A stretch of 63,740 bases of DNA, the filler included, from Stramenopiles sp. TOSAG23-6 (Eukaryota): the NCBI GenBank assembly GCA_900128565.1. It is 19 parts of 19 records of this genome, joined end to end, with 100 filler letters (N's around TTAATTAATTAA, not from the genome) between each part and the next. Parts side by side here need not be neighbours in the genome. Positions count along the whole stretch, not along the records: positions 1 to 3,272 come from LT637578.1; positions 3,373 to 6,643 come from LT637579.1; positions 6,744 to 10,014 come from LT637580.1; positions 10,115 to 13,385 come from LT637581.1; positions 13,486 to 16,753 come from LT637582.1; positions 16,854 to 20,119 come from LT637583.1; positions 20,220 to 23,481 come from LT637584.1; positions 23,582 to 26,842 come from LT637585.1; 11 more parts are not named here. One strand, given 5' to 3'. A program made the translations under genes and the position numbers. This document shows positions 1 through 63,740 of this stretch, one piece after another (position 1 is the first letter of the stretch; each line of letters starts with the position of its first letter). Below the pieces are notes generated by a model. It ran no database searches and was not told the origin of the DNA. It saw nothing but the letters and a program-made list of their open reading frames with translations.

Positions 1-495
1 AGGCCGTACTGGAAGTGGTACTGGACTTCTGAATCTAAAGCTATAAGGTGGAAATCTGTGTATCAGCTTTGAGATGACTAAGTTTAATGTAATTCTTGTT
101 AGACCAGTCTTGTCGAGAAGTTCAGCCCATCGTGTTTGCTCTTGTGTACTCTGGCAGCTATTCGCCATATAATCATGAAATGTCTTACTCAATTCTAACC
201 ACAAGGTATCAACATCGTTTTCTTTAAAATAAGCTTCCATTGTACCAGATACACCCATAGCTAGTGGTTCTGCGTCAGACATGCGCAAATTGGTATGTTT
301 TATCTTCATAAGCTTGTTTAAACCAACTCTCTCGTCAAGCTCAATTACATAGCGTTCACTTGACTTGTCAAAACTTTGCACTGTGCCGATTTTACCATTG
401 TGCTGTTTCTGCGACTTTAAACCAACAAACTCAATACGAGAGCCTATTGTATAGCTATCAGCATTGCTTTCATCGTCACTCTTTGATTCACTCAT
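1..495 (-). CDS. Uncharacterised protein, N-terminal SH3-like beta-barrel region (3' partial)
   Basis: Same ORF as 43694..44236; IGSRIEFVGLKSQKQHNGKIGTVQSFD..RYVIEL..KIKHTNL pattern. Confidence 0.6.
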   Translation of the reverse strand, partial: MSESKSDDESNADSYTIGSRIEFVGLKSQKQHNGKIGTVQSFDKSSERYVIELDERVGLNKLMKIKHTNLRMSDAEPLAMGVSGTMEAYFKENDVDTLWLELSKTFHDYMANSCQSTQEQTRWAELLDKTGLTRITLNLVISKLIHRFPPYSFRFRSPVPLPVRP

Positions 496-909
496 TGAGC
501 ATTAGATTCGATTGTTTCTGTCAGGATTGAAAAGACGAATAAGAGAAACAATATTACAACCCAATTCCCACTTTTTAGTAGAGAAAANTTATGTGTAGAA
601 TCATAACCATTACCTTGTATACTGTCCTTATACACCAGCAATGCAATTGTCTTACAACTGAAATTATTNGCAATGTATTCTCTTACTAAGATATACTAGC
701 GCGGCAAGCTGACGAAAAAACGATTTTTTTCGTACGAAAATTTGTACTTAACAAATAAATTAAACACGCATATATGCGTGTTTAATCGGTTATTCGTGAT
801 AGGTCCTATCGGGTATCTAAATCTCTCAATAATCTGAAATTTTTCTTCGAATCTTTCGACAAAATTCGTATCTATTTATTAGCAACATCTCTTACTATTC
901 TTCTCCAGT

Positions 910-2443
910 ATGACTATGACATCTAGATCATCAAAAATAGAAAATAAATATGTTTCTAGAAAGCAGGTAATAAAAGATAGTGAGTATTTGAAATTCTTGC
1001 GTAAAGATTCTCATAGTAAGTTATACCAAAAAGACTTTACAGTAGACTTCCATTGGCGACTCAGAGACAGTCAAGATTTGAAGAGTATTCAAGACAGAAA
1101 TATGGCACTTGATGCCATAGAAATTGGNGAGATGTTAAGTGCAAGTGGTAAATATGAAGAAGCATTACGTGTATTTCGTCATGTAAGAAAAGAAACAGAA
1201 AGAATAAATGATAAAGAAGTCGAGGCNCTGAGCTTGGCAAGTATTTGTAGCACTGGCTTAGCACAGTCTTTGCATCTTATTTCATCTAGACATTCTAGGT
1301 TTGGACAAAGATCTTTCAGAATTGTTGCTAATTCTATTAGTGTATTAAATGAAGCAAATAATATATTTTGTTTGAGTTCAGAAAATATCAAAAATGTACC
1401 AAGATTCCAGCTTTGTGTTGAAGAGTGTAAAAAAATTCAACAACAAATTCGACTGTTCAATGAAGCTAATGACNTATCCAAAGCTGAAAGAAGTGTCAAT
1501 GATATTCCAGAAGGACCATCAATTATGAAAGTGTCAAAATATCCTGATATGTATTCAGGATATATTTATATCCGGCCTGGATTTGGAAATTGTCTNATNA
1601 AAAGTATACAAACAAAATGGTCTAAATTTTGGTGTGAAAAATGTGACAAAGATTCTTCTCTATCTTTATATCAAAATCCAGAAGACTCTATACCAACATT
1701 AGTTATTGCTACAAGAGGCCTNATTGTATCTGGGAANCCAATAATAAATAGAATCGGAAANTCACCAGCTCTAAAAAATAACGATCCAAGGATTTTTAGA
1801 TTGTATGAAAAACGTGTAGGTATGGACTTTGGTACNAANGAATCCGNGAAAAACAGTAAAAAAAATGTAAAAATACAAAGGAATCGAAANAATCAAAGAA
1901 ATCAATTTTCAGCTCTATGTGATACGTACCATGGTGAAGANTTAAAATATTGGCATCTTCGTTGGGTTTTTCGAGCTCCAAATCCTTCNCTTCAAAAACA
2001 ATGGTGTGCAGCGTTATCTTCTTCTAATCAGACTTCATCATCAACATCTATTCAAACTCTACCTCAAGCACCACAAGCACCACAAGGATCAGAAACACAA
2101 AATACCATCAACGATATAAAACATCTAAAACATCTACAAATGCAACAAAATAATGTATGGAAATTATGTACGTTTTCCTTATTGATTTTGTACCTAAACA
2201 AAAAAATTACCTTGAACATTTTGTACCTAATGATTTCTTGTACACCAAAAAAAAATATTTTTTCACAATACATTCTGTCTCTGGAATATTAATGGAGATG
2301 AACTTATTAAACGAGATAATTTTGTTGCATGTTTGTTAGTTAATACTTCAAGATTAGCTCTATCTAGAGCTAAAATCAAAGATTTGCTCAAAGTATCTAA
2401 TACTTATATTACATGGAATGAAGTTTTGACGATTTTTCGGTAA
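910..2443 (+). CDS. PH-domain-like protein with C-terminal EF-hand-like segment; exons 910-2167, 2274-2443
   Basis: YSGYIYIR..WSKFWC..FRAPNP.LQKQWCAAL PH pattern; removing element 2168-2273 gives WKLFCLWNINGDELIKRDNF...IFR*. Confidence 0.65.
2168..2273 (+). mobile_element. Non-canonical introner-like intron (T|GTACGT...ATACAT)
   Basis: Family motifs; excision extends the ORF by 56 codons; duplicated at 45909-46014. Confidence 0.75.
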
Positions 2444-2804
2444 TATCTTTAGGGTAATAGATTAGGGTTAGGGCTTTGATAATATTTTCTATTTCTACAC
2501 AAAAAAAATAAATAGATGTAAAAATGAACTCAGGTCAATAAATATTTTAAAAATGAAAAATCTTAAAACAAATCAATTTATAACGATAACTATTGATTTT
2601 GAGATCTTACTTTTCATTGAAAACACGAAATACTTTTGTTTGTCGTACGTAAAAAGACGAACATCGGGAAAAAAAGAAAAAAAAGTAACGGCAGGGTCAA
2701 AAATCTTATATTTCGTACTCGTCAAAAACTCACATAGAGTAGAAAGAAACTATTTCTTCTTCAAGGTATTTGCCTGCTTGCGTAGTGTATGCTCACTTTT
2801 TAAA

Positions 2805-3272
2805 ATGGGGAAAGATGGGAAACCTCAAGTCAAAAGCCCCAAGAACAACTTTGGTGGATATAAAACCTTTGCTCTTAATGAAGAAGTATCAGAAGACTAT
2901 AAAAAAAGAGCAAATGAACTTGCAGAAAATGTTAGATTGATAAAGGCAAGACTAAAGTTTAAAGCTTTCCGCTCCGCGTGTTTACGTAAAGGTATAGAAC
3001 CAGAAGAACTTTTACCCAAAATTGTGTCTGACTTTCGGACAGATGTCACTATAACTGTACAAGAAGCAAAAATGAGGTACGATATGTTTGAAACTAGACG
3101 CCGACGTCTCATTGGTATTGCATTGAGGGAGACAGATAATAATGATGAAGTAGTAAAGTTAGCTCAAAAGAAACTTGAAGAGAGAGAAAAAATATTACAG
3201 CAACTATTGGGCTCCAAATTAAAAAAAGAGAGATTACAATTGAAAAAAATGAATAAATCACGTCAAAAATAT
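2805..3272 (+). CDS. Coiled-coil protein (3' partial)
   Basis: ORF MGKDGK...ACLRKGIEPEELL. Confidence 0.6.
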
Positions 3273-3372
3273 NNNNNNNNNNNNNNNNNNNNNNNNNNNN
3301 NNNNNNNNNNNNNNNNTTAATTAATTAANNNNNNNNNNNNNNNNNNNNNNNNNNNNNNNNNNNNNNNNNNNN
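3273..3372. other. Artificial contig spacer N44-TTAATTAATTAA-N44 (recurs about every 3.3 kb up to 60497)
   Basis: Identical six-frame stop linker between N runs. Confidence 0.98.
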
Positions 3373-3466
3373 ATATTTCAAAAAAAATCTAAAAAAGTTT
3401 GTTAGGTACAAAATTTCGTACGAAAAATAATTTCGATTTTTTTTTGAAAAAAAAAATAAAACATAC

Positions 3467-6400
3467 ATGTTCCCAATCTGCTGCCGCGGCGATTTCTTTT
3501 TCTGTTAAGGCTGCATCCCATTTGAAAGTCTTCATTACAGCAACATTATTCATATCTCGAATTCTGGCTTCGCGAGCTTTTAAATCATGGTCTTTGTAAC
3601 TACTCAAAATAAGATATTCATACTTTGTTATTTCCTCCATTTCAGGGATTTTCTCTTGCATAAAGCACTTCATTCGGGCAACTGACTTGTGTTGATATTC
3701 CCGAAATGTTAAATCACGACTTTGCAATTCGCGCTCATGCTGCTGCTGACGAAGAGCTCCTTTTTTTTCTTCAACTTTTGCTGCTTCAACATTTTCACTT
3801 TCAAGTTTTACAATGGTATCCTTTTCAGTTTTATCGTCGTCTTTTGATTGAACTCTAAGCTGCTCTAGCTTTGCCTGAAGATATTTTTGTTTGCTTATAT
3901 TACTTGTGCATGTCTCTCTTTTTATCTGGGCCAGAATCTTCTTCATTTCATTTGCATAATGTATCTTTAAATGGTTGGCTTCCGCTATGACATCTATTTT
4001 AGCATCTTCTGCTATTCGTGTTGCTGCGACAGCTTTTAATTTAGCTGTAGTTTCTCTAGCCATAACTGATTCATTTTCCTTAATTTTGAACATTTTATTT
4101 TTCTCCCTACTAAGCTGGTTTAAACGTTTTCCCCATTCAAGTTTAAGTAACTCTACATGTTGTTGACTATTGTAGTCTTTTGCTTTACGTTTATTCTGTG
4201 CCAATGTTTCTTTGTACTTCAGCTCGAGTTCATTACGCATGGATATAGAAAATTGTTTCTGTTGACTTTCTAAATGATCATTTTGAAAATATTGCGCTGT
4301 TTCAATATGCTGTTTCAGAAAAAGAATCCAACTTTGACATTTTATTTTATGGCTTTCATTGTAGCCTTTCTTTATCTGGTAGAATTTCCGCAGTTCCCTT
4401 GTTACTTCTTTTTTTAGGTCAAATATTTTGACATCAACATCGTGAATTTTACATTCTAGTAGAGCTATATCAATTTGTTTATCATGAATTAAATTAGATA
4501 TTCGGACTTTTCCATGAGTAGTTTGATCTTCCGAATTTCGCAAAATGTCCAAATCATTTTTACATACATTCAATTCGTTTTGCAATACATTAGCCTTACC
4601 CTTCATACTTTCAATATTATTTTCAATTTTGTTAATGAACTTAAAGTGAAATTCTTCATTTTTCTTAAAACTATGTTTCAGTTTTTCAGAAGCTTCTTTA
4701 AACTTTATTTCATGCTCGCGTCTGAGTTCAGTGAATTCATTTGACTTTTGTTTTCCCAGTAATTTCAATGTTTCCGTCTCCTCAGAAAAAAGTATCTCAG
4801 TAATCTCATCTTCACATTTATGACGAAATATTTCCTCTTCTATTGCAATCTCTAAATTATGCTTTTCCCAAAGAGTCTGCCACTCAGCATGCAATATATT
4901 TTCAGAAAGCTGTTGATGTTTCTTTTTCTCTAATGAAAGGCGCTCAAAAGCAATTTTCTCGCAAATTAAACATTGTAGTAGCTCCTGTGTTCTATGTAAG
5001 TCAATTGTTTCTTTCATCATCTTAACATTGGCTTCTGTTTGATGGCTTAAAGATGTGATCGTTGCTTGGTTTGCTGATAATTGCAGTTCATCATTCGATG
5101 ATATCGATCTATACCCAGAAGTTTGTTTCATCTGTAGCAATTTCTCTTTGACTATATGAATCTTCTCTTCATACCTTGACCGAAGTAATTCGGCGGTGCG
5201 ATGTTCAGCTTTGTGCTTTATCAATAACTTTTGCTGTTCCTTTGTCAATTTTTGGGTCTTTTTTGCCAACACATTTCTGAGATTTAAAGCTTGTTCTACT
5301 TCAAGATAAGTAAGCCTTGCCTTCCATTCAGTGTTCATCATATTCTTTAGTTCATCAGTCAACTTCTCTCTTCTTGTTTGCTCTATTTTACGCACAGATA
5401 ATTCAACAGTTTCCATTTTTTGTATATAACTCAAATAAAGATTCTCTAATATTGTGGTTGATTCAGATTGTTTTTCAAGTAGCATGTGCTGATATATTTG
5501 TCTAACTTTTATAGTCTTGGTCTCGATTGTACGAATCTTATCAGCACGATCAACAAGATCTTGCTTTATTTTATTTTCTTTATCTAGTAGAGCTAACATC
5601 TTGCGATTAATTGCTTCAACCTCATCTGCGCTTTTAGAGTCTGCATGGTTTAATTGATTTTGAAGTTTTTGATATTCATCTACCCCTACAACACAATGAA
5701 GAGTTTTCTCAAAATGTATCTTCTCCTTTATTACTTTTATTTGAGTTTCACAACGAATTATTTGATCTAATGTGAGGCGATAATCCTGTATATTGCGCAT
5801 TGTGTTTTCTTCGTGGTGCAATACAGAAGAGCTGTGNTCAGNTTCNAATNTTTTGTNTTTNTTTCTGTNTTAATCGAAGATCAATAAAATCAATTTTTTT
5901 TAATCGTAGGATTAAATCATCTTTCACAAATAATTGAATATGTTTAATGAATTCTATGCATTTGTTTGCTTCGTGTTCTCTTAATTCATTTACGCGAGTT
6001 TTCAATTGAAGCATATACTTCATTTCAATAGATTTGATACGATTTGCATGTTCCACTTTTGTGTGCTGGCAATTAGCATTGTGCCTCTGAATCTCCGCTT
6101 TTGCAAGAAATGTTTTTAAACTCAATATTTGTTGACGTAAAAGTAAAAGTGTGTTTTTTTGCTCTTTGGGTGCAGTTTCCATCATATGCTTGTGGTGATT
6201 TTCTGCGTCCTCTGCATCATAAAGAGTTTTACTTAGCTTCTTTTCCAATTGCATTGTCTTCTGTGTCTCTATTTTCAATTTTACTTTCAACTTTTCTCGA
6301 ATTTCTTCTATATATTTATTATCATTACCTATTTGAATTTGAAGTGCTACTTTTGATTTCTCCGTCAAGTTTTGAATTCTTTTAATCCATGAATCATTCA

Positions 6401-6551
6401 TTGTATCAATATCATTCGTTTTCGTGATTTCATAATGCATTGTCTGTGTATCAATTGTGAATTCAGGAGACACTTTTAACAATTTGTCAACCCAAGTTTT
6501 TCTAAAAGCATCATCAATTATTTTTTGTGATTCTTTCTGTTCGCGAGCATC
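3467..6551 (-). CDS. Large coiled-coil protein, single internal exon flanked by family introns
   Basis: ORFs 3389..5821 and 5838..6482 joined across an N-rich patch; element ends at 3466 and 6552. Confidence 0.7.
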
Positions 6552-6743
6552 ATGTATTTTGGAAAAATATTCAAAAAAACAATTAAATTTGTTAGGTACA
6601 AAATTTCGTATGAAAAATAAATTCGATTTTTTTGTAAAAAAAANNNNNNNNNNNNNNNNNNNNNNNNNNNNNNNNNNNNNNNNNNNNTTAATTAATTAAN
6701 NNNNNNNNNNNNNNNNNNNNNNNNNNNNNNNNNNNNNNNNNNN

Positions 6744-7312
6744 ATCTCTTGTAAAGGTAAGTAGTTTCTTTTCAATTGAACTTATTCGAGAATATACTTT
6801 CTATTTCCTTTTTCAGAGGTCCATTTTTTTACTCAATTCATTATACACAAAATTATTGTATATACTTCTACCATACAGAACATGCTCCGTGCCACTCTCA
6901 GTCAAGTTGTGTACCTTCGAGGTATATTCGACGATGATTGTTTTACCACGAAAAGATTAGGAAAGTTACAAACTCAATTTCTCGATAAAGAAAGTGGAAA
7001 TCCAGACGTTCGAGAAATGATTGGCTGGTTAGAAGGTGCTTTTGACGCCATTAATAAAGGTTACCTTCGGCAGCTATCACTCAACATTTATGATTCAACT
7101 ACAGAACAATCTGATAATTCCGCATCTCTTCGAGTAACTCAAGCCAAAACATCATTTGGGTTCTCCACGACGCAACGTGGCATTGATCAACAAGCAAAAA
7201 CAATGGTTCGATTACTTGTGGCACTTACTGGGACACTTGGTCCTCTACCTCCTCATCGATCTGTGTCTCTAAAACTATTGTATTATAATGATATCACACC
7301 TATAGATTATAA
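6744..7312 (+). CDS. HOP1: HORMA-domain protein (Hop1/HORMAD-like), partial; canonical GT-AG intron 6757-6878
   Basis: LRATLSQVVYLRGIFDDDCF..WLEGAFDAINKGYLRQL..LGPLP..SLKLLYYNDITPIDY. Confidence 0.8.
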
Positions 7313-7412
7313 GTATGTTTTATTTTTTTTCAATTTTTTATCTTAATTTTTTTTTCGTACGAAATTTTGTACCTAACAAATTTTACAAAAAAAATATTTT
7401 TTCACAATACTT

Positions 7413-9880
7413 TGTTTAAAAGCTTTACGTATCCTTTGTAAAGAAGATCAACTTGATGTTTTTACTACGAGGCGTACGTTTTTATTAGTTATTCTTTGTT
7501 AGGTACGAATTTTTGTATGAAATATTATTTTTTTTAGAAAGGTTTTAATAGAATTATGATTTTTTTTTATTGTATCATGAATTTTTTTTTTTTTTGGTAC
7601 AATATTTTTTTTGTACGTAAAGTAAACATCCTAATTTTTTTTTTGGTAAAATATTTTTTTTGTACGTAAATATCCTAATTTTTTTTTGGTAAATACAAAC
7701 ACTAACAATTTGTCTTTCTGTCGCATATGTTTAAATTAATATGTGCCATCCGAAAAACTGGAGCTTTAGGTAGCTCTGAACATAATTTAGTAATTATTGC
7801 TCTTGCTCAGTTATATAGTGAAGCTGCAAATGTGAATGTTGATCCTACTAACCCTAACCCTAATGTGTCTATACAAAAATTAAATAAGAAAAAAAATGAG
7901 GTTTGTGGTGATTTATGGAATTGGACTTATCATTCAAATGCTAATGTACGTACGTTTTATCTTTTTTTTTTACAAAAAAATCGATTTTTTTTTTATAGTA
8001 AATTTTGTACCTAACAAATTATAGTTTTTTTTTTGAAATATTTTTCCAAAATACACGTAGTTCTGCCTTTAATGCACTTGGAAATTTCGCAAATATTTCA
8101 TGCAACAATTTTTTTCTGGTACTCGATGAACAGTATGACAATGATCCAAACTCTAACCCTAACCCTAAACAAAGTGACCCTAACCCTAAAAACCCTAACC
8201 CTAATGTTTTGAATAAAAAGATAAAACGTGAAGATGCATTACAACAAACTCTGTTATGCCTAACCCTAATCAATGAAAGTAGTAACCCTAACCCTAACAG
8301 TAACGGATCTGAAACATTAGTGACGTCACTTTTAAGTACGGAAATTCATAAGAGACGTCGATGGTGTACTCAAAAGACGTTTGGCAATGTTTTGTCTACA
8401 CAATCAAATAAAGTACAGAGCTCAACAAACCCTAACCCTAAGGAAACATCAAATGAAACATCAAATGAAACAAAAGACGACATTCGAAATTCGTTAAGTA
8501 CAAAATTACGTATGAAAAAAAATGTAGCACATGATGATTTTGATACATTACATTTTCTTCCTGACCAAAGTGACCGAAGTTTCATCAGCAGTCGTTTACA
8601 CAAAAAAAAAAAAAGCCCTAACCCTAATGCTAACCGTCCCCTAACCCTAGAGAAAACTGAGAATAATTCTAATAATTGTCAAAAGAAATCGATACAAATG
8701 CAAAACACATTTAACAAATTGCCAGCAAAATCCTTCTTAAAAGACATATTGAAATATTTAGTCAATATTGAAATAAAATTAAAGATCATTCTCAATTGCT
8801 TTGATACAAAAAATACAAAAAATCCAAAAAATCCAAAAAATCCAAAAAATAGTGGGAATGATGACGTCACTCAACAAATTCGAGATATGGGAGGTAACCC
8901 TAACCCTAATGTAGTAGCCACGAATTCTTTAGAATTAATTCATACAAAGCCTCAAGATCCAATTTCAAATATGCTCATGGATGATACTTCTATGAATGAT
9001 GACCATATCAATACATTTGTATCTTTATGTTGTGCAGTAGAAAAAATAATGAGAAGTTTATCAAATTGTACGTTTAAAAAATTCTTTTTTNTACCTAATT
9101 TTATTTTTTTTTTCGTACGAAATGTTGTACCTAACGAATTTTTATTAAAAAAAAAAAAAAAAAAAAATCACAATATATGCCCAGGTTTCCCCCCGTCTAT
9201 TCCTATTGGAATTCTTTTGGAATCTATTCTAAATATTTTTATCAAATTTCGAATAAAATATTCGAAAGATAAAGGTATGAATATGAGAAAAATTGATTTC
9301 AGTCATTTTCACGAATGTGTGGATAAAGCTGAAGCTCAATGTATTTCATTCTGTGTTGCTCATGTATGTTTTTATTTTTTTTGAATTTTGAATTTTTTTG
9401 AATTTATGTTTTTTTTTTCGTACGAAATTTTGTACCTAAGAAATTGAAATTTTTTTTTGAAATATTTTTCCAAAATACATTGCACTCGAAATAATTCTCT
9501 CGCCTCTTTATTATCAAATATTATATCACACTATAACCCTAACCCTAATAATCTTAATGATATTAATGATATTAATGATATTAATACTCTACGATTTAAC
9601 ATATTAGGTATTCATGCAAAAAATGAAATTCTATCGAATATTGATCAAGTTTTAGATTCATTACCAAATAAATCTCACACAAAAATTACAGAAATTTGTA
9701 TTGAATTTGCTATACGAAACACTGGTTCAAAAATTTGGCATGATTTCGTGTCAATATTTATAGAAAGGGTAAGATCTTTGCACGTACGTAGTGAACCAAA
9801 AAAAACAAAAAAATCAAAAAATTCAAAAAATTCAAAAAATTCAAAAGAATCAAAAACGGATGAAATAGTGACTATACCAG
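7413..9880 (+). CDS. Multi-exon helical-repeat-like protein (partial) with NPNP tracts; introns 7474-7724, 7950-8056, 9068-9178, 9364-9480
   Basis: ORFs 7727, 8005 and 9457 join in frame after element removal. Confidence 0.6.
7474..7724 (+). mobile_element. Degenerate/long family intron (C|GTACGT...CGC)
   Basis: This end restores frame (TRH-MFKLI), whereas the nearby CAT end does not; ACTAAC branch-like motif ~7701. Confidence 0.5.
7950..8056 (+). mobile_element. Family intron (C|GTACGT...ATACAC)
   Basis: Restores NANVRSSAFNAL. Confidence 0.7.
9364..9480 (+). mobile_element. Family intron (T|GTATGT...ATACAT)
   Basis: Joins ORFs 8005 and 9457 in frame. Confidence 0.75.
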
Positions 9881-9893
9881 GTATGTGTCCACC

Positions 9894-9926
<33 letters not shown>

Positions 9927-10113
9927 GTACCAAAATTTTTTCCCAAAAAAAAAATTTTAAAAAAATTTTTAAAATTTTTTGGGTAAAAAATTTTTTTAAA
10001 AAAAAAAAAAAAAANNNNNNNNNNNNNNNNNNNNNNNNNNNNNNNNNNNNNNNNNNNNTTAATTAATTAANNNNNNNNNNNNNNNNNNNNNNNNNNNNNN
10101 NNNNNNNNNNNNN

Positions 10114-10280
10114 NTAAATTGGGTAATTAAAGATGGACTCGGGCAACTCGGAGGTGTTTTATTTGCTAGTTTTATCAATACCCGTTTTGATGCTGATCCA
10201 AAGCGATGGCGTATGGTCTCAGCAATATCATTAGATATTGCCGGTTTCATTGAAATGTTGACACCTTTATTCCCTTCATA
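10114..10280 (+). CDS. RUS1/DUF647 (root UVB sensitive) family fragment
   Basis: NWVIKDGLGQLGGVLFAS..FDADPKRWRM..IEMLTPLFP. Confidence 0.8.
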
Positions 10281-10472
10281 CGTTCTGATTCATTCATTTC
10301 AATTTTTAAAAATATTTTTTTTTTCATACGAAATTTCGTACCTAACAAATTTTACAAAAAAAAAATATTTTTTCACAATATGTGTACGTTTTTCAGCATG
10401 AATTTTTTACGTACATTTTTTTTTTTTGGTAGAAAATTTCGTACCTAACGAAACATTTGATTTGAATGTACA

Positions 10473-11077
10473 ATATTCTCCTTTGAACATTTTTACCTGA
10501 AATTGCTGCAAAGTTGTTAGCCATGGGTTTAGATTGCACCGGAATTCTTTCTGGGATGTTAATAACATTATTTAAGAATAATCTGAATGATTCTAATGTA
10601 TTTAGAACTTGGGATTTGATATTTCTTTTTGAAAATAATCCAGTGGTATGTACGTTTTCCTCATGAATTTCGAATTTATTTATTTTCTCATACGAAATTT
10701 TGTACCTGACAATTTTTTTTAGATTTTTTTTGAAATATTTTTCCATAATATATTTGGTTTAGTTTTAACATTCTTTGAAGAAGCAAGTTTTGAAATATTA
10801 TATTCTAATGTAGATATAGAGGCTTGCTTAATGGCACATGTTGAAAAATGGAGAAATGCAGAGGATGTTAGTGCTATTTTAAATAGGGCTCTACTGTACG
10901 TCTTCAAAATTAAGTGTTTCCCTAGATTAGTTTTCATACGAAAATTTGTACCTAACGAATTATTTTCCAAAAAACAAATATATATATATATATTCACATT
11001 ACATTTGGGCGACTCACTTTGATTATAATAACATCAATGCGATTCGACGAACTGCGAAAGGATTTTTTTATTATTAA
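10473..11077 (+). CDS. Rab-GAP TBC-domain-like C-terminal exons; introns 10650-10753 and 10896-11004
   Basis: LITLF..VFRTWDLIFLFENNPVVFGLVLTFF after splicing. Confidence 0.6.
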
Positions 11078-11110
11078 GATTTTATAAATGAATGGTTTTT
11101 GTTAATTTTT

Positions 11111-13385
11111 TCACTTTTTACCTTTCGATTTAGCAATTTTTCTAAATCTTGCTTTGACACTTTTTTTAATCTTGTCTTTTCTTTTATTCGCTTTTGCATC
11201 TTTTACAGCTTTTTTATGTCTTTTTCTCTCTTCTTTTGACGCATTTTTACACATAAAGTTCAAATTGACAATATTTGTTTTTACTTTATCATTTTCGATT
11301 TCTAAACTTTTGTCGTCTTCAGAATCATTATTATACAAAGTGTCATTAGGGTTAGGGTTTTCTATACTGTTGTCGTCTTCAGAATCATTATTATACAAAG
11401 TGTCATTAGAATTAGATGAACTGGAAGCTAATGACATGCCAAGCATTTTGGCCTTAAATGCAGCAAAATCTTCATCTTGAGCATTTTGGATCTCATTTTC
11501 AATAGTCTCTTCGATCTCGGAAATATTTTCAGCATTTAATTGTCCAATCGCTCCTTTTTTACCAAGTCCAAGTTTTTCTAATTGTTGGTTTACAATATTT
11601 TCTTTACCTCCAGTCACAAGAACTGTCTGAAGATCTTCAGGTCGGAGTCCACTAGCAGCCTCTGCAAGAGAACGAGGTATGTATTTTTGGGAAATATTTC
11701 AAAAAACAAAAAAAATCGTTAGGTATAAAATTCCGTACGAAAACAAAAATATAGATAAAAAATTCAATGATGAAAACATATATATACGTTTGCATAAAAA
11801 CGCGTTCATCAATTTCTCGTGCAGCCATCATATCATCCACAATATCACCTTTTTGAATATTTATGTTTTGTGTCTGTATCTCTAATTGAATGCTTTCTAG
11901 ATGTTGATCAAGTTCATCATCATCACACCCAAACCTTTCATCAATAATGAAATCAAATAATTGCCGGATGGACATTAAATTATTCATTTTTTTCCGAAGA
12001 AAAAAGTCAGTGACATTTTTACAATCCATTCTAAGAAAGTCAAAAGCTCTTGGATGTTCGCCTTCAACAGATTGAGAAACGTCTATAATAAAAGGTTCCT
12101 TGTTATGATATAGCATATGTATTTTGGAAAAATATTTCAAAAAAATCTAAAAAAATTTGTTAGGTACAAAATTGCGTACGAAAAATAAATTCGATTTTTT
12201 TTTTACCGAAAAAAAAAAATAAATAAAACATACATTATACTCACTAAGATCAGCATGTACCAATCCACACACTTGATACATTCTTCTCATAATTTTTACA
12301 ACAGATTGATAACATCTTCTTAATGCACTTTCACTCAATGCGGCATCTTTTAGTCTAGGGGAAGCCCAACCATTTTTACCAAGAAAAGTCATGACAAGCA
12401 CATGATCTCGTAAACGGATTGGCTTTGGACTTGGAATTCCTGCTGAATGAATTCGCTTTAAATTTCGCATTTCTTTCTCTGCCCACATTTTGACCATTTT
12501 TCTAGGATTTTTACGACAATAACCACCTTTATATCGATTGTCACCTTTTACATATTTATCACGATCCTTGAAAACAAGAATAGATGTTTTAAACACCTTG
12601 ACGGCCATGTCATCTTCACCAGATTCTCCACCACCTGTAGCATGATAGACGTTAGCTTCTTTGCCTGTTGAAATACAACCATGAAGTTGCTGAAAACATT
12701 TTGAATTGATAAGATTAAATAGAATTAAACGTGTCCTAGGATCCATCACTTGTTCAGTTGTAGCTCGATCATCGCGTCCAGTGTGACGGACATTTTTTGC
12801 CAAACGGAGTCGATTACCAGTCTCAAATGTATTCATAGCTTTATTAGTAGTATGTTTTGCATCAATCACAGTTTTACGCACAATCGAATTGGTGTTAGAT
12901 TGTATACTATCACCAACGGCAGACGATTTTGTTAGTTTTGTCGAAATGTTTTTTGTACTGTTTCCAACATTTGTGCGCCAAGTACCTTTTGATGATATTG
13001 TTTTATGTTTATTACGAACTGGAGCATCTTCAAAGAAGCTCTGTTCATACTGTCTTTCAGCCTCCTCTTGCAATTTAACAAGATTGGCATCTTTCTCTTC
13101 AGCATCCTTTGCAGAAAATAAGGTTCTAATTTTATTATCTATTTTATCATCAGAACTTTTAGAATTTTTAGAATTTTTAGAATTTTTAGAAATCAGAGGT
13201 TTGGCATTTGGCAAATTTGAAATTGCATTAGAAACACCGAGTTTTGACATTTCATCTTCATCACGAAATCTAAAGAATGGTTCACCACCTTCATCACTAG
13301 AATAATTCATGAAACCATTCGAATCTTCGGACACTTTGCAACCATCAAAAAGTAATGAATCATCTTCTTTACGTAGAATATCAAG
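11111..13385 (-). CDS. RIO1: RIO1 kinase (5' partial); introns 12117-12233 and 11679-11781
   Basis: DRATTEQVMDPRT, STGKEANVY, LVHADLSEYN|MLY, IIDVSQSVE, QTYI|PRSL, basic C-tail. Confidence 0.95.
11679..11781 (-). mobile_element. Family intron with AT 5' end (T|ATATGT...ATACAT)
   Basis: Restores conserved RIO1 YIPRSL. Confidence 0.7.
12117..12233 (-). mobile_element. Family intron (T|GTATGT...ATACAT) in RIO1 catalytic loop
   Basis: Restores HADLSEYNMLY exactly. Confidence 0.9.
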
Positions 13386-13537
13386 NNNNNNNNNNNNNNN
13401 NNNNNNNNNNNNNNNNNNNNNNNNNNNNNTTAATTAATTAANNNNNNNNNNNNNNNNNNNNNNNNNNNNNNNNNNNNNNNNNNNNTGTACCTAACAAATT
13501 TAAGTTTTTTTTTTTGAAATATTTTTCCAAAATACAT

Positions 13538-14178
13538 TTGGTGTGGAGAAACAAAATCGTGCTGGACATGCATTTTGTTCTTTATGGGAGCTATCTTTGA
13601 ACCCTGACAATAGCGACACAGACACGGAAAGTTGGGATAGTAGTAGCAGATGGGAAAAGTTGTCACATCACAGGAAGGCTGCCAGAAGTTGGTTTGATAC
13701 GCAATTTTTTGGATACAAAGCTACCCGAATGAAGCAAGCTTTATTAGTAAGAAATATACCAAATACGATTGAGAAGGATGTAACATCATCTTCTCATTCC
13801 ACTGGTGCAGGACGAATTATTTATATTTGTTTCATGCGGTCAGTACCTATTGTCCTTCGTCGTTTGATAGAATCGAATCAATTGGGCAAAAATAGTGAAT
13901 TAGATTCAAAGAATTCAAAGAATATTATTATTATTGCTCTACCTTGGGGTGACAATATATCCAAAACTGGAAGCAGTGCTGAAGTGTCCGAGGCTCATGC
14001 GCAAGGTTTAACCCACGTAACTAGAGAAAGTTTACAAAAAGACAAATTGTTGCATACCTTCCGAGTATATGCACAACTTTTCACATCATGTGTAAAAGTT
14101 GCAACTGAAAAGGAGGATAAAATTAGTAACGAGATCATCAAAAGCAGTAGTGCTACGGGTAAAAAAGTTCTTAGATAA
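13538..14178 (+). CDS. Uncharacterised protein, last exon
   Basis: 211-aa ORF following a family 3' end at 13537. Confidence 0.55.
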
Positions 14179-14243
14179 ATTTTTATTTTAGTATTTTTTT
14201 GAGTTTTTATTCTAGTCGTTTTCATGATTAGTTTCATAACAAT

Positions 14244-16753
14244 TTAGTTTATTGGTGTAATTCCGTGTTTGTGTTGCAAATACATCTTGGACATCCAATC
14301 AGTCATTCTATTCTTTTCAGTGAACTCCTTAGTATAATAACTTGCGTAATAACCTGCATAGTAGTTGGCATAATAGTTGTTTTGTTGCTCAGAGTTTCGT
14401 GCATCCGCACAAAGTTTACAGTATACACTATGTGAGTTACAGTAGCTACAATAGTAATCCGTTTTTGGTCTATGTGTGAGGGTACTTGTTAATGTTGGTG
14501 CAAGTGCAAGAGTTAATATAGGAACCAATGACTGGGTTGTTTTTCGTGTGGCAGCCACAGTCACATCATATGCCAAAGTATCCATTAATTTAGATGCCAA
14601 AGTTGACGTAAGTTCATGTGTGAGTGTTCTAGTTAATGCTCTTGTAGTTTTTCGAAGAGTTGAACCAGATAAAGAACCACCATCAATCAACAAATCTGGT
14701 AACTGAGATGCAATTGCATCATGTAAAGGTGGCGCAATGAGCATTATAGCTTCCTTACCTACAATAGATCGCATATACATCTGAATTTTTTTTACAGCAC
14801 TTACCGGTGCCGGAGACGGTGGGTCATCTACAATAGTATCAGTCATAGACATAGACTGTGGTTGCGTGCTCATCAGTCTACGGGAACCTCCTTTATTTCT
14901 ATCTACACTGTTTATTTTTGTTTCATCTTCTACTTGTTGTAATCTTCGAGTTTGAATGGCGTCATTATTGCGTTGAATCTGTTCTTTCAGCGTATTATTC
15001 TCCCTATCAGCTTTGCGAATTTCCCGCAGTCGCATTCGCCAAGCAACACCAGGATCCTCAGTACCATCATCACCCGCAAGCGCGGCTATTCTTTCTCTCT
15101 CGTATAATGAAAGTCTTTCAGTTTTTGCATCACTAGCTATAAATCTATGGTAGTCACCGCAAGCACTAATACACCGTGCACGTTTTTGCAGAGAGCGCAA
15201 GGCTTCAGCTTCAGCCATCATGCCTAATTTTTCTGCTTCTTTAATACGAGCAAGAGTACGCACTTCAAGATGTGCACGGGATCGAAACATATCTCTCTCC
15301 TCAGCTGATGATGCAATTTGAACCATTTCTTGAAGATGAGAAATTTCTTTCATAGTTGCTTCTTCCAAAACAGTGACACCTTCGCCACTACGTAGAAAGA
15401 GTTCATTTCCAATGGACGTCTCAGCCCCGCCACCCTCTTCAATGAAACTAGTAGAATCTGGATCACGCATTTGTATAATTGCATTTCCAAGTCTTTCAGC
15501 TTCTACTTCTGCTATCAGTCTCATGTCATCTGTATGACCCATTCTAGCCGCTAATTCGAGAAAGAATGATGCCCCCGGTAACGTTGGAATGGAAGGAACT
15601 TTCGGTATTGTCGGAATGGAAGGAACTTTCGGTACTTCTATATTTGGTATCTTTGGACGTTTGACTTTTGGAAACTGTTTTAGTGGAGCACTACATTCGC
15701 ATTCTGGCGGAGGTTTCACGATAGATTTTATTTGTTTACCACTTTTTGGGTCCATAACAATACAAGGAGAAGGATCATCAGTTGGAAACAATATTGGTGG
15801 AAGAATGCACGAAAGAATTTTTCCTAAAATTTCCAAAACTGGAGGAACAAAGACTGCCATAATAATAGAAAGACACATCTCGGGAAGATAGTTCATAATA
15901 TTATCTATAATGATAGAAAATATCTCTTTTGATGTAACACCAACACGCATCAACGCACCTATTCGTACATGAGCTTCAATGAAATTTAGAGAAATAACTC
16001 GACTTCTAGATGCAAGAATCTGTTCATCAGATAGAGCTTCTGTGTTTTCACCTGGTGCAACTGCATCACGTAGATCCGATCTACGTAGTTTTTTTGTGGA
16101 ACTATATCGTAAAACACTATCATACCCTCCGAGTGCCTTTTCTATGTTTGTTTTGAATATACTCGTATTCGCCCCTTTATTTAAAGTTGTCCAGAGCTGT
16201 TCGTCTTTATTTTTAGATCCCCATGTTTGACTCTTGGGTTTATTTTGTGATGCTTCTTTTTCATAATATGAAAATGTGAGTCGTTCTGGATTTGAACGTT
16301 TGTCCATTTTTTGGATTGCACTTATGTACTCTGTTTGAATGCTATCCAATGATGGCATAATTGTCTGTGTTAGCTCAGAAATTTTGTCACGAGCTTCTCT
16401 CGGTAGCGAAGATGATTGTATTTCCGCAACATTACTAATCATTTGTTCCTGGAGATTGGACATATTTTCTGGTTCATTACCAACCTTACCAATTACATCT
16501 TCTGTTAGTTTTGGGAGTATTTTAAATGAAAGATCATTACCAATATCTTGTGACAAAAGCTTTCTTCCGCCACCAGTAAACTTTGTTTCTGTATAGTTAA
16601 AATGATTTGACGGATTTTTTTCTTTTTGTATTTCAAGCAAATCTTTTGCATTCACTTTCATTGGCTTCGGTTTCTTTTTAAGCAAATCTTTTGTATTTAC
16701 TTTCATTGGCTTCGGTTTCTTTTTAAGCAAATCTTTTGTATTTACTTTCATTG
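14244..16753 (-). CDS. Large uncharacterised protein with Thr/Leu-rich repeats and Cys/Tyr-rich C-terminus (5' partial)
   Basis: 835-aa ORF. Confidence 0.75.
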
Positions 16754-16932
16754 NNNNNNNNNNNNNNNNNNNNNNNNNNNNNNNNNNNNNNNNNNNNTTA
16801 ATTAATTAANNNNNNNNNNNNNNNNNNNNNNNNNNNNNNNNNNNNNNNNNNNNTTTTTTTCAAATTCGATTTTTTTTTATAGTAAATTTTGTACCTAACG
16901 ATTTTTTTTTCAAATATTTTTCTACAATACAT

Positions 16933-17133
16933 ACGCCGTCAAGGATGTTAAGTTTTTTATCATCTAGTGTACCGTCTAAAGCAAAGGAGGAGGTACCCCA
17001 AATTAAGTTATCTGAAGGTATGAAATTATGGAATAGCTTTGAGGCGTGGAGTTCACTTCAATGTAAAGAAGAAATTAGTTCAAACCCTAACCCTAATATA
17101 GATACTGTAATAAATAAAAGCAAGATACATTAA
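16933..17133 (+). CDS. Terminal exon of unknown gene
   Basis: Follows family 3' end ATACAT at 16932. Confidence 0.45.
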   Translation, partial: TPSRMLSFLSSSVPSKAKEEVPQIKLSEGMKLWNSFEAWSSLQCKEEISSNPNPNIDTVINKSKIH

Positions 17134-17432
17134 GAAACATCTTTTTTTTCCTCAATTCAATTAAAAACCGACTAAAAATCGGTTTGTAGTTGATTTTTAG
17201 TTGATAATTTCGCCCATTCATGTAATATTTGTAAGTAAGCTTCTGGTAAAAAATAGTGAGATGTCGCTAAATATACTGTTAGGGTTAGGGTTTTACAGAT
17301 TTTTGAGATTTCGTGTAGTAGCGCCATAATCGTCAGCTCAACCTCGAGAGAAGTTGATGGGAGATGTGGGAGAAAAAAAATATTTACGACTCGCGCAGAC
17401 AAGTACACAAAATTATAGTAATTTAGTTGAAA

Positions 17433-18077
17433 ATGTCGGGAAATCTCTCTAAAGAAGCGTTGAAACTATTTCGAGTTCGAAAGACTCTTGCGAAGATGTT
17501 GAAGAATCGTGGATATGCTGTCTCCAAGAATGAGCTTGAGATGACAAGGGAAGAGTTTGTGGAAAAGTACGGAGAACGTCCAAGTCGTGAAGATCTTGGC
17601 TTAGCAGTAAAAAGAAGGGACGAAGCAGGATCAGATTTATACGTTTTCTTTTGCGAAGAAGCAAAGCGACCAAAAGTAGGTATTGCCCCCATCCGTTTGG
17701 TTGCTGAAAGATTGAAAGAACGTAATGCTAGTCGCGCAATTATTGTAGTGGAAACAGGGTTGACACCCTTGGCNTTACAAACCTTGAAAGAAATGGACGA
17801 AGTATACTCTCTACATATGGAATATTTTAAGGAATCAGAACTGCTCATTGATATTACAGAGCATGAATTAGTACCACTTCATGAGATTATGAGTGATGAA
17901 GAAAAAAATGTGTTATTAAAACGTTATAAATTGAGTGAAAGTCAACTACCAAGAATGCAGAAGACTGATCCTATAACGCGTTACTTTGGGTTGAGAAANG
18001 GTCAAGTTGTCCGAATAATTCGACCTTCAGAAACAGCGGGCCGATATGTAACATATAGAATTGTTGTTGATATTTGA
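17433..18077 (+). CDS. RPB5: RNA polymerases I/II/III common subunit RPB5
   Basis: [38 protein letters not shown]. Confidence 0.97.
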
Positions 18078-18489
18078 AGCATATAATTAGTAAAGAGTAT
18101 TCTTAGTTATATAAATATACATAATAGAAATCATTATTTTCCCCATGACTTGGACAAAAGANCTGAAAAAAGCTAAAAAATCTGCTTTTCATTTTCGGCA
18201 ATTCTTTACATATTCTTTACACAAAAAAAAATGTGTGTGTCTCATCCCTCTGAAGTTATCATACTTTCCACAATACTTAAAATATGAATCGTAAAATGAA
18301 TTATCCCACACATCGATCGGTAGGAGTGATCCCGGTACACGATAAAAATTTGCTACCATGTAGTCAATTCCTATGACGNCTTTANACTAAACTAAAGAGT
18401 CAGACCTTTAAAATCAAGAATAATATTTTGTTCTATAAGTGTGCATGGAACTAAGCTACTTGAAAAACGTCAGCTTTTTCGAATAATAT

Positions 18490-19682
18490 ATGGGAAGTCT
18501 TCGTGGAATATTGGTCGAGCACTTTGGAGAAGCAGCTGTAAACCATCACAAACATGATATTGACAAAATCTTGAAACGCCTAGAAGCCACNTCACTGCAC
18601 GTAGAGAAAATAAACGTACCTCAACAGCGTAATAGTGATGTAAATTATTCAAAGGCGCAATTGATAGATAGCTCGACACATAATNGCAGAAATNCTACAG
18701 GATTAATCACACGAAGTATTTCCTCTATAGAATTTTCTGGTCTTGACACAGTGTCTTTTCCATTTGCCAAAATCATTCCAGATTATTGGATATCTCCGCC
18801 TAAGAATGGTTCTAAAGCTCCAAATAGTGTCATTGATACCTCTATTCCTTATCTCAATGAAGCGCCAATTCTGTCGCAGCGCAGTCCATCATTAAAACTT
18901 GAAGAATGTATAAAATATGAACCCAAAGAAGCTAATAAAACATTTTTAAAAACTACAGAACAAAGGCTTCTATCGACTTTTATTCAGAAAGATAAAAAGA
19001 AAAACGAATGTTCTGATTTTGATTCTACTATTCATGAAACAGCTTCTCTTCATATTGATAGTAGTGAGGGGAGATCACCCGAATCTGTAGCGAAACTTAT
19101 CGCAGTCTTACATGTACGTTTCCATGATACATTTCAATTTTATTTTTTTTTTTCGTACGAAATTCCGTACCTAACGATTTTTTTTTTTTTTTTTTTCACA
19201 ATACATCGACGTGCTTCCATATTTGAAGCTTCAGTGTTGAAACATTGGAAAAATTCATTGCGACCTACAATTAAAAAGAAAATACTTGAACTTCGTAAAA
19301 TAACAAAGAAATTATCTGTGCAATATGAAAATGCATTAAATTTTGCTGTAGAAAAAGAACAAATTTTAGGTCCAACTGAATGTTTTCATNAAAAATTAAA
19401 AAAAAAATTAATTATTTTTTCATACGAAATTTTGTACCTAACAAATTTTACAAAAAAAAATATTTTTTCACAATATATTCAGATGAAGATAAAGATGTAA
19501 ATATTCTAGGTCAGAAGCGAGAACTAGTTATACAAAGAACACGAAGTAGATCTTCAATGTCAAAATATCATTCAAAGAATAAAACAAATACAAATACTTT
19601 TAATAATGAAAATTTATTTTGTTCCGCTGGAGATTTAGTCAAGGATAAGAAAAAAAAACATACAAACGTCATTTTCAAGTAA
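18490..19682 (+). CDS. Uncharacterised protein; introns 19114-19206 and 19378-19478
   Basis: ORFs 18490 and 19380 join after element removal. Confidence 0.55.
19378..19478 (+). mobile_element. Family intron with GA 5' end (T|GAATGT...ATATAT)
   Basis: Core motif present; restores GPT|SDEDKDVN. Confidence 0.6.
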
Positions 19683-20040
19683 ATCGATATCATTTGAATG
19701 TAAAGTATTCATTTGTTGCATCATTGAATTCACACGAGCCTTCATTTGAGTGTTCATTGATATTTTTGTAGATGTGGTTGACTGTATTTTACTTTCTAAA
19801 AATCTCAAATTATTACTAAAATTATTATTTTTTTCAGTATTTTTTTCAGTATTTTTTTCAGTATTTCGGAGTTGTTCCAATTTATTTTGTAAAATATTTC
19901 GAATTGTTTCATTTGTAAAAGTATTAATTGGATTCTCTTTTGGTAATGTACTCAACTGTTCCAATTCCCATAATAGTTCATTTATTTTCTCTTGCTTTTC
20001 AATACCAACAGATTCTATCCATAAAGTTGTAGTTAGAATG
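19635..20040 (-). CDS. Terminal exon of unknown coiled-coil protein
   Basis: ORF 19635..19964 and upstream open frame after an element remnant. Confidence 0.4.
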
Positions 20041-20219
20041 TTTATATTGTAAAGAAATATTTTTTTTTTTTTTTTTTTTTTAGTAAAAAAAATTAAAAAA
20101 AATCGTTAGGAAAAAAATTNNNNNNNNNNNNNNNNNNNNNNNNNNNNNNNNNNNNNNNNNNNNTTAATTAATTAANNNNNNNNNNNNNNNNNNNNNNNNN
20201 NNNNNNNNNNNNNNNNNNN

Positions 20220-21304
20220 TGATTCATATTTTGATGCATATTCTGATTCATATTCTGATTCATATTCTGATTCATATTCCGGTTCATAGTTGCATTTGGA
20301 TGAAATTGGTTATTATTGTTGTAATTTCTTCTATAGTTATTTATCCCATCAAATAAACTAGTATTACTATTAGCTTGCTGCATTCGATTATTATTGTAAT
20401 ATTTTCGATCTTGACCACCAAGTGACGAAAATGGACGCCGTTTAATCACCCCATTGCCCTTATTATCACGCTTCACTACTAAATATGGCCTTTTGCCATT
20501 TACTATGCGATTCTTACAGCTAGTATTTTTAGTATCATTTGTATTGCGAGCAGCATTTCGACGACGACGGAGAGCAGCCTTCACTCTTTTTTCTTCTTCA
20601 TCGTCAGAGAAATCTCCCTGAACCTCAGGTTCTTCATCGTAAATATTAGACGCATCACAACCTTTTGGTTGTTCCTGTATCAACTTTGCTGTATATATGT
20701 AATCTACAGTTTTTTTTACAGCATATATAGACACTCCTGTACTAATAACACCCGCTTCAATGGCAGAAATTGCGGCCTCACAGTCTTTTGGGACTTTAAC
20801 TACATAATGTGGCTGTGATATAGGCCCAAATGTCTCGGATGCAAAGCCAATGGCAATACGATCAGCAGTACATAAAAGCGTTGCATCTGTCATTGTCGTT
20901 TTGGTATTTTTCTCGCCAATAACAACGACTGAGGGCTCCATGCCTTGACAGACGTTTAAAACTGAACCTACAACTAGCAAGTCGTCGTTTTTGTTGATTC
21001 CCACGTTCCCAATATCAACAGTTTCAGGAATTATTTCATTTGTTGAACGTGGTGCAGCGTTTATTACTTTATCCAATTGATCTTTTTCCATTGCAGTGCA
21101 CACACTAGCTGGTATTTTTCTTGTAACTATAGCTTCAGTACCTTGCTTAGCAGTAGTTGAAGTAGATGAACCATCCTGAAGCTCCTCGTCGCTTGAGCTC
21201 CAGACACTTTCTACGTCTGATATCACCGTTATAGTCATCATAGACGGATCAACCGCCCTAGATATATCAATGTTTACCTCATCCATTGCAGATATCATGT
21301 CCAT
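20220..21304 (-). CDS. NAF1: H/ACA RNP assembly factor NAF1 (3' partial)
   Basis: ETFGPISQPHYVV..KGCDASNIYDEEP..DFSDDEEE. Confidence 0.85.
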
Positions 21305-21551
21305 AATGAATTATGAAGAAGTCACGGGAGTCAGAGCTGTAGTTGTAAGCACCACGACTAGTGTAGTTTTCTAGGCGTAGGTACGATGATACTGCAGCCG
21401 TTATGATGATTTGTCTACGCTGAATGGATTTTTCGTGCATGATGGCTCAATTTCGAATTTAAATTTATACAATTCAAGAACAATTACTAATCTTTATAAA
21501 AAAAATACTGATATTATCCTTTTAGTTTGTGAAATACTACTCATACATATA

Positions 21552-22664
21552 TTATAATAGTACAGGTCTTGGACGAATCATACTTACATTAGTAGCTAGG
21601 GGATTTCCAAATGAGGTCGCATTACTCAAATTTACAGACAATTTTCCAGTTTTTGACGTTTTTCTTACGAAATTTTTTTGAGGTCTCCTGTGGGACGTCG
21701 ATGAATTAAACTTTAGCCTATTTGGACGAATTCGTCCAGCCTGTCTATATGCTTGTAATGATTTTGTAGTATCATTTCTATTTGCTAAGAAATTCCCTGT
21801 AGTATAAACTTGACCAGATTGTAAAGGCATTTGTTTTTTACATTTTTTGCTGAACTTTCGATGGAAAAGTTTATCTCTAATACTTTCCATTTTTTTTTCC
21901 TTGTTTTTTCTTTCCTTTTCAATGTAACCAGAAAATCCACCACCTGAAGGCGTTCTTCTACGAGATCGTTCTTTTGCTATTCTTACTGACTCAAGTTTTT
22001 CATTTTCCAATTCATCTCTCCAGTGAAGGCGCTCAGAACTAATTCCTTGATTGAAACCCGAGAACTCAAGTTGAGCTCTATGTACTCCAGTCATCTTGTT
22101 TCTATTAGTGGTACTATTTTGCCTTGGAGAACAAGCTCTAGCTGCTGCTCTTATTTTACTATTTATAGAATTTGTGCCAAAACTCTTACTATTCATAGAA
22201 TTTGTGCCAAAACTTTGTTTTGTAAATGTCCCCTGTAATATTTGGTCTTGTTTTTCCTTGTCTTTTATGAAATGTGAATCATCAATACACATAGAGCGAC
22301 TATTTATTCCTTTTACATTCATTATGTTATGGATATTTTGGTTTGGGGGAGGTTGAACAACTTGGGTTAACGAACGTTTGCTCTTGAAACGTTGATTTCG
22401 TTGAGATTTTAAATCAAATTTCACATTCCTCAAATTCACTGGAATTCGTGGGATTGGCTTTTTGTTTTGTTTTGAACACTGCTTTATATGTATTGCGTAT
22501 GAATGTTTGAAAAACTCTCCCTGGCAAATAGGACAAATTATCCCTTGAGGTCTTGTCGACATTGCGCTACTACTTCGCCTTCTTGGAAGATCCTTAGGGG
22601 AAAACAATAATCCAGATGGTGCAGACATATCACTCATTAAAACATTAGAAGTAAATGCTAACAC
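21552..22664 (-). CDS. C2HC zinc-finger protein
   Basis: CPICQGEFFKHSYAIHIKQC. Confidence 0.65.
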   Translation of the reverse strand: MLAFTSNVLMSDMSAPSGLLFSPKDLPRRRSSSAMSTRPQGIICPICQGEFFKHSYAIHIKQCSKQNKKPIPRIPVNLRNVKFDLKSQRNQRFKSKRSLTQVVQPPPNQNIHNIMNVKGINSRSMCIDDSHFIKDKEKQDQILQGTFTKQSFGTNSMNSKSFGTNSINSKIRAAARACSPRQNSTTNRNKMTGVHRAQLEFSGFNQGISSERLHWRDELENEKLESVRIAKERSRRRTPSGGGFSGYIEKERKNKEKKMESIRDKLFHRKFSKKCKKQMPLQSGQVYTTGNFLANRNDTTKSLQAYRQAGRIRPNRLKFNSSTSHRRPQKNFVRKTSKTGKLSVNLSNATSFGNPLATNVSMIRPRPVLL

Positions 22665-22929
22665 TAAAATCAGGCTTTTACTTGAAATAAACTTTAATAT
22701 TTGGGACTATGACATTGTCCAAAAGAGTGAGAATAAATAATATCAATTGCAATCCTCTTGTTTTCTAATCAATTGAAATTCAAACGGTCCTCAACGGTCT
22801 CTCAACGGTCGCGAATCTGGCGCTGATTAGGGTTAGGGTTAGAATCTTCGATATTAGCTGATCTGATTAAAGGTAGTCATACGTAGAAGTATACCTATAC
22901 GTAGTTGTGTCGCAGAAGAAAGAGGCAAC

Positions 22930-23481
22930 ATGAACGCACAGTTTCATCTTGGTGAATGTTATGCGAATGGCGATGGTGTCACTAAATGTTATAAAACTGC
23001 TGCTGAGTGGTTTACAAAAGCTGCAGAACAAGGTCACATGCTAGCACAGTTTAATCTTGGTAATTATTATTTGAATGGTGAAGGTGTCACTAAGTGTTAT
23101 AAAACTGCTGCTGAGTGGTTTACAAAAGCTGGAGAACAAGGACACACGCACGCGCAGTTTAATCTCGGTGTATCTTATTTGAATGGTAAGGGTGTCACTA
23201 AATGTTATAAAACTGCTGCTGAATGGTTCACAAAAGCTGCAGAACAAGGCTATATGGGCGCGCAGTTTAATCTTGGTGCATTTTATGAGAATGGTGATGG
23301 TGTGACTAAATGTTCTAAAACTGCTGCTGAATGGTTTACAAAAGCTGCAAATCAAGGGCAATTGGAAGCACAGTATAATCTTGGTAGGTGTTATGCAAAT
23401 GGTCGAGGTGTGACTAAATGTTATAAAACTGCTGCTGAATGGTTTACAAAAGCTGCAAATCAAGGCTTTAGGGACGCACAG
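22930..23481 (+). CDS. Sel1-repeat protein (partial)
   Basis: 36-aa repeats AQFNLG..Y.NG.GV....AAEWFTKAA.QG. Confidence 0.9.
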
Positions 23482-23581
23482 NNNNNNNNNNNNNNNNNNN
23501 NNNNNNNNNNNNNNNNNNNNNNNNNTTAATTAATTAANNNNNNNNNNNNNNNNNNNNNNNNNNNNNNNNNNNNNNNNNNNN

Positions 23582-26145
23582 CAAAGGAGCTTTGTGATCG
23601 ACAGAGTAGACAAATATTAGAGACTGAAAAGAGGGCCGAAGAAGATAAAAAAATTCTTCAAGCTCAATGGTCGCGAGAACTGGAACAGCAGGAGCTTGAA
23701 CTGCGTCAACAAGAAAAAGAAAAAGTTGACAGAGTCGAGGAGGCGTTGCGTGCATCTATATGTCAAGAGTACGAGGGTAAACTAAGTGAGCGAGATGGTA
23801 CAGCAGAGTCTGCTTTGAGCGCATTGAACGATGAAATTCTTGAGAAGGAGCAAAAGTGGCAAGCCGCAGACGATGAAAAAATGAATCAATTATCAATGAT
23901 GCAACAGCAATTGCAAGAAAGGGAAGAGCATGCTAAACAGCAAAGGATATCATTTGAAGAAAGAATTAAACAAAATGCAGAGTTGCAAAGGAAAGAATTC
24001 GAAGCTCGAATAAATAAGATACAAGAGCAACATGGTAAAGCATTACACATAAAACAAAAAGAGAAAGATAAATTGGCAATTTTGGAGGCTGAGAATAAGC
24101 AAAAGACTGATGAGCAACTTAAGCTTCTAGCAACTTTAGAGGAGAAAGAATTATTAGCCAAGGCAAACCGAGAAAAGCATGCTGCCTTGTTGCTAGATCA
24201 AGCTAAAAATTCACAAGCTGAGAAGGAAGCATTGAAAGGGGAGTTAAATGCAAAATGGGAACGTCTACTTGAAGAAAAACATATTGCTTTACGTGATAAA
24301 GATATTCGTTTTAATCAAATGAATGCTGAACTAGAGCGTCAATTGAAAGCGCAGGAATCTAAAATCGAGTCTGAATCAAAACAGTATCAAAAGGACAAAG
24401 AGATTCAACAATTAAATGCGGAAAAGATCAAAAAGGAAAATGAAAAACTAAGACGAAAATTGGAAAAACAGGCAAAGAAATTATCTCAAAAAGACGATAA
24501 ATGGAATAAACAGAAAGAGAAATGGGATATCGAAAAGCATCAGCAAGAGCGCGACGTGGAGATATTAAGTAGAGACTTGCGCATGAAGACTGCACAAGCA
24601 GAGATAGTTAAAGAAAAACACGAATCAATGATAAATATGAGTAAAACACAACGTATACATTACCTACTAAAAATCTGGCGTCAACATGGGTGGAATATCG
24701 GGAAACAACGATTACATCAGAAACAGCAAAAGTTAGCCCGAGCTGTAATGTTTGAAATGATACATGATCGAAGAAAACAAGCGGACGAACTAGCTAATCG
24801 AGAAGCAGAGCTTCGAGAGGAGCTTTTACGAAAAGAGTCAAAAGTGAGTGAATTAATGCAAACTGCAGTATCAAATAAAGAACAAAATGTAGAAGAAAAG
24901 ATGAACAGTGACCGCGATAAAGATCAGGCGGAAATTGAGAAATTAAGAAATCAATTGAAAAAAGCAAAGAAAATGCACAAAGAACAGAATCAGAAACTAA
25001 AGCGTTATAAAGGGAAGCTGAAGAAAATGATTCATAGTAATACAAAACTACATCGTGAGAAGGATAAAATAGATCAAGGCCAACATCTAAATGAGATTTT
25101 GAATGCTCCAAAAATTACAATACAAGAAGAAACAAAAAATCCAAATGAAACGAAATATGACGAACGTAATACTACCAATATATCGCAAATGTTTAAAACG
25201 GAGAAAGTTGAAAAGGTTTTAAAACGAGGAAATTCACATGTAGTTTGTATCATTCAGCCTGAACGGGAATCATATATATCGAATGATACTACTATAGACG
25301 TCATAGATATAAATTCGATCCAAGTTACAACTCAAACAAATGAGAATTATATTGAACAGGAAATTTATACTGTTGATTTGGCAATATGCGATAATGCGCC
25401 ATTTGCACCAGCTTCACATTACAGGGACATTTTGAATAATAAAATAATCCAAATGGCTTCGAATTTGTTACAAAAACCTGCTACATATGAAGATACTAGA
25501 ACAATCCAGGTTTGTGTAGTTACATGCGGATCTCGAGGCTCTGGGAAAAGTTTTTGTTTATCAAGTAAGAAATATCGAATTATTGAAACCGCTGCAAAAG
25601 CTTTATTTCAAAAATTAGACCAAGATGATAGGAATACTATTATTGAGGTCAGTAGTATTGGCTTTAATCAAGACACTGGACAAGTTCGTGATTTATTAAA
25701 AAATGGGAATTATATGAAACAAATCCTGAATGTACAGCATGAATGTAATATAGATAAGTATAATACCAGAATAGTCCCCGTTTTAGATGAATACGGAGTT
25801 CAAACATTACTCAAGCAATCAAATAAACAAGTTCTTTCGAGTGAGACAGTAATCAGTACTATATACGTTGGGGGACGAACATTTAATGATGATGATGGTG
25901 GCGACACTACACATTCTACTAAAATAACATTTATTGATTTACAAATTGATCCAAACAAATATGGAAGCATTGGTACAAAGCAAAAAATCCCAAGTGTTGT
26001 GAAGTCATTACTTTGCAGTAATGATGAAAAGATTATACAAACACTAGTTATTTCGTGTTTACATGCTAATGAAGATCCAAAAAAAACATTAGTATTTGCC
26101 AAAGAAATACGGAGAATGTCATGCATTCTTCCTGGCTTATCATAA
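23582..26145 (+). CDS. Coiled-coil protein with divergent C-terminal kinesin-like motor (5' partial)
   Basis: CVVTCGSRGSGKSF P-loop, VRDLL, KITFIDL, KTLVFA. Confidence 0.7.
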
Positions 26146-26428
26146 ATAAATAAAAATTGAGACGATTGTAGCAACACATAATGTCATTATGTCTTTACGG
26201 AGTATCTAGATTCTAGATGATACACTATGTAGAACTTGAAAAACTTTTTTTGTAAATATCCTAGGTGTGATTATCCATGGAGAATTTAATTATATATAGA
26301 ATAAATTAATAACCAACCTAATAATATCAATAGATACTTTTTTTTGATTGTTTGGATTTTCTTTGTCGTTATACAGGACCTAAAATAAACAAAATTGACA
26401 TTAACACCATGTTTAAGCAGAATTCCAA

Positions 26429-26842
26429 CTACTTCTGCAAGTTTCTCGCATTGTTCAGTAGTTGAACCACTTCTTCACGATCATGCCATAAAGCAACCAA
26501 CAATGGGGTAACTTCAAAGTTATCAGTTTTATTGACATCAATGTCATCTACATTGATAAGTAATTGAACAACTCCTGCATGACCCATCTTCGAAGCAATT
26601 CACAATGGGGTAATTCCCTCGTCATTATTCTGATTGACATCAGCACCAGCAGCGATAAGTAGTTGAAGTACTTTATCCTTGCCATTCTCTAAAGCAGCAT
26701 ACAATGGGGTATTTCCCTTTTATGGGGTATCTCCGTCGTCTTCATCAGCCAGATTGACATCAGCACCACCAGCGATAAGTAGTTTAACTATATCTTCATA
26801 ACCATTGTATGAAGTATCATTTTTGTGTTTCCGTGTGTAGCC
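26429..26842 (-). pseudogene. Ankyrin-repeat pseudogene
   Basis: IVKLLIAGGADVN..TP* and ..ITPL*IAS: two in-frame stops (TAA, TGA). Confidence 0.75.
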
Positions 26843-26992
26843 NNNNNNNNNNNNNNNNNNNNNNNNNNNNNNNNNNNNNNNNNNNNTTAATTAATTAANN
26901 NNNNNNNNNNNNNNNNNNNNNNNNNNNNNNNNNNNNNNNNNNGTACCTAACAAATTTAAGTTTTTTTTTTGAAATATTTTTCCAAAATACAT

Positions 26993-27675
26993 GTGTCTTG
27001 TCTAAAAAGTTTCGAGCATTGGAAAAAAATGTTACTTCTTTTATGTTCGTGCGAATCGTTTGTAGAGAAGCGTCCAGGTTTCTTCAAACGACTCATTGAA
27101 ACAATTCGTTCACAACTTAAATGTATGTTTTTTTTTTTTTTAACAAAAAAATCGAATTTTTTTTTCGTACGAAATTTTATACCTAACAAATTTAAGTTTT
27201 TTTTTTTGAAATATTTTTCCAAAATACATGTTCTGCATTTCCATCAGACTTTTTTATTGATCCTATTTCTTCGACAGATAATGGGAAAGGAGAGACGAGT
27301 AATTTTATGCACGAAGCTTTACGATCTTTAGTTCAAATTACTAATATTTCTGAAGGAATTGAGCAACAGATATACGATAAAAGTGAGATTAAGGATTTTA
27401 TAGAGCTTTCTAATAGTGCAAATAGCTTAAATCGTTTTATTAAGCGTCAATTTGGTATAAAAATATACAAAGATGAAGGTTGGGCCACCGCAGAAAATGC
27501 AGATGCAGCAGAAATACGCGATTTGCAGCGCAGAGTCACACAAATGGGTTTGAAGAGCGAGATGACAAATACAGTGAATGATGAGATACCAATTTCAGCG
27601 AATAAAGACAATTCTGATTGTGGTGATAAAAACAACGCAACTGGAGAAAGAATGTCATGGATGCTTTCACCGTAA
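26993..27675 (+). CDS. AAR2: U5 snRNP assembly factor AAR2 C-terminal part; intron 27123-27229
   Basis: SFEHWKKMLLLLCSCE..QLK|CSAFPSDFFIDPIS..NFM. Confidence 0.8.
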
Positions 27676-27769
27676 AAAAAATAGTTTTTCAAAATATATA
27701 TAATATATATGGTGTTTGAATGAAAATTAGATATAAATAAATGATGTTTTACAATAATTTTTAAAAAGG

Positions 27770-30202
27770 TCACTTTTGTTGTAAAACTTCTGTAATTTCA
27801 CTGATACGTTTTGAAAGTTCTTGAATGATTGGATCATGAATAAATTGTATAGGAATTTCTATAGAAAAAGTTGAAGGTTGTTCAATCACTGATTTTTCTT
27901 CATGTACAGTTTCAATTTCACTAATCATCGAATCATTAAGATTGCTTGTCAGAGGACTCACACTTGCTAAATTCAAAATTTGATCCTCATTACATTTCGT
28001 ACTTGGCGAATTTTGAATTTGCTGAGTGGCTTCGTCCAAGTTGCTCGTCATTTTACGAATGAATACATAATTTACATTTTCTTCTTTATCACCATCATCA
28101 TATAAAATGTCATAAGTTCCTTCTTTGTGAACATGGGATATACGTCCAGGATACCACACATCACCACCAGCATATCTTGCCTCTATTAATGTATTTTTTT
28201 TCAGAATTTTACAAGATACATTATCAAAACATTTTTTTGATTCTACTAATGATTTATCCCATACTGGACTTTTTGATTCTACTAATGATTTATCCCATAC
28301 TGGACTGTTCGAATCGTTCAATGGTGATAGTAATACATGTATTGTGAAAAAATATCTAATTTTTTTTTGGAAAATTTATTTTTGTTAGGTATAAAATTTA
28401 GTTTTTACAATCCATTCAAAATTAAAAAAAAATAAAACATACATCATTCCGATTCTTTGCATCCTTTTGTTTTTTTTGTTTTTTTTGTTTCTTTTGTTTT
28501 TTACTTTCAGATAAATGACGTAATTCATCTACATTCATTTTCGACTCGGTTTCTCCCGTTTTTGAATATCTGACATCGAAACTTCCATGTTTTTGAAAAA
28601 ATATTTTTGAAATTTTTTTTTGAAACATTTGTTAGGTATGAAATTTTCAAAAAAAAAAAATTAAATTAGAAATTCATNATGAAAATGTACATTCCNACGT
28701 TCTCGAATAATCTTTCCCTTCATCCAACATTTTTTATCTCCATGAAGAATATTGACTTCCTGTCCTCTTCGGAATTTCTTTGTATCATTTTTATCGGATA
28801 AATCAGTTTCTTCTAAAGATATTTCAATATTCTGATTGGAGATTTCAGCATCATCCCAGCCATCATCCCCACTAGCACACACAAAAAGTTCTCTTGTGAC
28901 ATCAATTTCACCATCAGTTAAAACAAGAGAATTTGTAGTGATTGCTTGAGGATCTACACGACAGTCGCGTGAAATTTCCTGAAAAATCTGAGCTACACTA
29001 GAATTTAATTTTGTAGCCGTTGAAGCGTCTAATTCAGGTATCGTCTCAGAATTTAACTTTGTTGTCGTTGAAGCGTCTAATTCAGAAACAGCCATGGGCA
29101 TAAGAAGCGCATCGAAAGCACCATCTAAGTCTGCAGTTCGGTCTAATGAAGATATTGTCTCTGACATATCAACTTCTTTAGTCGAGGTACGAATCAATGA
29201 ATGATTTACTCGTTCTTCTTTATCCCCATCATCATATAAAATGTCATAAGTTCCTTCTTTGTGAACATGGGATATACGTCCAGGATACCACACATCACCA
29301 CCAGCATATCTTGCTTCTATTAATGTATTATTTGTAAATCCAACATTTGAATTCACTTGCTTTATAAGTGCTGACGTACTTCCTGTACCTGCTCCTTCAA
29401 CATTTCCAGGTTCTTCATTTGCAGTGAGTGCTTCTTTGGATATTTTTTTCTGTGTTTCGTGAATCTCAGGTTCTATAGATGTAGTATCATTTTCAATTAT
29501 ATTTTGTTCAATAATAGGTTCTATAGATGTAGTATTATTTTCAATTATATTTTGTTCAATAATAGGTTCTATAGATGAAGTATCATTTTCAATTATATTT
29601 TGTTTTACTTGGACATCATTATGAGTAATTAAATTATCTGTTTGGTCATGACATTTAATGTCTTCTACATTAGTTAAATTATCTGTTTGGTCATGACATT
29701 TAATGTCTTCTACATTAGTTATATCATGCATCAAATTATCAGAATATTCTGTGTTGGTGTAGTTTCCAGTTTGGAGACTTAATAATTCAATTGTTGCCGT
29801 GTCCAATGCATCTGATTGATGTGTTTGATTAGAATTTAGTTCAGAGCATTCTCTTAATAGATCATCAGCAGCTGCATCTAATGCTTCCATCGATTCACTC
29901 ATACCAAGAGTATTGCTTATTGATTCTGCCCATGAAGGATTTAAATCTATATCCTTATATTGTAATTCAAAGTTACTTAATTCAAATACATCATTTACTA
30001 CTACAGGTTCATCATTTACGACTACGAGTTCATTCGATACTACCATACGTTCACTGCATACTATAGGATCATCATTTACTACAAGTTCATTGGATACTAT
30101 AGGATCCTCATTTACAACAAGATCATCATCATTTACTACAAGATGATCATCATTTACTACAAGATTAGCATCATTTACTACAAGATTAGCATCATTTACT
30201 AC
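27770..30202 (-). CDS. Tudor/Agenet-like repeat protein; introns 28587-28690 and 28337-28442
   Basis: IEARYAGGDVWYPGRISHV..GTYDILYDDGDKEE twice; KGKIIRE..N|GSFDVRY after splicing. Confidence 0.8.
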
Positions 30203-30302
30203 NNNNNNNNNNNNNNNNNNNNNNNNNNNNNNNNNNNNNNNNNNNNTTAATTAATTAANNNNNNNNNNNNNNNNNNNNNNNNNNNNNNNNNNNNNNNNNN
30301 NN

Positions 30303-30901
30303 AGTTTCGTTGAAGAATACGTTTGGAAGTAAAGTGAAAGAAATTGCTGGTACCGATTTGAAAGGTGAATTAAAACGACTAAATTTAGAAATTGATTATC
30401 ATAGAAAAAAAAATGAAAATACAAAAATGGAATGTGAACAGCGATTAAAAGAATCTTCAAGTTTATCCCGTGAGTGTAATGAACTTCGTACAGCATTAGA
30501 TGCTGCACATGTATCTAGTGCACAATGGCGTCAAAAATATGAAGAAGCTGTTCAAGCCGAACGTGAAAAAAAAGTCAGAGGAGCAAAAATGGATTTCCGT
30601 ATCGATGAAAAATATCAAAAATTAAAACGTGAATTTTCTTTATATAAAACTCAAAGAATTGGTTATGGAAGGTAGTGGAACTATGTTTTCATCTGGTGAA
30701 GGTGTAAACAGTACAAATCCTCAACATACACAAAATAAATATTTAAGGAATGTTATTCTTCAATATATGACGACAACTGATTCGAGTGAAAAAAAAAGAA
30801 TCGAAATGGCTGTTGGGACCATGCTTCAATTTACAAATGAAGAACGTGCATTAGTTGATACTAGAAATGTTAAAGAAAATAGTTGGATTAAAGGCTGGTG
30901 A
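30303..30901 (+). CDS. GRIP-domain golgin (partial, one frameshift near 30650)
   Basis: KYLRNVILQYM..AVGTMLQFTNEE in the frame following the coiled-coil ORF. Confidence 0.75.
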
Positions 30902-31032
30902 TTTTAAAATCGTTCATTTTTATATTAAAAAAAGTTCCCCATTACAATTATTGTTTTTTTTTTATAAGCGAAAAAATCGTTAAGTTCAAAATTTCGTATG
31001 AAAAAAAATCCAAAAAAAAAAAATGTATTCAA

Positions 31033-31761
31033 TCACTTCAGTTTATTTTCCATTTGAAGTAAGGTTGAATCCGATGTCAAAAACTTCAGTGATGTGAAGT
31101 TAATAATACGGTCATATGTATCCAAGAGTTTGCTAGTACGTCGATGAAGCTCCAAAGCCTCAATATCTATTAGACGCTGAGTTGTCTGAAGTTTATCCAA
31201 TCTTTTACACCAATCTGAAAGTTCAGAAGTATAGCTAGGGTTAATATGTTTTTCCAATTCTTGGATTTCTTCAAGTTTTTTTGCAACTACAATACACTTG
31301 TTGTAGAATGAAAGGATGATCATTTCTTGAACAAGTGGATCTTCAGACATTGGAGAAATCGATGGAAGTTGATCGTGAGAGCCAATAAAGGGTTCAATAC
31401 TATTATACTTTCGGAAAAATCTACTCACATGATTGTCTTCGAATTTACTCACAGTGTGAATTAAGGTTTCGAGACGCTGCGATATATTTGCTGATGTTAG
31501 GTTAGGAGGAATATGCTTTTCCGACAATGATTCAGAATTTTCTTGAACTGTAGCATCTACTGTGGAATTATCATGATCCAGTGAAGAGTTACTGTTTGAC
31601 TGATTTCCAAAGTCTAATTCAGTTTTATCACCGAAAACACGGGTTTCTAACTCTTTTAAACGAATCTGAATCCAGTCTTGTTGTTGGCGAGGACGACATA
31701 AACTTTGTGTTGCAGAACTACCAGAGGTATTTATTGATTCAATTGATACACACGATACCAT
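31033..31761 (-). CDS. DCTN3: Dynactin subunit 3 (p22/p24)-like
   Basis: RLKELETRVFG..LLDTYDRIINFTSLKFL..DSTLLQME. Confidence 0.7.
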   Translation of the reverse strand: MVSCVSIESINTSGSSATQSLCRPRQQQDWIQIRLKELETRVFGDKTELDFGNQSNSNSSLDHDNSTVDATVQENSESLSEKHIPPNLTSANISQRLETLIHTVSKFEDNHVSRFFRKYNSIEPFIGSHDQLPSISPMSEDPLVQEMIILSFYNKCIVVAKKLEEIQELEKHINPSYTSELSDWCKRLDKLQTTQRLIDIEALELHRRTSKLLDTYDRIINFTSLKFLTSDSTLLQMENKLK

Positions 31762-31993
31762 TGTAATTACACAAAGAAAGAAACTTTTCCACGATATAAT
31801 TATTATAATAGCAGTCCTCTCCACACTCAATAATAATTGTGTGTGTTTGTTTCTTGATGGATCGAGCCATCAAAAAAATACTTTTTGATTGGTTGGTGTT
31901 TACATAAAGAGAAAAGAAGAATAGAAAATTTCATGAGTTGCAATTCAAAATTGTAGTAAATAGCTGCTTATTGACGGAAAATTAAACAAGATA

Positions 31994-32854
31994 ATGTCTT
32001 TACCATCCCAAAAGCAACAACTGAATAATGTTTCCAGTAGAGTAAGTCTGTCACCCCTTGAAAATTTAGCAGTAGGTGCTGCTGGTGGATGCCTAGAAAC
32101 TTCTTTACAAATGCCTTTACTTACTTATAAGTTTTGTGTCCAAGAAAGTAGAGCTCTCCCCAATACATTAGCGGGTTGGTTTAGAGGTGTTGGTGTACAA
32201 GCAGGTACGGTAGCTCCAATTACTGCCATACAAATGCTAGTTAACGGTTTTATAGGTGACATGGTTCTCCGTGGTGAAAACCGCGAATTATTTCCTCTCG
32301 AAAAAATCGGTGTAGCTGCTACTGCAGGGGCTATAAGTGCAATAGTATATAATCCTGTTGATCTTACAACAATACAACAACAAAAGTTAGTTATGCGGCC
32401 TGTTGCAACAGTTCAACACTTAGTCCGAACGTATGGTGTAAAATGTTTATTTCGTGGTTTTTCATCCATGGCAGCGAGAGAGTCAATCTATACTGCTGGA
32501 TACCTTGGATGCTCACAAGTATTTACTCAACAAATCAAAAAATCAATTCCATTTTTTCATGAAAAACCATTTGCTGCGAGTTTACTAGGTGCGTGTATGG
32601 CTGGAACTCTAGCAGCCTTACTCACACATCCAATTGATACAGCAAAGACATGTGTCCAATCAGATATGTTAGGTACGAAATTTTGTACTGCAAGAAAAAC
32701 TATACCTAGACTGGTATCAGAGGGTGGTATTCAGGCCCTTTACAAAGGAGGGCTTGCCCGAACTGCTCGTTTGTGTGGTGCATTTTTCATTGTAATGTCG
32801 TTACAGGAATTTGCATTGAGTGTGAAACAAAAACAATTTAATGATTCAATTTAA
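31994..32854 (+). CDS. Mitochondrial carrier family (SLC25) protein
   Basis: Px(D/L)xxK motifs three times, LFRGF, LYKGG. Confidence 0.9.
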   Translation: MSLPSQKQQLNNVSSRVSLSPLENLAVGAAGGCLETSLQMPLLTYKFCVQESRALPNTLAGWFRGVGVQAGTVAPITAIQMLVNGFIGDMVLRGENRELFPLEKIGVAATAGAISAIVYNPVDLTTIQQQKLVMRPVATVQHLVRTYGVKCLFRGFSSMAARESIYTAGYLGCSQVFTQQIKKSIPFFHEKPFAASLLGACMAGTLAALLTHPIDTAKTCVQSDMLGTKFCTARKTIPRLVSEGGIQALYKGGLARTARLCGAFFIVMSLQEFALSVKQKQFNDSI

Positions 32855-33092
32855 AAAAAATTTAATAAATGTTTTTGATGATTCATCATGACAAAAACCA
32901 ATTAATACGCTTATATGTGACGTTTTTATCTTTCAATGTAAAATTAAACTGTTGGAGTAAATTATTGTTCGCTACAATTGACGTTGAAATTAGGGTTGAT
33001 TGTTGATTGTTACGTACAAAATTTGGTACGAAAAAAAAAATGTTTGAAAATAATTGTAACAACGACAAAAATCACAGCCAATTATTTCGAAA

Positions 33093-33524
33093 TTAGGAAG
33101 AAGCCATTAGTTCAGATACTTTCTTCTCATATTCCTCAGTAGCTTGAGAGTACTCATTTAGAAAAAAACAACTATGATTTCGCTGCAAATATTTTAGAAA
33201 AACAGTAAATTTCGATTGAAGATTTGATAAATCTGAAGTATGTATTTTTGGAAAATATTTAAAAAAAAAATTGTTAGGTACAAAATTTACTATGAAAAAA
33301 AAATCGAAATTCGAAATTGAAAACGTACATTCATTTTGGTGTGAACCAGAAGATTTGGTAACTTTACAAATAATCTAAGCAAATGTTCGGCACCATACAC
33401 ATCACATGGTCTACATTTAGCGTTTGTTTCATTTTCAAAATATTCCTCATATTGTGGTCTTTCGAAACGGTACAGAAGAAGTCTGGGCAAAGCCTGGTCA
33501 AAATATTTCGCAATGCCTTCACAC
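33093..33524 (-). CDS. EAF3: MRG15/EAF3 MRG domain (5' partial); intron 33240-33328
   Basis: LLYRFERPQY, DVYGAEHLLRLFVKLP..N|TSDLSNL..FLKYL. Confidence 0.9.
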
Positions 33525-33808
33525 ATGGATTATGAAAAAATATTTAAAAAAAAAAAAAAAATNNNNNNNNNNNNNNNNNNNNNNNNNNNNNNNNNNNNNN
33601 NNNNNNTTAATTAATTAANNNNNNNNNNNNNNNNNNNNNNNNNNNNNNNNNNNNNNNNNNNNCTGTTTTATATTTTTCAATAATTCTAATTATTAATGAC
33701 TTGCAAAAGCTTCTTTAACAACTTTTCTTCTTCGAATATCCTTAAGACTTCGTCTCTTTCGTCTCGTCTTCTTCTTTGTACTATCACCGATAATAGTACC
33801 ATCTTCTG

Positions 33809-34070
33809 TCATGACACCACGCATTTTAATAGACTTGGTGGTTTGACATACCCTGGATGTGAGCCTCTAATTTCATAACTCCACATCATTTCGTTTGTTT
33901 CAATAACAAGTTTCCCTACTAAAATCTTGCCATAATCACTTGGAGTAAAGGACACAATGAAATTTGTACCACCAGATCCATATGGCTCAAGCACACCCTG
34001 TAGTGGATATACTTGAAATTCACTTGGTGAATTCGGAGACATAAATGCTTTAAAGTTTGCTGTTGATTCG
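33809..34070 (-). CDS. CFAP47-like C-terminal fragment
   Basis: SPSEFQVYP..GVLEP..GTNFIVSFTPSDYGK..GKLVIET..MWSYEIRG. Confidence 0.65.
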
Positions 34071-34264
34071 TCAATCCAAAACAACAAAAAAGAACAAAAA
34101 ACAACAAAAAAGAAAAAATAGCTAATGAGAAAGACTTTATCATTTTTAACAAACAAACTGTATAAGACATAGATTATCCTACACGATAGTGCTCTATACC
34201 AGCCAACACGAAATCACAGAAAACAGAAAATTGCCTAACCCATCATAATAAAAGCTTTTTGTTT

Positions 34265-35069
<805 letters not shown>

Positions 35070-35805
35070 TNAAGTTGTATCAATAGATGAGTGTATGAGT
35101 CTCTAAGGCTTAGTTTATGTATTATAGAGAGGGAAAAGTCAAGGATATTTGATCAATTTGAAAATATAAAGAGAATTTATCATATATGTTGTAACACCTT
35201 GGAGAGCCACTTTTTCGTTTCATGGGAAACAAATGGGGAAGAAACGGCAAGAGGGAGAATTTTCGGACAGTATAGAAAAAGATTTCAAGTTGAATCTAAT
35301 CTTATATATATATATATATATATAATTAAGCTAAACTCATTCTGAAACATGATAAAATATGAAATGGGCTGAGAAACATCATGAAAGAGGGAATACTCAC
35401 CTTACAATTGGATATGCAACAACAGAGAAGGAGGGAAAAACAAAAAGAGGTTCAACCGGAGTGAATGAAGTGTAAATGCTTTCTCTACCATTTATATACG
35501 AATTTTCAATTTTCGAAAAACGTTACACTGCGACATCCATAACGTTCATCCGGATGAAACATATTTTATCGCGGTTTTTTGAATTGAATTGAGGTCCCGG
35601 GTAACGCAAAATCTTTTTAAAATCTTTTTGTAACTGTTTTTCATAAAAACACTACCATGTGTTGTGTGTTGTTGTGTGTATGTTTACCTACAAACTGGTA
35701 ACTTACAGCTTTTTAGTTTTTTGTGTATTCTCTTTATTAATCTTTATACATTGTCTTACATATTTAAAAAATAGTATCACATATAAAGCATCATAATAAA
35801 TCAGT

Positions 35806-36840
35806 ATGCGCGGACCATCTCCACGGCGAAGACCAGCCAAACGGCAACCTCCTTCACCAGCATATAATTCTCCGGGAAGAGTCTCNAATGAAAAAAACGA
35901 GCCAATCATGCCAATAGTAACAGAAGGCGTAAGTGTGCGTGAAAATCCTCAAGTTTTAAATACTCGTGCTAAAGCATTACATGCATCTGCAATACGATCT
36001 TCAAAACGGCATGATCATCGGATTTCTCCAGGAAGTGTATCTGAAAAACAAGAAGATTCAAAGGCTGTCACTTGTCCCATTGAACAGCATCTGGCATTTC
36101 GTGGGGCCACGAGTACGTCTAGAGCGATATCTAATAAATACAAGACAAGATCATCAAACCAAAAAAGTCGATCACGACAACAAAATTCATTTTTAAATTC
36201 TTTATCTCGAGGATTATCAAATACATCAAATATAACATCAAATACAATTACATCAAATACAACATCAAATACAACATCAAATAGAGATTCGAAAACTTTT
36301 AATGGGCTTCCCCCGACCTATCCACAACAATCGCAAAACTCAAACAATACTCAATTTAATCAAGGTATAAATCGGGGCTCACGAGTCAGACCTCCACCGA
36401 AAAAACTCTTGCTTGAAGATGTCACTAGCAGCGGGAGTGACTCGGAAACCGAATCCGAAGATGAGGGAGTCAATAATGAACTTCTAAGTGTAAACGTAAA
36501 AAATGGTCATATAATGAATTCAACATTTACAATGAAACCGTCAGATTTGCAAACATTATCCATGNNNNNNNNNNNNNNNNNNNNNNNNNNNNNNNNNNNN
36601 NNNNNNNNNNNNNNNNNNNTATTGAATGTAGGGTTTCATACTGAATTTCAAATTTAATTTTTTTTTTTTAAATTTTAATTTTTTTTAGTTTTCATACGAA
36701 ATTTTGTACCTAACGATTTTTTTTTTTTAATATTTTTTCATAGTGTATGCAATGAATTTTGGTGACTCGATAGAAACTTCAATAAGAAGTAGTGGTTTAA
36801 CACCAAGAGCTGCAGATATATACGATTTAAAACAATCCAT
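35806..36840 (+). CDS. Low-complexity uncharacterised protein (partial); intron 36628-36748
   Basis: ORF plus in-frame downstream exon. Confidence 0.55.
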
Positions 36841-37022
36841 GTACGTTTTTTTTTCAAAAATTATTTTTGTGTTAGATATTTTGTACACGACAAAAAACAT
36901 TTTAAGTTTTTTTTTTTTTTTTNNNNNNNNNNNNNNNNNNNNNNNNNNNNNNNNNNNNNNNNNNNNTTAATTAATTAANNNNNNNNNNNNNNNNNNNNNN
37001 NNNNNNNNNNNNNNNNNNNNNN

Positions 37023-38234
37023 AATAAAAGAAAGGGAAATAATGTAAAATTATTGTTGAAAGGAAAAGTTGGCGTAAACATGCCTGGAGATGATGGCGTT
37101 ACTGCACTAATGACGGCTTCTAGAGTAGGAAATATCAGTATTGTAAAATTATTGTTGGACGCGGAAGCAGATGTTAACATCCAACTGAGTAATCAAAAGT
37201 CAGCACTGCATATCGCTGTATTTTTTGGACACCACCATATTGTAAAATTATTGCTAGAAAAAAATGCAGATTTGAACTTGTTAGATGCAGACGACAGAAC
37301 AGTATTGATGGAAGCAGTTCAGAATCTAGACTACAAAATGATTCGATTATTGTTAGCAGAAGCTGAAGCAGATGTTAATTTGCAATGCCGAAGAGGAAAA
37401 ACAGCACTGATGGTCGCAGTTTATGAAGAAAACTACAATAGTGTAAAAATATTGTTACAAGCAAGACCAAATCTGGATTTGCAAGATGTAATTGGCGAAA
37501 CAGCATTGAGCATAGCAGTTTCTAGAGGAAACCACAGTATTGTACAATTATTGTTAGAAGCAAAAGCAGAGGTAAATTTACAAGATGAATTTGGATTAAC
37601 AGCACTGATGACTGCTGCTTATCATGAACCCGACAGTAGTATTGTACAATTATTGTTAGAAGCAAAAGCAGATGTGAACTTGAAATCAAACAATGGGGAT
37701 ACAGCACTAGGACTCGCAGTTAATGAAGGACACAAAGATACTGCACGACTATTGTTGGAAGCAAAAGCATATGTGAATGAAAAAGCGTTAATAAATGCTA
37801 ATTCTTCAATTCTTCAACTTTTACTTGATTTTGAACCAAGCCCTACAACAGTGAGACTTGCTCAAGAAAGCTGCGGAGGAGTGGGTAGTTCAATGTTATT
37901 GCGCTTTCACGATGAACAGAGAAGATTAGAAACTCTTAGAGCTCATCGCCGTCTTGCATTTGCAAAGTTGAGTTCTGAACTTACTGGGCACGATGTTCTT
38001 ATGAGAATATTCAGTTCTGATTTGTTACATAAACGATTCACTTACAGAGATGGACGATTTTGGAGTTTTATTTGCAATGGTAGCAATAGTAGTGCTGATG
38101 GTACTGATGATGAAGTAGAAATCATACCTTTAAATATGAATATTCAAAGTCGCGGAATCAAACGTGAAAGATTAGAGGAACATCCAATGACACGATATAG
38201 AAACACACAAAGGAAACTAAATCACAATGTTTAG
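37023..38234 (+). CDS. Ankyrin-repeat protein (5' partial)
   Basis: Multiple G.TAL..A...IV.LLL.A.ADVN repeats. Confidence 0.9.
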   Translation, partial: NKRKGNNVKLLLKGKVGVNMPGDDGVTALMTASRVGNISIVKLLLDAEADVNIQLSNQKSALHIAVFFGHHHIVKLLLEKNADLNLLDADDRTVLMEAVQNLDYKMIRLLLAEAEADVNLQCRRGKTALMVAVYEENYNSVKILLQARPNLDLQDVIGETALSIAVSRGNHSIVQLLLEAKAEVNLQDEFGLTALMTAAYHEPDSSIVQLLLEAKADVNLKSNNGDTALGLAVNEGHKDTARLLLEAKAYVNEKALINANSSILQLLLDFEPSPTTVRLAQESCGGVGSSMLLRFHDEQRRLETLRAHRRLAFAKLSSELTGHDVLMRIFSSDLLHKRFTYRDGRFWSFICNGSNSSADGTDDEVEIIPLNMNIQSRGIKRERLEEHPMTRYRNTQRKLNHNV

Positions 38235-38576
38235 AATAATGTAATACAATCTCAATTTTTTTTTTATAACTGTTTAACGAGTAAAATAAAATAACATTTT
38301 TTATGGCTACAATTATAAATGTTTTTTCTTGTATATTTGTATACTGTTTCAAATATCCATGCAAATTTTCAAAATAATATATTCAACATTAATTTCGAAT
38401 TTGTTGTGTATCGATTATAATATCTCTGATTATTATTAATTAACCCTAACACTAAAGCCTTTTACGTAGTACTATATAAAAATGTTTTTTTTTTCTCACT
38501 AACCCTAAGTAAAATGGAAACGAATGGATTTTCTAATATATCAAAATGTTTTTTTTTTTTTTACATAACCCTAACC

Positions 38577-39577
38577 CTAAGTAAAATGGAAACGAATGGA
38601 TTTTCTAATATCACTCGCAAGTGAAGAAGAAACTTTATTACGAAGAACTTTTGCTAAATCTTCCGCTACACAATCACAATCAGTTTCGTTCTCTTCTTTC
38701 TGAACTAATTTCGTGTGATCTTTGATTATACAACAGATGCAAACCATCGGCCCTTTTTTATATGTATTGTGAAAAAAAAATTACAAAAAAAATGTAAAAA
38801 AATTTGTTAGGTACGGAATTTTTTTTTTCCGTAAAAAAAAAAAACCAAAAAAAAAAATTAAATTAGAAATTCATATAAAACGTACATTGTTGTTTTAAGC
38901 CAATACTCATAATTCGTTTATCGGCCCACGTCCAATTATCCTCATTCTTAAAAAATAAACTTAACCCACCAGTGAAGCTAATATCAGGTGAGTAATCGGT
39001 AGATACAGTGTAATCTACAGGAGCAGCATGTCTAAAGGCACTCAATAATGTCTGACCAGCATTTTCCATCTCGTTTGTAGCATCCATTACTTTTTTTTTC
39101 TGCAAGTTTTTCTTTTGTTTTTGAACACTCTCATTTTGTTGTGATGGTCCTGAATATTTTGGANNNNNNNNNNNNNCCAAAAAGTTTTTTATCCTCTTTT
39201 TCATCGTCTAGGTTTGTATATCGAAGTAATGACTGATTTTTTAACCCAGGAATTTGGATTTTTGATGCTATATTACTAGCTAACATGGCAATGTCTTCGG
39301 TGTTTGAGATAGACGTGGAAATGTTACTACTTTTATCGGTTCGAATACTGTTACCTCCACTATAACTAGAAGTGATACCTTTACTACTTTTCCCGATACT
39401 ACCAGGAATAAGACGAGAACTGCCGTTCAATTTGTTCGTTTTATTTGTTTTGTTCATTTCAGTTGGTGAAAAGTCACTAGGCATAAAAAACGGTGAAATG
39501 ACAGGACAACTTTGATGATACAATAGAGTTATGTACATAATTGTAAACGAAATCCATACTCTTTGAGATAAATACAT
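38577..39577 (-). CDS. Uncharacterised protein; intron 38762-38885
   Basis: ORFs joined across an N gap; element removal opens a 61-codon last exon. Confidence 0.5.
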
Positions 39578-40000
39578 TGTATATTCTGCTTACTCTACAT
39601 TAAGTAGTACTTTTTAATTTATAGACGACTCTCCAAATTTAAATTTAAAGAATCAACAGGAGAGAAAAAAAGAAAAAATCGAAAAAAATTCAAAAAAAAA
39701 ATTCAATCTAGTTTTAGTTACCCGGTTCCTCTTACTGATGTCTTTTTNNNNNNNNNNNNNNNNNNNNNNNNNNNNNNNTGTCTTTTTTTTTGCGGGTAAA
39801 TTTGCGGTAAATTTTGAATGTCGTTTGTTCCCGCAAAAAATGTCGCTCATTTTATTGTGTGCTTCTCTCGAAATCTCTCACCGAGAGTAAAAACAATTGG
39901 GGAAACGAACAGAGTTTCTTGGTAAAAAACGTAATTTGATTACTTTTCTACAAAACAACAGCACTTATCACTGCAAGGAGTATACATAGAGTAAACAAAA

Positions 40001-40240
40001 ATGTTCTATTCGCATATTATATTAGCAAAGAAAGGACCTCTCGGTAAAATTTGGCTTGCGGCGCATTGGAATGAAAAGCTAAACAAAAACCACATCTTTT
40101 TGACTGATATTAAGCAGTCTGTTGACTCAATTGTGAGTCCTGTTGTACCGCTAGCTCTTCGTGTATCTGGACATTTATTACTTGGTGTCGTTCGCATTTA
40201 CATGCGTAAAGTTCAGTACCTTGCTAGTGATTGTAACGAA
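40001..40240 (+). CDS. RAD21: Cohesin RAD21/REC8 N-terminal domain (truncated by chimera)
   Basis: [40 protein letters not shown]. Confidence 0.93.
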
Positions 40241-40434
40241 TTATGAGTATTGGCTTAAAACAACAATGTACGTTTTATATGANNNNNNNNNNNNNNNNNN
40301 NNNNNNNNNNNNNNNNNNNNNNNNNNTTAATTAATTAANNNNNNNNNNNNNNNNNNNNNNNNNNNNNNNNNNNNNNNNNNNNTACAAAATTTCGTATGAA
40401 AAAAAACTCGAATTTGAAAAAAAATAAAACATAC

Positions 40435-43420
40435 ATTGTGCCCATTTGGAAGTACTAGCACCTTCAACTTTTCTAATTACTGTATTGTTTTTAAATTCTA
40501 CCATACTAGGAACGGCTCGAATATCACAAAGAACTGCAATATATCTACATTTATCAACATTACTCACAATATATTTTGGAAAAATATTTCAAAAAAAAAC
40601 CTTAAATTTGTTAGGTACAAAATTTACTATAAAAAAAAAATTCGATTTTTTTTTTACCGGAAAAAAAAAAATAAAACATACATATACGTTGCCTTTGGGA
40701 AAAGGACAGATTGTTCAACAAATATAGGAAGCATTTTCATGGATGCAACGTCATGAACATTCTCAGGACGAAGAAAAGCGACAACTATTGGTTCGTCTTT
40801 AGGTGCATCTTTTAATGTACGCTGAAGAATAGATGCATCGTCGATAATTTTCACTGATTCCCAACGAATTTTGTTGGTCATTTTTTCAAGCTCATTACAC
40901 ATACGTTTCAATGTATTTGTCATTTTAATGAGAGATTCTGGAATGATATCATCAAGAGCAATCACCTGTTTTTTATTTACCTGCGATTCCACATCTTTTA
41001 TGCACTCAATCAATGAATTATGTGCTGGTAAACTAAGTTCTTCTAATTGATTTACTTTGCGCGTATAAGCTGTTCTAGCATTTTCAGCTTCCAAACCTTT
41101 TAGATTATAGTCTGGGGCGTTGATCGAACTTGGGTTTCTTAGAAGTTCCAAGCTCTCATCTCGAAACTTAACCATTGCCTTTGCTCGTTGAAGTACGTTT
41201 TCACGTTCTCGCAATGATTCCGTCTGTTTGATCAAAGCAGATGGATTAAATTTCGAAGATGATTTTTGTGATAGAAATAGTAATAAGTTACTAAATGACA
41301 TAACTCCACGGCGAAATGTCACTGGCTTGTCTTTCATTCCAGGTGAAAATATCAATGCAGAAGGTACGACTCTATTTTTGAAATATCGAAATATGTTTCC
41401 ATGCGATGTACTCCTCTGATGATTCATGTTTGACTTTACTTCTTGTATCTTTTCCTCGTCATTATCTTTGAGAAGTTTAACATTATCTTTTTCGTCATTA
41501 CTTTTGTTTTTATTTGGATTTGAGTTAGAATATTCTAATGGCAGGTCATTATCTTCAATATCAAAGCAGCCAAATGCAAATGATGAAGCATTGCGCATCA
41601 GCCATGCTAAAAGACGAACTGTTCTTCGAGCTTCCATTGAACGCGGACAACTTGAAGACACAAATAATACAAAAACGTCTTTAGTTTTTTTCATGATGAA
41701 ATCCTTAAACACTTTGATGTTTAATTTTACCATATTTCCAGTATCATCAGTGAGATAACCGCCACCAGATAATTGTCTTGGAGGATTTTCTTTGTACACG
41801 AATCCCCGAACAAATTCAAAGATATTTTGCTCGCTTAGCTCAACATCCTCTGGAAGAATAAATTTATCATCATTTGGGTTAATTGCAAGTAAACGCGGAG
41901 TAACTTGTACTCCAAATTTTGCAGCAATAGCAGGTGAAATGCCATCTCGATCATCGCATACGAAAAAGAATACAGTAGGCAAACCTTCTGCATCTTTCTT
42001 TGCCTTTTCCATTGAATTTGCTCTTTTACTTTCAAGTATCGCTTGCTTTTCAGGGCTCAATAAAGGTGTTGTGCGCCCAGCTACATTCGTTGGGCTTCTC
42101 TTTTCACTGTTCCTTGGGCTGTTCCTTGGGCTGCTTCTTGGACTACTTCTTGGACTTTTGCTAAAAAAACTTCTACGCCTCTTAGCAGTAGGTGATGTAA
42201 CACAAAATGATGCCCTTCGAGACATGATAGGAGACACATCTTTGCTGCTATCAACATCAGGACCTGGAGTGATACCTCCCCAATCATTAATTAATTCAAC
42301 TGAAGCAAGTTTGTAGTAATTTGTACCGTCATAATAACGCTTCGTGAATTTCGAAAATTCTTTCAATGCTTTTCTTTTTTTTTCTACATCGGCATTGGAC
42401 AATAATAAAATAACACAATGTGACATACTGAGGTGATATCCCAAGGACGAATCAAATTGGTTCACATCTCTCTCCAATGGTGCTTCAGTAATGCACAGAC
42501 AGCGAGGAACCATATCTGCATCTTTTTTCCTCATTGCAATTGCTGGTAATTCTTTTGTTTTGGACAATAAACTAATTGCTCGCATCCAGCGAATTTTATT
42601 CGCAAGCATATTCCACCATCTTTGTAACCTCAACGTTGCCATTTCCATTTTTTCAAAGAGAGCATGCGGAAACCCGACAAAAGCAATTTTACCAATTTGT
42701 AACTGGTTTTGATCACCATGGGTTTCTATAAATTTAATGTGTATATACTTTGCAGACAGAAAATTAATCGGGACTTCGGCTTGCTTTGATCGAACAGCTG
42801 TTCTGAAATATGCAACAGGTTGAGTTTGGTCTCGTTCCTCCTCTAATTCTTCGGATTCATTGGATGAAATTAATTCTTCAATGTCGCCGTTTTCTTCAGC
42901 CAAGCGCCGCCGTTCTTCTTTTACTTCTGCTAGATTGCACATGCAACACATCATATTTTCTTGTACAAAACAAGCTTGAGCACCACAGCGAGAACATGGA
43001 TCATCAGAAGGTTGATATATTTTTTGCAACCGAATTTTTTCCTTTTCGATTTTATCAAATTCTTCTTCGTCTTTGGATTTTTTTTCAGCCTCTATTTCAA
43101 GATCAGAACCAGAGTCATCAAGAAGGTCACTTTCATCAATCAATTTCATCTTCCGTTGACTTTGCCATAAGCAAAAATCATCGAATGTAATTTGCTTATA
43201 CCTTGAAATAACAAGTTCTCTTCTTTCATTTTCTTGAAGACGACGCATACGCATTAGTTCAGCTTCATTTGGATCAATATCTTCATCATCTGAACTTTCA
43301 CCCATCGCGAGTCTCTTTGCAGCTCGTTTTGCCCGTAATTTCGATTCCTCTTTTTCTTTTGCTTCTAGTTCTTCTACTGAAGGGGGCTTTAGTTCATTAG
43401 GAGGAACATAATCTTCAACC
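40435..43420 (-). CDS. Large protein with IQ motif and thioredoxin/PDI-like folds; intron 40569-40681
   Basis: RLQRWW; KDVFVLFVSSSCPRS; ATY|IVSNVDKC..IRAVPSMVEFKN..KVEGA. Confidence 0.7.
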
Positions 43421-43741
43421 ATGTATTTTGGAAAAATATTTGAAAAAAAAACGTTAGGTACAAAATTTCGTACGAAAAAAAATTCGATTTTTTTGTTAAA
43501 AAAAAAATAAAACATACATGCTGACGATTAGAGTATGTATTCTGGTGAAATACAGTCAATGATGATGACCTACAACGACATGTACAATGTATTTTGGAAA
43601 AATATTTGAAAAAAAATCTAAAAAAATTTGTTAGGTACAAANNNNNNNNNNNNNNNNNNNNNNNNNNNNNNNNNNNNNNNNNNNNTTAATTAATTAANNN
43701 NNNNNNNNNNNNNNNNNNNNNNNNNNNNNNNNNNNNNNNNN

Positions 43742-46700
43742 AGGCCGTACTGGAAGTGGTACTGGACTTCTGAATCTAAAGCTATAAGGTGGAAATCTGT
43801 GTATCAGCTTTGAGATGACTAAGTTTAATGTAATTCTTGTTAGACCAGTCTTGTCGAGAAGTTCAGCCCATCGTGTTTGCTCTTGTGTACTCTGGCAGCT
43901 ATTCGCCATATAATCATGAAATGTCTTACTCAATTCTAACCACAAGGTATCAACATCGTTTTCTTTAAAATAAGCTTCCATTGTACCAGATACACCCATA
44001 GCTAGTGGTTCTGCGTCAGACATGCGCAAATTGGTATGTTTTATCTTCATAAGCTTGTTTAAACCAACTCTCTCGTCAAGCTCAATTACATAGCGTTCAC
44101 TTGACTTGTCAAAACTTTGCACTGTGCCGATTTTACCATTGTGCTGTTTCTGCGACTTTAAACCAACAAACTCAATACGAGAGCCTATTGTATAGCTATC
44201 AGCATTGCTTTCATCGTCACTCTTTGATTCACTCATTGAGCATTAGATTCGATTGTTTCTGTCAGGATTGAAAAGACGAATAAGAGAAACAATATTACAA
44301 CCCAATTCCCACTTTTTAGTAGAGAAAANTTATGTGTAGAATCATAACCATTACCTTGTATACTGTCCTTATACACCAGCAATGCAATTGTCTTACAACT
44401 GAAATTATTNGCAATGTATTCTCTTACTAAGATATACTAGCGCGGCAAGCTGACGAAAAAACGATTTTTTTCGTACGAAAATTTGTACTTAACAAATAAA
44501 TTAAACACGCATATATGCGTGTTTAATCGGTTATTCGTGATAGGTCCTATCGGGTATCTAAATCTCTCAATAATCTGAAATTTTTCTTCGAATCTTTCGA
44601 CAAAATTCGTATCTATTTATTAGCAACATCTCTTACTATTCTTCTCCAGTATGACTATGACATCTAGATCATCAAAAATAGAAAATAAATATGTTTCTAG
44701 AAAGCAGGTAATAAAAGATAGTGAGTATTTGAAATTCTTGCGTAAAGATTCTCATAGTAAGTTATACCAAAAAGACTTTACAGTAGACTTCCATTGGCGA
44801 CTCAGAGACAGTCAAGATTTGAAGAGTATTCAAGACAGAAATATGGCACTTGATGCCATAGAAATTGGNGAGATGTTAAGTGCAAGTGGTAAATATGAAG
44901 AAGCATTACGTGTATTTCGTCATGTAAGAAAAGAAACAGAAAGAATAAATGATAAAGAAGTCGAGGCNCTGAGCTTGGCAAGTATTTGTAGCACTGGCTT
45001 AGCACAGTCTTTGCATCTTATTTCATCTAGACATTCTAGGTTTGGACAAAGATCTTTCAGAATTGTTGCTAATTCTATTAGTGTATTAAATGAAGCAAAT
45101 AATATATTTTGTTTGAGTTCAGAAAATATCAAAAATGTACCAAGATTCCAGCTTTGTGTTGAAGAGTGTAAAAAAATTCAACAACAAATTCGACTGTTCA
45201 ATGAAGCTAATGACNTATCCAAAGCTGAAAGAAGTGTCAATGATATTCCAGAAGGACCATCAATTATGAAAGTGTCAAAATATCCTGATATGTATTCAGG
45301 ATATATTTATATCCGGCCTGGATTTGGAAATTGTCTNATNAAAAGTATACAAACAAAATGGTCTAAATTTTGGTGTGAAAAATGTGACAAAGATTCTTCT
45401 CTATCTTTATATCAAAATCCAGAAGACTCTATACCAACATTAGTTATTGCTACAAGAGGCCTNATTGTATCTGGGAANCCAATAATAAATAGAATCGGAA
45501 ANTCACCAGCTCTAAAAAATAACGATCCAAGGATTTTTAGATTGTATGAAAAACGTGTAGGTATGGACTTTGGTACNAANGAATCCGNGAAAAACAGTAA
45601 AAAAAATGTAAAAATACAAAGGAATCGAAANAATCAAAGAAATCAATTTTCAGCTCTATGTGATACGTACCATGGTGAAGANTTAAAATATTGGCATCTT
45701 CGTTGGGTTTTTCGAGCTCCAAATCCTTCNCTTCAAAAACAATGGTGTGCAGCGTTATCTTCTTCTAATCAGACTTCATCATCAACATCTATTCAAACTC
45801 TACCTCAAGCACCACAAGCACCACAAGGATCAGAAACACAAAATACCATCAACGATATAAAACATCTAAAACATCTACAAATGCAACAAAATAATGTATG
45901 GAAATTATGTACGTTTTCCTTATTGATTTTGTACCTAAACAAAAAAATTACCTTGAACATTTTGTACCTAATGATTTCTTGTACACCAAAAAAAAATATT
46001 TTTTCACAATACATTCTGTCTCTGGAATATTAATGGAGATGAACTTATTAAACGAGATAATTTTGTTGCATGTTTGTTAGTTAATACTTCAAGATTAGCT
46101 CTATCTAGAGCTAAAATCAAAGATTTGCTCAAAGTATCTAATACTTATATTACATGGAATGAAGTTTTGACGATTTTTCGGTAATATCTTTAGGGTAATA
46201 GATTAGGGTTAGGGCTTTGATAATATTTTCTATTTCTACACAAAAAAAATAAATAGATGTAAAAATGAACTCAGGTCAATAAATATTTTAAAAATGAAAA
46301 ATCTTAAAACAAATCAATTTATAACGATAACTATTGATTTTGAGATCTTACTTTTCATTGAAAACACGAAATACTTTTGTTTGTCGTAAAAAGACGAACA
46401 TCGGAAAAAAAGTAACGGCAGCGGTCAAAAATCTTATATTTCGTACTCGTCAAAAACTCACATAGAGTAGAAAGAAACTATTTCTTCTTCAAGGTATTTG
46501 CCTGCTTGCGTAGTGTATGCTCACTTTTTAAAATGGGGAAAGATGGGAAACCTCAAGTCAAAAGCCCCAAGAACAACTTTGGTGGATATAAAACCTTTGC
46601 TCTTAATGAAGAAGTATCAGAAGACTATAAAAAAAGAGCAAATGAACTTGCAGAAAATGTTAGATTGATAAAGGCAAGACTAAAGTTTAAAGCTTTCCGC

Positions 46701-47000
46701 TCCGCGTGTTTACGTAAAGGTATAGAACCAGAAGAACTTTTACCCAAAATTGTGTCTGACTTTCGGACAGATGTCACTATAACTGTACAAGAAGCAAAAA
46801 TGAGGTACGATATGTTTGAAACTAGACGCCGACGTCTCATTGGTATTGCATTGAGGGAGACAGATAATAATGATGAAGTAGTAAAGTTAGCTCAAAAGAA
46901 ACTTGAAGAGAGAGAAAAAATATTACAGCAACTATTGGGCTCCAAATTAAAAAAAGAGAGATTACAATTGAAAAAAATGAATAAATCACGTCAAAAATAT
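43742..47000 (+). repeat. Near-identical duplicate of 1-3272
   Basis: Same sequence and same N positions; differs near 2645-2700 vs 46385-46425. Confidence 0.95.
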
Positions 47001-47231
47001 NNNNNNNNNNNNNNNNNNNNNNNNNNNNNNNNNNNNNNNNNNNNTTAATTAATTAANNNNNNNNNNNNNNNNNNNNNNNNNNNNNNNNNNNNNNNNNNNN
47101 ATTGTGATATTGTTGATGTTGTTTTGAGTGTTTAATATATATTACAAATTAATCCTGGTTCTCTACCACGATCTACACCTGGGATAATAAAAATCCATTT
47201 CAATGATCCTATTGAAAAATCAAAACAAAAA

Positions 47232-47978
47232 ATGTCTAAAATTCGCAAAAGTAAAACAAAACGTTTGAAATTGTCCGCTGCTGCTGTTGCCAATGAAGCG
47301 GCCACAGTAGCGATAACATGTATGCGCTTAACTCAACACGCAGTAGAAATGGCTAAAATGGAACAAAAGAGCATTGATTTAAAAGTTTTAAAGTTGTTGG
47401 CGGAAGCGGACAAAATGGCTAATGATCAACGTAGTGAAGCTGAAAAAAGAGCTGAAGAAAAGAGAGCTGCGGATGTCCTAGCTAAAAAAAAAGGGATTAT
47501 TACAACTAAAGAAAATCTTAAAAAAAGATTACAAATAATTTTGGGGGAAACTCAAGCTAAGTACGATGAACTTTTTATTGCCCGCCAGCAAAGATTAAAC
47601 CGCACGAAGTCTCTCAAAAGATCTACTAAGTTGATGAATCAACTATCAAATGATTTTTTGTGTTTTGTTGTCAAAACTCCAACGGTAAAAGATGGCATGC
47701 TTAAGCATCCATCAAATGATATTACAAATTGTCATAATAATTGTACAAAAATAGCTCATACGAATCAAGAGATATTTCAGAGGCATACAAACAAGTCTCA
47801 GGAAACAGAAACCCTAACCCTAAACAAGTCTCAGGAGACAGAAACGGTAAATAATAGATCGAAACAAATAATAAAAGCAGCTGATAGAAATATGTTGATT
47901 AAGCGTATCCAACAGGAAGTAATCCGTGCTTCTCTTATTTGCAAAACATTTGACGAAACTTCTAGAAAACAAAATTGA
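47232..47978 (+). CDS. Coiled-coil protein
   Basis: 248-aa ORF. Confidence 0.6.
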   Translation: MSKIRKSKTKRLKLSAAAVANEAATVAITCMRLTQHAVEMAKMEQKSIDLKVLKLLAEADKMANDQRSEAEKRAEEKRAADVLAKKKGIITTKENLKKRLQIILGETQAKYDELFIARQQRLNRTKSLKRSTKLMNQLSNDFLCFVVKTPTVKDGMLKHPSNDITNCHNNCTKIAHTNQEIFQRHTNKSQETETLTLNKSQETETVNNRSKQIIKAADRNMLIKRIQQEVIRASLICKTFDETSRKQN

Positions 47979-48193
47979 TTATTTAAATTAAAAATGACAA
48001 AAATGACAAAAAACAAATTGATTATTTAAATTAAAAATGACAAAAATGACAAAAATCAAATTGATTATTTAAATTAACATAAAGTTTATTTCGCCACTCT
48101 TTTAACTATTACTGAAAATGATGTTATTTTTTTGCTACCAAATTCCGTACAAGTAATGAATTTCGAATATATATTACATGCATAAACCATATA

Positions 48194-49270
48194 TTAATTC
48201 GTATATTTCTTATCCTTGGAGAATTTAACTTTCTCTGGCAAATTCACAGTTTTAAGAAATTCGTCCAGTTTTTTGTTATATAAATCTGGATCCGTACGTA
48301 AATGTTGAATATGTGGAGAATCTTCAAGAACTACCTCAGTTACGTTTACGCCTGTTTTTTGGGAAAATATTTTTATACGTTTGAAATTTGTTAGTTTTTT
48401 TTTGGGAAATATTTTTTTTTTTTAAATTTAGGGTTAGGGTAAATGTACCCAAATTTTTCCATGACGAACAAACCGACCGGCAATCCTCAATACGAGATAC
48501 AGCATCTGCAGAGCTAAAGTACCATAGTGCTGGTACAGATAAGGGATTATCGTAAAAGATTTTACTTGCTTTTGTGTAGTGCACCCCTGCTGTAGACTTG
48601 GTCAAATGGAGATAAGAATTAATGAAATTATTTATCAGTTTTTCACGAAATCCACCAATACCCATAGACTCTGTAATTCCTGCGGCAATACCATTAATAT
48701 CTGGTGGACTATCAAATACTTGTCCAACGACATTTTTCAATAAAACATCCTTTTTACGTGAAGTCCCGTCTCGTTTTAGAGATCTTAAATATTGCCCAAA
48801 TAAGAATCCCCCAACGGACATGGACACTATAATAGATGATATGTGCAATAGGATAAATGTAATACAAATAAATAAACAATGATCAAATGAAATTATGGAG
48901 AATTATGGTCTTATCTTCACTATATATAGAAAATTACGACTGGCCTTTCACCTTCACCGCTTAACTCTCTGCGAACAGAATTCATGACGCTCTCTATTTT
49001 TCTCTGACCAAGTGAAGGAAATAGCACGTGTAGAGGATTTACCGAATAGCTATACGTATCCACTCCTCGCTCATGCCAAAGACTCAAATACTTCGCCATA
49101 GCCCTGTCTGAAGCACCCATCCAGCCACAAAAGATACAAAGAGGTGGAGGGATATGCTGAACACGAGTACCACCATGCTCAATAAACGTGGCTGCTGCAG
49201 AACGAAGTCCAAGTCTATCAGGATTCGACAACCTCAAAGTTCGTGCAAAACGCATGACACTCTGCATCAT
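48194..49270 (-). CDS. TMEM53/DUF829 alpha-beta hydrolase-like protein; intron 48352-48448 plus an unresolved intron at ~48840-48935
   Basis: IFCGWMGA..KYLSLW, SMSVGG, VFDSPP, YFSSADAV, DSPHIQHLRTDPDLY. Confidence 0.8.
48352..48448 (-). mobile_element. Family intron with canonical ends (G|GTACAT...AACAG)
   Basis: Family-type 3' tail AATATTTTCCCAAAAAACAG; restores LG|VNVTEV. Confidence 0.7.
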
Positions 49271-49880
49271 TTCGGGAAATTATGCGCGTCAATACTGTCT
49301 GCAAACTAAACTTTAAAGGTTTTGGCTACTTGTCACAATGTAAAGTGGTAATTGGTGAAAGAACGGATGACGACGAATACGAATACGGAATACCTCAATT
49401 GATGTCCTCTCTCTATGCTATCGGCCAGAATTTCTGACTGACTTTTTCGAGATTTAGAATTTTGGATTTGTTCAATTTTACCCTAACCCTAATTCTTAAA
49501 AAAAAAATGTAAAATGTTTTGGTAGTTCACTATATTCCTTTAATGGCAGGTTGGGGGTAACAATTGTAGTTCACGACTTGAAACACTACTTTGAACTAAC
49601 AAAACTTTAAAAATTACAGCTCAGTCGTTTGGCCAAAATTTACCCGCTGTGTTTATGTTATGGTATAAACACGAGAATTCCACGAGAATGATCTCAAGAG
49701 ATAGATATTTTATTTCTACAAGAAGTTCAAGAACACTGTTTTCGTGGTCAAATTTGAATTCGAATTCGATTTTTTTTGATGTCCGATGTATTTTTTTTTT
49801 TGCTATTTTTTTGATTTTTTTTTGACCCGAAAGGAAAACAACAACAAAACATTTTGTTGAAGAGTGTCTCTATTTACAAA

Positions 49881-50355
49881 ATGGCTACACGCAAACGAAC
49901 AAAACATGAAGAGGAAGAGTACCAAAAACTGCGTGAAAAAGTACTTAGTGGCATAGGTCCTGCCATTGAAGTCATGAGCTATTTATGTCTCAAAGATAGA
50001 CTCTCAGGGAGAGTTGTTTCAAATGATGAGCAAAGACCTTGGATGGTTGGTGTTGATTGGGATGAGGTGACTTGTACTGAAACAGTGAAGCACAATGGCT
50101 TTAAATTTTTACAGTGGTTAAGAAGTCATAATCCACCTTGTCCATGGGATGTAAAAACATGTTATTTTGCAGCTCGAAATGGTAGTTTAGAAGTATTGAA
50201 ATGGGTAAGAAGTCAAAATCCACCTTGTCCGTGGGATGAAGAAACGTGTCGTTTAGCAGCTCGAAATGGTCACTTTGAAGTATTGAAATGGGTTAGAAGT
50301 CAAGATCCACCTTGTCCATGGAATAAAGAAACGTGTAAGGATGCAGCTTGGAAAG
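49881..50355 (+). CDS. F-box-like plus ankyrin-type (CPWD..TC..AA.NGH.EVLKW) repeat protein, partial
   Basis: 27-aa tandem repeats. Confidence 0.75.
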
Positions 50356-50507
50356 NNNNNNNNNNNNNNNNNNNNNNNNNNNNNNNNNNNNNNNNNNNNT
50401 TAATTAATTAANNNNNNNNNNNNNNNNNNNNNNNNNNNNNNNNNNNNNNNNNNNNGGTACAAAATTTCGTACGAAAAAAATCGAATTTGAAAAAAAATAA
50501 AACATAC

Positions 50508-52642
50508 ATCAAGGAGGTCTCAATGTTATCAAATGCTTCCTTCGCTTCTGCACCTGTGATTTCAACACCTACTCGTACAATCGCCCTCATGAAATCTTGT
50601 AAGTTAAATCGTAAACCCAATTTTTCTGTCTCAACAAATTCTCTTGTATTTCGTCCTTCGTCAATTAATTTCTCAAATTCATCATTTGTGATATCATCTA
50701 AAGGAATATTTGCTACTCTTTCCAAATCTTTTGCTTGTTCGATTTCCTCCTTTGCTTCCTCTAATGAATTTTTGATTTTCTGAAGTTTTGCAGGACCAAA
50801 ATTTTTCTTCTTTGCTACTTTATACCTTTTTTCCCACTTCTCCAAATTTTCTGAGGCAACTTTAAATGCAGCATTTGCGTCACTTCTTCTTGATTCATAA
50901 ATGTTTTCTCGTTGCAAAGTTATTGGATCTGGGACGTGAAAAAGGATATAATACTCAGCAAAAGTACACATATTACATAATACAGTTCGAAGATCATTCT
51001 CTTCAACCCAGTCATGATCCATATCAGTATTAACGAAACCTCTTAACAATCCAGATCGATGTATTTTGCAAAAATATTTCCAAAAAAACTAAAAATATTT
51101 GTTAGGTACAAAATTTACTATGAAAAAAAAAAATTAAAAAAAAAATTCGATTTTTTTGTAAAAAAAAAAATAAAACATACATGATTTAAAATTGACCAAG
51201 TTGACATTAAATGTTTCTCTATTTCTATATATTCGAGACTACCATTATCATCATTATCAATATGTTCCCATAAAGTTCGACGTTCTATTGGATTACTACA
51301 TAATTCTGCAACTTTTTTTTCCACATCTTCAAATTTTGCTAGAAATTTCCTATGTGTTGTAAAAAAATATTTTTTTTTTTCGTAAAAATATTTTTGTTAG
51401 GTATGAAATTTCGTATGAAAAAAAAAAAAAAGAAAAAAAAATGTGTACAACATACATGTCTCTCAGCCTCTTCTTCTGCTAATCGATTTGCTTCATCTCG
51501 AGCTTTTTTTATTGCTTCCTCTCTTAATCTCCGATCTTCCCTTCTCTTCATTTCTAATTCAATTTTCCGCTTTTTTTCCAATTCAATTTTAGCAATTTCT
51601 TCTGCTGTAGGTGGCGGCTTAATATGCATGTATTTTGGAAAAATATTTTGAAAAAAAAATCTAAAAGTTTTTGTTAGGTACAAAATTTCGTACGAAAAAA
51701 AAATCGATTTTTTTGCCATAAATTGTTCTGCTGTAAAATTGTTATATTTGTGTGCATATATTGTAAACTAATATTTCTTTTTCTTGTAATATTTTTGTTA
51801 GGTACAAAATTGACTACAAAAAAGCAATTAAAATAAAAATGAAAATGTACATAATCGAAGGTCTTCATTTGTTTGTTGTTTATTATTTGTCTCCTTCTAT
51901 TAGAGCTTGCTATTGTACTCAAATAATTATTTGTAACAAGATCGTCGGATTTCGTGACTTTAGCTCTAGCCTCTTGTTCATCTTTTTGCATTGCAACGAG
52001 TGCTGTTTCGTATGTATTTTTGGAAAATATTTAAAAAAAATATATCGTTAGGTACAAAATTTTCAATGAAAAAACATTTAAAATTAATTATGGTTAGGGT
52101 TACGTACATTCTATTTTTGCTTCACTATAACTAGGAGGAAATTCATCCCATACCCATACCAAGCCTGTCATCACTGCGTTATCACAATAATGAGGTGTTG
52201 ATATAACTATATGAGAAACCGCTACTTCTTCTGATGATGTCAAGAGTAAATCATAATTTAAACCTTTTCTTTTCCATGGTTTTTTTGTAATTGAGTTTAC
52301 CAAATGTTTTTTCTTGTAATCCCACGGGTGGTTCTCACCTTTTTTCTCTCGCTCTCGAGCCTTCTCATCGGAGACTCTGTCGTATATACCAAAGTGATAC
52401 TTAACTAGTGGTAACTTTTCCGGTAGAGGTGGGAATGGCTTTCTAAGCACAGCTTCGAAATTTGGTTTACTGCAGTGTATAAGCGCATCCGTTTTCCATG
52501 GACCATCATTTACATTTAATACGTTACAGATATCAAATCCGACTCCTTCACAACTACCAGTGTACATAGATACCTTAAAGTACTTGTTAAGTACACACAA
52601 TTGTGTCTCTGGAGCACCGGCTCTTACTGAGAGATGAGCCAT
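50508..52642 (-). CDS. Multi-exon protein with EF-hand (flagellar Ca-binding-like) region; introns 52012-52107, 51756-51850, ~51628-51713, 51352-51455, 51059-51180
   Basis: DNDDNGSLEYIEI, LNH|RSGLLRGF, DHDWVEENDL; complete elements join exons in frame. Confidence 0.65.
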
Positions 52643-53053
52643 TGCCTGAAGAGTATTGCGGAGAAATCAAAATGTGCAGGCCTATTTTGAGAACTCTCTT
52701 TCGTCGTTTCACGAAACGTTTCATATACGTTAATTTTTTTTTTTTAACGGATGTTTCATAGTTTTTTAAAAAAATTAAAATTTTAATTTTTTCTTGTGGA
52801 AGAAAAAACGACATCATAATTATATGGTTCATTCTATTTGAATATTCTATACGTATATATTAGTATGTATAAGTATGCTTGTTTTTGTTACGATACAAGT
52901 TATTCTAAATCATATACCAGTTTGCTGAAATAATTGATCAAAATTGAAAAAGTAAATAATCAGTAATTTATTTTAAAATTTAAGTTTTGCTTGAGAAAAA
53001 ATTTAAATTTTATTTTGGTAAAAAAAAGACGTAAAAAACACGAAAAAACAGAT

Positions 53054-53651
53054 TTATGGTTTTACCCTTTGTTTTGCATTTTTAATATAACGAGCGATAT
53101 TTTTACATTGTTTTTTATGCTTTGGCCAATCCTTTTTTTGGCATTCTGTACTACAATATAAGACTGATTTGCATTTCGAGCATTTATACATTTCTTTTTG
53201 TAAAATCCCACAAAAGTCACAAGGCATTTTTTTTGATTTCGTGTTTTTTGTTTTTTTTGTTTTTTTCGTGTTTTTTGTTTTTTGTTTTTTTGTAGTTTGG
53301 ACACTATTGATCTTATTTGAAGATTTTGAAGGTTTTAGACTAGGTTGATCTCCCTTGCGTCCTGAAGAGATAAGCCAAGAAACAGTTGGATAATTTATGC
53401 TCATTGGTGATAGGGTTGGCAAAAGACCAGCAAGACGTTGAACGAATGGAATTGCCCCTGTAGTATATATTTTGAAAAAATATTTCAAAAAAATCTAAAA
53501 AAATTTGTTAGGTACAAAATTTCCTATAAAAAAAAATCGATTTTTTTGTTAAAAAAAAAAAAGTAAAACATACATCTACCCATACTTGAAGCATACGTTC
53601 AAAATAGACAAATGCTGATTGTTCTTCCCATATCTCTCCCATAACTTGATT
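53054..53651 (-). CDS. MYND zinc-finger protein (5' partial); intron 53465-53573
   Basis: CDFCG..CSKCKSVLYCSTECQKKDWPKHKKQC. Confidence 0.88.
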
Positions 53652-54086
53652 ATGTATTTTGGAAAAATATTTCAAAAAAAATCTTAAAAAATTTGTTAGG
53701 TACAANNNNNNNNNNNNNNNNNNNNNNNNNNNNNNNNNNNNNNNNNNNNTTAATTAATTAANNNNNNNNNNNNNNNNNNNNNNNNNNNNNNNNNNNNNNN
53801 NNNNNACAAATATAAATCAAGTGATTGATGCAGTCCAATTTATCAATCATGTACTTGAAAATTGGAATTCAATGCCAAAAAACAAAAGTAGTAATAAAAC
53901 ATGTATTGCAGTTATAGATAAAAAGAATCTGGCGGAGCAAATGGAACTGCTCTCAGAGTCTTGTGCAAAATTATAGATGCGGAACGGAACTGCTCTCAGA
54001 GTCTTGTGCAAAATTATAGATGGGAAATTTCAGGAAATTTCATTATTTTGAGTCATTGTTTTTTTCAATTTATAAACCAGTTATTA

Positions 54087-54155
54087 TCATGAAACAACTT
54101 TTTTTAGTGTGATTAAAAAACAAAGAGTTGAACCAGGTGGAATATATCCAGGCTG
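54087..54155 (-). CDS. FKBP-type PPIase terminal exon
   Basis: GYIPPGSTLCFLITLKKV* matches the FKBP IPPxxTLxFxxxL C-terminus. Confidence 0.6.
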   Translation of the reverse strand, partial: QPGYIPPGSTLCFLITLKKVVS

Positions 54156-54250
54156 ATGTATTTTGGAAAAATACTTCAAAAAAATATTCGTTAGGTACAA
54201 AATTTCGTACGAAAAATAAATTCGAAATTGGAAAAAAAAATAAAACATAC

Positions 54251-55233
54251 ATCTTTTGGCATATCAGGATGTCTCGCACCATGATCCATTACAAGACCTT
54301 GTACTAGTCGACTATCAAGAGCTTGTTTGTGTACCATGTGCATTCGCTCAATCATGTGCAAATCAATAGGTTCTCCAGGTTTTGTGATGCATAGCACGGC
54401 ATCAGTACAAATTTCTGTCAAATGTGCTGCGAGGTCCGGAGTTAATTTCGTCTTGAGAGATGTCGCTGCCACGTTAATGAGTAATTCCCGATTTTTCAAC
54501 ATGTTTTCTTCTTTTACTTTAAACTTTTCCAAAAATGTGCAAGTTGCTTCCTTTGCAAGCTCAAAGCCGTCGGAGATGATTCGAGGATGAACACCTTCTG
54601 ATATAAATCTCTCAGCTCGCTGCATCAGCTCACCAATGAGTAAAACACATGATGTTGTTCCATCGCCCGTTGAATCGTCTTGCGCAGTCGCTGTACGTGC
54701 AATCATGCACGCAGTTGGGTGCTGTATCTGCATCTCGTGGAGAAGAACGCGACCGTCTTTCGTGATCTTTACCTGTCCTGCACCTCCAACAAGCATCTAT
54801 AATAGGGTATATATAAGCACATTGAATATATAGATAAGTATTTAACACCAATAGATTTCATATAGATATATGTGTGTGTAAAAGGTTAATTGTGTCTTGT
54901 GTCTCTAACAAACACAAAAATAGAATATTTGAAGTGGTAAAAATAATGATGACTTACCTTCAATGTGCCGCGAGGACCCAAGTTTGTTCTGAGAACGTCC
55001 TGTAATCCTCTCCCGGCTGTAACATTAACCATGAGAGCATCGCGTTTTCTCATCGATCTGTGTAATTGAGATAGGAATAAAGTAATAATGGTGAGTAAAT
55101 TTATATACGTGGGTTTAGAAAATAGAAAGAACAAAAGTAGTGCAAGAACAAAGCGTTTTCTACGAAAAACATAGATTAAGTTTTCTTTTATCACTTACTG
55201 TGCATTGGGATTAAGTTGCTGAATCGACGCCAT
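54251..55233 (-). CDS. CCT6: T-complex protein 1 zeta (3' truncated); canonical GT-AG introns 55058-55198 and 54797-54957
   Basis: [34 protein letters not shown]. Confidence 0.95.
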
Positions 55234-55573
55234 GACTAAATTGTTAAAACTCTATATATAATGCGCTAGTCTATTAATTGTGGTATTAGTGTCGCTTTAC
55301 AAGTTGTAAGTAATGCGCTGAAGTAAGAATTCTTCAGACCAGACAGACAGCAGGACTCTTCAAAATGATGCGCAAGACAATCGGCCACTCTCGTGAATGG
55401 CCAACAGGAGTTGAACACCTTAAAAACTTGGAAAACAGGTTTATTCCACGATTTGAGATTTTTCTTCACGCGCGAAATATCAGTTACATACAGTAGAGAC
55501 GTATCTTATCTTTCTTTTTTTTGGTTTTACTATTTTTTGATAGTTAGATTTCTATATTTCACAGCAATATAGT

Positions 55574-56967
55574 ATGAATTCTAACCTTTCTAAAGAAGCG
55601 AACGAAAGGAGGGCGAAACTTGGATTTGGTTCATTGGACGCACTTCCTGATGTATCGCCCCCGAATATTCTTGGACCTGAACCCAATGCGCTTGATGCAG
55701 AAGGACAGTGGTACTGGGTTGCAGATAAAGTTGCTGGCTACGTCGAGGCGTGTCTCCCAGATAACCAAGAAGTAGACCCAGATAAAAGTGAGACAACAGT
55801 ATTAGTCAAAGGGAAGAAAAAAATAGTTGTAGCAACGGGAAAGTTAATAACTCCAGTGACAAAACATAGCCTCACACTCAGAGAGGACTTGGTCTACTTG
55901 GATAATTCTTCACTAGGTACAATGTTGTATAACATTCGTAGTCAATTTCAGAATGGAAATTTTTATACTCGTATTGGAAGATCTACAACAGTATATGTTC
56001 ATGCTAGAAATGGTTCCTTCAATTATAACAGAGTCGCCCGTAAAAAGTATTTTCTTCATCCGTTTACACACGAAATACTACCAGGACATATATTTAATAC
56101 AGCTACGAAAGCATATGAGAGAGCCATCGAGAGTAATCGCGGATATATTTTACAATCAGGATTTTCTGGTATTCGAGATATCAAATATAAGCCAACATCC
56201 ATAGTAGTGTGTGGACCAAAATCATCAGGTGCATGTGAGCAATCCTTAAGAGCACTTCAATTTATATGTGAAATATCAGGAGGAGGAGACAAGGCTGATA
56301 ATCTTCTATCAGCCGTTTCTGTTCTGGACTCGTTGTGCGCTGGAATCAATGAAAATAATGATAATGAATATAGTGCAGCTCTTTCGTATAAAATAAGCTT
56401 AGACTCGTCCGGTAAAGTTTGTGGAGGGGAGATTGATTATTTCGGACTCGAGAGAGAAATTGTCAGCAATTGTTCTTCAAATCGACGAAATTTCAATATA
56501 TTTTACCAAGTTTTGGAAAATTGTCCTTGTGCAGTAAAAAGAAAGTTGAAATTAGCTTCACCGCATGCATTTCGTATACTTCGTAAGTCAAAATATAAAA
56601 CCAGCAAAGAAAGAAATGATAAAACTGACTTTCAGGTTGGATTTCTTAAATGTCTTTTGTCAGTTGTAAAACTTGATGTTGATGCCATGACTTCCATTTA
56701 TACAGTAGTTGCAGCTATCTTACATTTGACTAATATAGAGTTTTATATAGATGAAAAAAGCAATGTTCAATGCAGTGAAGAATTACTAAACACGACAGCA
56801 TCCATTTTTGAAACTTCTCCAGATGAGTTCAAGACCATATTAATTGGAAATTACAAAACAAAAAATGATGTAGAAAAATATCGAGATATTCTCGCAAATC
56901 ATTTGTACTGCCGCATGGTTAATAAAATTGTTACATTGACTAATGCTGCGATAAAAGCTCCAAGCAG
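55574..56967 (+). CDS. Divergent myosin head protein (3' partial)
   Basis: EDLVYLD..LYNIRSQF..FYTRIG, PGHIF, RRNFNIFYQV, VAAILHLTNIEF, RDILANHLY. Confidence 0.85.
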
Positions 56968-57792
56968 GTATGTTTTATTTTTTTAATTTCGAATTTATGT
57001 TTTTTTCGTACGAAATTTTGTACCTAACGATTTTTTTTTGAAATATTTTTCCAANNNNNNNNNNNNNNNNNNNNNNNNNNNNNNNNNNNNNNNNNNNNTT
57101 AATTAATTAANNNNNNNNNNNNNNNNNNNNNNNNNNNNNNNNNNNNNNNNNNNNTCATACGAAATTTTATACCTAACGATTTTTTTTTTGAAATATTTTT
57201 TCCCAAAGAATATTTATTCAAGTATACTTGTGGATATTTCACGATTCGTCGGGAATGACATCGGTTGGGACAGTGGCATTTTATGAAAACTTGATTTGAA
57301 ACATTATTTGATCGGACAATGATGACATTGATGTTGAAGTCATCTTCAAAATGTTTCTTTTTGAAATGATATTTTTACAACACTATACTTGTATTTATGT
57401 GTACCCGTTTATATTCCGTACCATTTTTTTGTACTTATTTTTTTTAGGTATGAAAAAATGGTACGGAATCCAAAGATACGTCGAACACTGTGTATACTTA
57501 GTATTACGCGCGACTAGGCGTTTGTCTGTAAATTGCAGGTTGATTTTGTTTCCAGAAGAGAATGAACGAATGAATGCAATGAATGTTGTGCATTTTTGTT
57601 TAAGTAGAAAAAAATGGTAGGAGTTCGTGAACCTACTCAAAAAAAACACTCAAAAATAAAGGAGAGCAAAGAAGAATGAATAATTATTGTAATGTTACCG
57701 AGTCGATTTTTATTATTCTACATTCTATAAAAGTGCAAATATCCAGTGATATATTATAACAACATATGTCACACATAGTACAACATTGTAGG

Positions 57793-58149
57793 TTAACTAA
57801 GAATACAACAAACTGGATAACGTTTTTTTTTTTCTGTCGGTGCCACGTCAACTTTCTTCTGTTCTGCTAAAGACTGATTCGTGTCAGTAGGATTCAATTT
57901 ATATTTTACAGTACGGGTGGTCGTAATAACAGTTTCTGCTGGCGAAACAGTATGGCCTTCAACACCGACGACAATCTCTGCCATTTCTTGTTCGGCAGGA
58001 GAAACATGTATTTTGTCAACCGCTGTCTCCTGCTTTACCTCCGCCTCTTCAATTCTCAAAACTCTCGTTTCCGCTTGGAGCTCTTTCGTTTCAGAAATTA
58101 ACTTTTGCAAATCTTCTTGCATTGTTTTAACATCAGCACTAGTACTCAT
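57793..58149 (-). CDS. Small hydrophilic protein ending in CCILS (CaaX)
   Basis: 118-aa ORF. Confidence 0.7.
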   Translation of the reverse strand: MSTSADVKTMQEDLQKLISETKELQAETRVLRIEEAEVKQETAVDKIHVSPAEQEMAEIVVGVEGHTVSPAETVITTTRTVKYKLNPTDTNQSLAEQKKVDVAPTEKKKRYPVCCILS

Positions 58150-58611
58150 TTATAAANTGGTGTGTGAATAATTAAATTGATTCAAACAGTTTTAATAGAA
58201 GTGTAGTGGCGTAAATTGTCAATGATATTTGATAAGAAATATTACTATGCGACTCTCTACGTAGTACTACGTATCGAGAAACGTAACGGTTCGATTTGAG
58301 AAATTTTGATTTTCGAAACGGCGCGGCGTTTTTTCTTTTTTTTATTTCCTAGCACACTTGTCTTTTACTGATCCTTTGCTTGCGACAACTGTCTCAGATA
58401 ATAGAAATCCAAATTTTACTATTTTACTATGTGTTAATTTTCTTTTATTGCTGTATAAAATTACACAGAATTTCAATTAATAAATATTTCAAGAAACATT
58501 TTGGTCATAAATTTCGTGTTTTTTTTTATATATATGTACAGCCTTATATTGATTGTAAGTTACCTATACTTAGTATACACCTATAGGGTACCTATAAATA
58601 TAATGATATAG

Positions 58612-59304
58612 TTAAAAAATCACACAACATGGCTTTGCTGCATCCTTCTGCGATTTTTCTTCTTTGTCTCTTTTCTCTCGCCGAGATCCTTTCTTATCAT
58701 GGATTTCTTTTGGTTCTTTTTGTACCACTTCACTAGCTTCAAGAGTTTGATTTGACTTCTTTACTACTGGTAATACTTTTAGGTTAGACTTTGGTGGATC
58801 ATCTGGTTTGACTGAATCAGCTGTACTATCCGCGTTACTTTTATCCGATGCAACATCCGTCGCTTTACTCTCTTTCTTTTCAGCTTTTTGATTTTTCTCA
58901 TTTTCATTTTTTTCGTTTTTTTCATTTTTTTCATTTTTTTCATTTTTTTCATTTTTCAAAGTTTCGGTCGGTTCCGCGAGGACTTCAAATTCATTTTCGG
59001 ACGCTTCTTCAGTCGTCTTGGTCTCCTCTTTTGCTTCCTCCTTTTTGCTCTTTTTGTTCCTGCTGAACTTCTTTTTTATTACCTTTGTCCAACCCTGTAT
59101 TTTTGACTCTTTTTTTTTTGGTTTCTTCTTTTTGATATGAACCATCTGTTTTTGGTGCTCTTTTTGGTTGTTCACTGGAGCGCTAACTTTATGCGTTCCA
59201 TTATGTTTTTCGTGTTTTTCCACAGGCATATTCTCTAAAACAGCATCTTTGAAGGATACGTCCTCTTGAACAACGTCATGGTGCACCATCATAGCAGATG
59301 ACAT
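58612..59304 (-). CDS. Charged low-complexity protein ending in CCVIF (CaaX)
   Basis: 230-aa ORF. Confidence 0.7.
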   Translation of the reverse strand: MSSAMMVHHDVVQEDVSFKDAVLENMPVEKHEKHNGTHKVSAPVNNQKEHQKQMVHIKKKKPKKKESKIQGWTKVIKKKFSRNKKSKKEEAKEETKTTEEASENEFEVLAEPTETLKNEKNEKNEKNEKNEKNENEKNQKAEKKESKATDVASDKSNADSTADSVKPDDPPKSNLKVLPVVKKSNQTLEASEVVQKEPKEIHDKKGSRREKRDKEEKSQKDAAKPCCVIF

Positions 59305-59565
59305 TTAGCAGATAGGGTAAGAAGATAAATATATGATTGAACTGTAGTGTAGTGTAGGACTGAAGATTTAGATTGCAAAAAGATTCCGAAGATTAAATTG
59401 TAACGACGTAACGGATATTATTGAAAATTCGGAAACAGTCAGTCAGCTCTGCTCTCCGGCGGTCGAATCAAATCATAGTGCCTCCCTCCACAACAACAAC
59501 GATGACATTGAAACTGTTCATATTTCTCGTATAATTATGGTGGATATACGGTAATTAGCTGTATA

Positions 59566-60397
59566 ATGTCTCCAATATTTATCTCTATTTGTCTCTTTTG
59601 GATTATTTTCACGGTTTTACCGTATTTNNNNNNNNNNNNNNNNNNNNNNNNNNNNNNNNNNNNTTCGAATACAGTCTCCAGTAATTATTAAAGTGAAAAC
59701 ATGGTTTTTGTCTCTTTTGGAGTCATCTGGAGTTTTCAACCAAACTGCCTGGACAGTCTCTCCATTTTATATTTATTTTGAGACAACTTCTTTAAATGAT
59801 AAGTTGTATTCTTTTGCAGGCTTATTTGGAATTGGGCACTCTGAGAATTCGATTGAAGTTGGTTCGTCCCCTGAAAGTGTACCGTTAAAAGTAGTTAAAT
59901 CTGCATCTCGCAGGCGTTCCAGCACTAGTGATAATACACCATACCACTCGTATCGTCGTTTTTCAAGAACATGGTTTGATATGGGCGTGTATTGCACGCT
60001 TCTACTTTCTGTAACAACTGTGCTGCAATAATGAATGGGCTTTCAATCATGTTACGTCGAGATAATTCAGTTTCTAATAATATGCAACTTGACACTTTTA
60101 ATAATATTCAACTTGACTCACAACCTGGATTTTCTGATAACCAAATATTGCAACCTTTGATCCCTGGAGTAAATTTGCCTTGGTCAGATGTATTTCCTGT
60201 TGGATTTGCAATTTTCATCTCCGTTGTACTACATGAACTGGGCCATGCTTTTGCTGCTTTCGACGCTGGAATAAAACTAGACCAAGTTGGGTTCAGTGTA
60301 TTTCCCCCGTTCATCACATCGGCATTTGTTGAGTTTCCAACAAAAGCTCTAGATAAGCTCACAGTGTGGTCACGACTCCGCATATGGTGTGCAGGTA
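59566..60397 (+). CDS. MBTPS2: Site-2 protease (M50) homolog, partial, frameshift near 60000-60030
   Basis: LQPLIPGVNLP, SVVLHELGHAFAA, AFVEF, RLRIWCAG. Confidence 0.85.
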
Positions 60398-62315
60398 NNN
60401 NNNNNNNNNNNNNNNNNNNNNNNNNNNNNNNNNNNNNNNNNTTAATTAATTAANNNNNNNNNNNNNNNNNNNNNNNNNNNNNNNNNNNNNNNNNNNNCTT
60501 TGCTATTGTTTCTCTTGTTCTTAATTTTAACCATGGTTGAACAAAATGAAAGTTGTTTTTATAACTAGGTATGATGTACGTTAACCGATGTTTGCACTTC
60601 CCACTACTCTTTCACGCTTTTCTGCTTTCATACAGCGAACGTACCCTTTCCATTCGTTTGCCGATTGAACCAAAGCGCACGACGAAAGTAGAGTATTTTT
60701 TTTTTATGTCAATGGTAATACCTTGTATATTTAAAGAGTCCCATCATTGCATTGTTTTTTTAATTTATTATTTCTATACTTATTGTACAATTTACAATAC
60801 TATACTATACCTATCTATACATACATCCAACCTGTGCCTATGTATAAAAGAATGTTGTATTAGTAAAGAATGTTTCTTCTCTACTAATTCCATGTAATTT
60901 TAATTTTAATTTTAGATCGAATTTGATCCATTCTTCCTTTTTCTTTCTTTCTTTCTCTCCCTCTTGCTTAAAGCACATCGTTACAATACTAATATATGAT
61001 AGGAAGAGAGATATGGCAACGAATTTCATTTCTTAAATAATTAAGGTACATATAATATGAACAATATTAAATATTATTCAACACATTATATTATATTATA
61101 ATTATAATGAAGTAATGTATAAAAAAAAGATATTAAATATTTATATTTTATTTATTTATGTAATTCCTTCCTTATTTTAAATAGGTTGGAATCGATTTGG
61201 AAATATGGAATATAAAAATAAACAGGTACATAACATACAAATCATTCTTGTCCATTCACTGTTTGTTTTCATAATTACATGAAATAGTATATAATATATA
61301 CACAGTATGGAATTCAAAGAACTCTCTCCAAGATTGCATCCTTCCTTTGTATATTAAGGTTAGTAAGGGCATACATAGGGCTAAGTACAATTAATAAATA
61401 ATAGGTTAAATATAAATAAATAATTATTAGTTTTTGTATTATTAGTTTTATAGTTCTAACGTTAATTAAGTATAAAATAAACANAAAGAAAATGGAAGAA
61501 ATGGATTAAATTTAGAATGGGAGAAATGTATTTATTAATGGGATAGTACGTACACCCTTAATTATTGAAGAGATGAAATATTCCAGTTTAGATGATAGAA
61601 ATTCATCTGATACATTCAAATAGCAGGGAAAAATGAATGGTTGGAGACTCATTTTTTAATAAATAGTAATAAGATGAACACAGTACAGAAAATATAAAAT
61701 AATAGGAAGAAAGATAAATAACATCGAATTGTTCATATATAGCTATAGCTATACTATAGCTTTATCATCATCCTGTTAGCTCATCTCATCTTACATCTTA
61801 CAACTACGAAACAGTGAGATGAGTGTTTTAATTACAACAGAATAGCATACAACTTACATAAAGAGAGCATAGAATATATATTTAAATAGTACCACATATT
61901 GTATACTAAGTGAAGTATAAGTATAACAAAAGACCTGTAAGATTTGTTTAGAAGGGAGAGAGTGAGTGGTTTAAAGGGTGGGTGGTAGATTTTTCAATGG
62001 TGTGTGATGTTATTTGTTCATAATAAAAAAATTATTCTCTTTTTTTTTTTTTTTAGAAGACTAATCCATACTATTTAGGTGTATTTTTATATATTCTTCT
62101 TCCTGATTTCTTCTTTCTTTCTTTCTCGTTTCCTTTGTTCTGTTTGAACGAACGCGCATGCGTTTGCGTTCGGTTGCAACCGATGTCGATGAGAATGTAG
62201 AAATCGGCAGAAGAAACACGACACGCTCCTACGCACAAACGAATTAAGTAACCTAAAGTTGATCATATCAATTGTTTTTTGTATTCACGTTCATATTTTT
62301 AAATAGTTAAACACC

Positions 62316-62741
62316 ATGGGAAAAATCTTAAAAAAAGGAAAGGTCGTTATCTTGCTTTCTGGGCGCCACGCAGGAAAGAAGGCCATCATTGTCAAGACCT
62401 TTGAAGAAGGTACCAAGAAGCAAAAGTTCCCTTGCGCTCTTGTTGCCGGCATGAGAGAAGGTCCACGCAGAGTAACCCGATCCATGGGAAAGAAGAAGAC
62501 TGAAAAGAATGTCTCCAAGATCAAGCCGTTCATTAAATATGTTAACTTCACGCAAGTAATGCCAACACGCTACCAAGTCGACCTTGACCTTCAGTCAATC
62601 ATCAACCCATCGGAAATTGATAAAGAAACGATGAAGAGTTTGAAAGAGACGTTCAAGAACAGATACTTGAACCAGAACGAGGCCAAGAGTGACAAAGCGT
62701 ACAACGGTGCCAAATTCTTCTTCCAAAGGTTGCGATTCTAA
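62316..62741 (+). CDS. RPL27: 60S ribosomal protein L27
   Basis: GKVVILLSGRHAGKKAIIVK..IKPFIKYVN..MPTRY..FFQRLRF. Confidence 0.97.
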   Translation: MGKILKKGKVVILLSGRHAGKKAIIVKTFEEGTKKQKFPCALVAGMREGPRRVTRSMGKKKTEKNVSKIKPFIKYVNFTQVMPTRYQVDLDLQSIINPSEIDKETMKSLKETFKNRYLNQNEAKSDKAYNGAKFFFQRLRF

Positions 62742-63740
62742 TTTTGTATTAGCATAACTTAGTAGCAGTAGATTTCATCATATTCTTCTACGTTGTATTA
62801 TATATACCTACAATACCACCACCATACCCCATATACTACTACAACTTTATAATGGTACTGTGCACCTGTTGCACATTTTTATGGAAGATAACCGTCAGAC
62901 NNNNNNNNNNNNNNNNNNNNNNNNNNNNNNNNNNNNNNNNNAACTTTTTCTGATTGGGGTCACAAATGGAAGTGGGGGGTGGGGGAGATTGCATTTAAAA
63001 GGCTACGAACAAAAGGGTTTAACAGAAAAGAAAAAATACTTCATGTGTTACTTCGTACTTGAATTTCAATATTCAACCTGTGCCTGCGATCCCTACACCA
63101 GCTCGCTCCATGCTTCGCCGGCAGGTCCACAAGTTTTAAATGATGCAAAAAACTCTCCTCTACCCGGGTCCTAAATTGTGATAAAAGCGCTTAAGTTCTT
63201 AAGTTTTACTTTTTGTCGCTCGAAAAAATCTCGATACTAAAAACGTTCATTCGCCCCGATTTTCATAACTGTTAATTCTTAACCTTTTCTGTTCAATAAA
63301 ACTTACCGGTCGTTTTCCCTCGCCAGCCGTTCACAGCCNNNNNNNNNNNNNNNNNNNTGAGGGGGGTGGGGAGAGCTCTGCTCGATAAAATTGGTGTAGT
63401 TCAAAAAATACAAAGCGTTTTACTACTTACACGTTTCACAGGAATAAAAAAAGAGTCTGGGGTCTCTCAATGTTTGGTTTTTCTGCGCAAAGTTTAAAGT
63501 TAGAAAGGGCGTTACTTCGTGATTGTCAAAACATAAGGGTAGAGAAAGCCTGCGTTCGTCCGGCACATCACTTATCGTTCGGTTCTTGGGCGGGTGACGC
63601 CTCCTTGTTACGGCGTTTTCTCCATTTTATCGCTCGTAATTCTTCCATCGATAAGCCGTTGGGCGATTGAAAAACAATGGTAACGTTAGAAGATTTTTTA
63701 CTGTTTGAAATGCTTACTGCTGGCGGGGGCGTCGCGTTCT

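Follow-up and report, generated by a model that had tools for sequence, protein, structure and literature searches.

A family of intron-like elements with non-AG 3' ends in protein-coding genes of Stramenopiles sp. TOSAG23-6

We analyzed a stretch of 63,740 nucleotides from Stramenopiles sp. TOSAG23-6 (the window). Its genes carry a family of short, diverged elements that lie in sense orientation to their hosts, have characteristic ends with a 2-base direct repeat, and must be removed exactly for the encoded proteins to be restored. We consider it probable, at roughly 70%, that this is an introner family of MITE type, which the spliceosome removes at a 3' site without AG. We infer that removal occurs at the RNA level, and likewise the type of spliceosome, the register that would be cut and a spread by transposition. 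Taken as a whole, the interpretation of the first-pass annotation is partly supported.

Extent and divergence of the repeat family

The window joins 19 unrelated short contigs (~3.25 kb each) by N44-TTAATTAATTAA-N44 spacers, without single-locus continuity; contig 1 (1-3272) and contig 14 (43742-47000) are 99.5% duplicates. Searching the window for the 20-base core TACGAAATTTTGTACCTAAC with ≤3 mismatches gave 41 matches against 0.02 expected, a number attained in 0 of 100 shuffles. An nhmmer profile seeded with the 27 complete copies listed by the first-pass annotation gave 50 matches at E≤0.01. Two fall in the duplicated contig, leaving 48 unique matches in ~58 kb on 19 contigs. Both counts bear out the ~40 copies and fragments noted earlier. 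The repeat family is real and far above chance at the positions given below. Insertions of ~100 bases each reach a density of nearly one per kilobase in genes, and 11 of the 38 contig ends lie inside a copy.

Complete copies measure 89-147 nt. The term "near-identical" does not hold: global pairwise identity among the 27 listed copies has a median of just 64% and a maximum of 88% (nearest-neighbor median 75%), so any burst was not recent. Starts and ends were as described in all 27 intervals, and 26 are family members. The remaining one, 48352-48448 (-), was rejected and lies outside the family: it is a canonical GT..AG intron of a DUF829 gene (gg/GTACAT...ACAG/, the slash marking a border) in which CTAAC precedes the end by 39 nt, and the profile missed it despite its seed membership.

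Besides these intervals, the profile found a full-length match at 7313-7410 (+; profile-defined ends) that has aa upstream, ends in AATAC/tt and lacks the direct repeat, and a tandem pair of copies (10306-10380 and 10384-10475, together 10306-10475, +) in a RabGAP-TBC gene. Many copies are cut by contig borders. The 3' parts lie at contig starts on the plus strand (13486-13537, 16854-16932, 26943-26992, 57155-57206) and at contig ends on the minus strand (6552-6643, 43587-43641, 53652-53705); 5' parts beginning at/GTATGT are cut at 3373-3466, 40383-40434 and 50456-50507 (all -). A further 5' part (56968-57054, +) follows a myosin-like exon and has AG instead of AT upstream. Core-only fragments occur between divergent ORFs (724-761, +; duplicated at 44465-44502), directly downstream of a minus-strand ORF (30966-31014, -), downstream of the MRG gene (33006-33045, -) and, antisense, in a probable intron (7495-7524, -) and a long low-complexity ORF (8487-8533, -). 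Neither an autonomous partner nor an empty site was seen in this window of 19 contigs.

Ends, direct repeat and internal signals

The 26 family members are uniform at their borders. They start with GT in 24 cases, and a GTAYGT-type block is found in 20 (GTATGT in 11, GTACGT in 9). The 3' end is AT in 25 of them and AG in none; 26 of the 27 listed intervals end without AG, in agreement with the earlier description. In 23 of 26 members the dinucleotide directly upstream equals the terminal one (AT/AT in 22, AC/AC in 1). Across 32 upstream flanks, only positions -2 (A, 28/32) and -1 (T, 28/32) are constrained, and the downstream flank shows no constraint. Typical copies on the plus strand are 2168-2273 (at/GTACGT...ACAT/), which is frame-compatible and recurs at 45909-46014 (+) in duplicate contig 14, 9364-9480 and 27123-27229 (both at/GTATGT...ACAT/), 10650-10753 (at/GTACGT...ATAT/) and 19114-19206 (at/GTACGT...ACAT/), which at 93 nt would allow in-frame read-through. 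Variants include 36628-36748 (at/GTAGGG...GTAT/), 19378-19478 (ct/GAATGT...ATAT/), 9068-9178 (tt/GTACGT...ATAT/, repeat imperfect) and 10896-11004 (ct/GTACGT...ACAT/), the last followed by a 23-codon open stretch that is probably the last exon.

Since AT stands both before the element and at its end, GT..AT, TG..CA and AT..AC describe one and the same excision. The GT...AT label used previously is thus only one of three equivalent readings, and the AT repeat behind it had been missed. This repeat resembles the target-site duplications of introners. A single copy is informative on whether it is a duplication or a fixed part of the element combined with a target preference: at 7950-8056 (+), AC upstream is matched by AC at the 3' end, so that both sides changed together. 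The terminal inverted repeat is short, ~4-9 bp (ATGTAT/ATACAT, direct repeat counted in), and weak; the "MITE" label is therefore based chiefly on the direct repeat.

Three blocks are conserved: GTAYGTTTT, the core ending in CCTAAC, and the 3' end. The distance from CCTAAC to the 3' end is 32-49 nt (median 42), the motif is followed by a T-rich tract, and the best-conserved blocks match splice signals in position. The copies do carry the GUAYGU-like donor and the CCUAAC motif attributed to them. We propose that the elements are introner-like: short MITE-like insertions (89-147 nt), non-autonomous, that entered coding exons of this AT-rich marine protist and each duplicated a 2-base target, nearly always AT. 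The element would bring its own U2-type signals, namely GUAYGU at its first base, the branch block UUUUGUACCUAAC and a U-rich tract of 32-49 nt running to the 3' end. The spliceosome would then excise the element and a single copy of the AT repeat, no more and no less, giving back the reading frame that preceded the insertion. With AT as the repeat, the excised piece would end in YAU (GU...AU register) or YAC (AU...AC register), without AG. The known major spliceosome handles a YAU 3' end, or an AUGUAY 5' end, poorly.

Effect on host genes

Every complete copy has the same orientation as its host gene and, as noted before, the copies occur in all three intron phases (14/8/5 among the 27 listed). 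Retention would break the reading frame in 25 of the 27, by a stop in 17 and a frameshift in 8, and the best open frames agree across the copy in 23 of 27 (9 by chance). Exact removal restores a conserved protein at 11 homology-checked junctions. The claim that essential proteins are restored holds for RIO1, centrin and MRG; AAR2, also named, had no Pfam match among the 30 exon pieces scanned. In RIO1, the Pfam profile is split at the junction of 12117-12233 (-), with positions 1-135 up to the exon end and 136-185 from the first residue past the copy; the second intron of this gene is 11679-11781 (-; at/ATATGT...ACAT/). Removal of 34287-34392 (IM/KKTSLY, then stop) and 34542-34688 (FDDD/ETGK; both -) from the centrin gene gives a spliced 166-aa product aligned gap-free to the centrin C-terminus with 95-96% identity. 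For the copy in the MRG-domain gene (33240-33328, -), PDB entry 2f5j_A matches at 68-129 on the upstream exon and at 140-172 on the downstream exon (from residue 10); the offsets are contiguous, with weak similarity on the downstream side (E about 1). Further minus-strand copies lie in a Tudor-domain gene (28337-28442, 28587-28690), upstream of a zf-MYND exon (53465-53573) and at 38762-38885.

A 1510-aa gene has no stop codons once its elements are removed, and aligns in one piece to residues 1-1530 of P0241 (51% identity) with gaps at 0 of 7 junctions. Gap-free junctions against this protein are found at 40569-40681 (KATY/IVSN), 51059-51180 (LNH/RSG), 51352-51455 (ERH/RKF), 51756-51850 (FDY/AHK) and 52012-52107 (KIE/YE; all -). 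The copy at 43421-43517 (-) provides the acceptor of what appears to be a composite intron (ETSLM/VEDY) that begins on contig 16 with the donor copy 50456-50507 and would include a 69-nt non-coding spacer (43518-43586, -) flanked by two copies. A 5'-truncated copy of 84 nt (51630-51713, -) lacks the GT start and is in frame and stop-free, and the homologue does not have this piece. It is either an exonized remnant or a GT-less intron; that the one copy whose GT start has been lost was kept as such a piece fits a requirement for a GT donor. The copy at 54156-54250 (-) is preceded by a CCT-zeta exon, and none of 192 HSPs from 119 homologues fell in the 350 nt beyond it, where the next CCT exon would be expected. 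This region is either part of a chimeric contig or of a longer composite intron.

Ordinary introns in the same genome are GT...AG, for example AAG/GTAAGT...TATAG/ in CCT zeta. The public gene model P0001 enters an element copy and terminates inside it, which indicates that standard GT-AG predictors are blind to these introns. A same-species transcript-derived protein was not found: the best non-self matches were 65% identical for the part of CCT zeta compared and 96% identical for centrin, which is highly conserved, and the myosin exon gave no match in that search. The nearest non-self relatives of CCT zeta, the one protein tried, are oomycetes. When words were sampled from the stretch searched, independent seawater DNA runs contained up to 55% of them.

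Route of removal and known systems

Splicing of the family by a minor (U12-type) spliceosome with drifted snRNAs, like the transposon-driven U12 expansion proposed for Physarum, is unlikely. This machinery tolerates non-AG ends, AT..AC is one of the three equivalent registers of the element, GTATGTTTT and the Physarum variant GTATCTTT are identical except at +5, and GTACCTAAC and TTCCTTAAC have CCT.AAC in common. The Physarum preprint also puts the U12 branch motif no more than about 45 nt from the 3' site (10.1101/2020.10.12.336362). But RTATCC is found at the 5' end of 0 of 26 copies, with GTACGT in 9, and the distance between the branch-like motif and the 3' end is 32-49 nt, as against 10-12 nt for U12. 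GTAYGT is a good U1/U6-type donor, which counts against U12-type splicing. An Rfam scan of the window, to which the search for minor snRNAs was limited, gave no match. We regard non-spliceosomal excision guided by end pairing, as discussed for euglenid nonconventional introns and Amoebophrya introners, as distinctly improbable. Counting the AT repeat, the ends read ATGTAT...ATACAT, so that the two cut sites face each other, and non-canonical borders overlapping a direct repeat are likewise described in the Amoebophrya report (PMC7789003). Yet the pairing is weak: duplex energies are 0 to -7 kcal/mol, the ends pair in 9 of 27 minimum-energy folds, and the mean z-score of -0.43 shows no excess stability. 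Conservation is highest in a textbook donor, a motif of branch type and a U-rich tract, none of which a structure-only route would need.

That the mRNA never contains the elements, because they are removed from DNA like internal eliminated sequences or sit in silent pseudogene or germline-like copies, has very little probability. Excision between 2-base direct repeats with one copy kept formally resembles that of ciliate eliminated sequences, which are TA-bounded. However, in all genes checked the exons flanking the elements are intact and conserved, as those of pseudogenes would not be; the genetic code is standard, CCT zeta is not nearest to ciliates, and the elements contain spliceosomal-type signals. 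An artefact of whole-genome amplification or assembly is close to negligible: 26 diverged, AT-flanked sense copies whose removal restores conserved proteins are unlike an artefact, even though the contigs are short, often end inside copies, and at least one seems chimeric or incomplete at a copy.

Spliceosomal removal of a MITE-like introner family can be compared with known systems. Like the elements here, introners of Micromonas pusilla and Aureococcus anophagefferens are short, non-autonomous, many-copy genic insertions with a target-site duplication beside short inverted termini, and take one splice site from the element and the other from the duplication (PMC11282704, PMC7789003). As there, removal of the element plus one repeat copy gives the original coding sequence. 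Their introns are GT/GC...AG, with the 3' AG in Micromonas co-opted from a 3-nt duplication, whereas our elements have a 2-nt AT repeat, form no AG (0/26) and have very short inverted termini. Amoebophrya introners share with our family repeated introns with non-canonical borders, complementary ends, the failure of standard gene predictors, and direct repeats overlapping the exon/intron boundaries, which makes the exact border ambiguous in both (PMC7789003). They have inverted repeats of 8-20 nt forming hairpins, variable direct repeats of 3-5 nt, no common dinucleotide signature and no detected U1 snRNA (PMC7789003). The elements described here form a single family whose ends are uniform; they combine a strong GUAYGU donor and a CCUAAC block with weakly pairing ends, and canonical GT-AG introns occur in the same genome.

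For Physarum polycephalum, U12-type intron gain was proposed to derive from a DNA element that carries inverted termini together with a TA direct repeat (10.1101/2020.10.12.336362). Mass intron gain, a 2-nt direct repeat and the occurrence of GT-AT borders are common to both, but in Physarum the donor is RTATCYTT and the branch, TTTGA, sits 10-12 nt before the 3' site, whereas the elements here have GTAYGTTTT and a branch-like motif at 32-49 nt. Euglenid nonconventional introns, with a suspected MITE origin and duplication-like junction repeats (PMC11282704), also combine non-canonical borders and junction repeats with coexisting conventional introns. According to the same source, they need a stable terminal stem and have no polypyrimidine tract; our elements have no stable fold and carry a T-rich tract after the branch-type motif. 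In Fritillaria borealis, introns derived from MITEs have non-AG 3' ends (AG-AC, AG-AT) and borders marked by duplications and inverted termini, and an adapted major spliceosome splices them (PMC11282704). The family described here resembles them in its non-AG 3' ends and in the duplication and inverted termini at its borders; the Fritillaria introns differ in lacking GT at the 5' end as well and in having diverse borders, whereas 20 of our 26 copies have the canonical-type GTAYGT.

Composition of the window and copy number of the family

The 63,740-base window does not represent one locus. It comprises 19 contigs of 3,243-3,272 bases, arranged in order of length with N44-TTAATTAATTAA-N44 spacers between them; the GC content is ~30%, and long open frames are present under the standard code. 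The contigs are samples of unrelated parts of the genome, taken from a fragmented assembly, and contig 14 (43742-47000) duplicates contig 1 (1-3272) at 99.5% identity.

We built a profile from the 27 complete copies of the ~100-nt intron-like element that had been listed in the first-pass annotation and used it to scan the 19 contigs (~58 kb of unique sequence). This resulted in 50 matches, 48 of them unique, corresponding to ~0.8 copies per kb. The ends described for the listed copies were present in all 27 intervals. One interval nevertheless had to be removed from the family: 48352-48448 is a canonical GT...AG intron with CTAAC 39 nt from its end, and the profile does not recover it, even though it was among the 27 seeds. 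Therefore, 26 complete members remain among the unique matches. The description of the copies as near-identical also did not hold, since the median pairwise identity of the 27 listed copies is just 64% (maximum, 88%; median to the nearest neighbor, 75%). For the 20-base core, the window contains 41 matches with up to three mismatches compared to 0.02 expected. The assembly is fragmented by the family as well: a copy is cut at 11 of the 38 contig ends, which is what a high-copy repeat that interrupts assembly would produce.

In addition to full copies, core-only fragments of the form TTTTC(R)TACGAAATTTTGTAC.TAAC, with neither element end, are found at 724-761, 30966-31014, and 33006-33045, sense to the upstream gene and located between divergent open reading frames or directly past stop codons. 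These fragments may represent copies in decay, or else a motif that serves a separate purpose. An inverted core fragment is also present inside a probable intron at 7474-7700 (plus strand), which lies between two family copies, starts with GTACGTTTTT, and carries CACTAAC near its ...TAATAT end; the profile does not recover a full member there. Outside the window, the core pattern occurs at 13 loci of metagenome contigs, none of which is a whole element. Twelve of them match the profile over the core stretch only (best score 20.7 bits, profile positions 37-70), locus L010 does not match it, and the two that were read through both look unrelated. Viral contigs scanned with the core gave no match. 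Parts of 50456-57054 are contained in five RNA and eight DNA public sequencing runs, which we did not count as evidence.

Borders of the element and its putative splicing signals

The members share three conserved blocks, namely GTAYGTTTT at the 5' end, the core TTTTC(R)TACGAAATTTTGTACCTAAC, and GAAATATTTTT(C)CAAAATACAT at the 3' end, which are separated by variable A/T runs. A GT start is present in 24 of 26 members (GTATGT in 11, GTACGT in 9), so that the GTAYGT-like donor claimed earlier is borne out in 20 of 26. The CCTAAC block was confirmed as well; its distance to the 3' boundary is 32-49 nt (median 42), and a T-rich tract comes after it. At the 3' end, 25 members terminate in AT and one in AC. 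The reported absence of a terminal AG was thus confirmed (0/26), and in 14 of the 27 listed copies AG is missing altogether between CCTAAC and the boundary.

The first-pass annotation overlooked that a 2-base direct repeat flanks the element, with one copy on each side, and that excision would keep one of these copies. The dinucleotide preceding the element is identical to the terminal dinucleotide in 23 of 26 members (AT/AT in 22, AC/AC in one); the three remaining copies end in AT and are preceded by CT or TT. Across 32 upstream flanks, only positions -2 (A in 28) and -1 (T in 28) deviate from background, and the downstream flank is free. In form, it corresponds to a target-site duplication; the AC/AC copy is the only one that separates duplication from target preference. 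If the repeat is included, the ends read ATGTAT...ATACAT, a short inverted repeat. The candidate terminal inverted repeat GTAT(G)TTTT/AAAATAC extends over about 4-9 bp and pairs weakly, with duplex energies of 0 to -7 kcal/mol.

Because the element sits inside a 2-base direct repeat, GT...AT, TG...CA, and AT...AC would give the same product. The "GT...AT" label of the earlier annotation matches the ends as written but represents a convention, one of three registers that the repeat allows. The ends are most uniform when read as GT...AT (GT in 24/26, AT in 25/26); the cut would then fall at a perfect GUAUGU or GUACGU, and the 3' site would be YAU instead of YAG. The AT...AC register provides an A-C terminal pair, as is known from AT-AC introns, but a poor donor, AUGUAY. 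Sequence does not separate these registers, and for the 22 copies with a perfect AT repeat even RNA-seq could not do so.

Two structural candidates were rejected. The family shows neither a stable fold as RNA nor a strong hairpin at its termini: the elements have a mean z-score of -0.43, that is, no unusual stability, and a terminal stem of 0 to -7 kcal/mol appears in only 9 of 27 minimum-energy folds. Likewise, the palindromic core GTACGAAATTTTGTAC could form a hairpin, but the TAGTAAATTTTGTAC variants do not preserve it, as judged by eye. An Rfam scan of the window matched no family.

Host genes and unusual copies

Every complete copy is oriented sense to its host gene, in agreement with the original description; antisense matches are short core fragments only. 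The claimed occurrence in all three intron phases was reproduced as well (14, 8, and 5 of the 27 copies). When the longest frames were compared, the open frames on both sides were compatible in 23 of 27 copies, against 9 by chance. Three of the four exceptions can be accounted for by a six-codon centrin end, the acceptor of a composite intron, and a 23-codon terminal stretch. If retained, the element would introduce an in-frame stop in 17 copies and a frameshift in eight more, thereby breaking the frame in 25 of 27; only two can be read through.

As proposed in the first-pass annotation, exact removal of the element appears to restore conserved proteins, and a total of 11 junctions in RIO1, centrin, MRG, and a gene of at least 1510 residues are supported by homology. 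In RIO1, the exon before 12117-12233 covers positions 1-135 of the Pfam RIO1 profile, with the match reaching its last residue, and the exon after it begins at position 136 with its first residue. Centrin without 34542-34688 and 34287-34392 has 166 residues and aligns gap-free with other centrins to their C-termini (95-96% identity), whereas in the unspliced reading the similarity ends at residue 110. The MRG exons map to residues 68-129 and, from residue 10 of the downstream exon, 140-172 of PDB 2f5j_A; the offsets are contiguous and the second match is weak. A further proposed host gene, AAR2, was not recovered, since its Pfam match was absent among the 30 exon pieces scanned. Judged by homology at these 11 junctions, the copies would be introns whose removal gives functional coding sequence, and the family would be the source of most introns in the genes that could be modeled.

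The longest test case spans two contigs. A full-library search with exon 50510-51058 identified one homologue, P0241 (eukprot g5999.t1, 1543 aa). The 1510-residue model, obtained by removing the copies on contig 16 and continuing on contig 13, contains no stop codon and aligns with P0241 as a single segment (residues 1-1530, 51% identity), with a gap at none of the seven junctions. Contigs 16 (50456-52666, minus strand) and 13 (40383-43641, minus strand) adjoin in one gene of at least 1510 residues, broken inside a copy. Five exon pieces from contig 16 were scanned against Pfam without a match. The break falls into a composite intron, in which one copy is followed by 69 non-coding bases (43518-43586) and a second copy (43421-43517); the exons on its two sides connect as ETSLM|VEDY. 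Another tandem pair of copies is located at 10306-10475.

Within the same gene, 51630-51713 (minus strand) is a 5'-truncated copy of 84 nt without the GT start, in frame and stop-free, that is absent from P0241. Since the in-frame, stop-free state would be needless if the copy were still spliced, it is probably an exonized remnant that survived because it is translatable, now encoding a 28-residue insertion. Its missing GT start would fit a need for a GT donor. Two other copies deviate from the pattern. At 7313-7410, the direct repeat is absent and the 3' boundary unclear. No CCT sequence follows 54156-54250: none of 192 HSPs from 119 homologues falls into the next 350 bases. This points either to a chimeric contig, misjoined at the repeat, or to a composite intron.

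This last element also affects a public gene model. The CCT-zeta exon matches P0001 (eukprot, GSMAST32.ASY1.ANO1.875.1), a public CCT-zeta gene model, at 97%, followed by oomycete proteins as the next best named matches (63-65%). P0001 (model region 54194-55233, minus strand) reads into 54156-54250 and ends there, which shows only that GT-AG gene prediction fails at this site. It also omits seven residues, VAATSLK, that the CCT-zeta open frame encodes. Three protein searches, with CCT zeta, centrin, and a myosin-like exon, yielded no transcript-derived protein assignable to the species: the best centrin matches (90-96%) are not assignable, and no match to the myosin-like exon reached E<=1e-10.

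Two further observations concern short sequences in coding regions. The telomere-like sequence CCCTAACCCTAA, in exactly two units and usually after AA, occurs 25 times in the window with up to one mismatch, compared to 0.12 expected (e.g., at 7852-7863, 8157-8204, 11346-11357, 17085-17096, 22827-22838, and 47812-47823). Many of these sites are located in open reading frames, where they read NPNP or TLTL, and two lie just past an intron 5' end, in member 52012-52107 (one mismatch) and in the canonical intron 48352-48448. It resembles a short in-frame insertion of a second type. Moreover, the single-exon mitochondrial-carrier open reading frame 31964-32854 (plus strand) contains GGTACGAAATTTTGTAC on the coding strand at 32667-32700, where it reads GTKFCT. 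The match to the element's near-palindromic core spans 17 bases and may be due to chance, a footprint, or an exonized fragment.

Proposed mode of excision and comparison with known introns

Taken together, the sequence evidence indicates that the family very probably consists of transposon-derived introns with non-AG ends. In the most likely account, a short non-autonomous element would insert at AT and duplicate it. Its signals would be a donor of the U1/U6 type, a branch block, and a tract of pyrimidines, and the major spliceosome would take out the element together with one copy of the repeat. CCT zeta also holds an ordinary intron, AAG|GTAAGT...TATAG|. We tentatively propose, with a probability of roughly 0.4, that two 3' splice-site rules are served by the same major spliceosome in one nucleus: the ancestral YAG and a transposon-born non-AG class. 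This estimate applies jointly to the form that the second class would take, namely YAU after a GUAYGU donor, set by the architecture of the element and equivalent to AU...AC excision.

Excision by a drifted minor (U12-type) spliceosome is unlikely. The branch-type motif GTACCTAAC can be compared with U12 TTCCTTRAC, and its position 32-49 nt from the 3' end relates to an allowed distance of up to about 45 nt and to 10-12 nt in Physarum, according to the excerpted text of a preprint (10.1101/2020.10.12.336362). But the members start with GTATGTTTT or GTACGTTTT, and RTATCC is found in 0 of 26. Assignment of the family to the U12-type class was rejected, because the donor does not fit RTATCCTT (0/26). 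Even less probable is a structure-guided excision without the spliceosome, against which the weak pairing of the ends argues. We give still less credit to removal of the elements from DNA, or to silent gene copies. Sequences eliminated in the manner of ciliates are bounded by TA, but the repeat here is AT; furthermore, the standard code is used, and CCT zeta, as the single protein tried, has its nearest non-self relatives in oomycetes. An artefact is the least credible explanation of all.

If the two-rule reading is true, the class could count thousands or tens of thousands of introns at the density seen here. It would also offer a natural system in which the choice of the 3' site is independent of AG, and where a 2-nt AT duplication is enough for a working intron. 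If RNA data confirm it, the intron invasion would be very dense, at ~0.8 copies per kb of the contigs sampled, and would provide a clean case for transposon-made introns, with donor and branch supplied by the element and the non-AG acceptor by the target duplication. For annotation, GT-AG-based gene models are truncated at the elements, as exemplified by P0001. For many genes of this organism, the existing protein sets probably contain truncated sequences, and its protein catalogues and the functional inferences drawn from them are likely to be systematically incomplete.

The host appears to belong to a heterotrophic marine stramenopile lineage, and among the papers listed in literature searches (MAST-3, MAST, stramenopile) no report linking introners to it turned up. 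The words "splice," "repeat," and "canonical" do not occur in the main text of PMC5778133, which deals with single-cell genomes from lineages of this kind and whose supplements might bear on this. Large introner surveys begin with annotated introns and drop non-canonical families unless supported by transcripts, according to the excerpted text of PMC12130899. A non-AG family in an assembly without RNA data would therefore be missed.

As far as excerpts of the cited papers describe them, introners are characterized by many copies, a target duplication, short inverted termini, and a pair of splice sites of which the element provides one and the duplication the other (PMC11282704). The family shares this architecture, with repeated copies, a duplication-like repeat, candidate short inverted termini, and a split supply of splice sites. 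The introners of Micromonas and Aureococcus have canonical GT/GC-AG borders, in contrast to the 0 of 26 AG ends observed here. Amoebophrya introners carry inverted repeats of 8-20 nt that form a terminal hairpin and variable direct repeats of 3-5 nt, without a common border motif (PMC7789003), whereas the repeat of the family is 2 nt long and uniform, its borders are uniform, and its terminal stem is weak. Non-canonical, transposon-derived introns are also known from Fritillaria and euglenids (PMC11282704). The nonconventional introns of euglenids combine stable end pairing with the absence of a polypyrimidine tract, unlike the family with its mean folding z-score of -0.43 and a T-rich tract after CCTAAC. 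In Physarum, the expanded set of U12-type introns is proposed to derive from a transposon with a 2-nt repeat (10.1101/2020.10.12.336362). From all of these systems, in the form in which the excerpts present them, the family differs by its combination of uniform non-AG ends, a 2-nt AT repeat, and a canonical-type donor and branch with no strong hairpin.

Follow-up and report, generated by a model that had tools for sequence, protein, structure and literature searches.

Genes and introns of the locus

The window, that is, the whole stretch of DNA that was analysed, comprises 63,740 nt of Stramenopiles sp. TOSAG23-6 (assembly GCA_900128565.1) in 19 joined parts, and all coordinates count along it. 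The features discussed below include several copies of one repeated intron family:

10117 to 10281, plus strand: exon of a RUS1-family gene
10278 to 10383, plus strand: family copy behind the RUS1 exon, with apparent start ATACGT overlapping the S-Y codons
10384 to 10490, plus strand: second family copy directly behind the first, with a GT start and an uncertain end, followed by a TBC-domain exon
10650 to 10753, plus strand: family copy in the TBC-domain gene, GT..AT
11111 to 13385, minus strand: RIO1 kinase gene of three exons, 5′-truncated by the contig end
11679 to 11781, minus strand: RIO1 intron 2, 103 nt, AT..AT, donor AT/ATATGTTTT, end AATACAT
11726 to 11718, minus strand: branch-like ATACCTAAC in RIO1 intron 2
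12117 to 12233, minus strand: RIO1 intron 1, 117 nt, GT..AT, a consensus family member
19114 to 19206, plus strand: family copy, GT..AT, matching the 5′ end of U1 perfectly over 11 bases
19378 to 19478, plus strand: family copy, 101 nt, GA..AT, CT/GAATGTTTT ... AATATAT, in the last part of a gene without an assigned family

On the minus strand, RIO1 intron 2 (11781 to 11679) opens with the letters ATATGTTTT, and its exact removal gives FMQTYIPRSL, to be compared with FMQAYIPRSL in the closest independent relative (P0123); the spacing of YIPRSL is the same in 47 of the 48 motif-bearing homologs among 120 listed. The preliminary description had this intron start at ATATGT, as needed for YIPRSL, and we confirm this: four registers yield an identical mRNA (TA..TA, AT..AT, TA..CA and AT..AC) and none begins with GT or GC, while use of the upstream GT at 11787 (AC/GTATAT), considered there as the competing donor, would delete YI. 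Removal of intron 1 gives HADLSEYN-MLYHNK, colinear with 15 of 16 aligned homologs. In P0121, the public gene model of RIO1, both introns are spliced wrongly and residues derived from intron 1 are kept. Only one RIO1 locus was found, and a metagenome scan with exon 2 returned two distant loci at 42% identity.

The copy at 19378 to 19478 does start with GAATGT, as had been described, and its excision as a GA-start intron is plausible from the reading frame, which stays open for 59 codons on each side (6 and 6 for shifted cuts); exact excision is nevertheless unproven. Without splicing, too, the frame stays open until a stop at 19500. Neither flanking exon matched a Pfam family, and the frame behind the copy overlaps with an ORF on the other strand. 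Behind the RUS1 exon the reported ATACGT is likewise present, but it overlaps the S-Y codons and the boundary is unverifiable. RUS1 homologs continue with P-x-Y/F-F-L at this site, and a search of the assembly for the remainder of RUS1 found nothing. Since a TBC-domain exon follows the second copy (10384 to 10490), the RUS1-TBC contig is probably a chimeric join. Of the three copies cited in the preliminary description, the RIO1 intron alone has good support. The assembly as a whole is fragmented, with duplicated contigs and at least one chimera.

In other genes, AT-start copies have exact junctions at residues 183/184/185 of RAD51C, 320/321/322 of coronin and profile positions 223/224 of UvrD, and in RAD51C the one GT to be found within 30 nt is the internal GT at +5/+6. 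The flanking exons are open and colinear with solved proteins. Judged from alignments, protein support is weaker for GA starts than for AT starts: in a methyltransferase-like gene with a GA copy, the alignment of the upstream exon with METTL13 (E 0.024) reaches the VE that use of the upstream GT would delete, and the downstream exon has no usable relative. A GG-start junction has a weak Pfam match.

Four public RNA runs were mapped on positions 10115 to 13385 only, uncovered parts counting as no evidence. The cDNA junctions asked for in the preliminary description did not emerge: no run gave a spliced joint at any intron of this interval, and runs X1 and X2 are DNA-like, with a depth near 12,500 over the repeat and near 3 over exons. 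A contig from X2 crosses the RIO1 donor unspliced, its sole difference being placed at 11756, 25 nt off; by inference it reads A at the donor, in line with the assembly.

A repeated element as the probable source of the introns

Exact pattern matches to the family numbered 4796 genome-wide against 1 for a control pattern; we give the family size as at least 4796 copies, a number that duplicated contigs inflate. The layout of the element is GTAYGTTT..TACCTAAC..AATAY, with a 2-base target duplication, mostly AT, on either side. Among 189 copies, AT stands on both flanks in 118, and the intron ends in AT in 162 and in AG, the 3′ end of U2-type introns, in 5. Where the end is not AT, it equals the upstream dinucleotide in 15 of 29 copies (1.3 expected). 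The terminal inverted repeats are short (GTAT..TTTT / AAAATAC in the logos) and the core is palindromic. Moreover, a branch-like CCTAAC, the core that served as search anchor and that can pair with U2 GUAGUA, lies 33–49 nt before the intron end in most copies. The family thus has the marks of introners, namely many similar copies at unrelated sites, target duplication and inverted repeats.

Variation of the donor

A relaxed donor dinucleotide had been proposed for this family, and the genome-wide tally bears it out, with 100 AT and 103 G[ACG] starts beside 2395 GT. In a sample of 862 kb, in which 370 complete copies were examined, 28 of 245 confidently placed donors were non-GT; the non-GT share is about 8–11% of copies, with AT, GA, GC and GG among the starts. 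The accompanying claim, that +3 to +6 (AYGT) are kept while GT is lost, does not hold. Relative to the 2395 consensus donors, single variants number 100 (A at +1), 103 (+2), 174 (+3), 40 (+4), 265 (+5) and 53 (+6). The G of position +5, a key base for pairing with U6, is more variable than the G of position +1. AYGT appeared conserved because the donors had been found by their AYGT, and the invariant +3 to +8 of a donor logo is circular in the same way; it is superseded by a leave-one-out test, which together with the genome-wide counts is the basis of our claims on donor conservation. In that test deviations occurred in 17/246 copies at +1, 10/241 at +2, 17/247 at +3 and 23/252 at +5. As far as these counts can tell, single mismatches are tolerated at any donor position. 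An AT start combined with a change to A or C at +5 was seen at most 3 times, with about 7.5 expected (P about 0.06); this double variant looks depleted, which suggests that a copy lacking GT may need its remaining donor letters intact.

Non-GT copies sit in open frames like the others: on each side 30 or more codons stay open in 24 of 26 (shifted cuts: 6 and 9), and the same is true of 161 of 178 GT copies (shifted cuts: 28 and 42). An in-frame GT lies within 30 nt of 14 of 25 non-GT copies and is absent for the other 11. No compensation was detected in non-GT copies at −2/−1 (mismatched in 11/25 versus 52/178, P 0.17) or at +3 to +8 (2/25 versus 17/178). Compensation of A at +1 by a final C was rejected, an AC end occurring in 0 of 28 AT-start rows and in 2 of 11 in the sample, and a 3-base duplication as the origin of A at +1 was discarded on visual inspection, with a match to the next exon base in about 3 of 13 AT starts.

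U1 and the rest of the spliceosome

A single U1 snRNA was found. Its 5′ end reads AAACGUACAUG, compared with AUACUUACCUG in Rfam, and carries three changes in the first 11 bases that pair with the family donor AT/GTACGTTT, comprising an ACGUAC core and two further changes, one fitting the U at exon position −1 and the other the U at intron position +7. Over 176 GT copies the mean duplex energy is −9.9 kcal/mol with this 5′ end and −2.1 kcal/mol with the Rfam one. This fit of U1 to the donor speaks for the GT register and for removal by the major spliceosome. Complementarity to U1 is strong in GT copies and weaker in non-GT copies (mean −4.7 kcal/mol); pairing is stronger at the called site than at any GT site up to 40 nt away in only 13 of 25 of the latter, and in RIO1 the AT site and the upstream GT nearly tie (−3.6 and −3.7 kcal/mol), indicating that U1 alone does not fix the cut.

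The cores of U2, U4, U5 and U6 are canonical, with the U6 ACAGAGA intact. Prp8 is nearly identical to the human protein across the 326 residues compared (human 1275–1600), among which no active-site change was seen, and Slu7 and one PRP4-motif protein are present. A Prp18 domain and METTL16 were not found in the assembly, a zf-U1 search for a U1C-sized protein gave one weak match, in a 509-aa frame, and U11, U12 and U6atac were not found in this incomplete assembly, with no positive control; all of these are weak negatives.

Model and alternatives

We consider it likely that the non-GT introns are mutated copies of a single transposon-derived family, cut by the major spliceosome with a matched U1 that tolerates single mismatches. 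The excised segment would begin with the first base of the element and run through the second copy of the duplicated dinucleotide, and the altered U1 5′ end would pair over 11 bases with (C)AT/GTACGTTT; with a pairing of this length, the donor may be read as a whole and one mismatch tolerated anywhere, including +1 and +2. Because the intron ends in the copied target dinucleotide and not in AG, the pairing that normally joins the first and the last G could not be enforced, and without it the main demand for G at +1 would disappear. A bolder version is tentative and, in our opinion, somewhat doubtful: the spliceosome would have been retuned to the transposon, with the sole U1 now recognising the end of the element together with the target duplication, and the active site would ignore both terminal dinucleotides, possibly via loss of Prp18. 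A major spliceosome that is conserved in other respects would then splice AT-AT, GA-AT and GG-AT introns efficiently.

If the true cut lay 2 bases upstream, the introns would be minor-spliceosome-like (AT..AC/AT), RIO1 would hold an ordinary AT-AC intron, and the relaxed donor would be an artefact of register. The AT..AC register gives the same RIO1 mRNA and AT on both flanks is common (118/189 copies), but in a register test, in which 41 of 56 discordant copies had a clear frame, the shifted register met 3 stops and the GT register 0, with 13 synonymous differences against 6.0 expected. The shift would also alter DMLNH, FMTVGDW and QWYCPHH, which we take to be conserved, and would leave the 19378 copy with a CT start, non-standard still. 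U12-type donors have the consensus RTATCCTT, with an AC end; the AT starts of the family read ATAYGTTT, with an AC end in 0 of 28 AT-start rows, the altered U1 agrees with the GT register, and U11, U12 and U6atac were not found (weak negatives). Hence we think a shifted cut quite unlikely. That non-GT copies are poorly spliced or dead, with a nearby GT used, the intron retained or the allele broken, would agree with the lack of junction reads on 10115 to 13385, with the readthrough of the 19378 copy, with the in-frame GT near 14 of 25 copies and with the upstream GT of RIO1, which is in frame and pairs equally well with U1. It is unlikely, however, in view of the 11 copies that have no such GT, RAD51C having none at all, of flanking exons that are open and colinear with solved proteins, and of a RIO1 gene present at one locus only.

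The model of the preliminary description, in which GT is dispensable and the donor is defined by pairing of +3 to +6 with U6 and by the internal core, draws on the intact ACAGAGA, on the failure to find METTL16 (a weak negative that fits the pyrimidine at +4) and on the depletion of AT starts with A or C at +5. To that extent a copy without GT may depend on its remaining letters, but variants at +5 (265) and +3 (174) outnumber those at +1 (A, 100) and +2 (103), leave-one-out deviations at +3 and +5 (17/247 and 23/252) stand beside 17/246 and 10/241 at +1 and +2, and the changed part is the U1 5′ end and not U6. We judge reliance on U6-type pairing very unlikely. Equally little weight is given to a non-spliceosomal, structure-guided excision specific to the element, in which the end letters drift freely; both terminal dinucleotides are variable, and short inverted repeats at the ends go with a palindromic core, but the match of U1 to the donor extends over two exon bases, the branch-like CCTAAC lies 33–49 nt from the end in most copies, the assembly contains a major snRNA set along with Prp8 and Slu7, and the RIO1 copy folds only weakly (−9.3 kcal/mol). 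Amplification or assembly errors might be suspected in an assembly that is fragmented, duplicated and in places chimeric, but they are hardly credible as the source of the non-GT bases, for a share of about 8–11% far exceeds consensus error rates and the X2 contig spans the RIO1 donor with its sole difference inferred 25 nt away.

Significance and comparison with known systems

GT is the near-universal intron start, and no letters of spliceosomal introns are more conserved than G at +1 and U at +2. Natural single-base variants exist here by the hundred, at each position of the donor and in working-looking genes, beside a U1 that matches the consensus. With RNA-seq the family would be a ready-made mutational scan of donor recognition, and it could test whether G at +1 is needed only for pairing with the last G. 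If our model is true, a core snRNA matches an invading element. In practice, gene finders built on GT-AG fail in this genome, as RIO1 model P0121 illustrates.

The open-licence literature searched held no report of a GT-AT family with a matched U1 and relaxed donors. Passages on Fritillaria borealis and F. pellucida (PMC13326754) describe introns in which, as here, GT and AG are both dispensable, 3′ AT is frequent and the YAY triplet at the 3′ end is often repeated just upstream of the donor; the minor spliceosome is lost there and was not found here (a weak negative). However, 95% of the introns of Fritillaria are described as non-canonical, with AG starts, the U1 5′ sequence is reported to be unchanged, U2AF is duplicated and RNA proof is present, whereas here we have one family with about 90% GT, three changes in the first 11 bases of U1, and predicted splicing. 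According to passages on Entamoeba and Mastigamoeba balamuthi (bioRxiv 10.1101/2022.06.08.495308), their U1 5′ end is also altered to the donor, with the same ACGUAC core in Mastigamoeba, and those passages report no non-GT starts; the present case goes further in matching exon −1 U and intron +7 U, in its repeat-family donor and in the relaxed GT. Amoebophrya (PMC7789003) is likewise a marine protist with repeat-derived introns, direct and inverted repeats and non-standard ends, but without a clear end signature and with U1 undetected, in contrast to the strong donor and branch consensus and matching U1 found here. Yeast without Prp18 (PMC10711555) uses HAU 3′ sites that resemble the present ones in their YAU ends after poly(U) and looser first-last base pairing; Prp18 was removed in that mutant, and its domain was not found here (a weak negative), but the yeast sites are a mutant's minor alternatives, not a natural rule, and concern the acceptor. 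Finally, introners of Micromonas and other organisms, as presented in sections of PMC11282704, share the multiple copies, terminal inverted repeats and target duplication, and likewise take the donor from the element and the acceptor from the duplication; in those introners the co-opted acceptor reads AG and the donors GT or GC, whereas here the duplication is mostly AT and the donors also include AT, GA and GG.

Non-GT starts across the intron family

The source assembly is eukaryotic (21.1 Mb, 6236 contigs), and the window holds 19 of its contigs, each ~3.3 kb, separated by N linkers. Oomycetes rank among the best named matches of RPB5, and the RIO1 entry nearest to the window's gene (P0121) is labelled MAST, which points to a marine stramenopile as the probable host. 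Genes are filled with copies of one intron family: the pattern GTACCTAAC..AATAYAT gave 4796 matches in the genome, a count inflated by duplicated contigs, against 1 control match, and an 862 kb sample yielded 428 cores, with 370 distinct copies being complete. Duplicates are numerous in the assembly; window 1-3272 and 43742-47000 share identical stretches at both ends of their contigs and are apparently the same contig twice. The first exon base 3′ of the element was G in 96 of 189 copies, and this suggests ATG as a preferred target. CCCTAA telomere-like repeats form NPNPN runs within coding frames at window 8000-9600, 11345-11360 and 17085-17100, and also occur inside some intron copies.

With the upstream AT and downstream core fixed, and CT and TT starts left out of the counts, donors genome-wide began with GT in 2395 cases, AT in 100 and G[ACG] in 103 (GC 45, GA 43 and GG 12, counted manually among 100 G[ACG] matches listed). 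Hence the relaxed dinucleotide proposed in the preliminary description holds, and 28 of 245 confidently placed donors in the 862 kb sample were non-GT. Removal kept the frame in 24 of 26 non-GT copies (one carrying N at +1) versus 6 and 9 at shifted cuts, and in 161 of 178 GT copies versus 28 and 42. AT-start copies showed exact junctions in RAD51C (183|184|185; downstream match weak, E 0.43; no alternative GT within 30 nt), coronin (320|321|322; upstream alignment ungapped, stopping two residues early) and UvrD (profile 223|224), and protein support for GA starts was weak. Non-GT starts are a real genome-wide property of the family and very probably functional.

Individual sites in the window

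Three sites had been cited as non-GT donors, of which one is well supported (RIO1), one plausible and one unverifiable. The first two are as follows.

11679-11781, minus strand: RIO1 intron, 103 nt, start ATATGTTTT, end AATACAT
19378-19478: family copy, GA start, frame kept on removal

Exact excision of the RIO1 intron yields FMQTYIPRSL, whereas a cut at the upstream GT loses YI, which bears out the claim that the intron begins with AT, as YIPRSL requires. The closest independent relative (P0123) reads FMQAYIPRSL at this junction, and the spacing is kept in 47 of 48 motif-bearing homologs among 120 listed. Four cut registers give an identical mRNA, and none of the four starts with GT. A 151-nt contig (depth 2.75) from X2, a public RNA run behaving like DNA, spans 11689-11839 unspliced and gapless with one differing letter; because the sole X2 difference listed in that span lies at position 11756, the A at +1 was presumably read independently in this one contig. 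In the public RIO1 gene model (P0121, window 11111-13385), the kinase domain retains residues that stem from intron sequence, and the segment with YIPRSL is left out. At window 11352-11411, within the repetitive acidic RIO1 tail, a contig from another RNA run, X4, lacks 60 bases, which looks like an in-frame length allele and not an intron.

For 19378-19478, the GA start and the kept frame agree with the proposed non-GT intron, but the unspliced frame is likewise open, to 19500, and no Pfam family covers the neighbouring exons; a GA-start intron here is plausible. At window 19638-19682, the frame 3′ of this copy shares sequence with the terminal part of an antisense ORF, which itself carries a GTATGT donor-like site with the usual core absent.

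The RUS1 example at 10278 cannot be judged as a donor. Its ATACGT overlaps S-Y codons of RUS1 where homologs go on P-x-Y/F-F-L, the exon after the RUS1-side copies is a TBC exon, and a search of the assembly did not find the remainder of the RUS1 gene. Window 10117-10893 runs from a RUS1 exon through two abutting family copies to TBC-domain exons. Contig L047 matches this contig exactly for 678 bases before departing from it in the middle of an exon, and one or both must therefore be chimeric. A contig from X3, a poly(A) RNA run, matches window 10472-10645 with zero differences and crosses an in-frame TGA (10484-10486) that directly precedes the TBC match.

Donor positions and register

Positions +3 to +6 had been described as kept while GT is lost. 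Single variants genome-wide numbered 174 at +3, 40 at +4, 265 at +5 and 53 at +6, beside 100 AT starts at +1 and 103 variants at +2; across the family, +3 to +6 are not specially kept. By manual count, G to A accounts for about 53 among the first 100 variants at +5, which scales to roughly 140 overall, versus 100 at +1. The claimed reliance on +3 to +6 was largely a selection effect: when each donor position was omitted from the search in turn, deviations were 17/246 at +1, 10/241 at +2, 17/247 at +3, 9/250 at +4, 23/252 at +5, 10/244 at +6, 2/240 at +7 and 10/247 at +8. An AT start with A or C at +5 gave 3 matches, all ambiguous TA repeats, against ~7.5 expected (P 0.06 at face value). The counts follow a pattern in which a single mismatch is tolerated at any donor position and two perhaps are not; no compensation at -2/-1 or +3 to +8 was visible in non-GT copies of the sample.

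Because AT flanks both sides of most copies, cutting at the first base of the element (GT..AT) or two bases upstream (AT..AY) gives the same mRNA. The last two intron bases are a target duplication, and they equalled the upstream dinucleotide in 15 of 29 non-AT ends (1.3 expected). Among 56 copies with differing dinucleotides, 15 lacked a clear frame; the 41 usable ones gave 3 stops in the shifted register and 0 in the GT register, with 13 synonymous differences versus 6.0 expected, and the GT register is favoured. AT starts were paired with AC ends in 0 of 28 rows (duplicates included) and in 2 of 11 in the sample, so compensation of the known first-last type does not occur here.

An altered U1 and a possible mechanism

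The U5, U2, U1 and U4 genes form a single head-to-tail cluster within 640 bases (contig L004 9-645; G000:C1146). U2 GUAGUA, U5 loop 1 and U6 ACAGAGA are all canonical. The only U1 locus found (two copies) begins AAACGUACAUG versus AUACUUACCUG in Rfam; its three changes lie opposite U at exon -1, C/U at intron +4 and U at intron +7, and the match with CAU|GUACGUUU thereby spans 11 bases. For 176 GT copies the mean duplex energy was -9.9 kcal/mol with this U1 versus -2.1 with canonical U1, and for 25 non-GT copies -4.7 versus +0.1. This pairing has clear limits: the called site was the best against nearby GT sites in only 13 of 25 non-GT copies, and at the RIO1 AT site pairing was no better than at the upstream GT. 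Prp8 is near-identical to human over human 1275-1600. Slu7, Prp8 and one PRP4-motif protein were found in the assembly; Prp18, METTL16 and a U1C-sized zf-U1 protein, and likewise U11, U12 and U6atac, were not, which is weak given an incomplete assembly with intron-split genes.

As a whole, we consider it rather likely that a retuned U1 reads the element while +1 and +2 are relaxed. The sequence data themselves are established, and from them we infer U1 binding, catalysis and a link to Prp18. The altered U1 would recognise the element end across up to 11 bases, U6 and U5 would place the cut in the normal register, U2 would bind CCTAAC, and the 3′ cut would come after the conserved TTTYCAMAATAY end, whichever dinucleotide was duplicated. 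First-last pairing normally demands G+1 (PMC10711555). Since the intron has no G at its last position, this pairing could not be enforced, and +1 and +2 may therefore drift like their neighbours. For yeast without Prp18, the same paper describes acceptors of the form HAU that follow poly(U) (PMC10711555), which makes the missing Prp18 here a lead.

Comparison with known systems

No report of this intron system was found in a search of open-licence literature; the main text of PMC12130899 mentions neither MAST nor stramenopile nor GT-AT. In Amoebophrya, introns have no clear end signature and no U1 was detected (PMC7789003). U2 introns that start without GT and end without AG, and whose YAY flanks resemble those here, are also known from Fritillaria, where the U1 5′ end is reported unchanged and U2AF duplicated, whereas here U1 is altered (PMC13326754). 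Introners take the donor from the element and the acceptor from the duplication, as here (PMC11282704), and co-evolved U1 ends occur in Entamoeba and in Mastigamoeba, the latter sharing the ACGUAC core seen here (10.1101/2022.06.08.495308).
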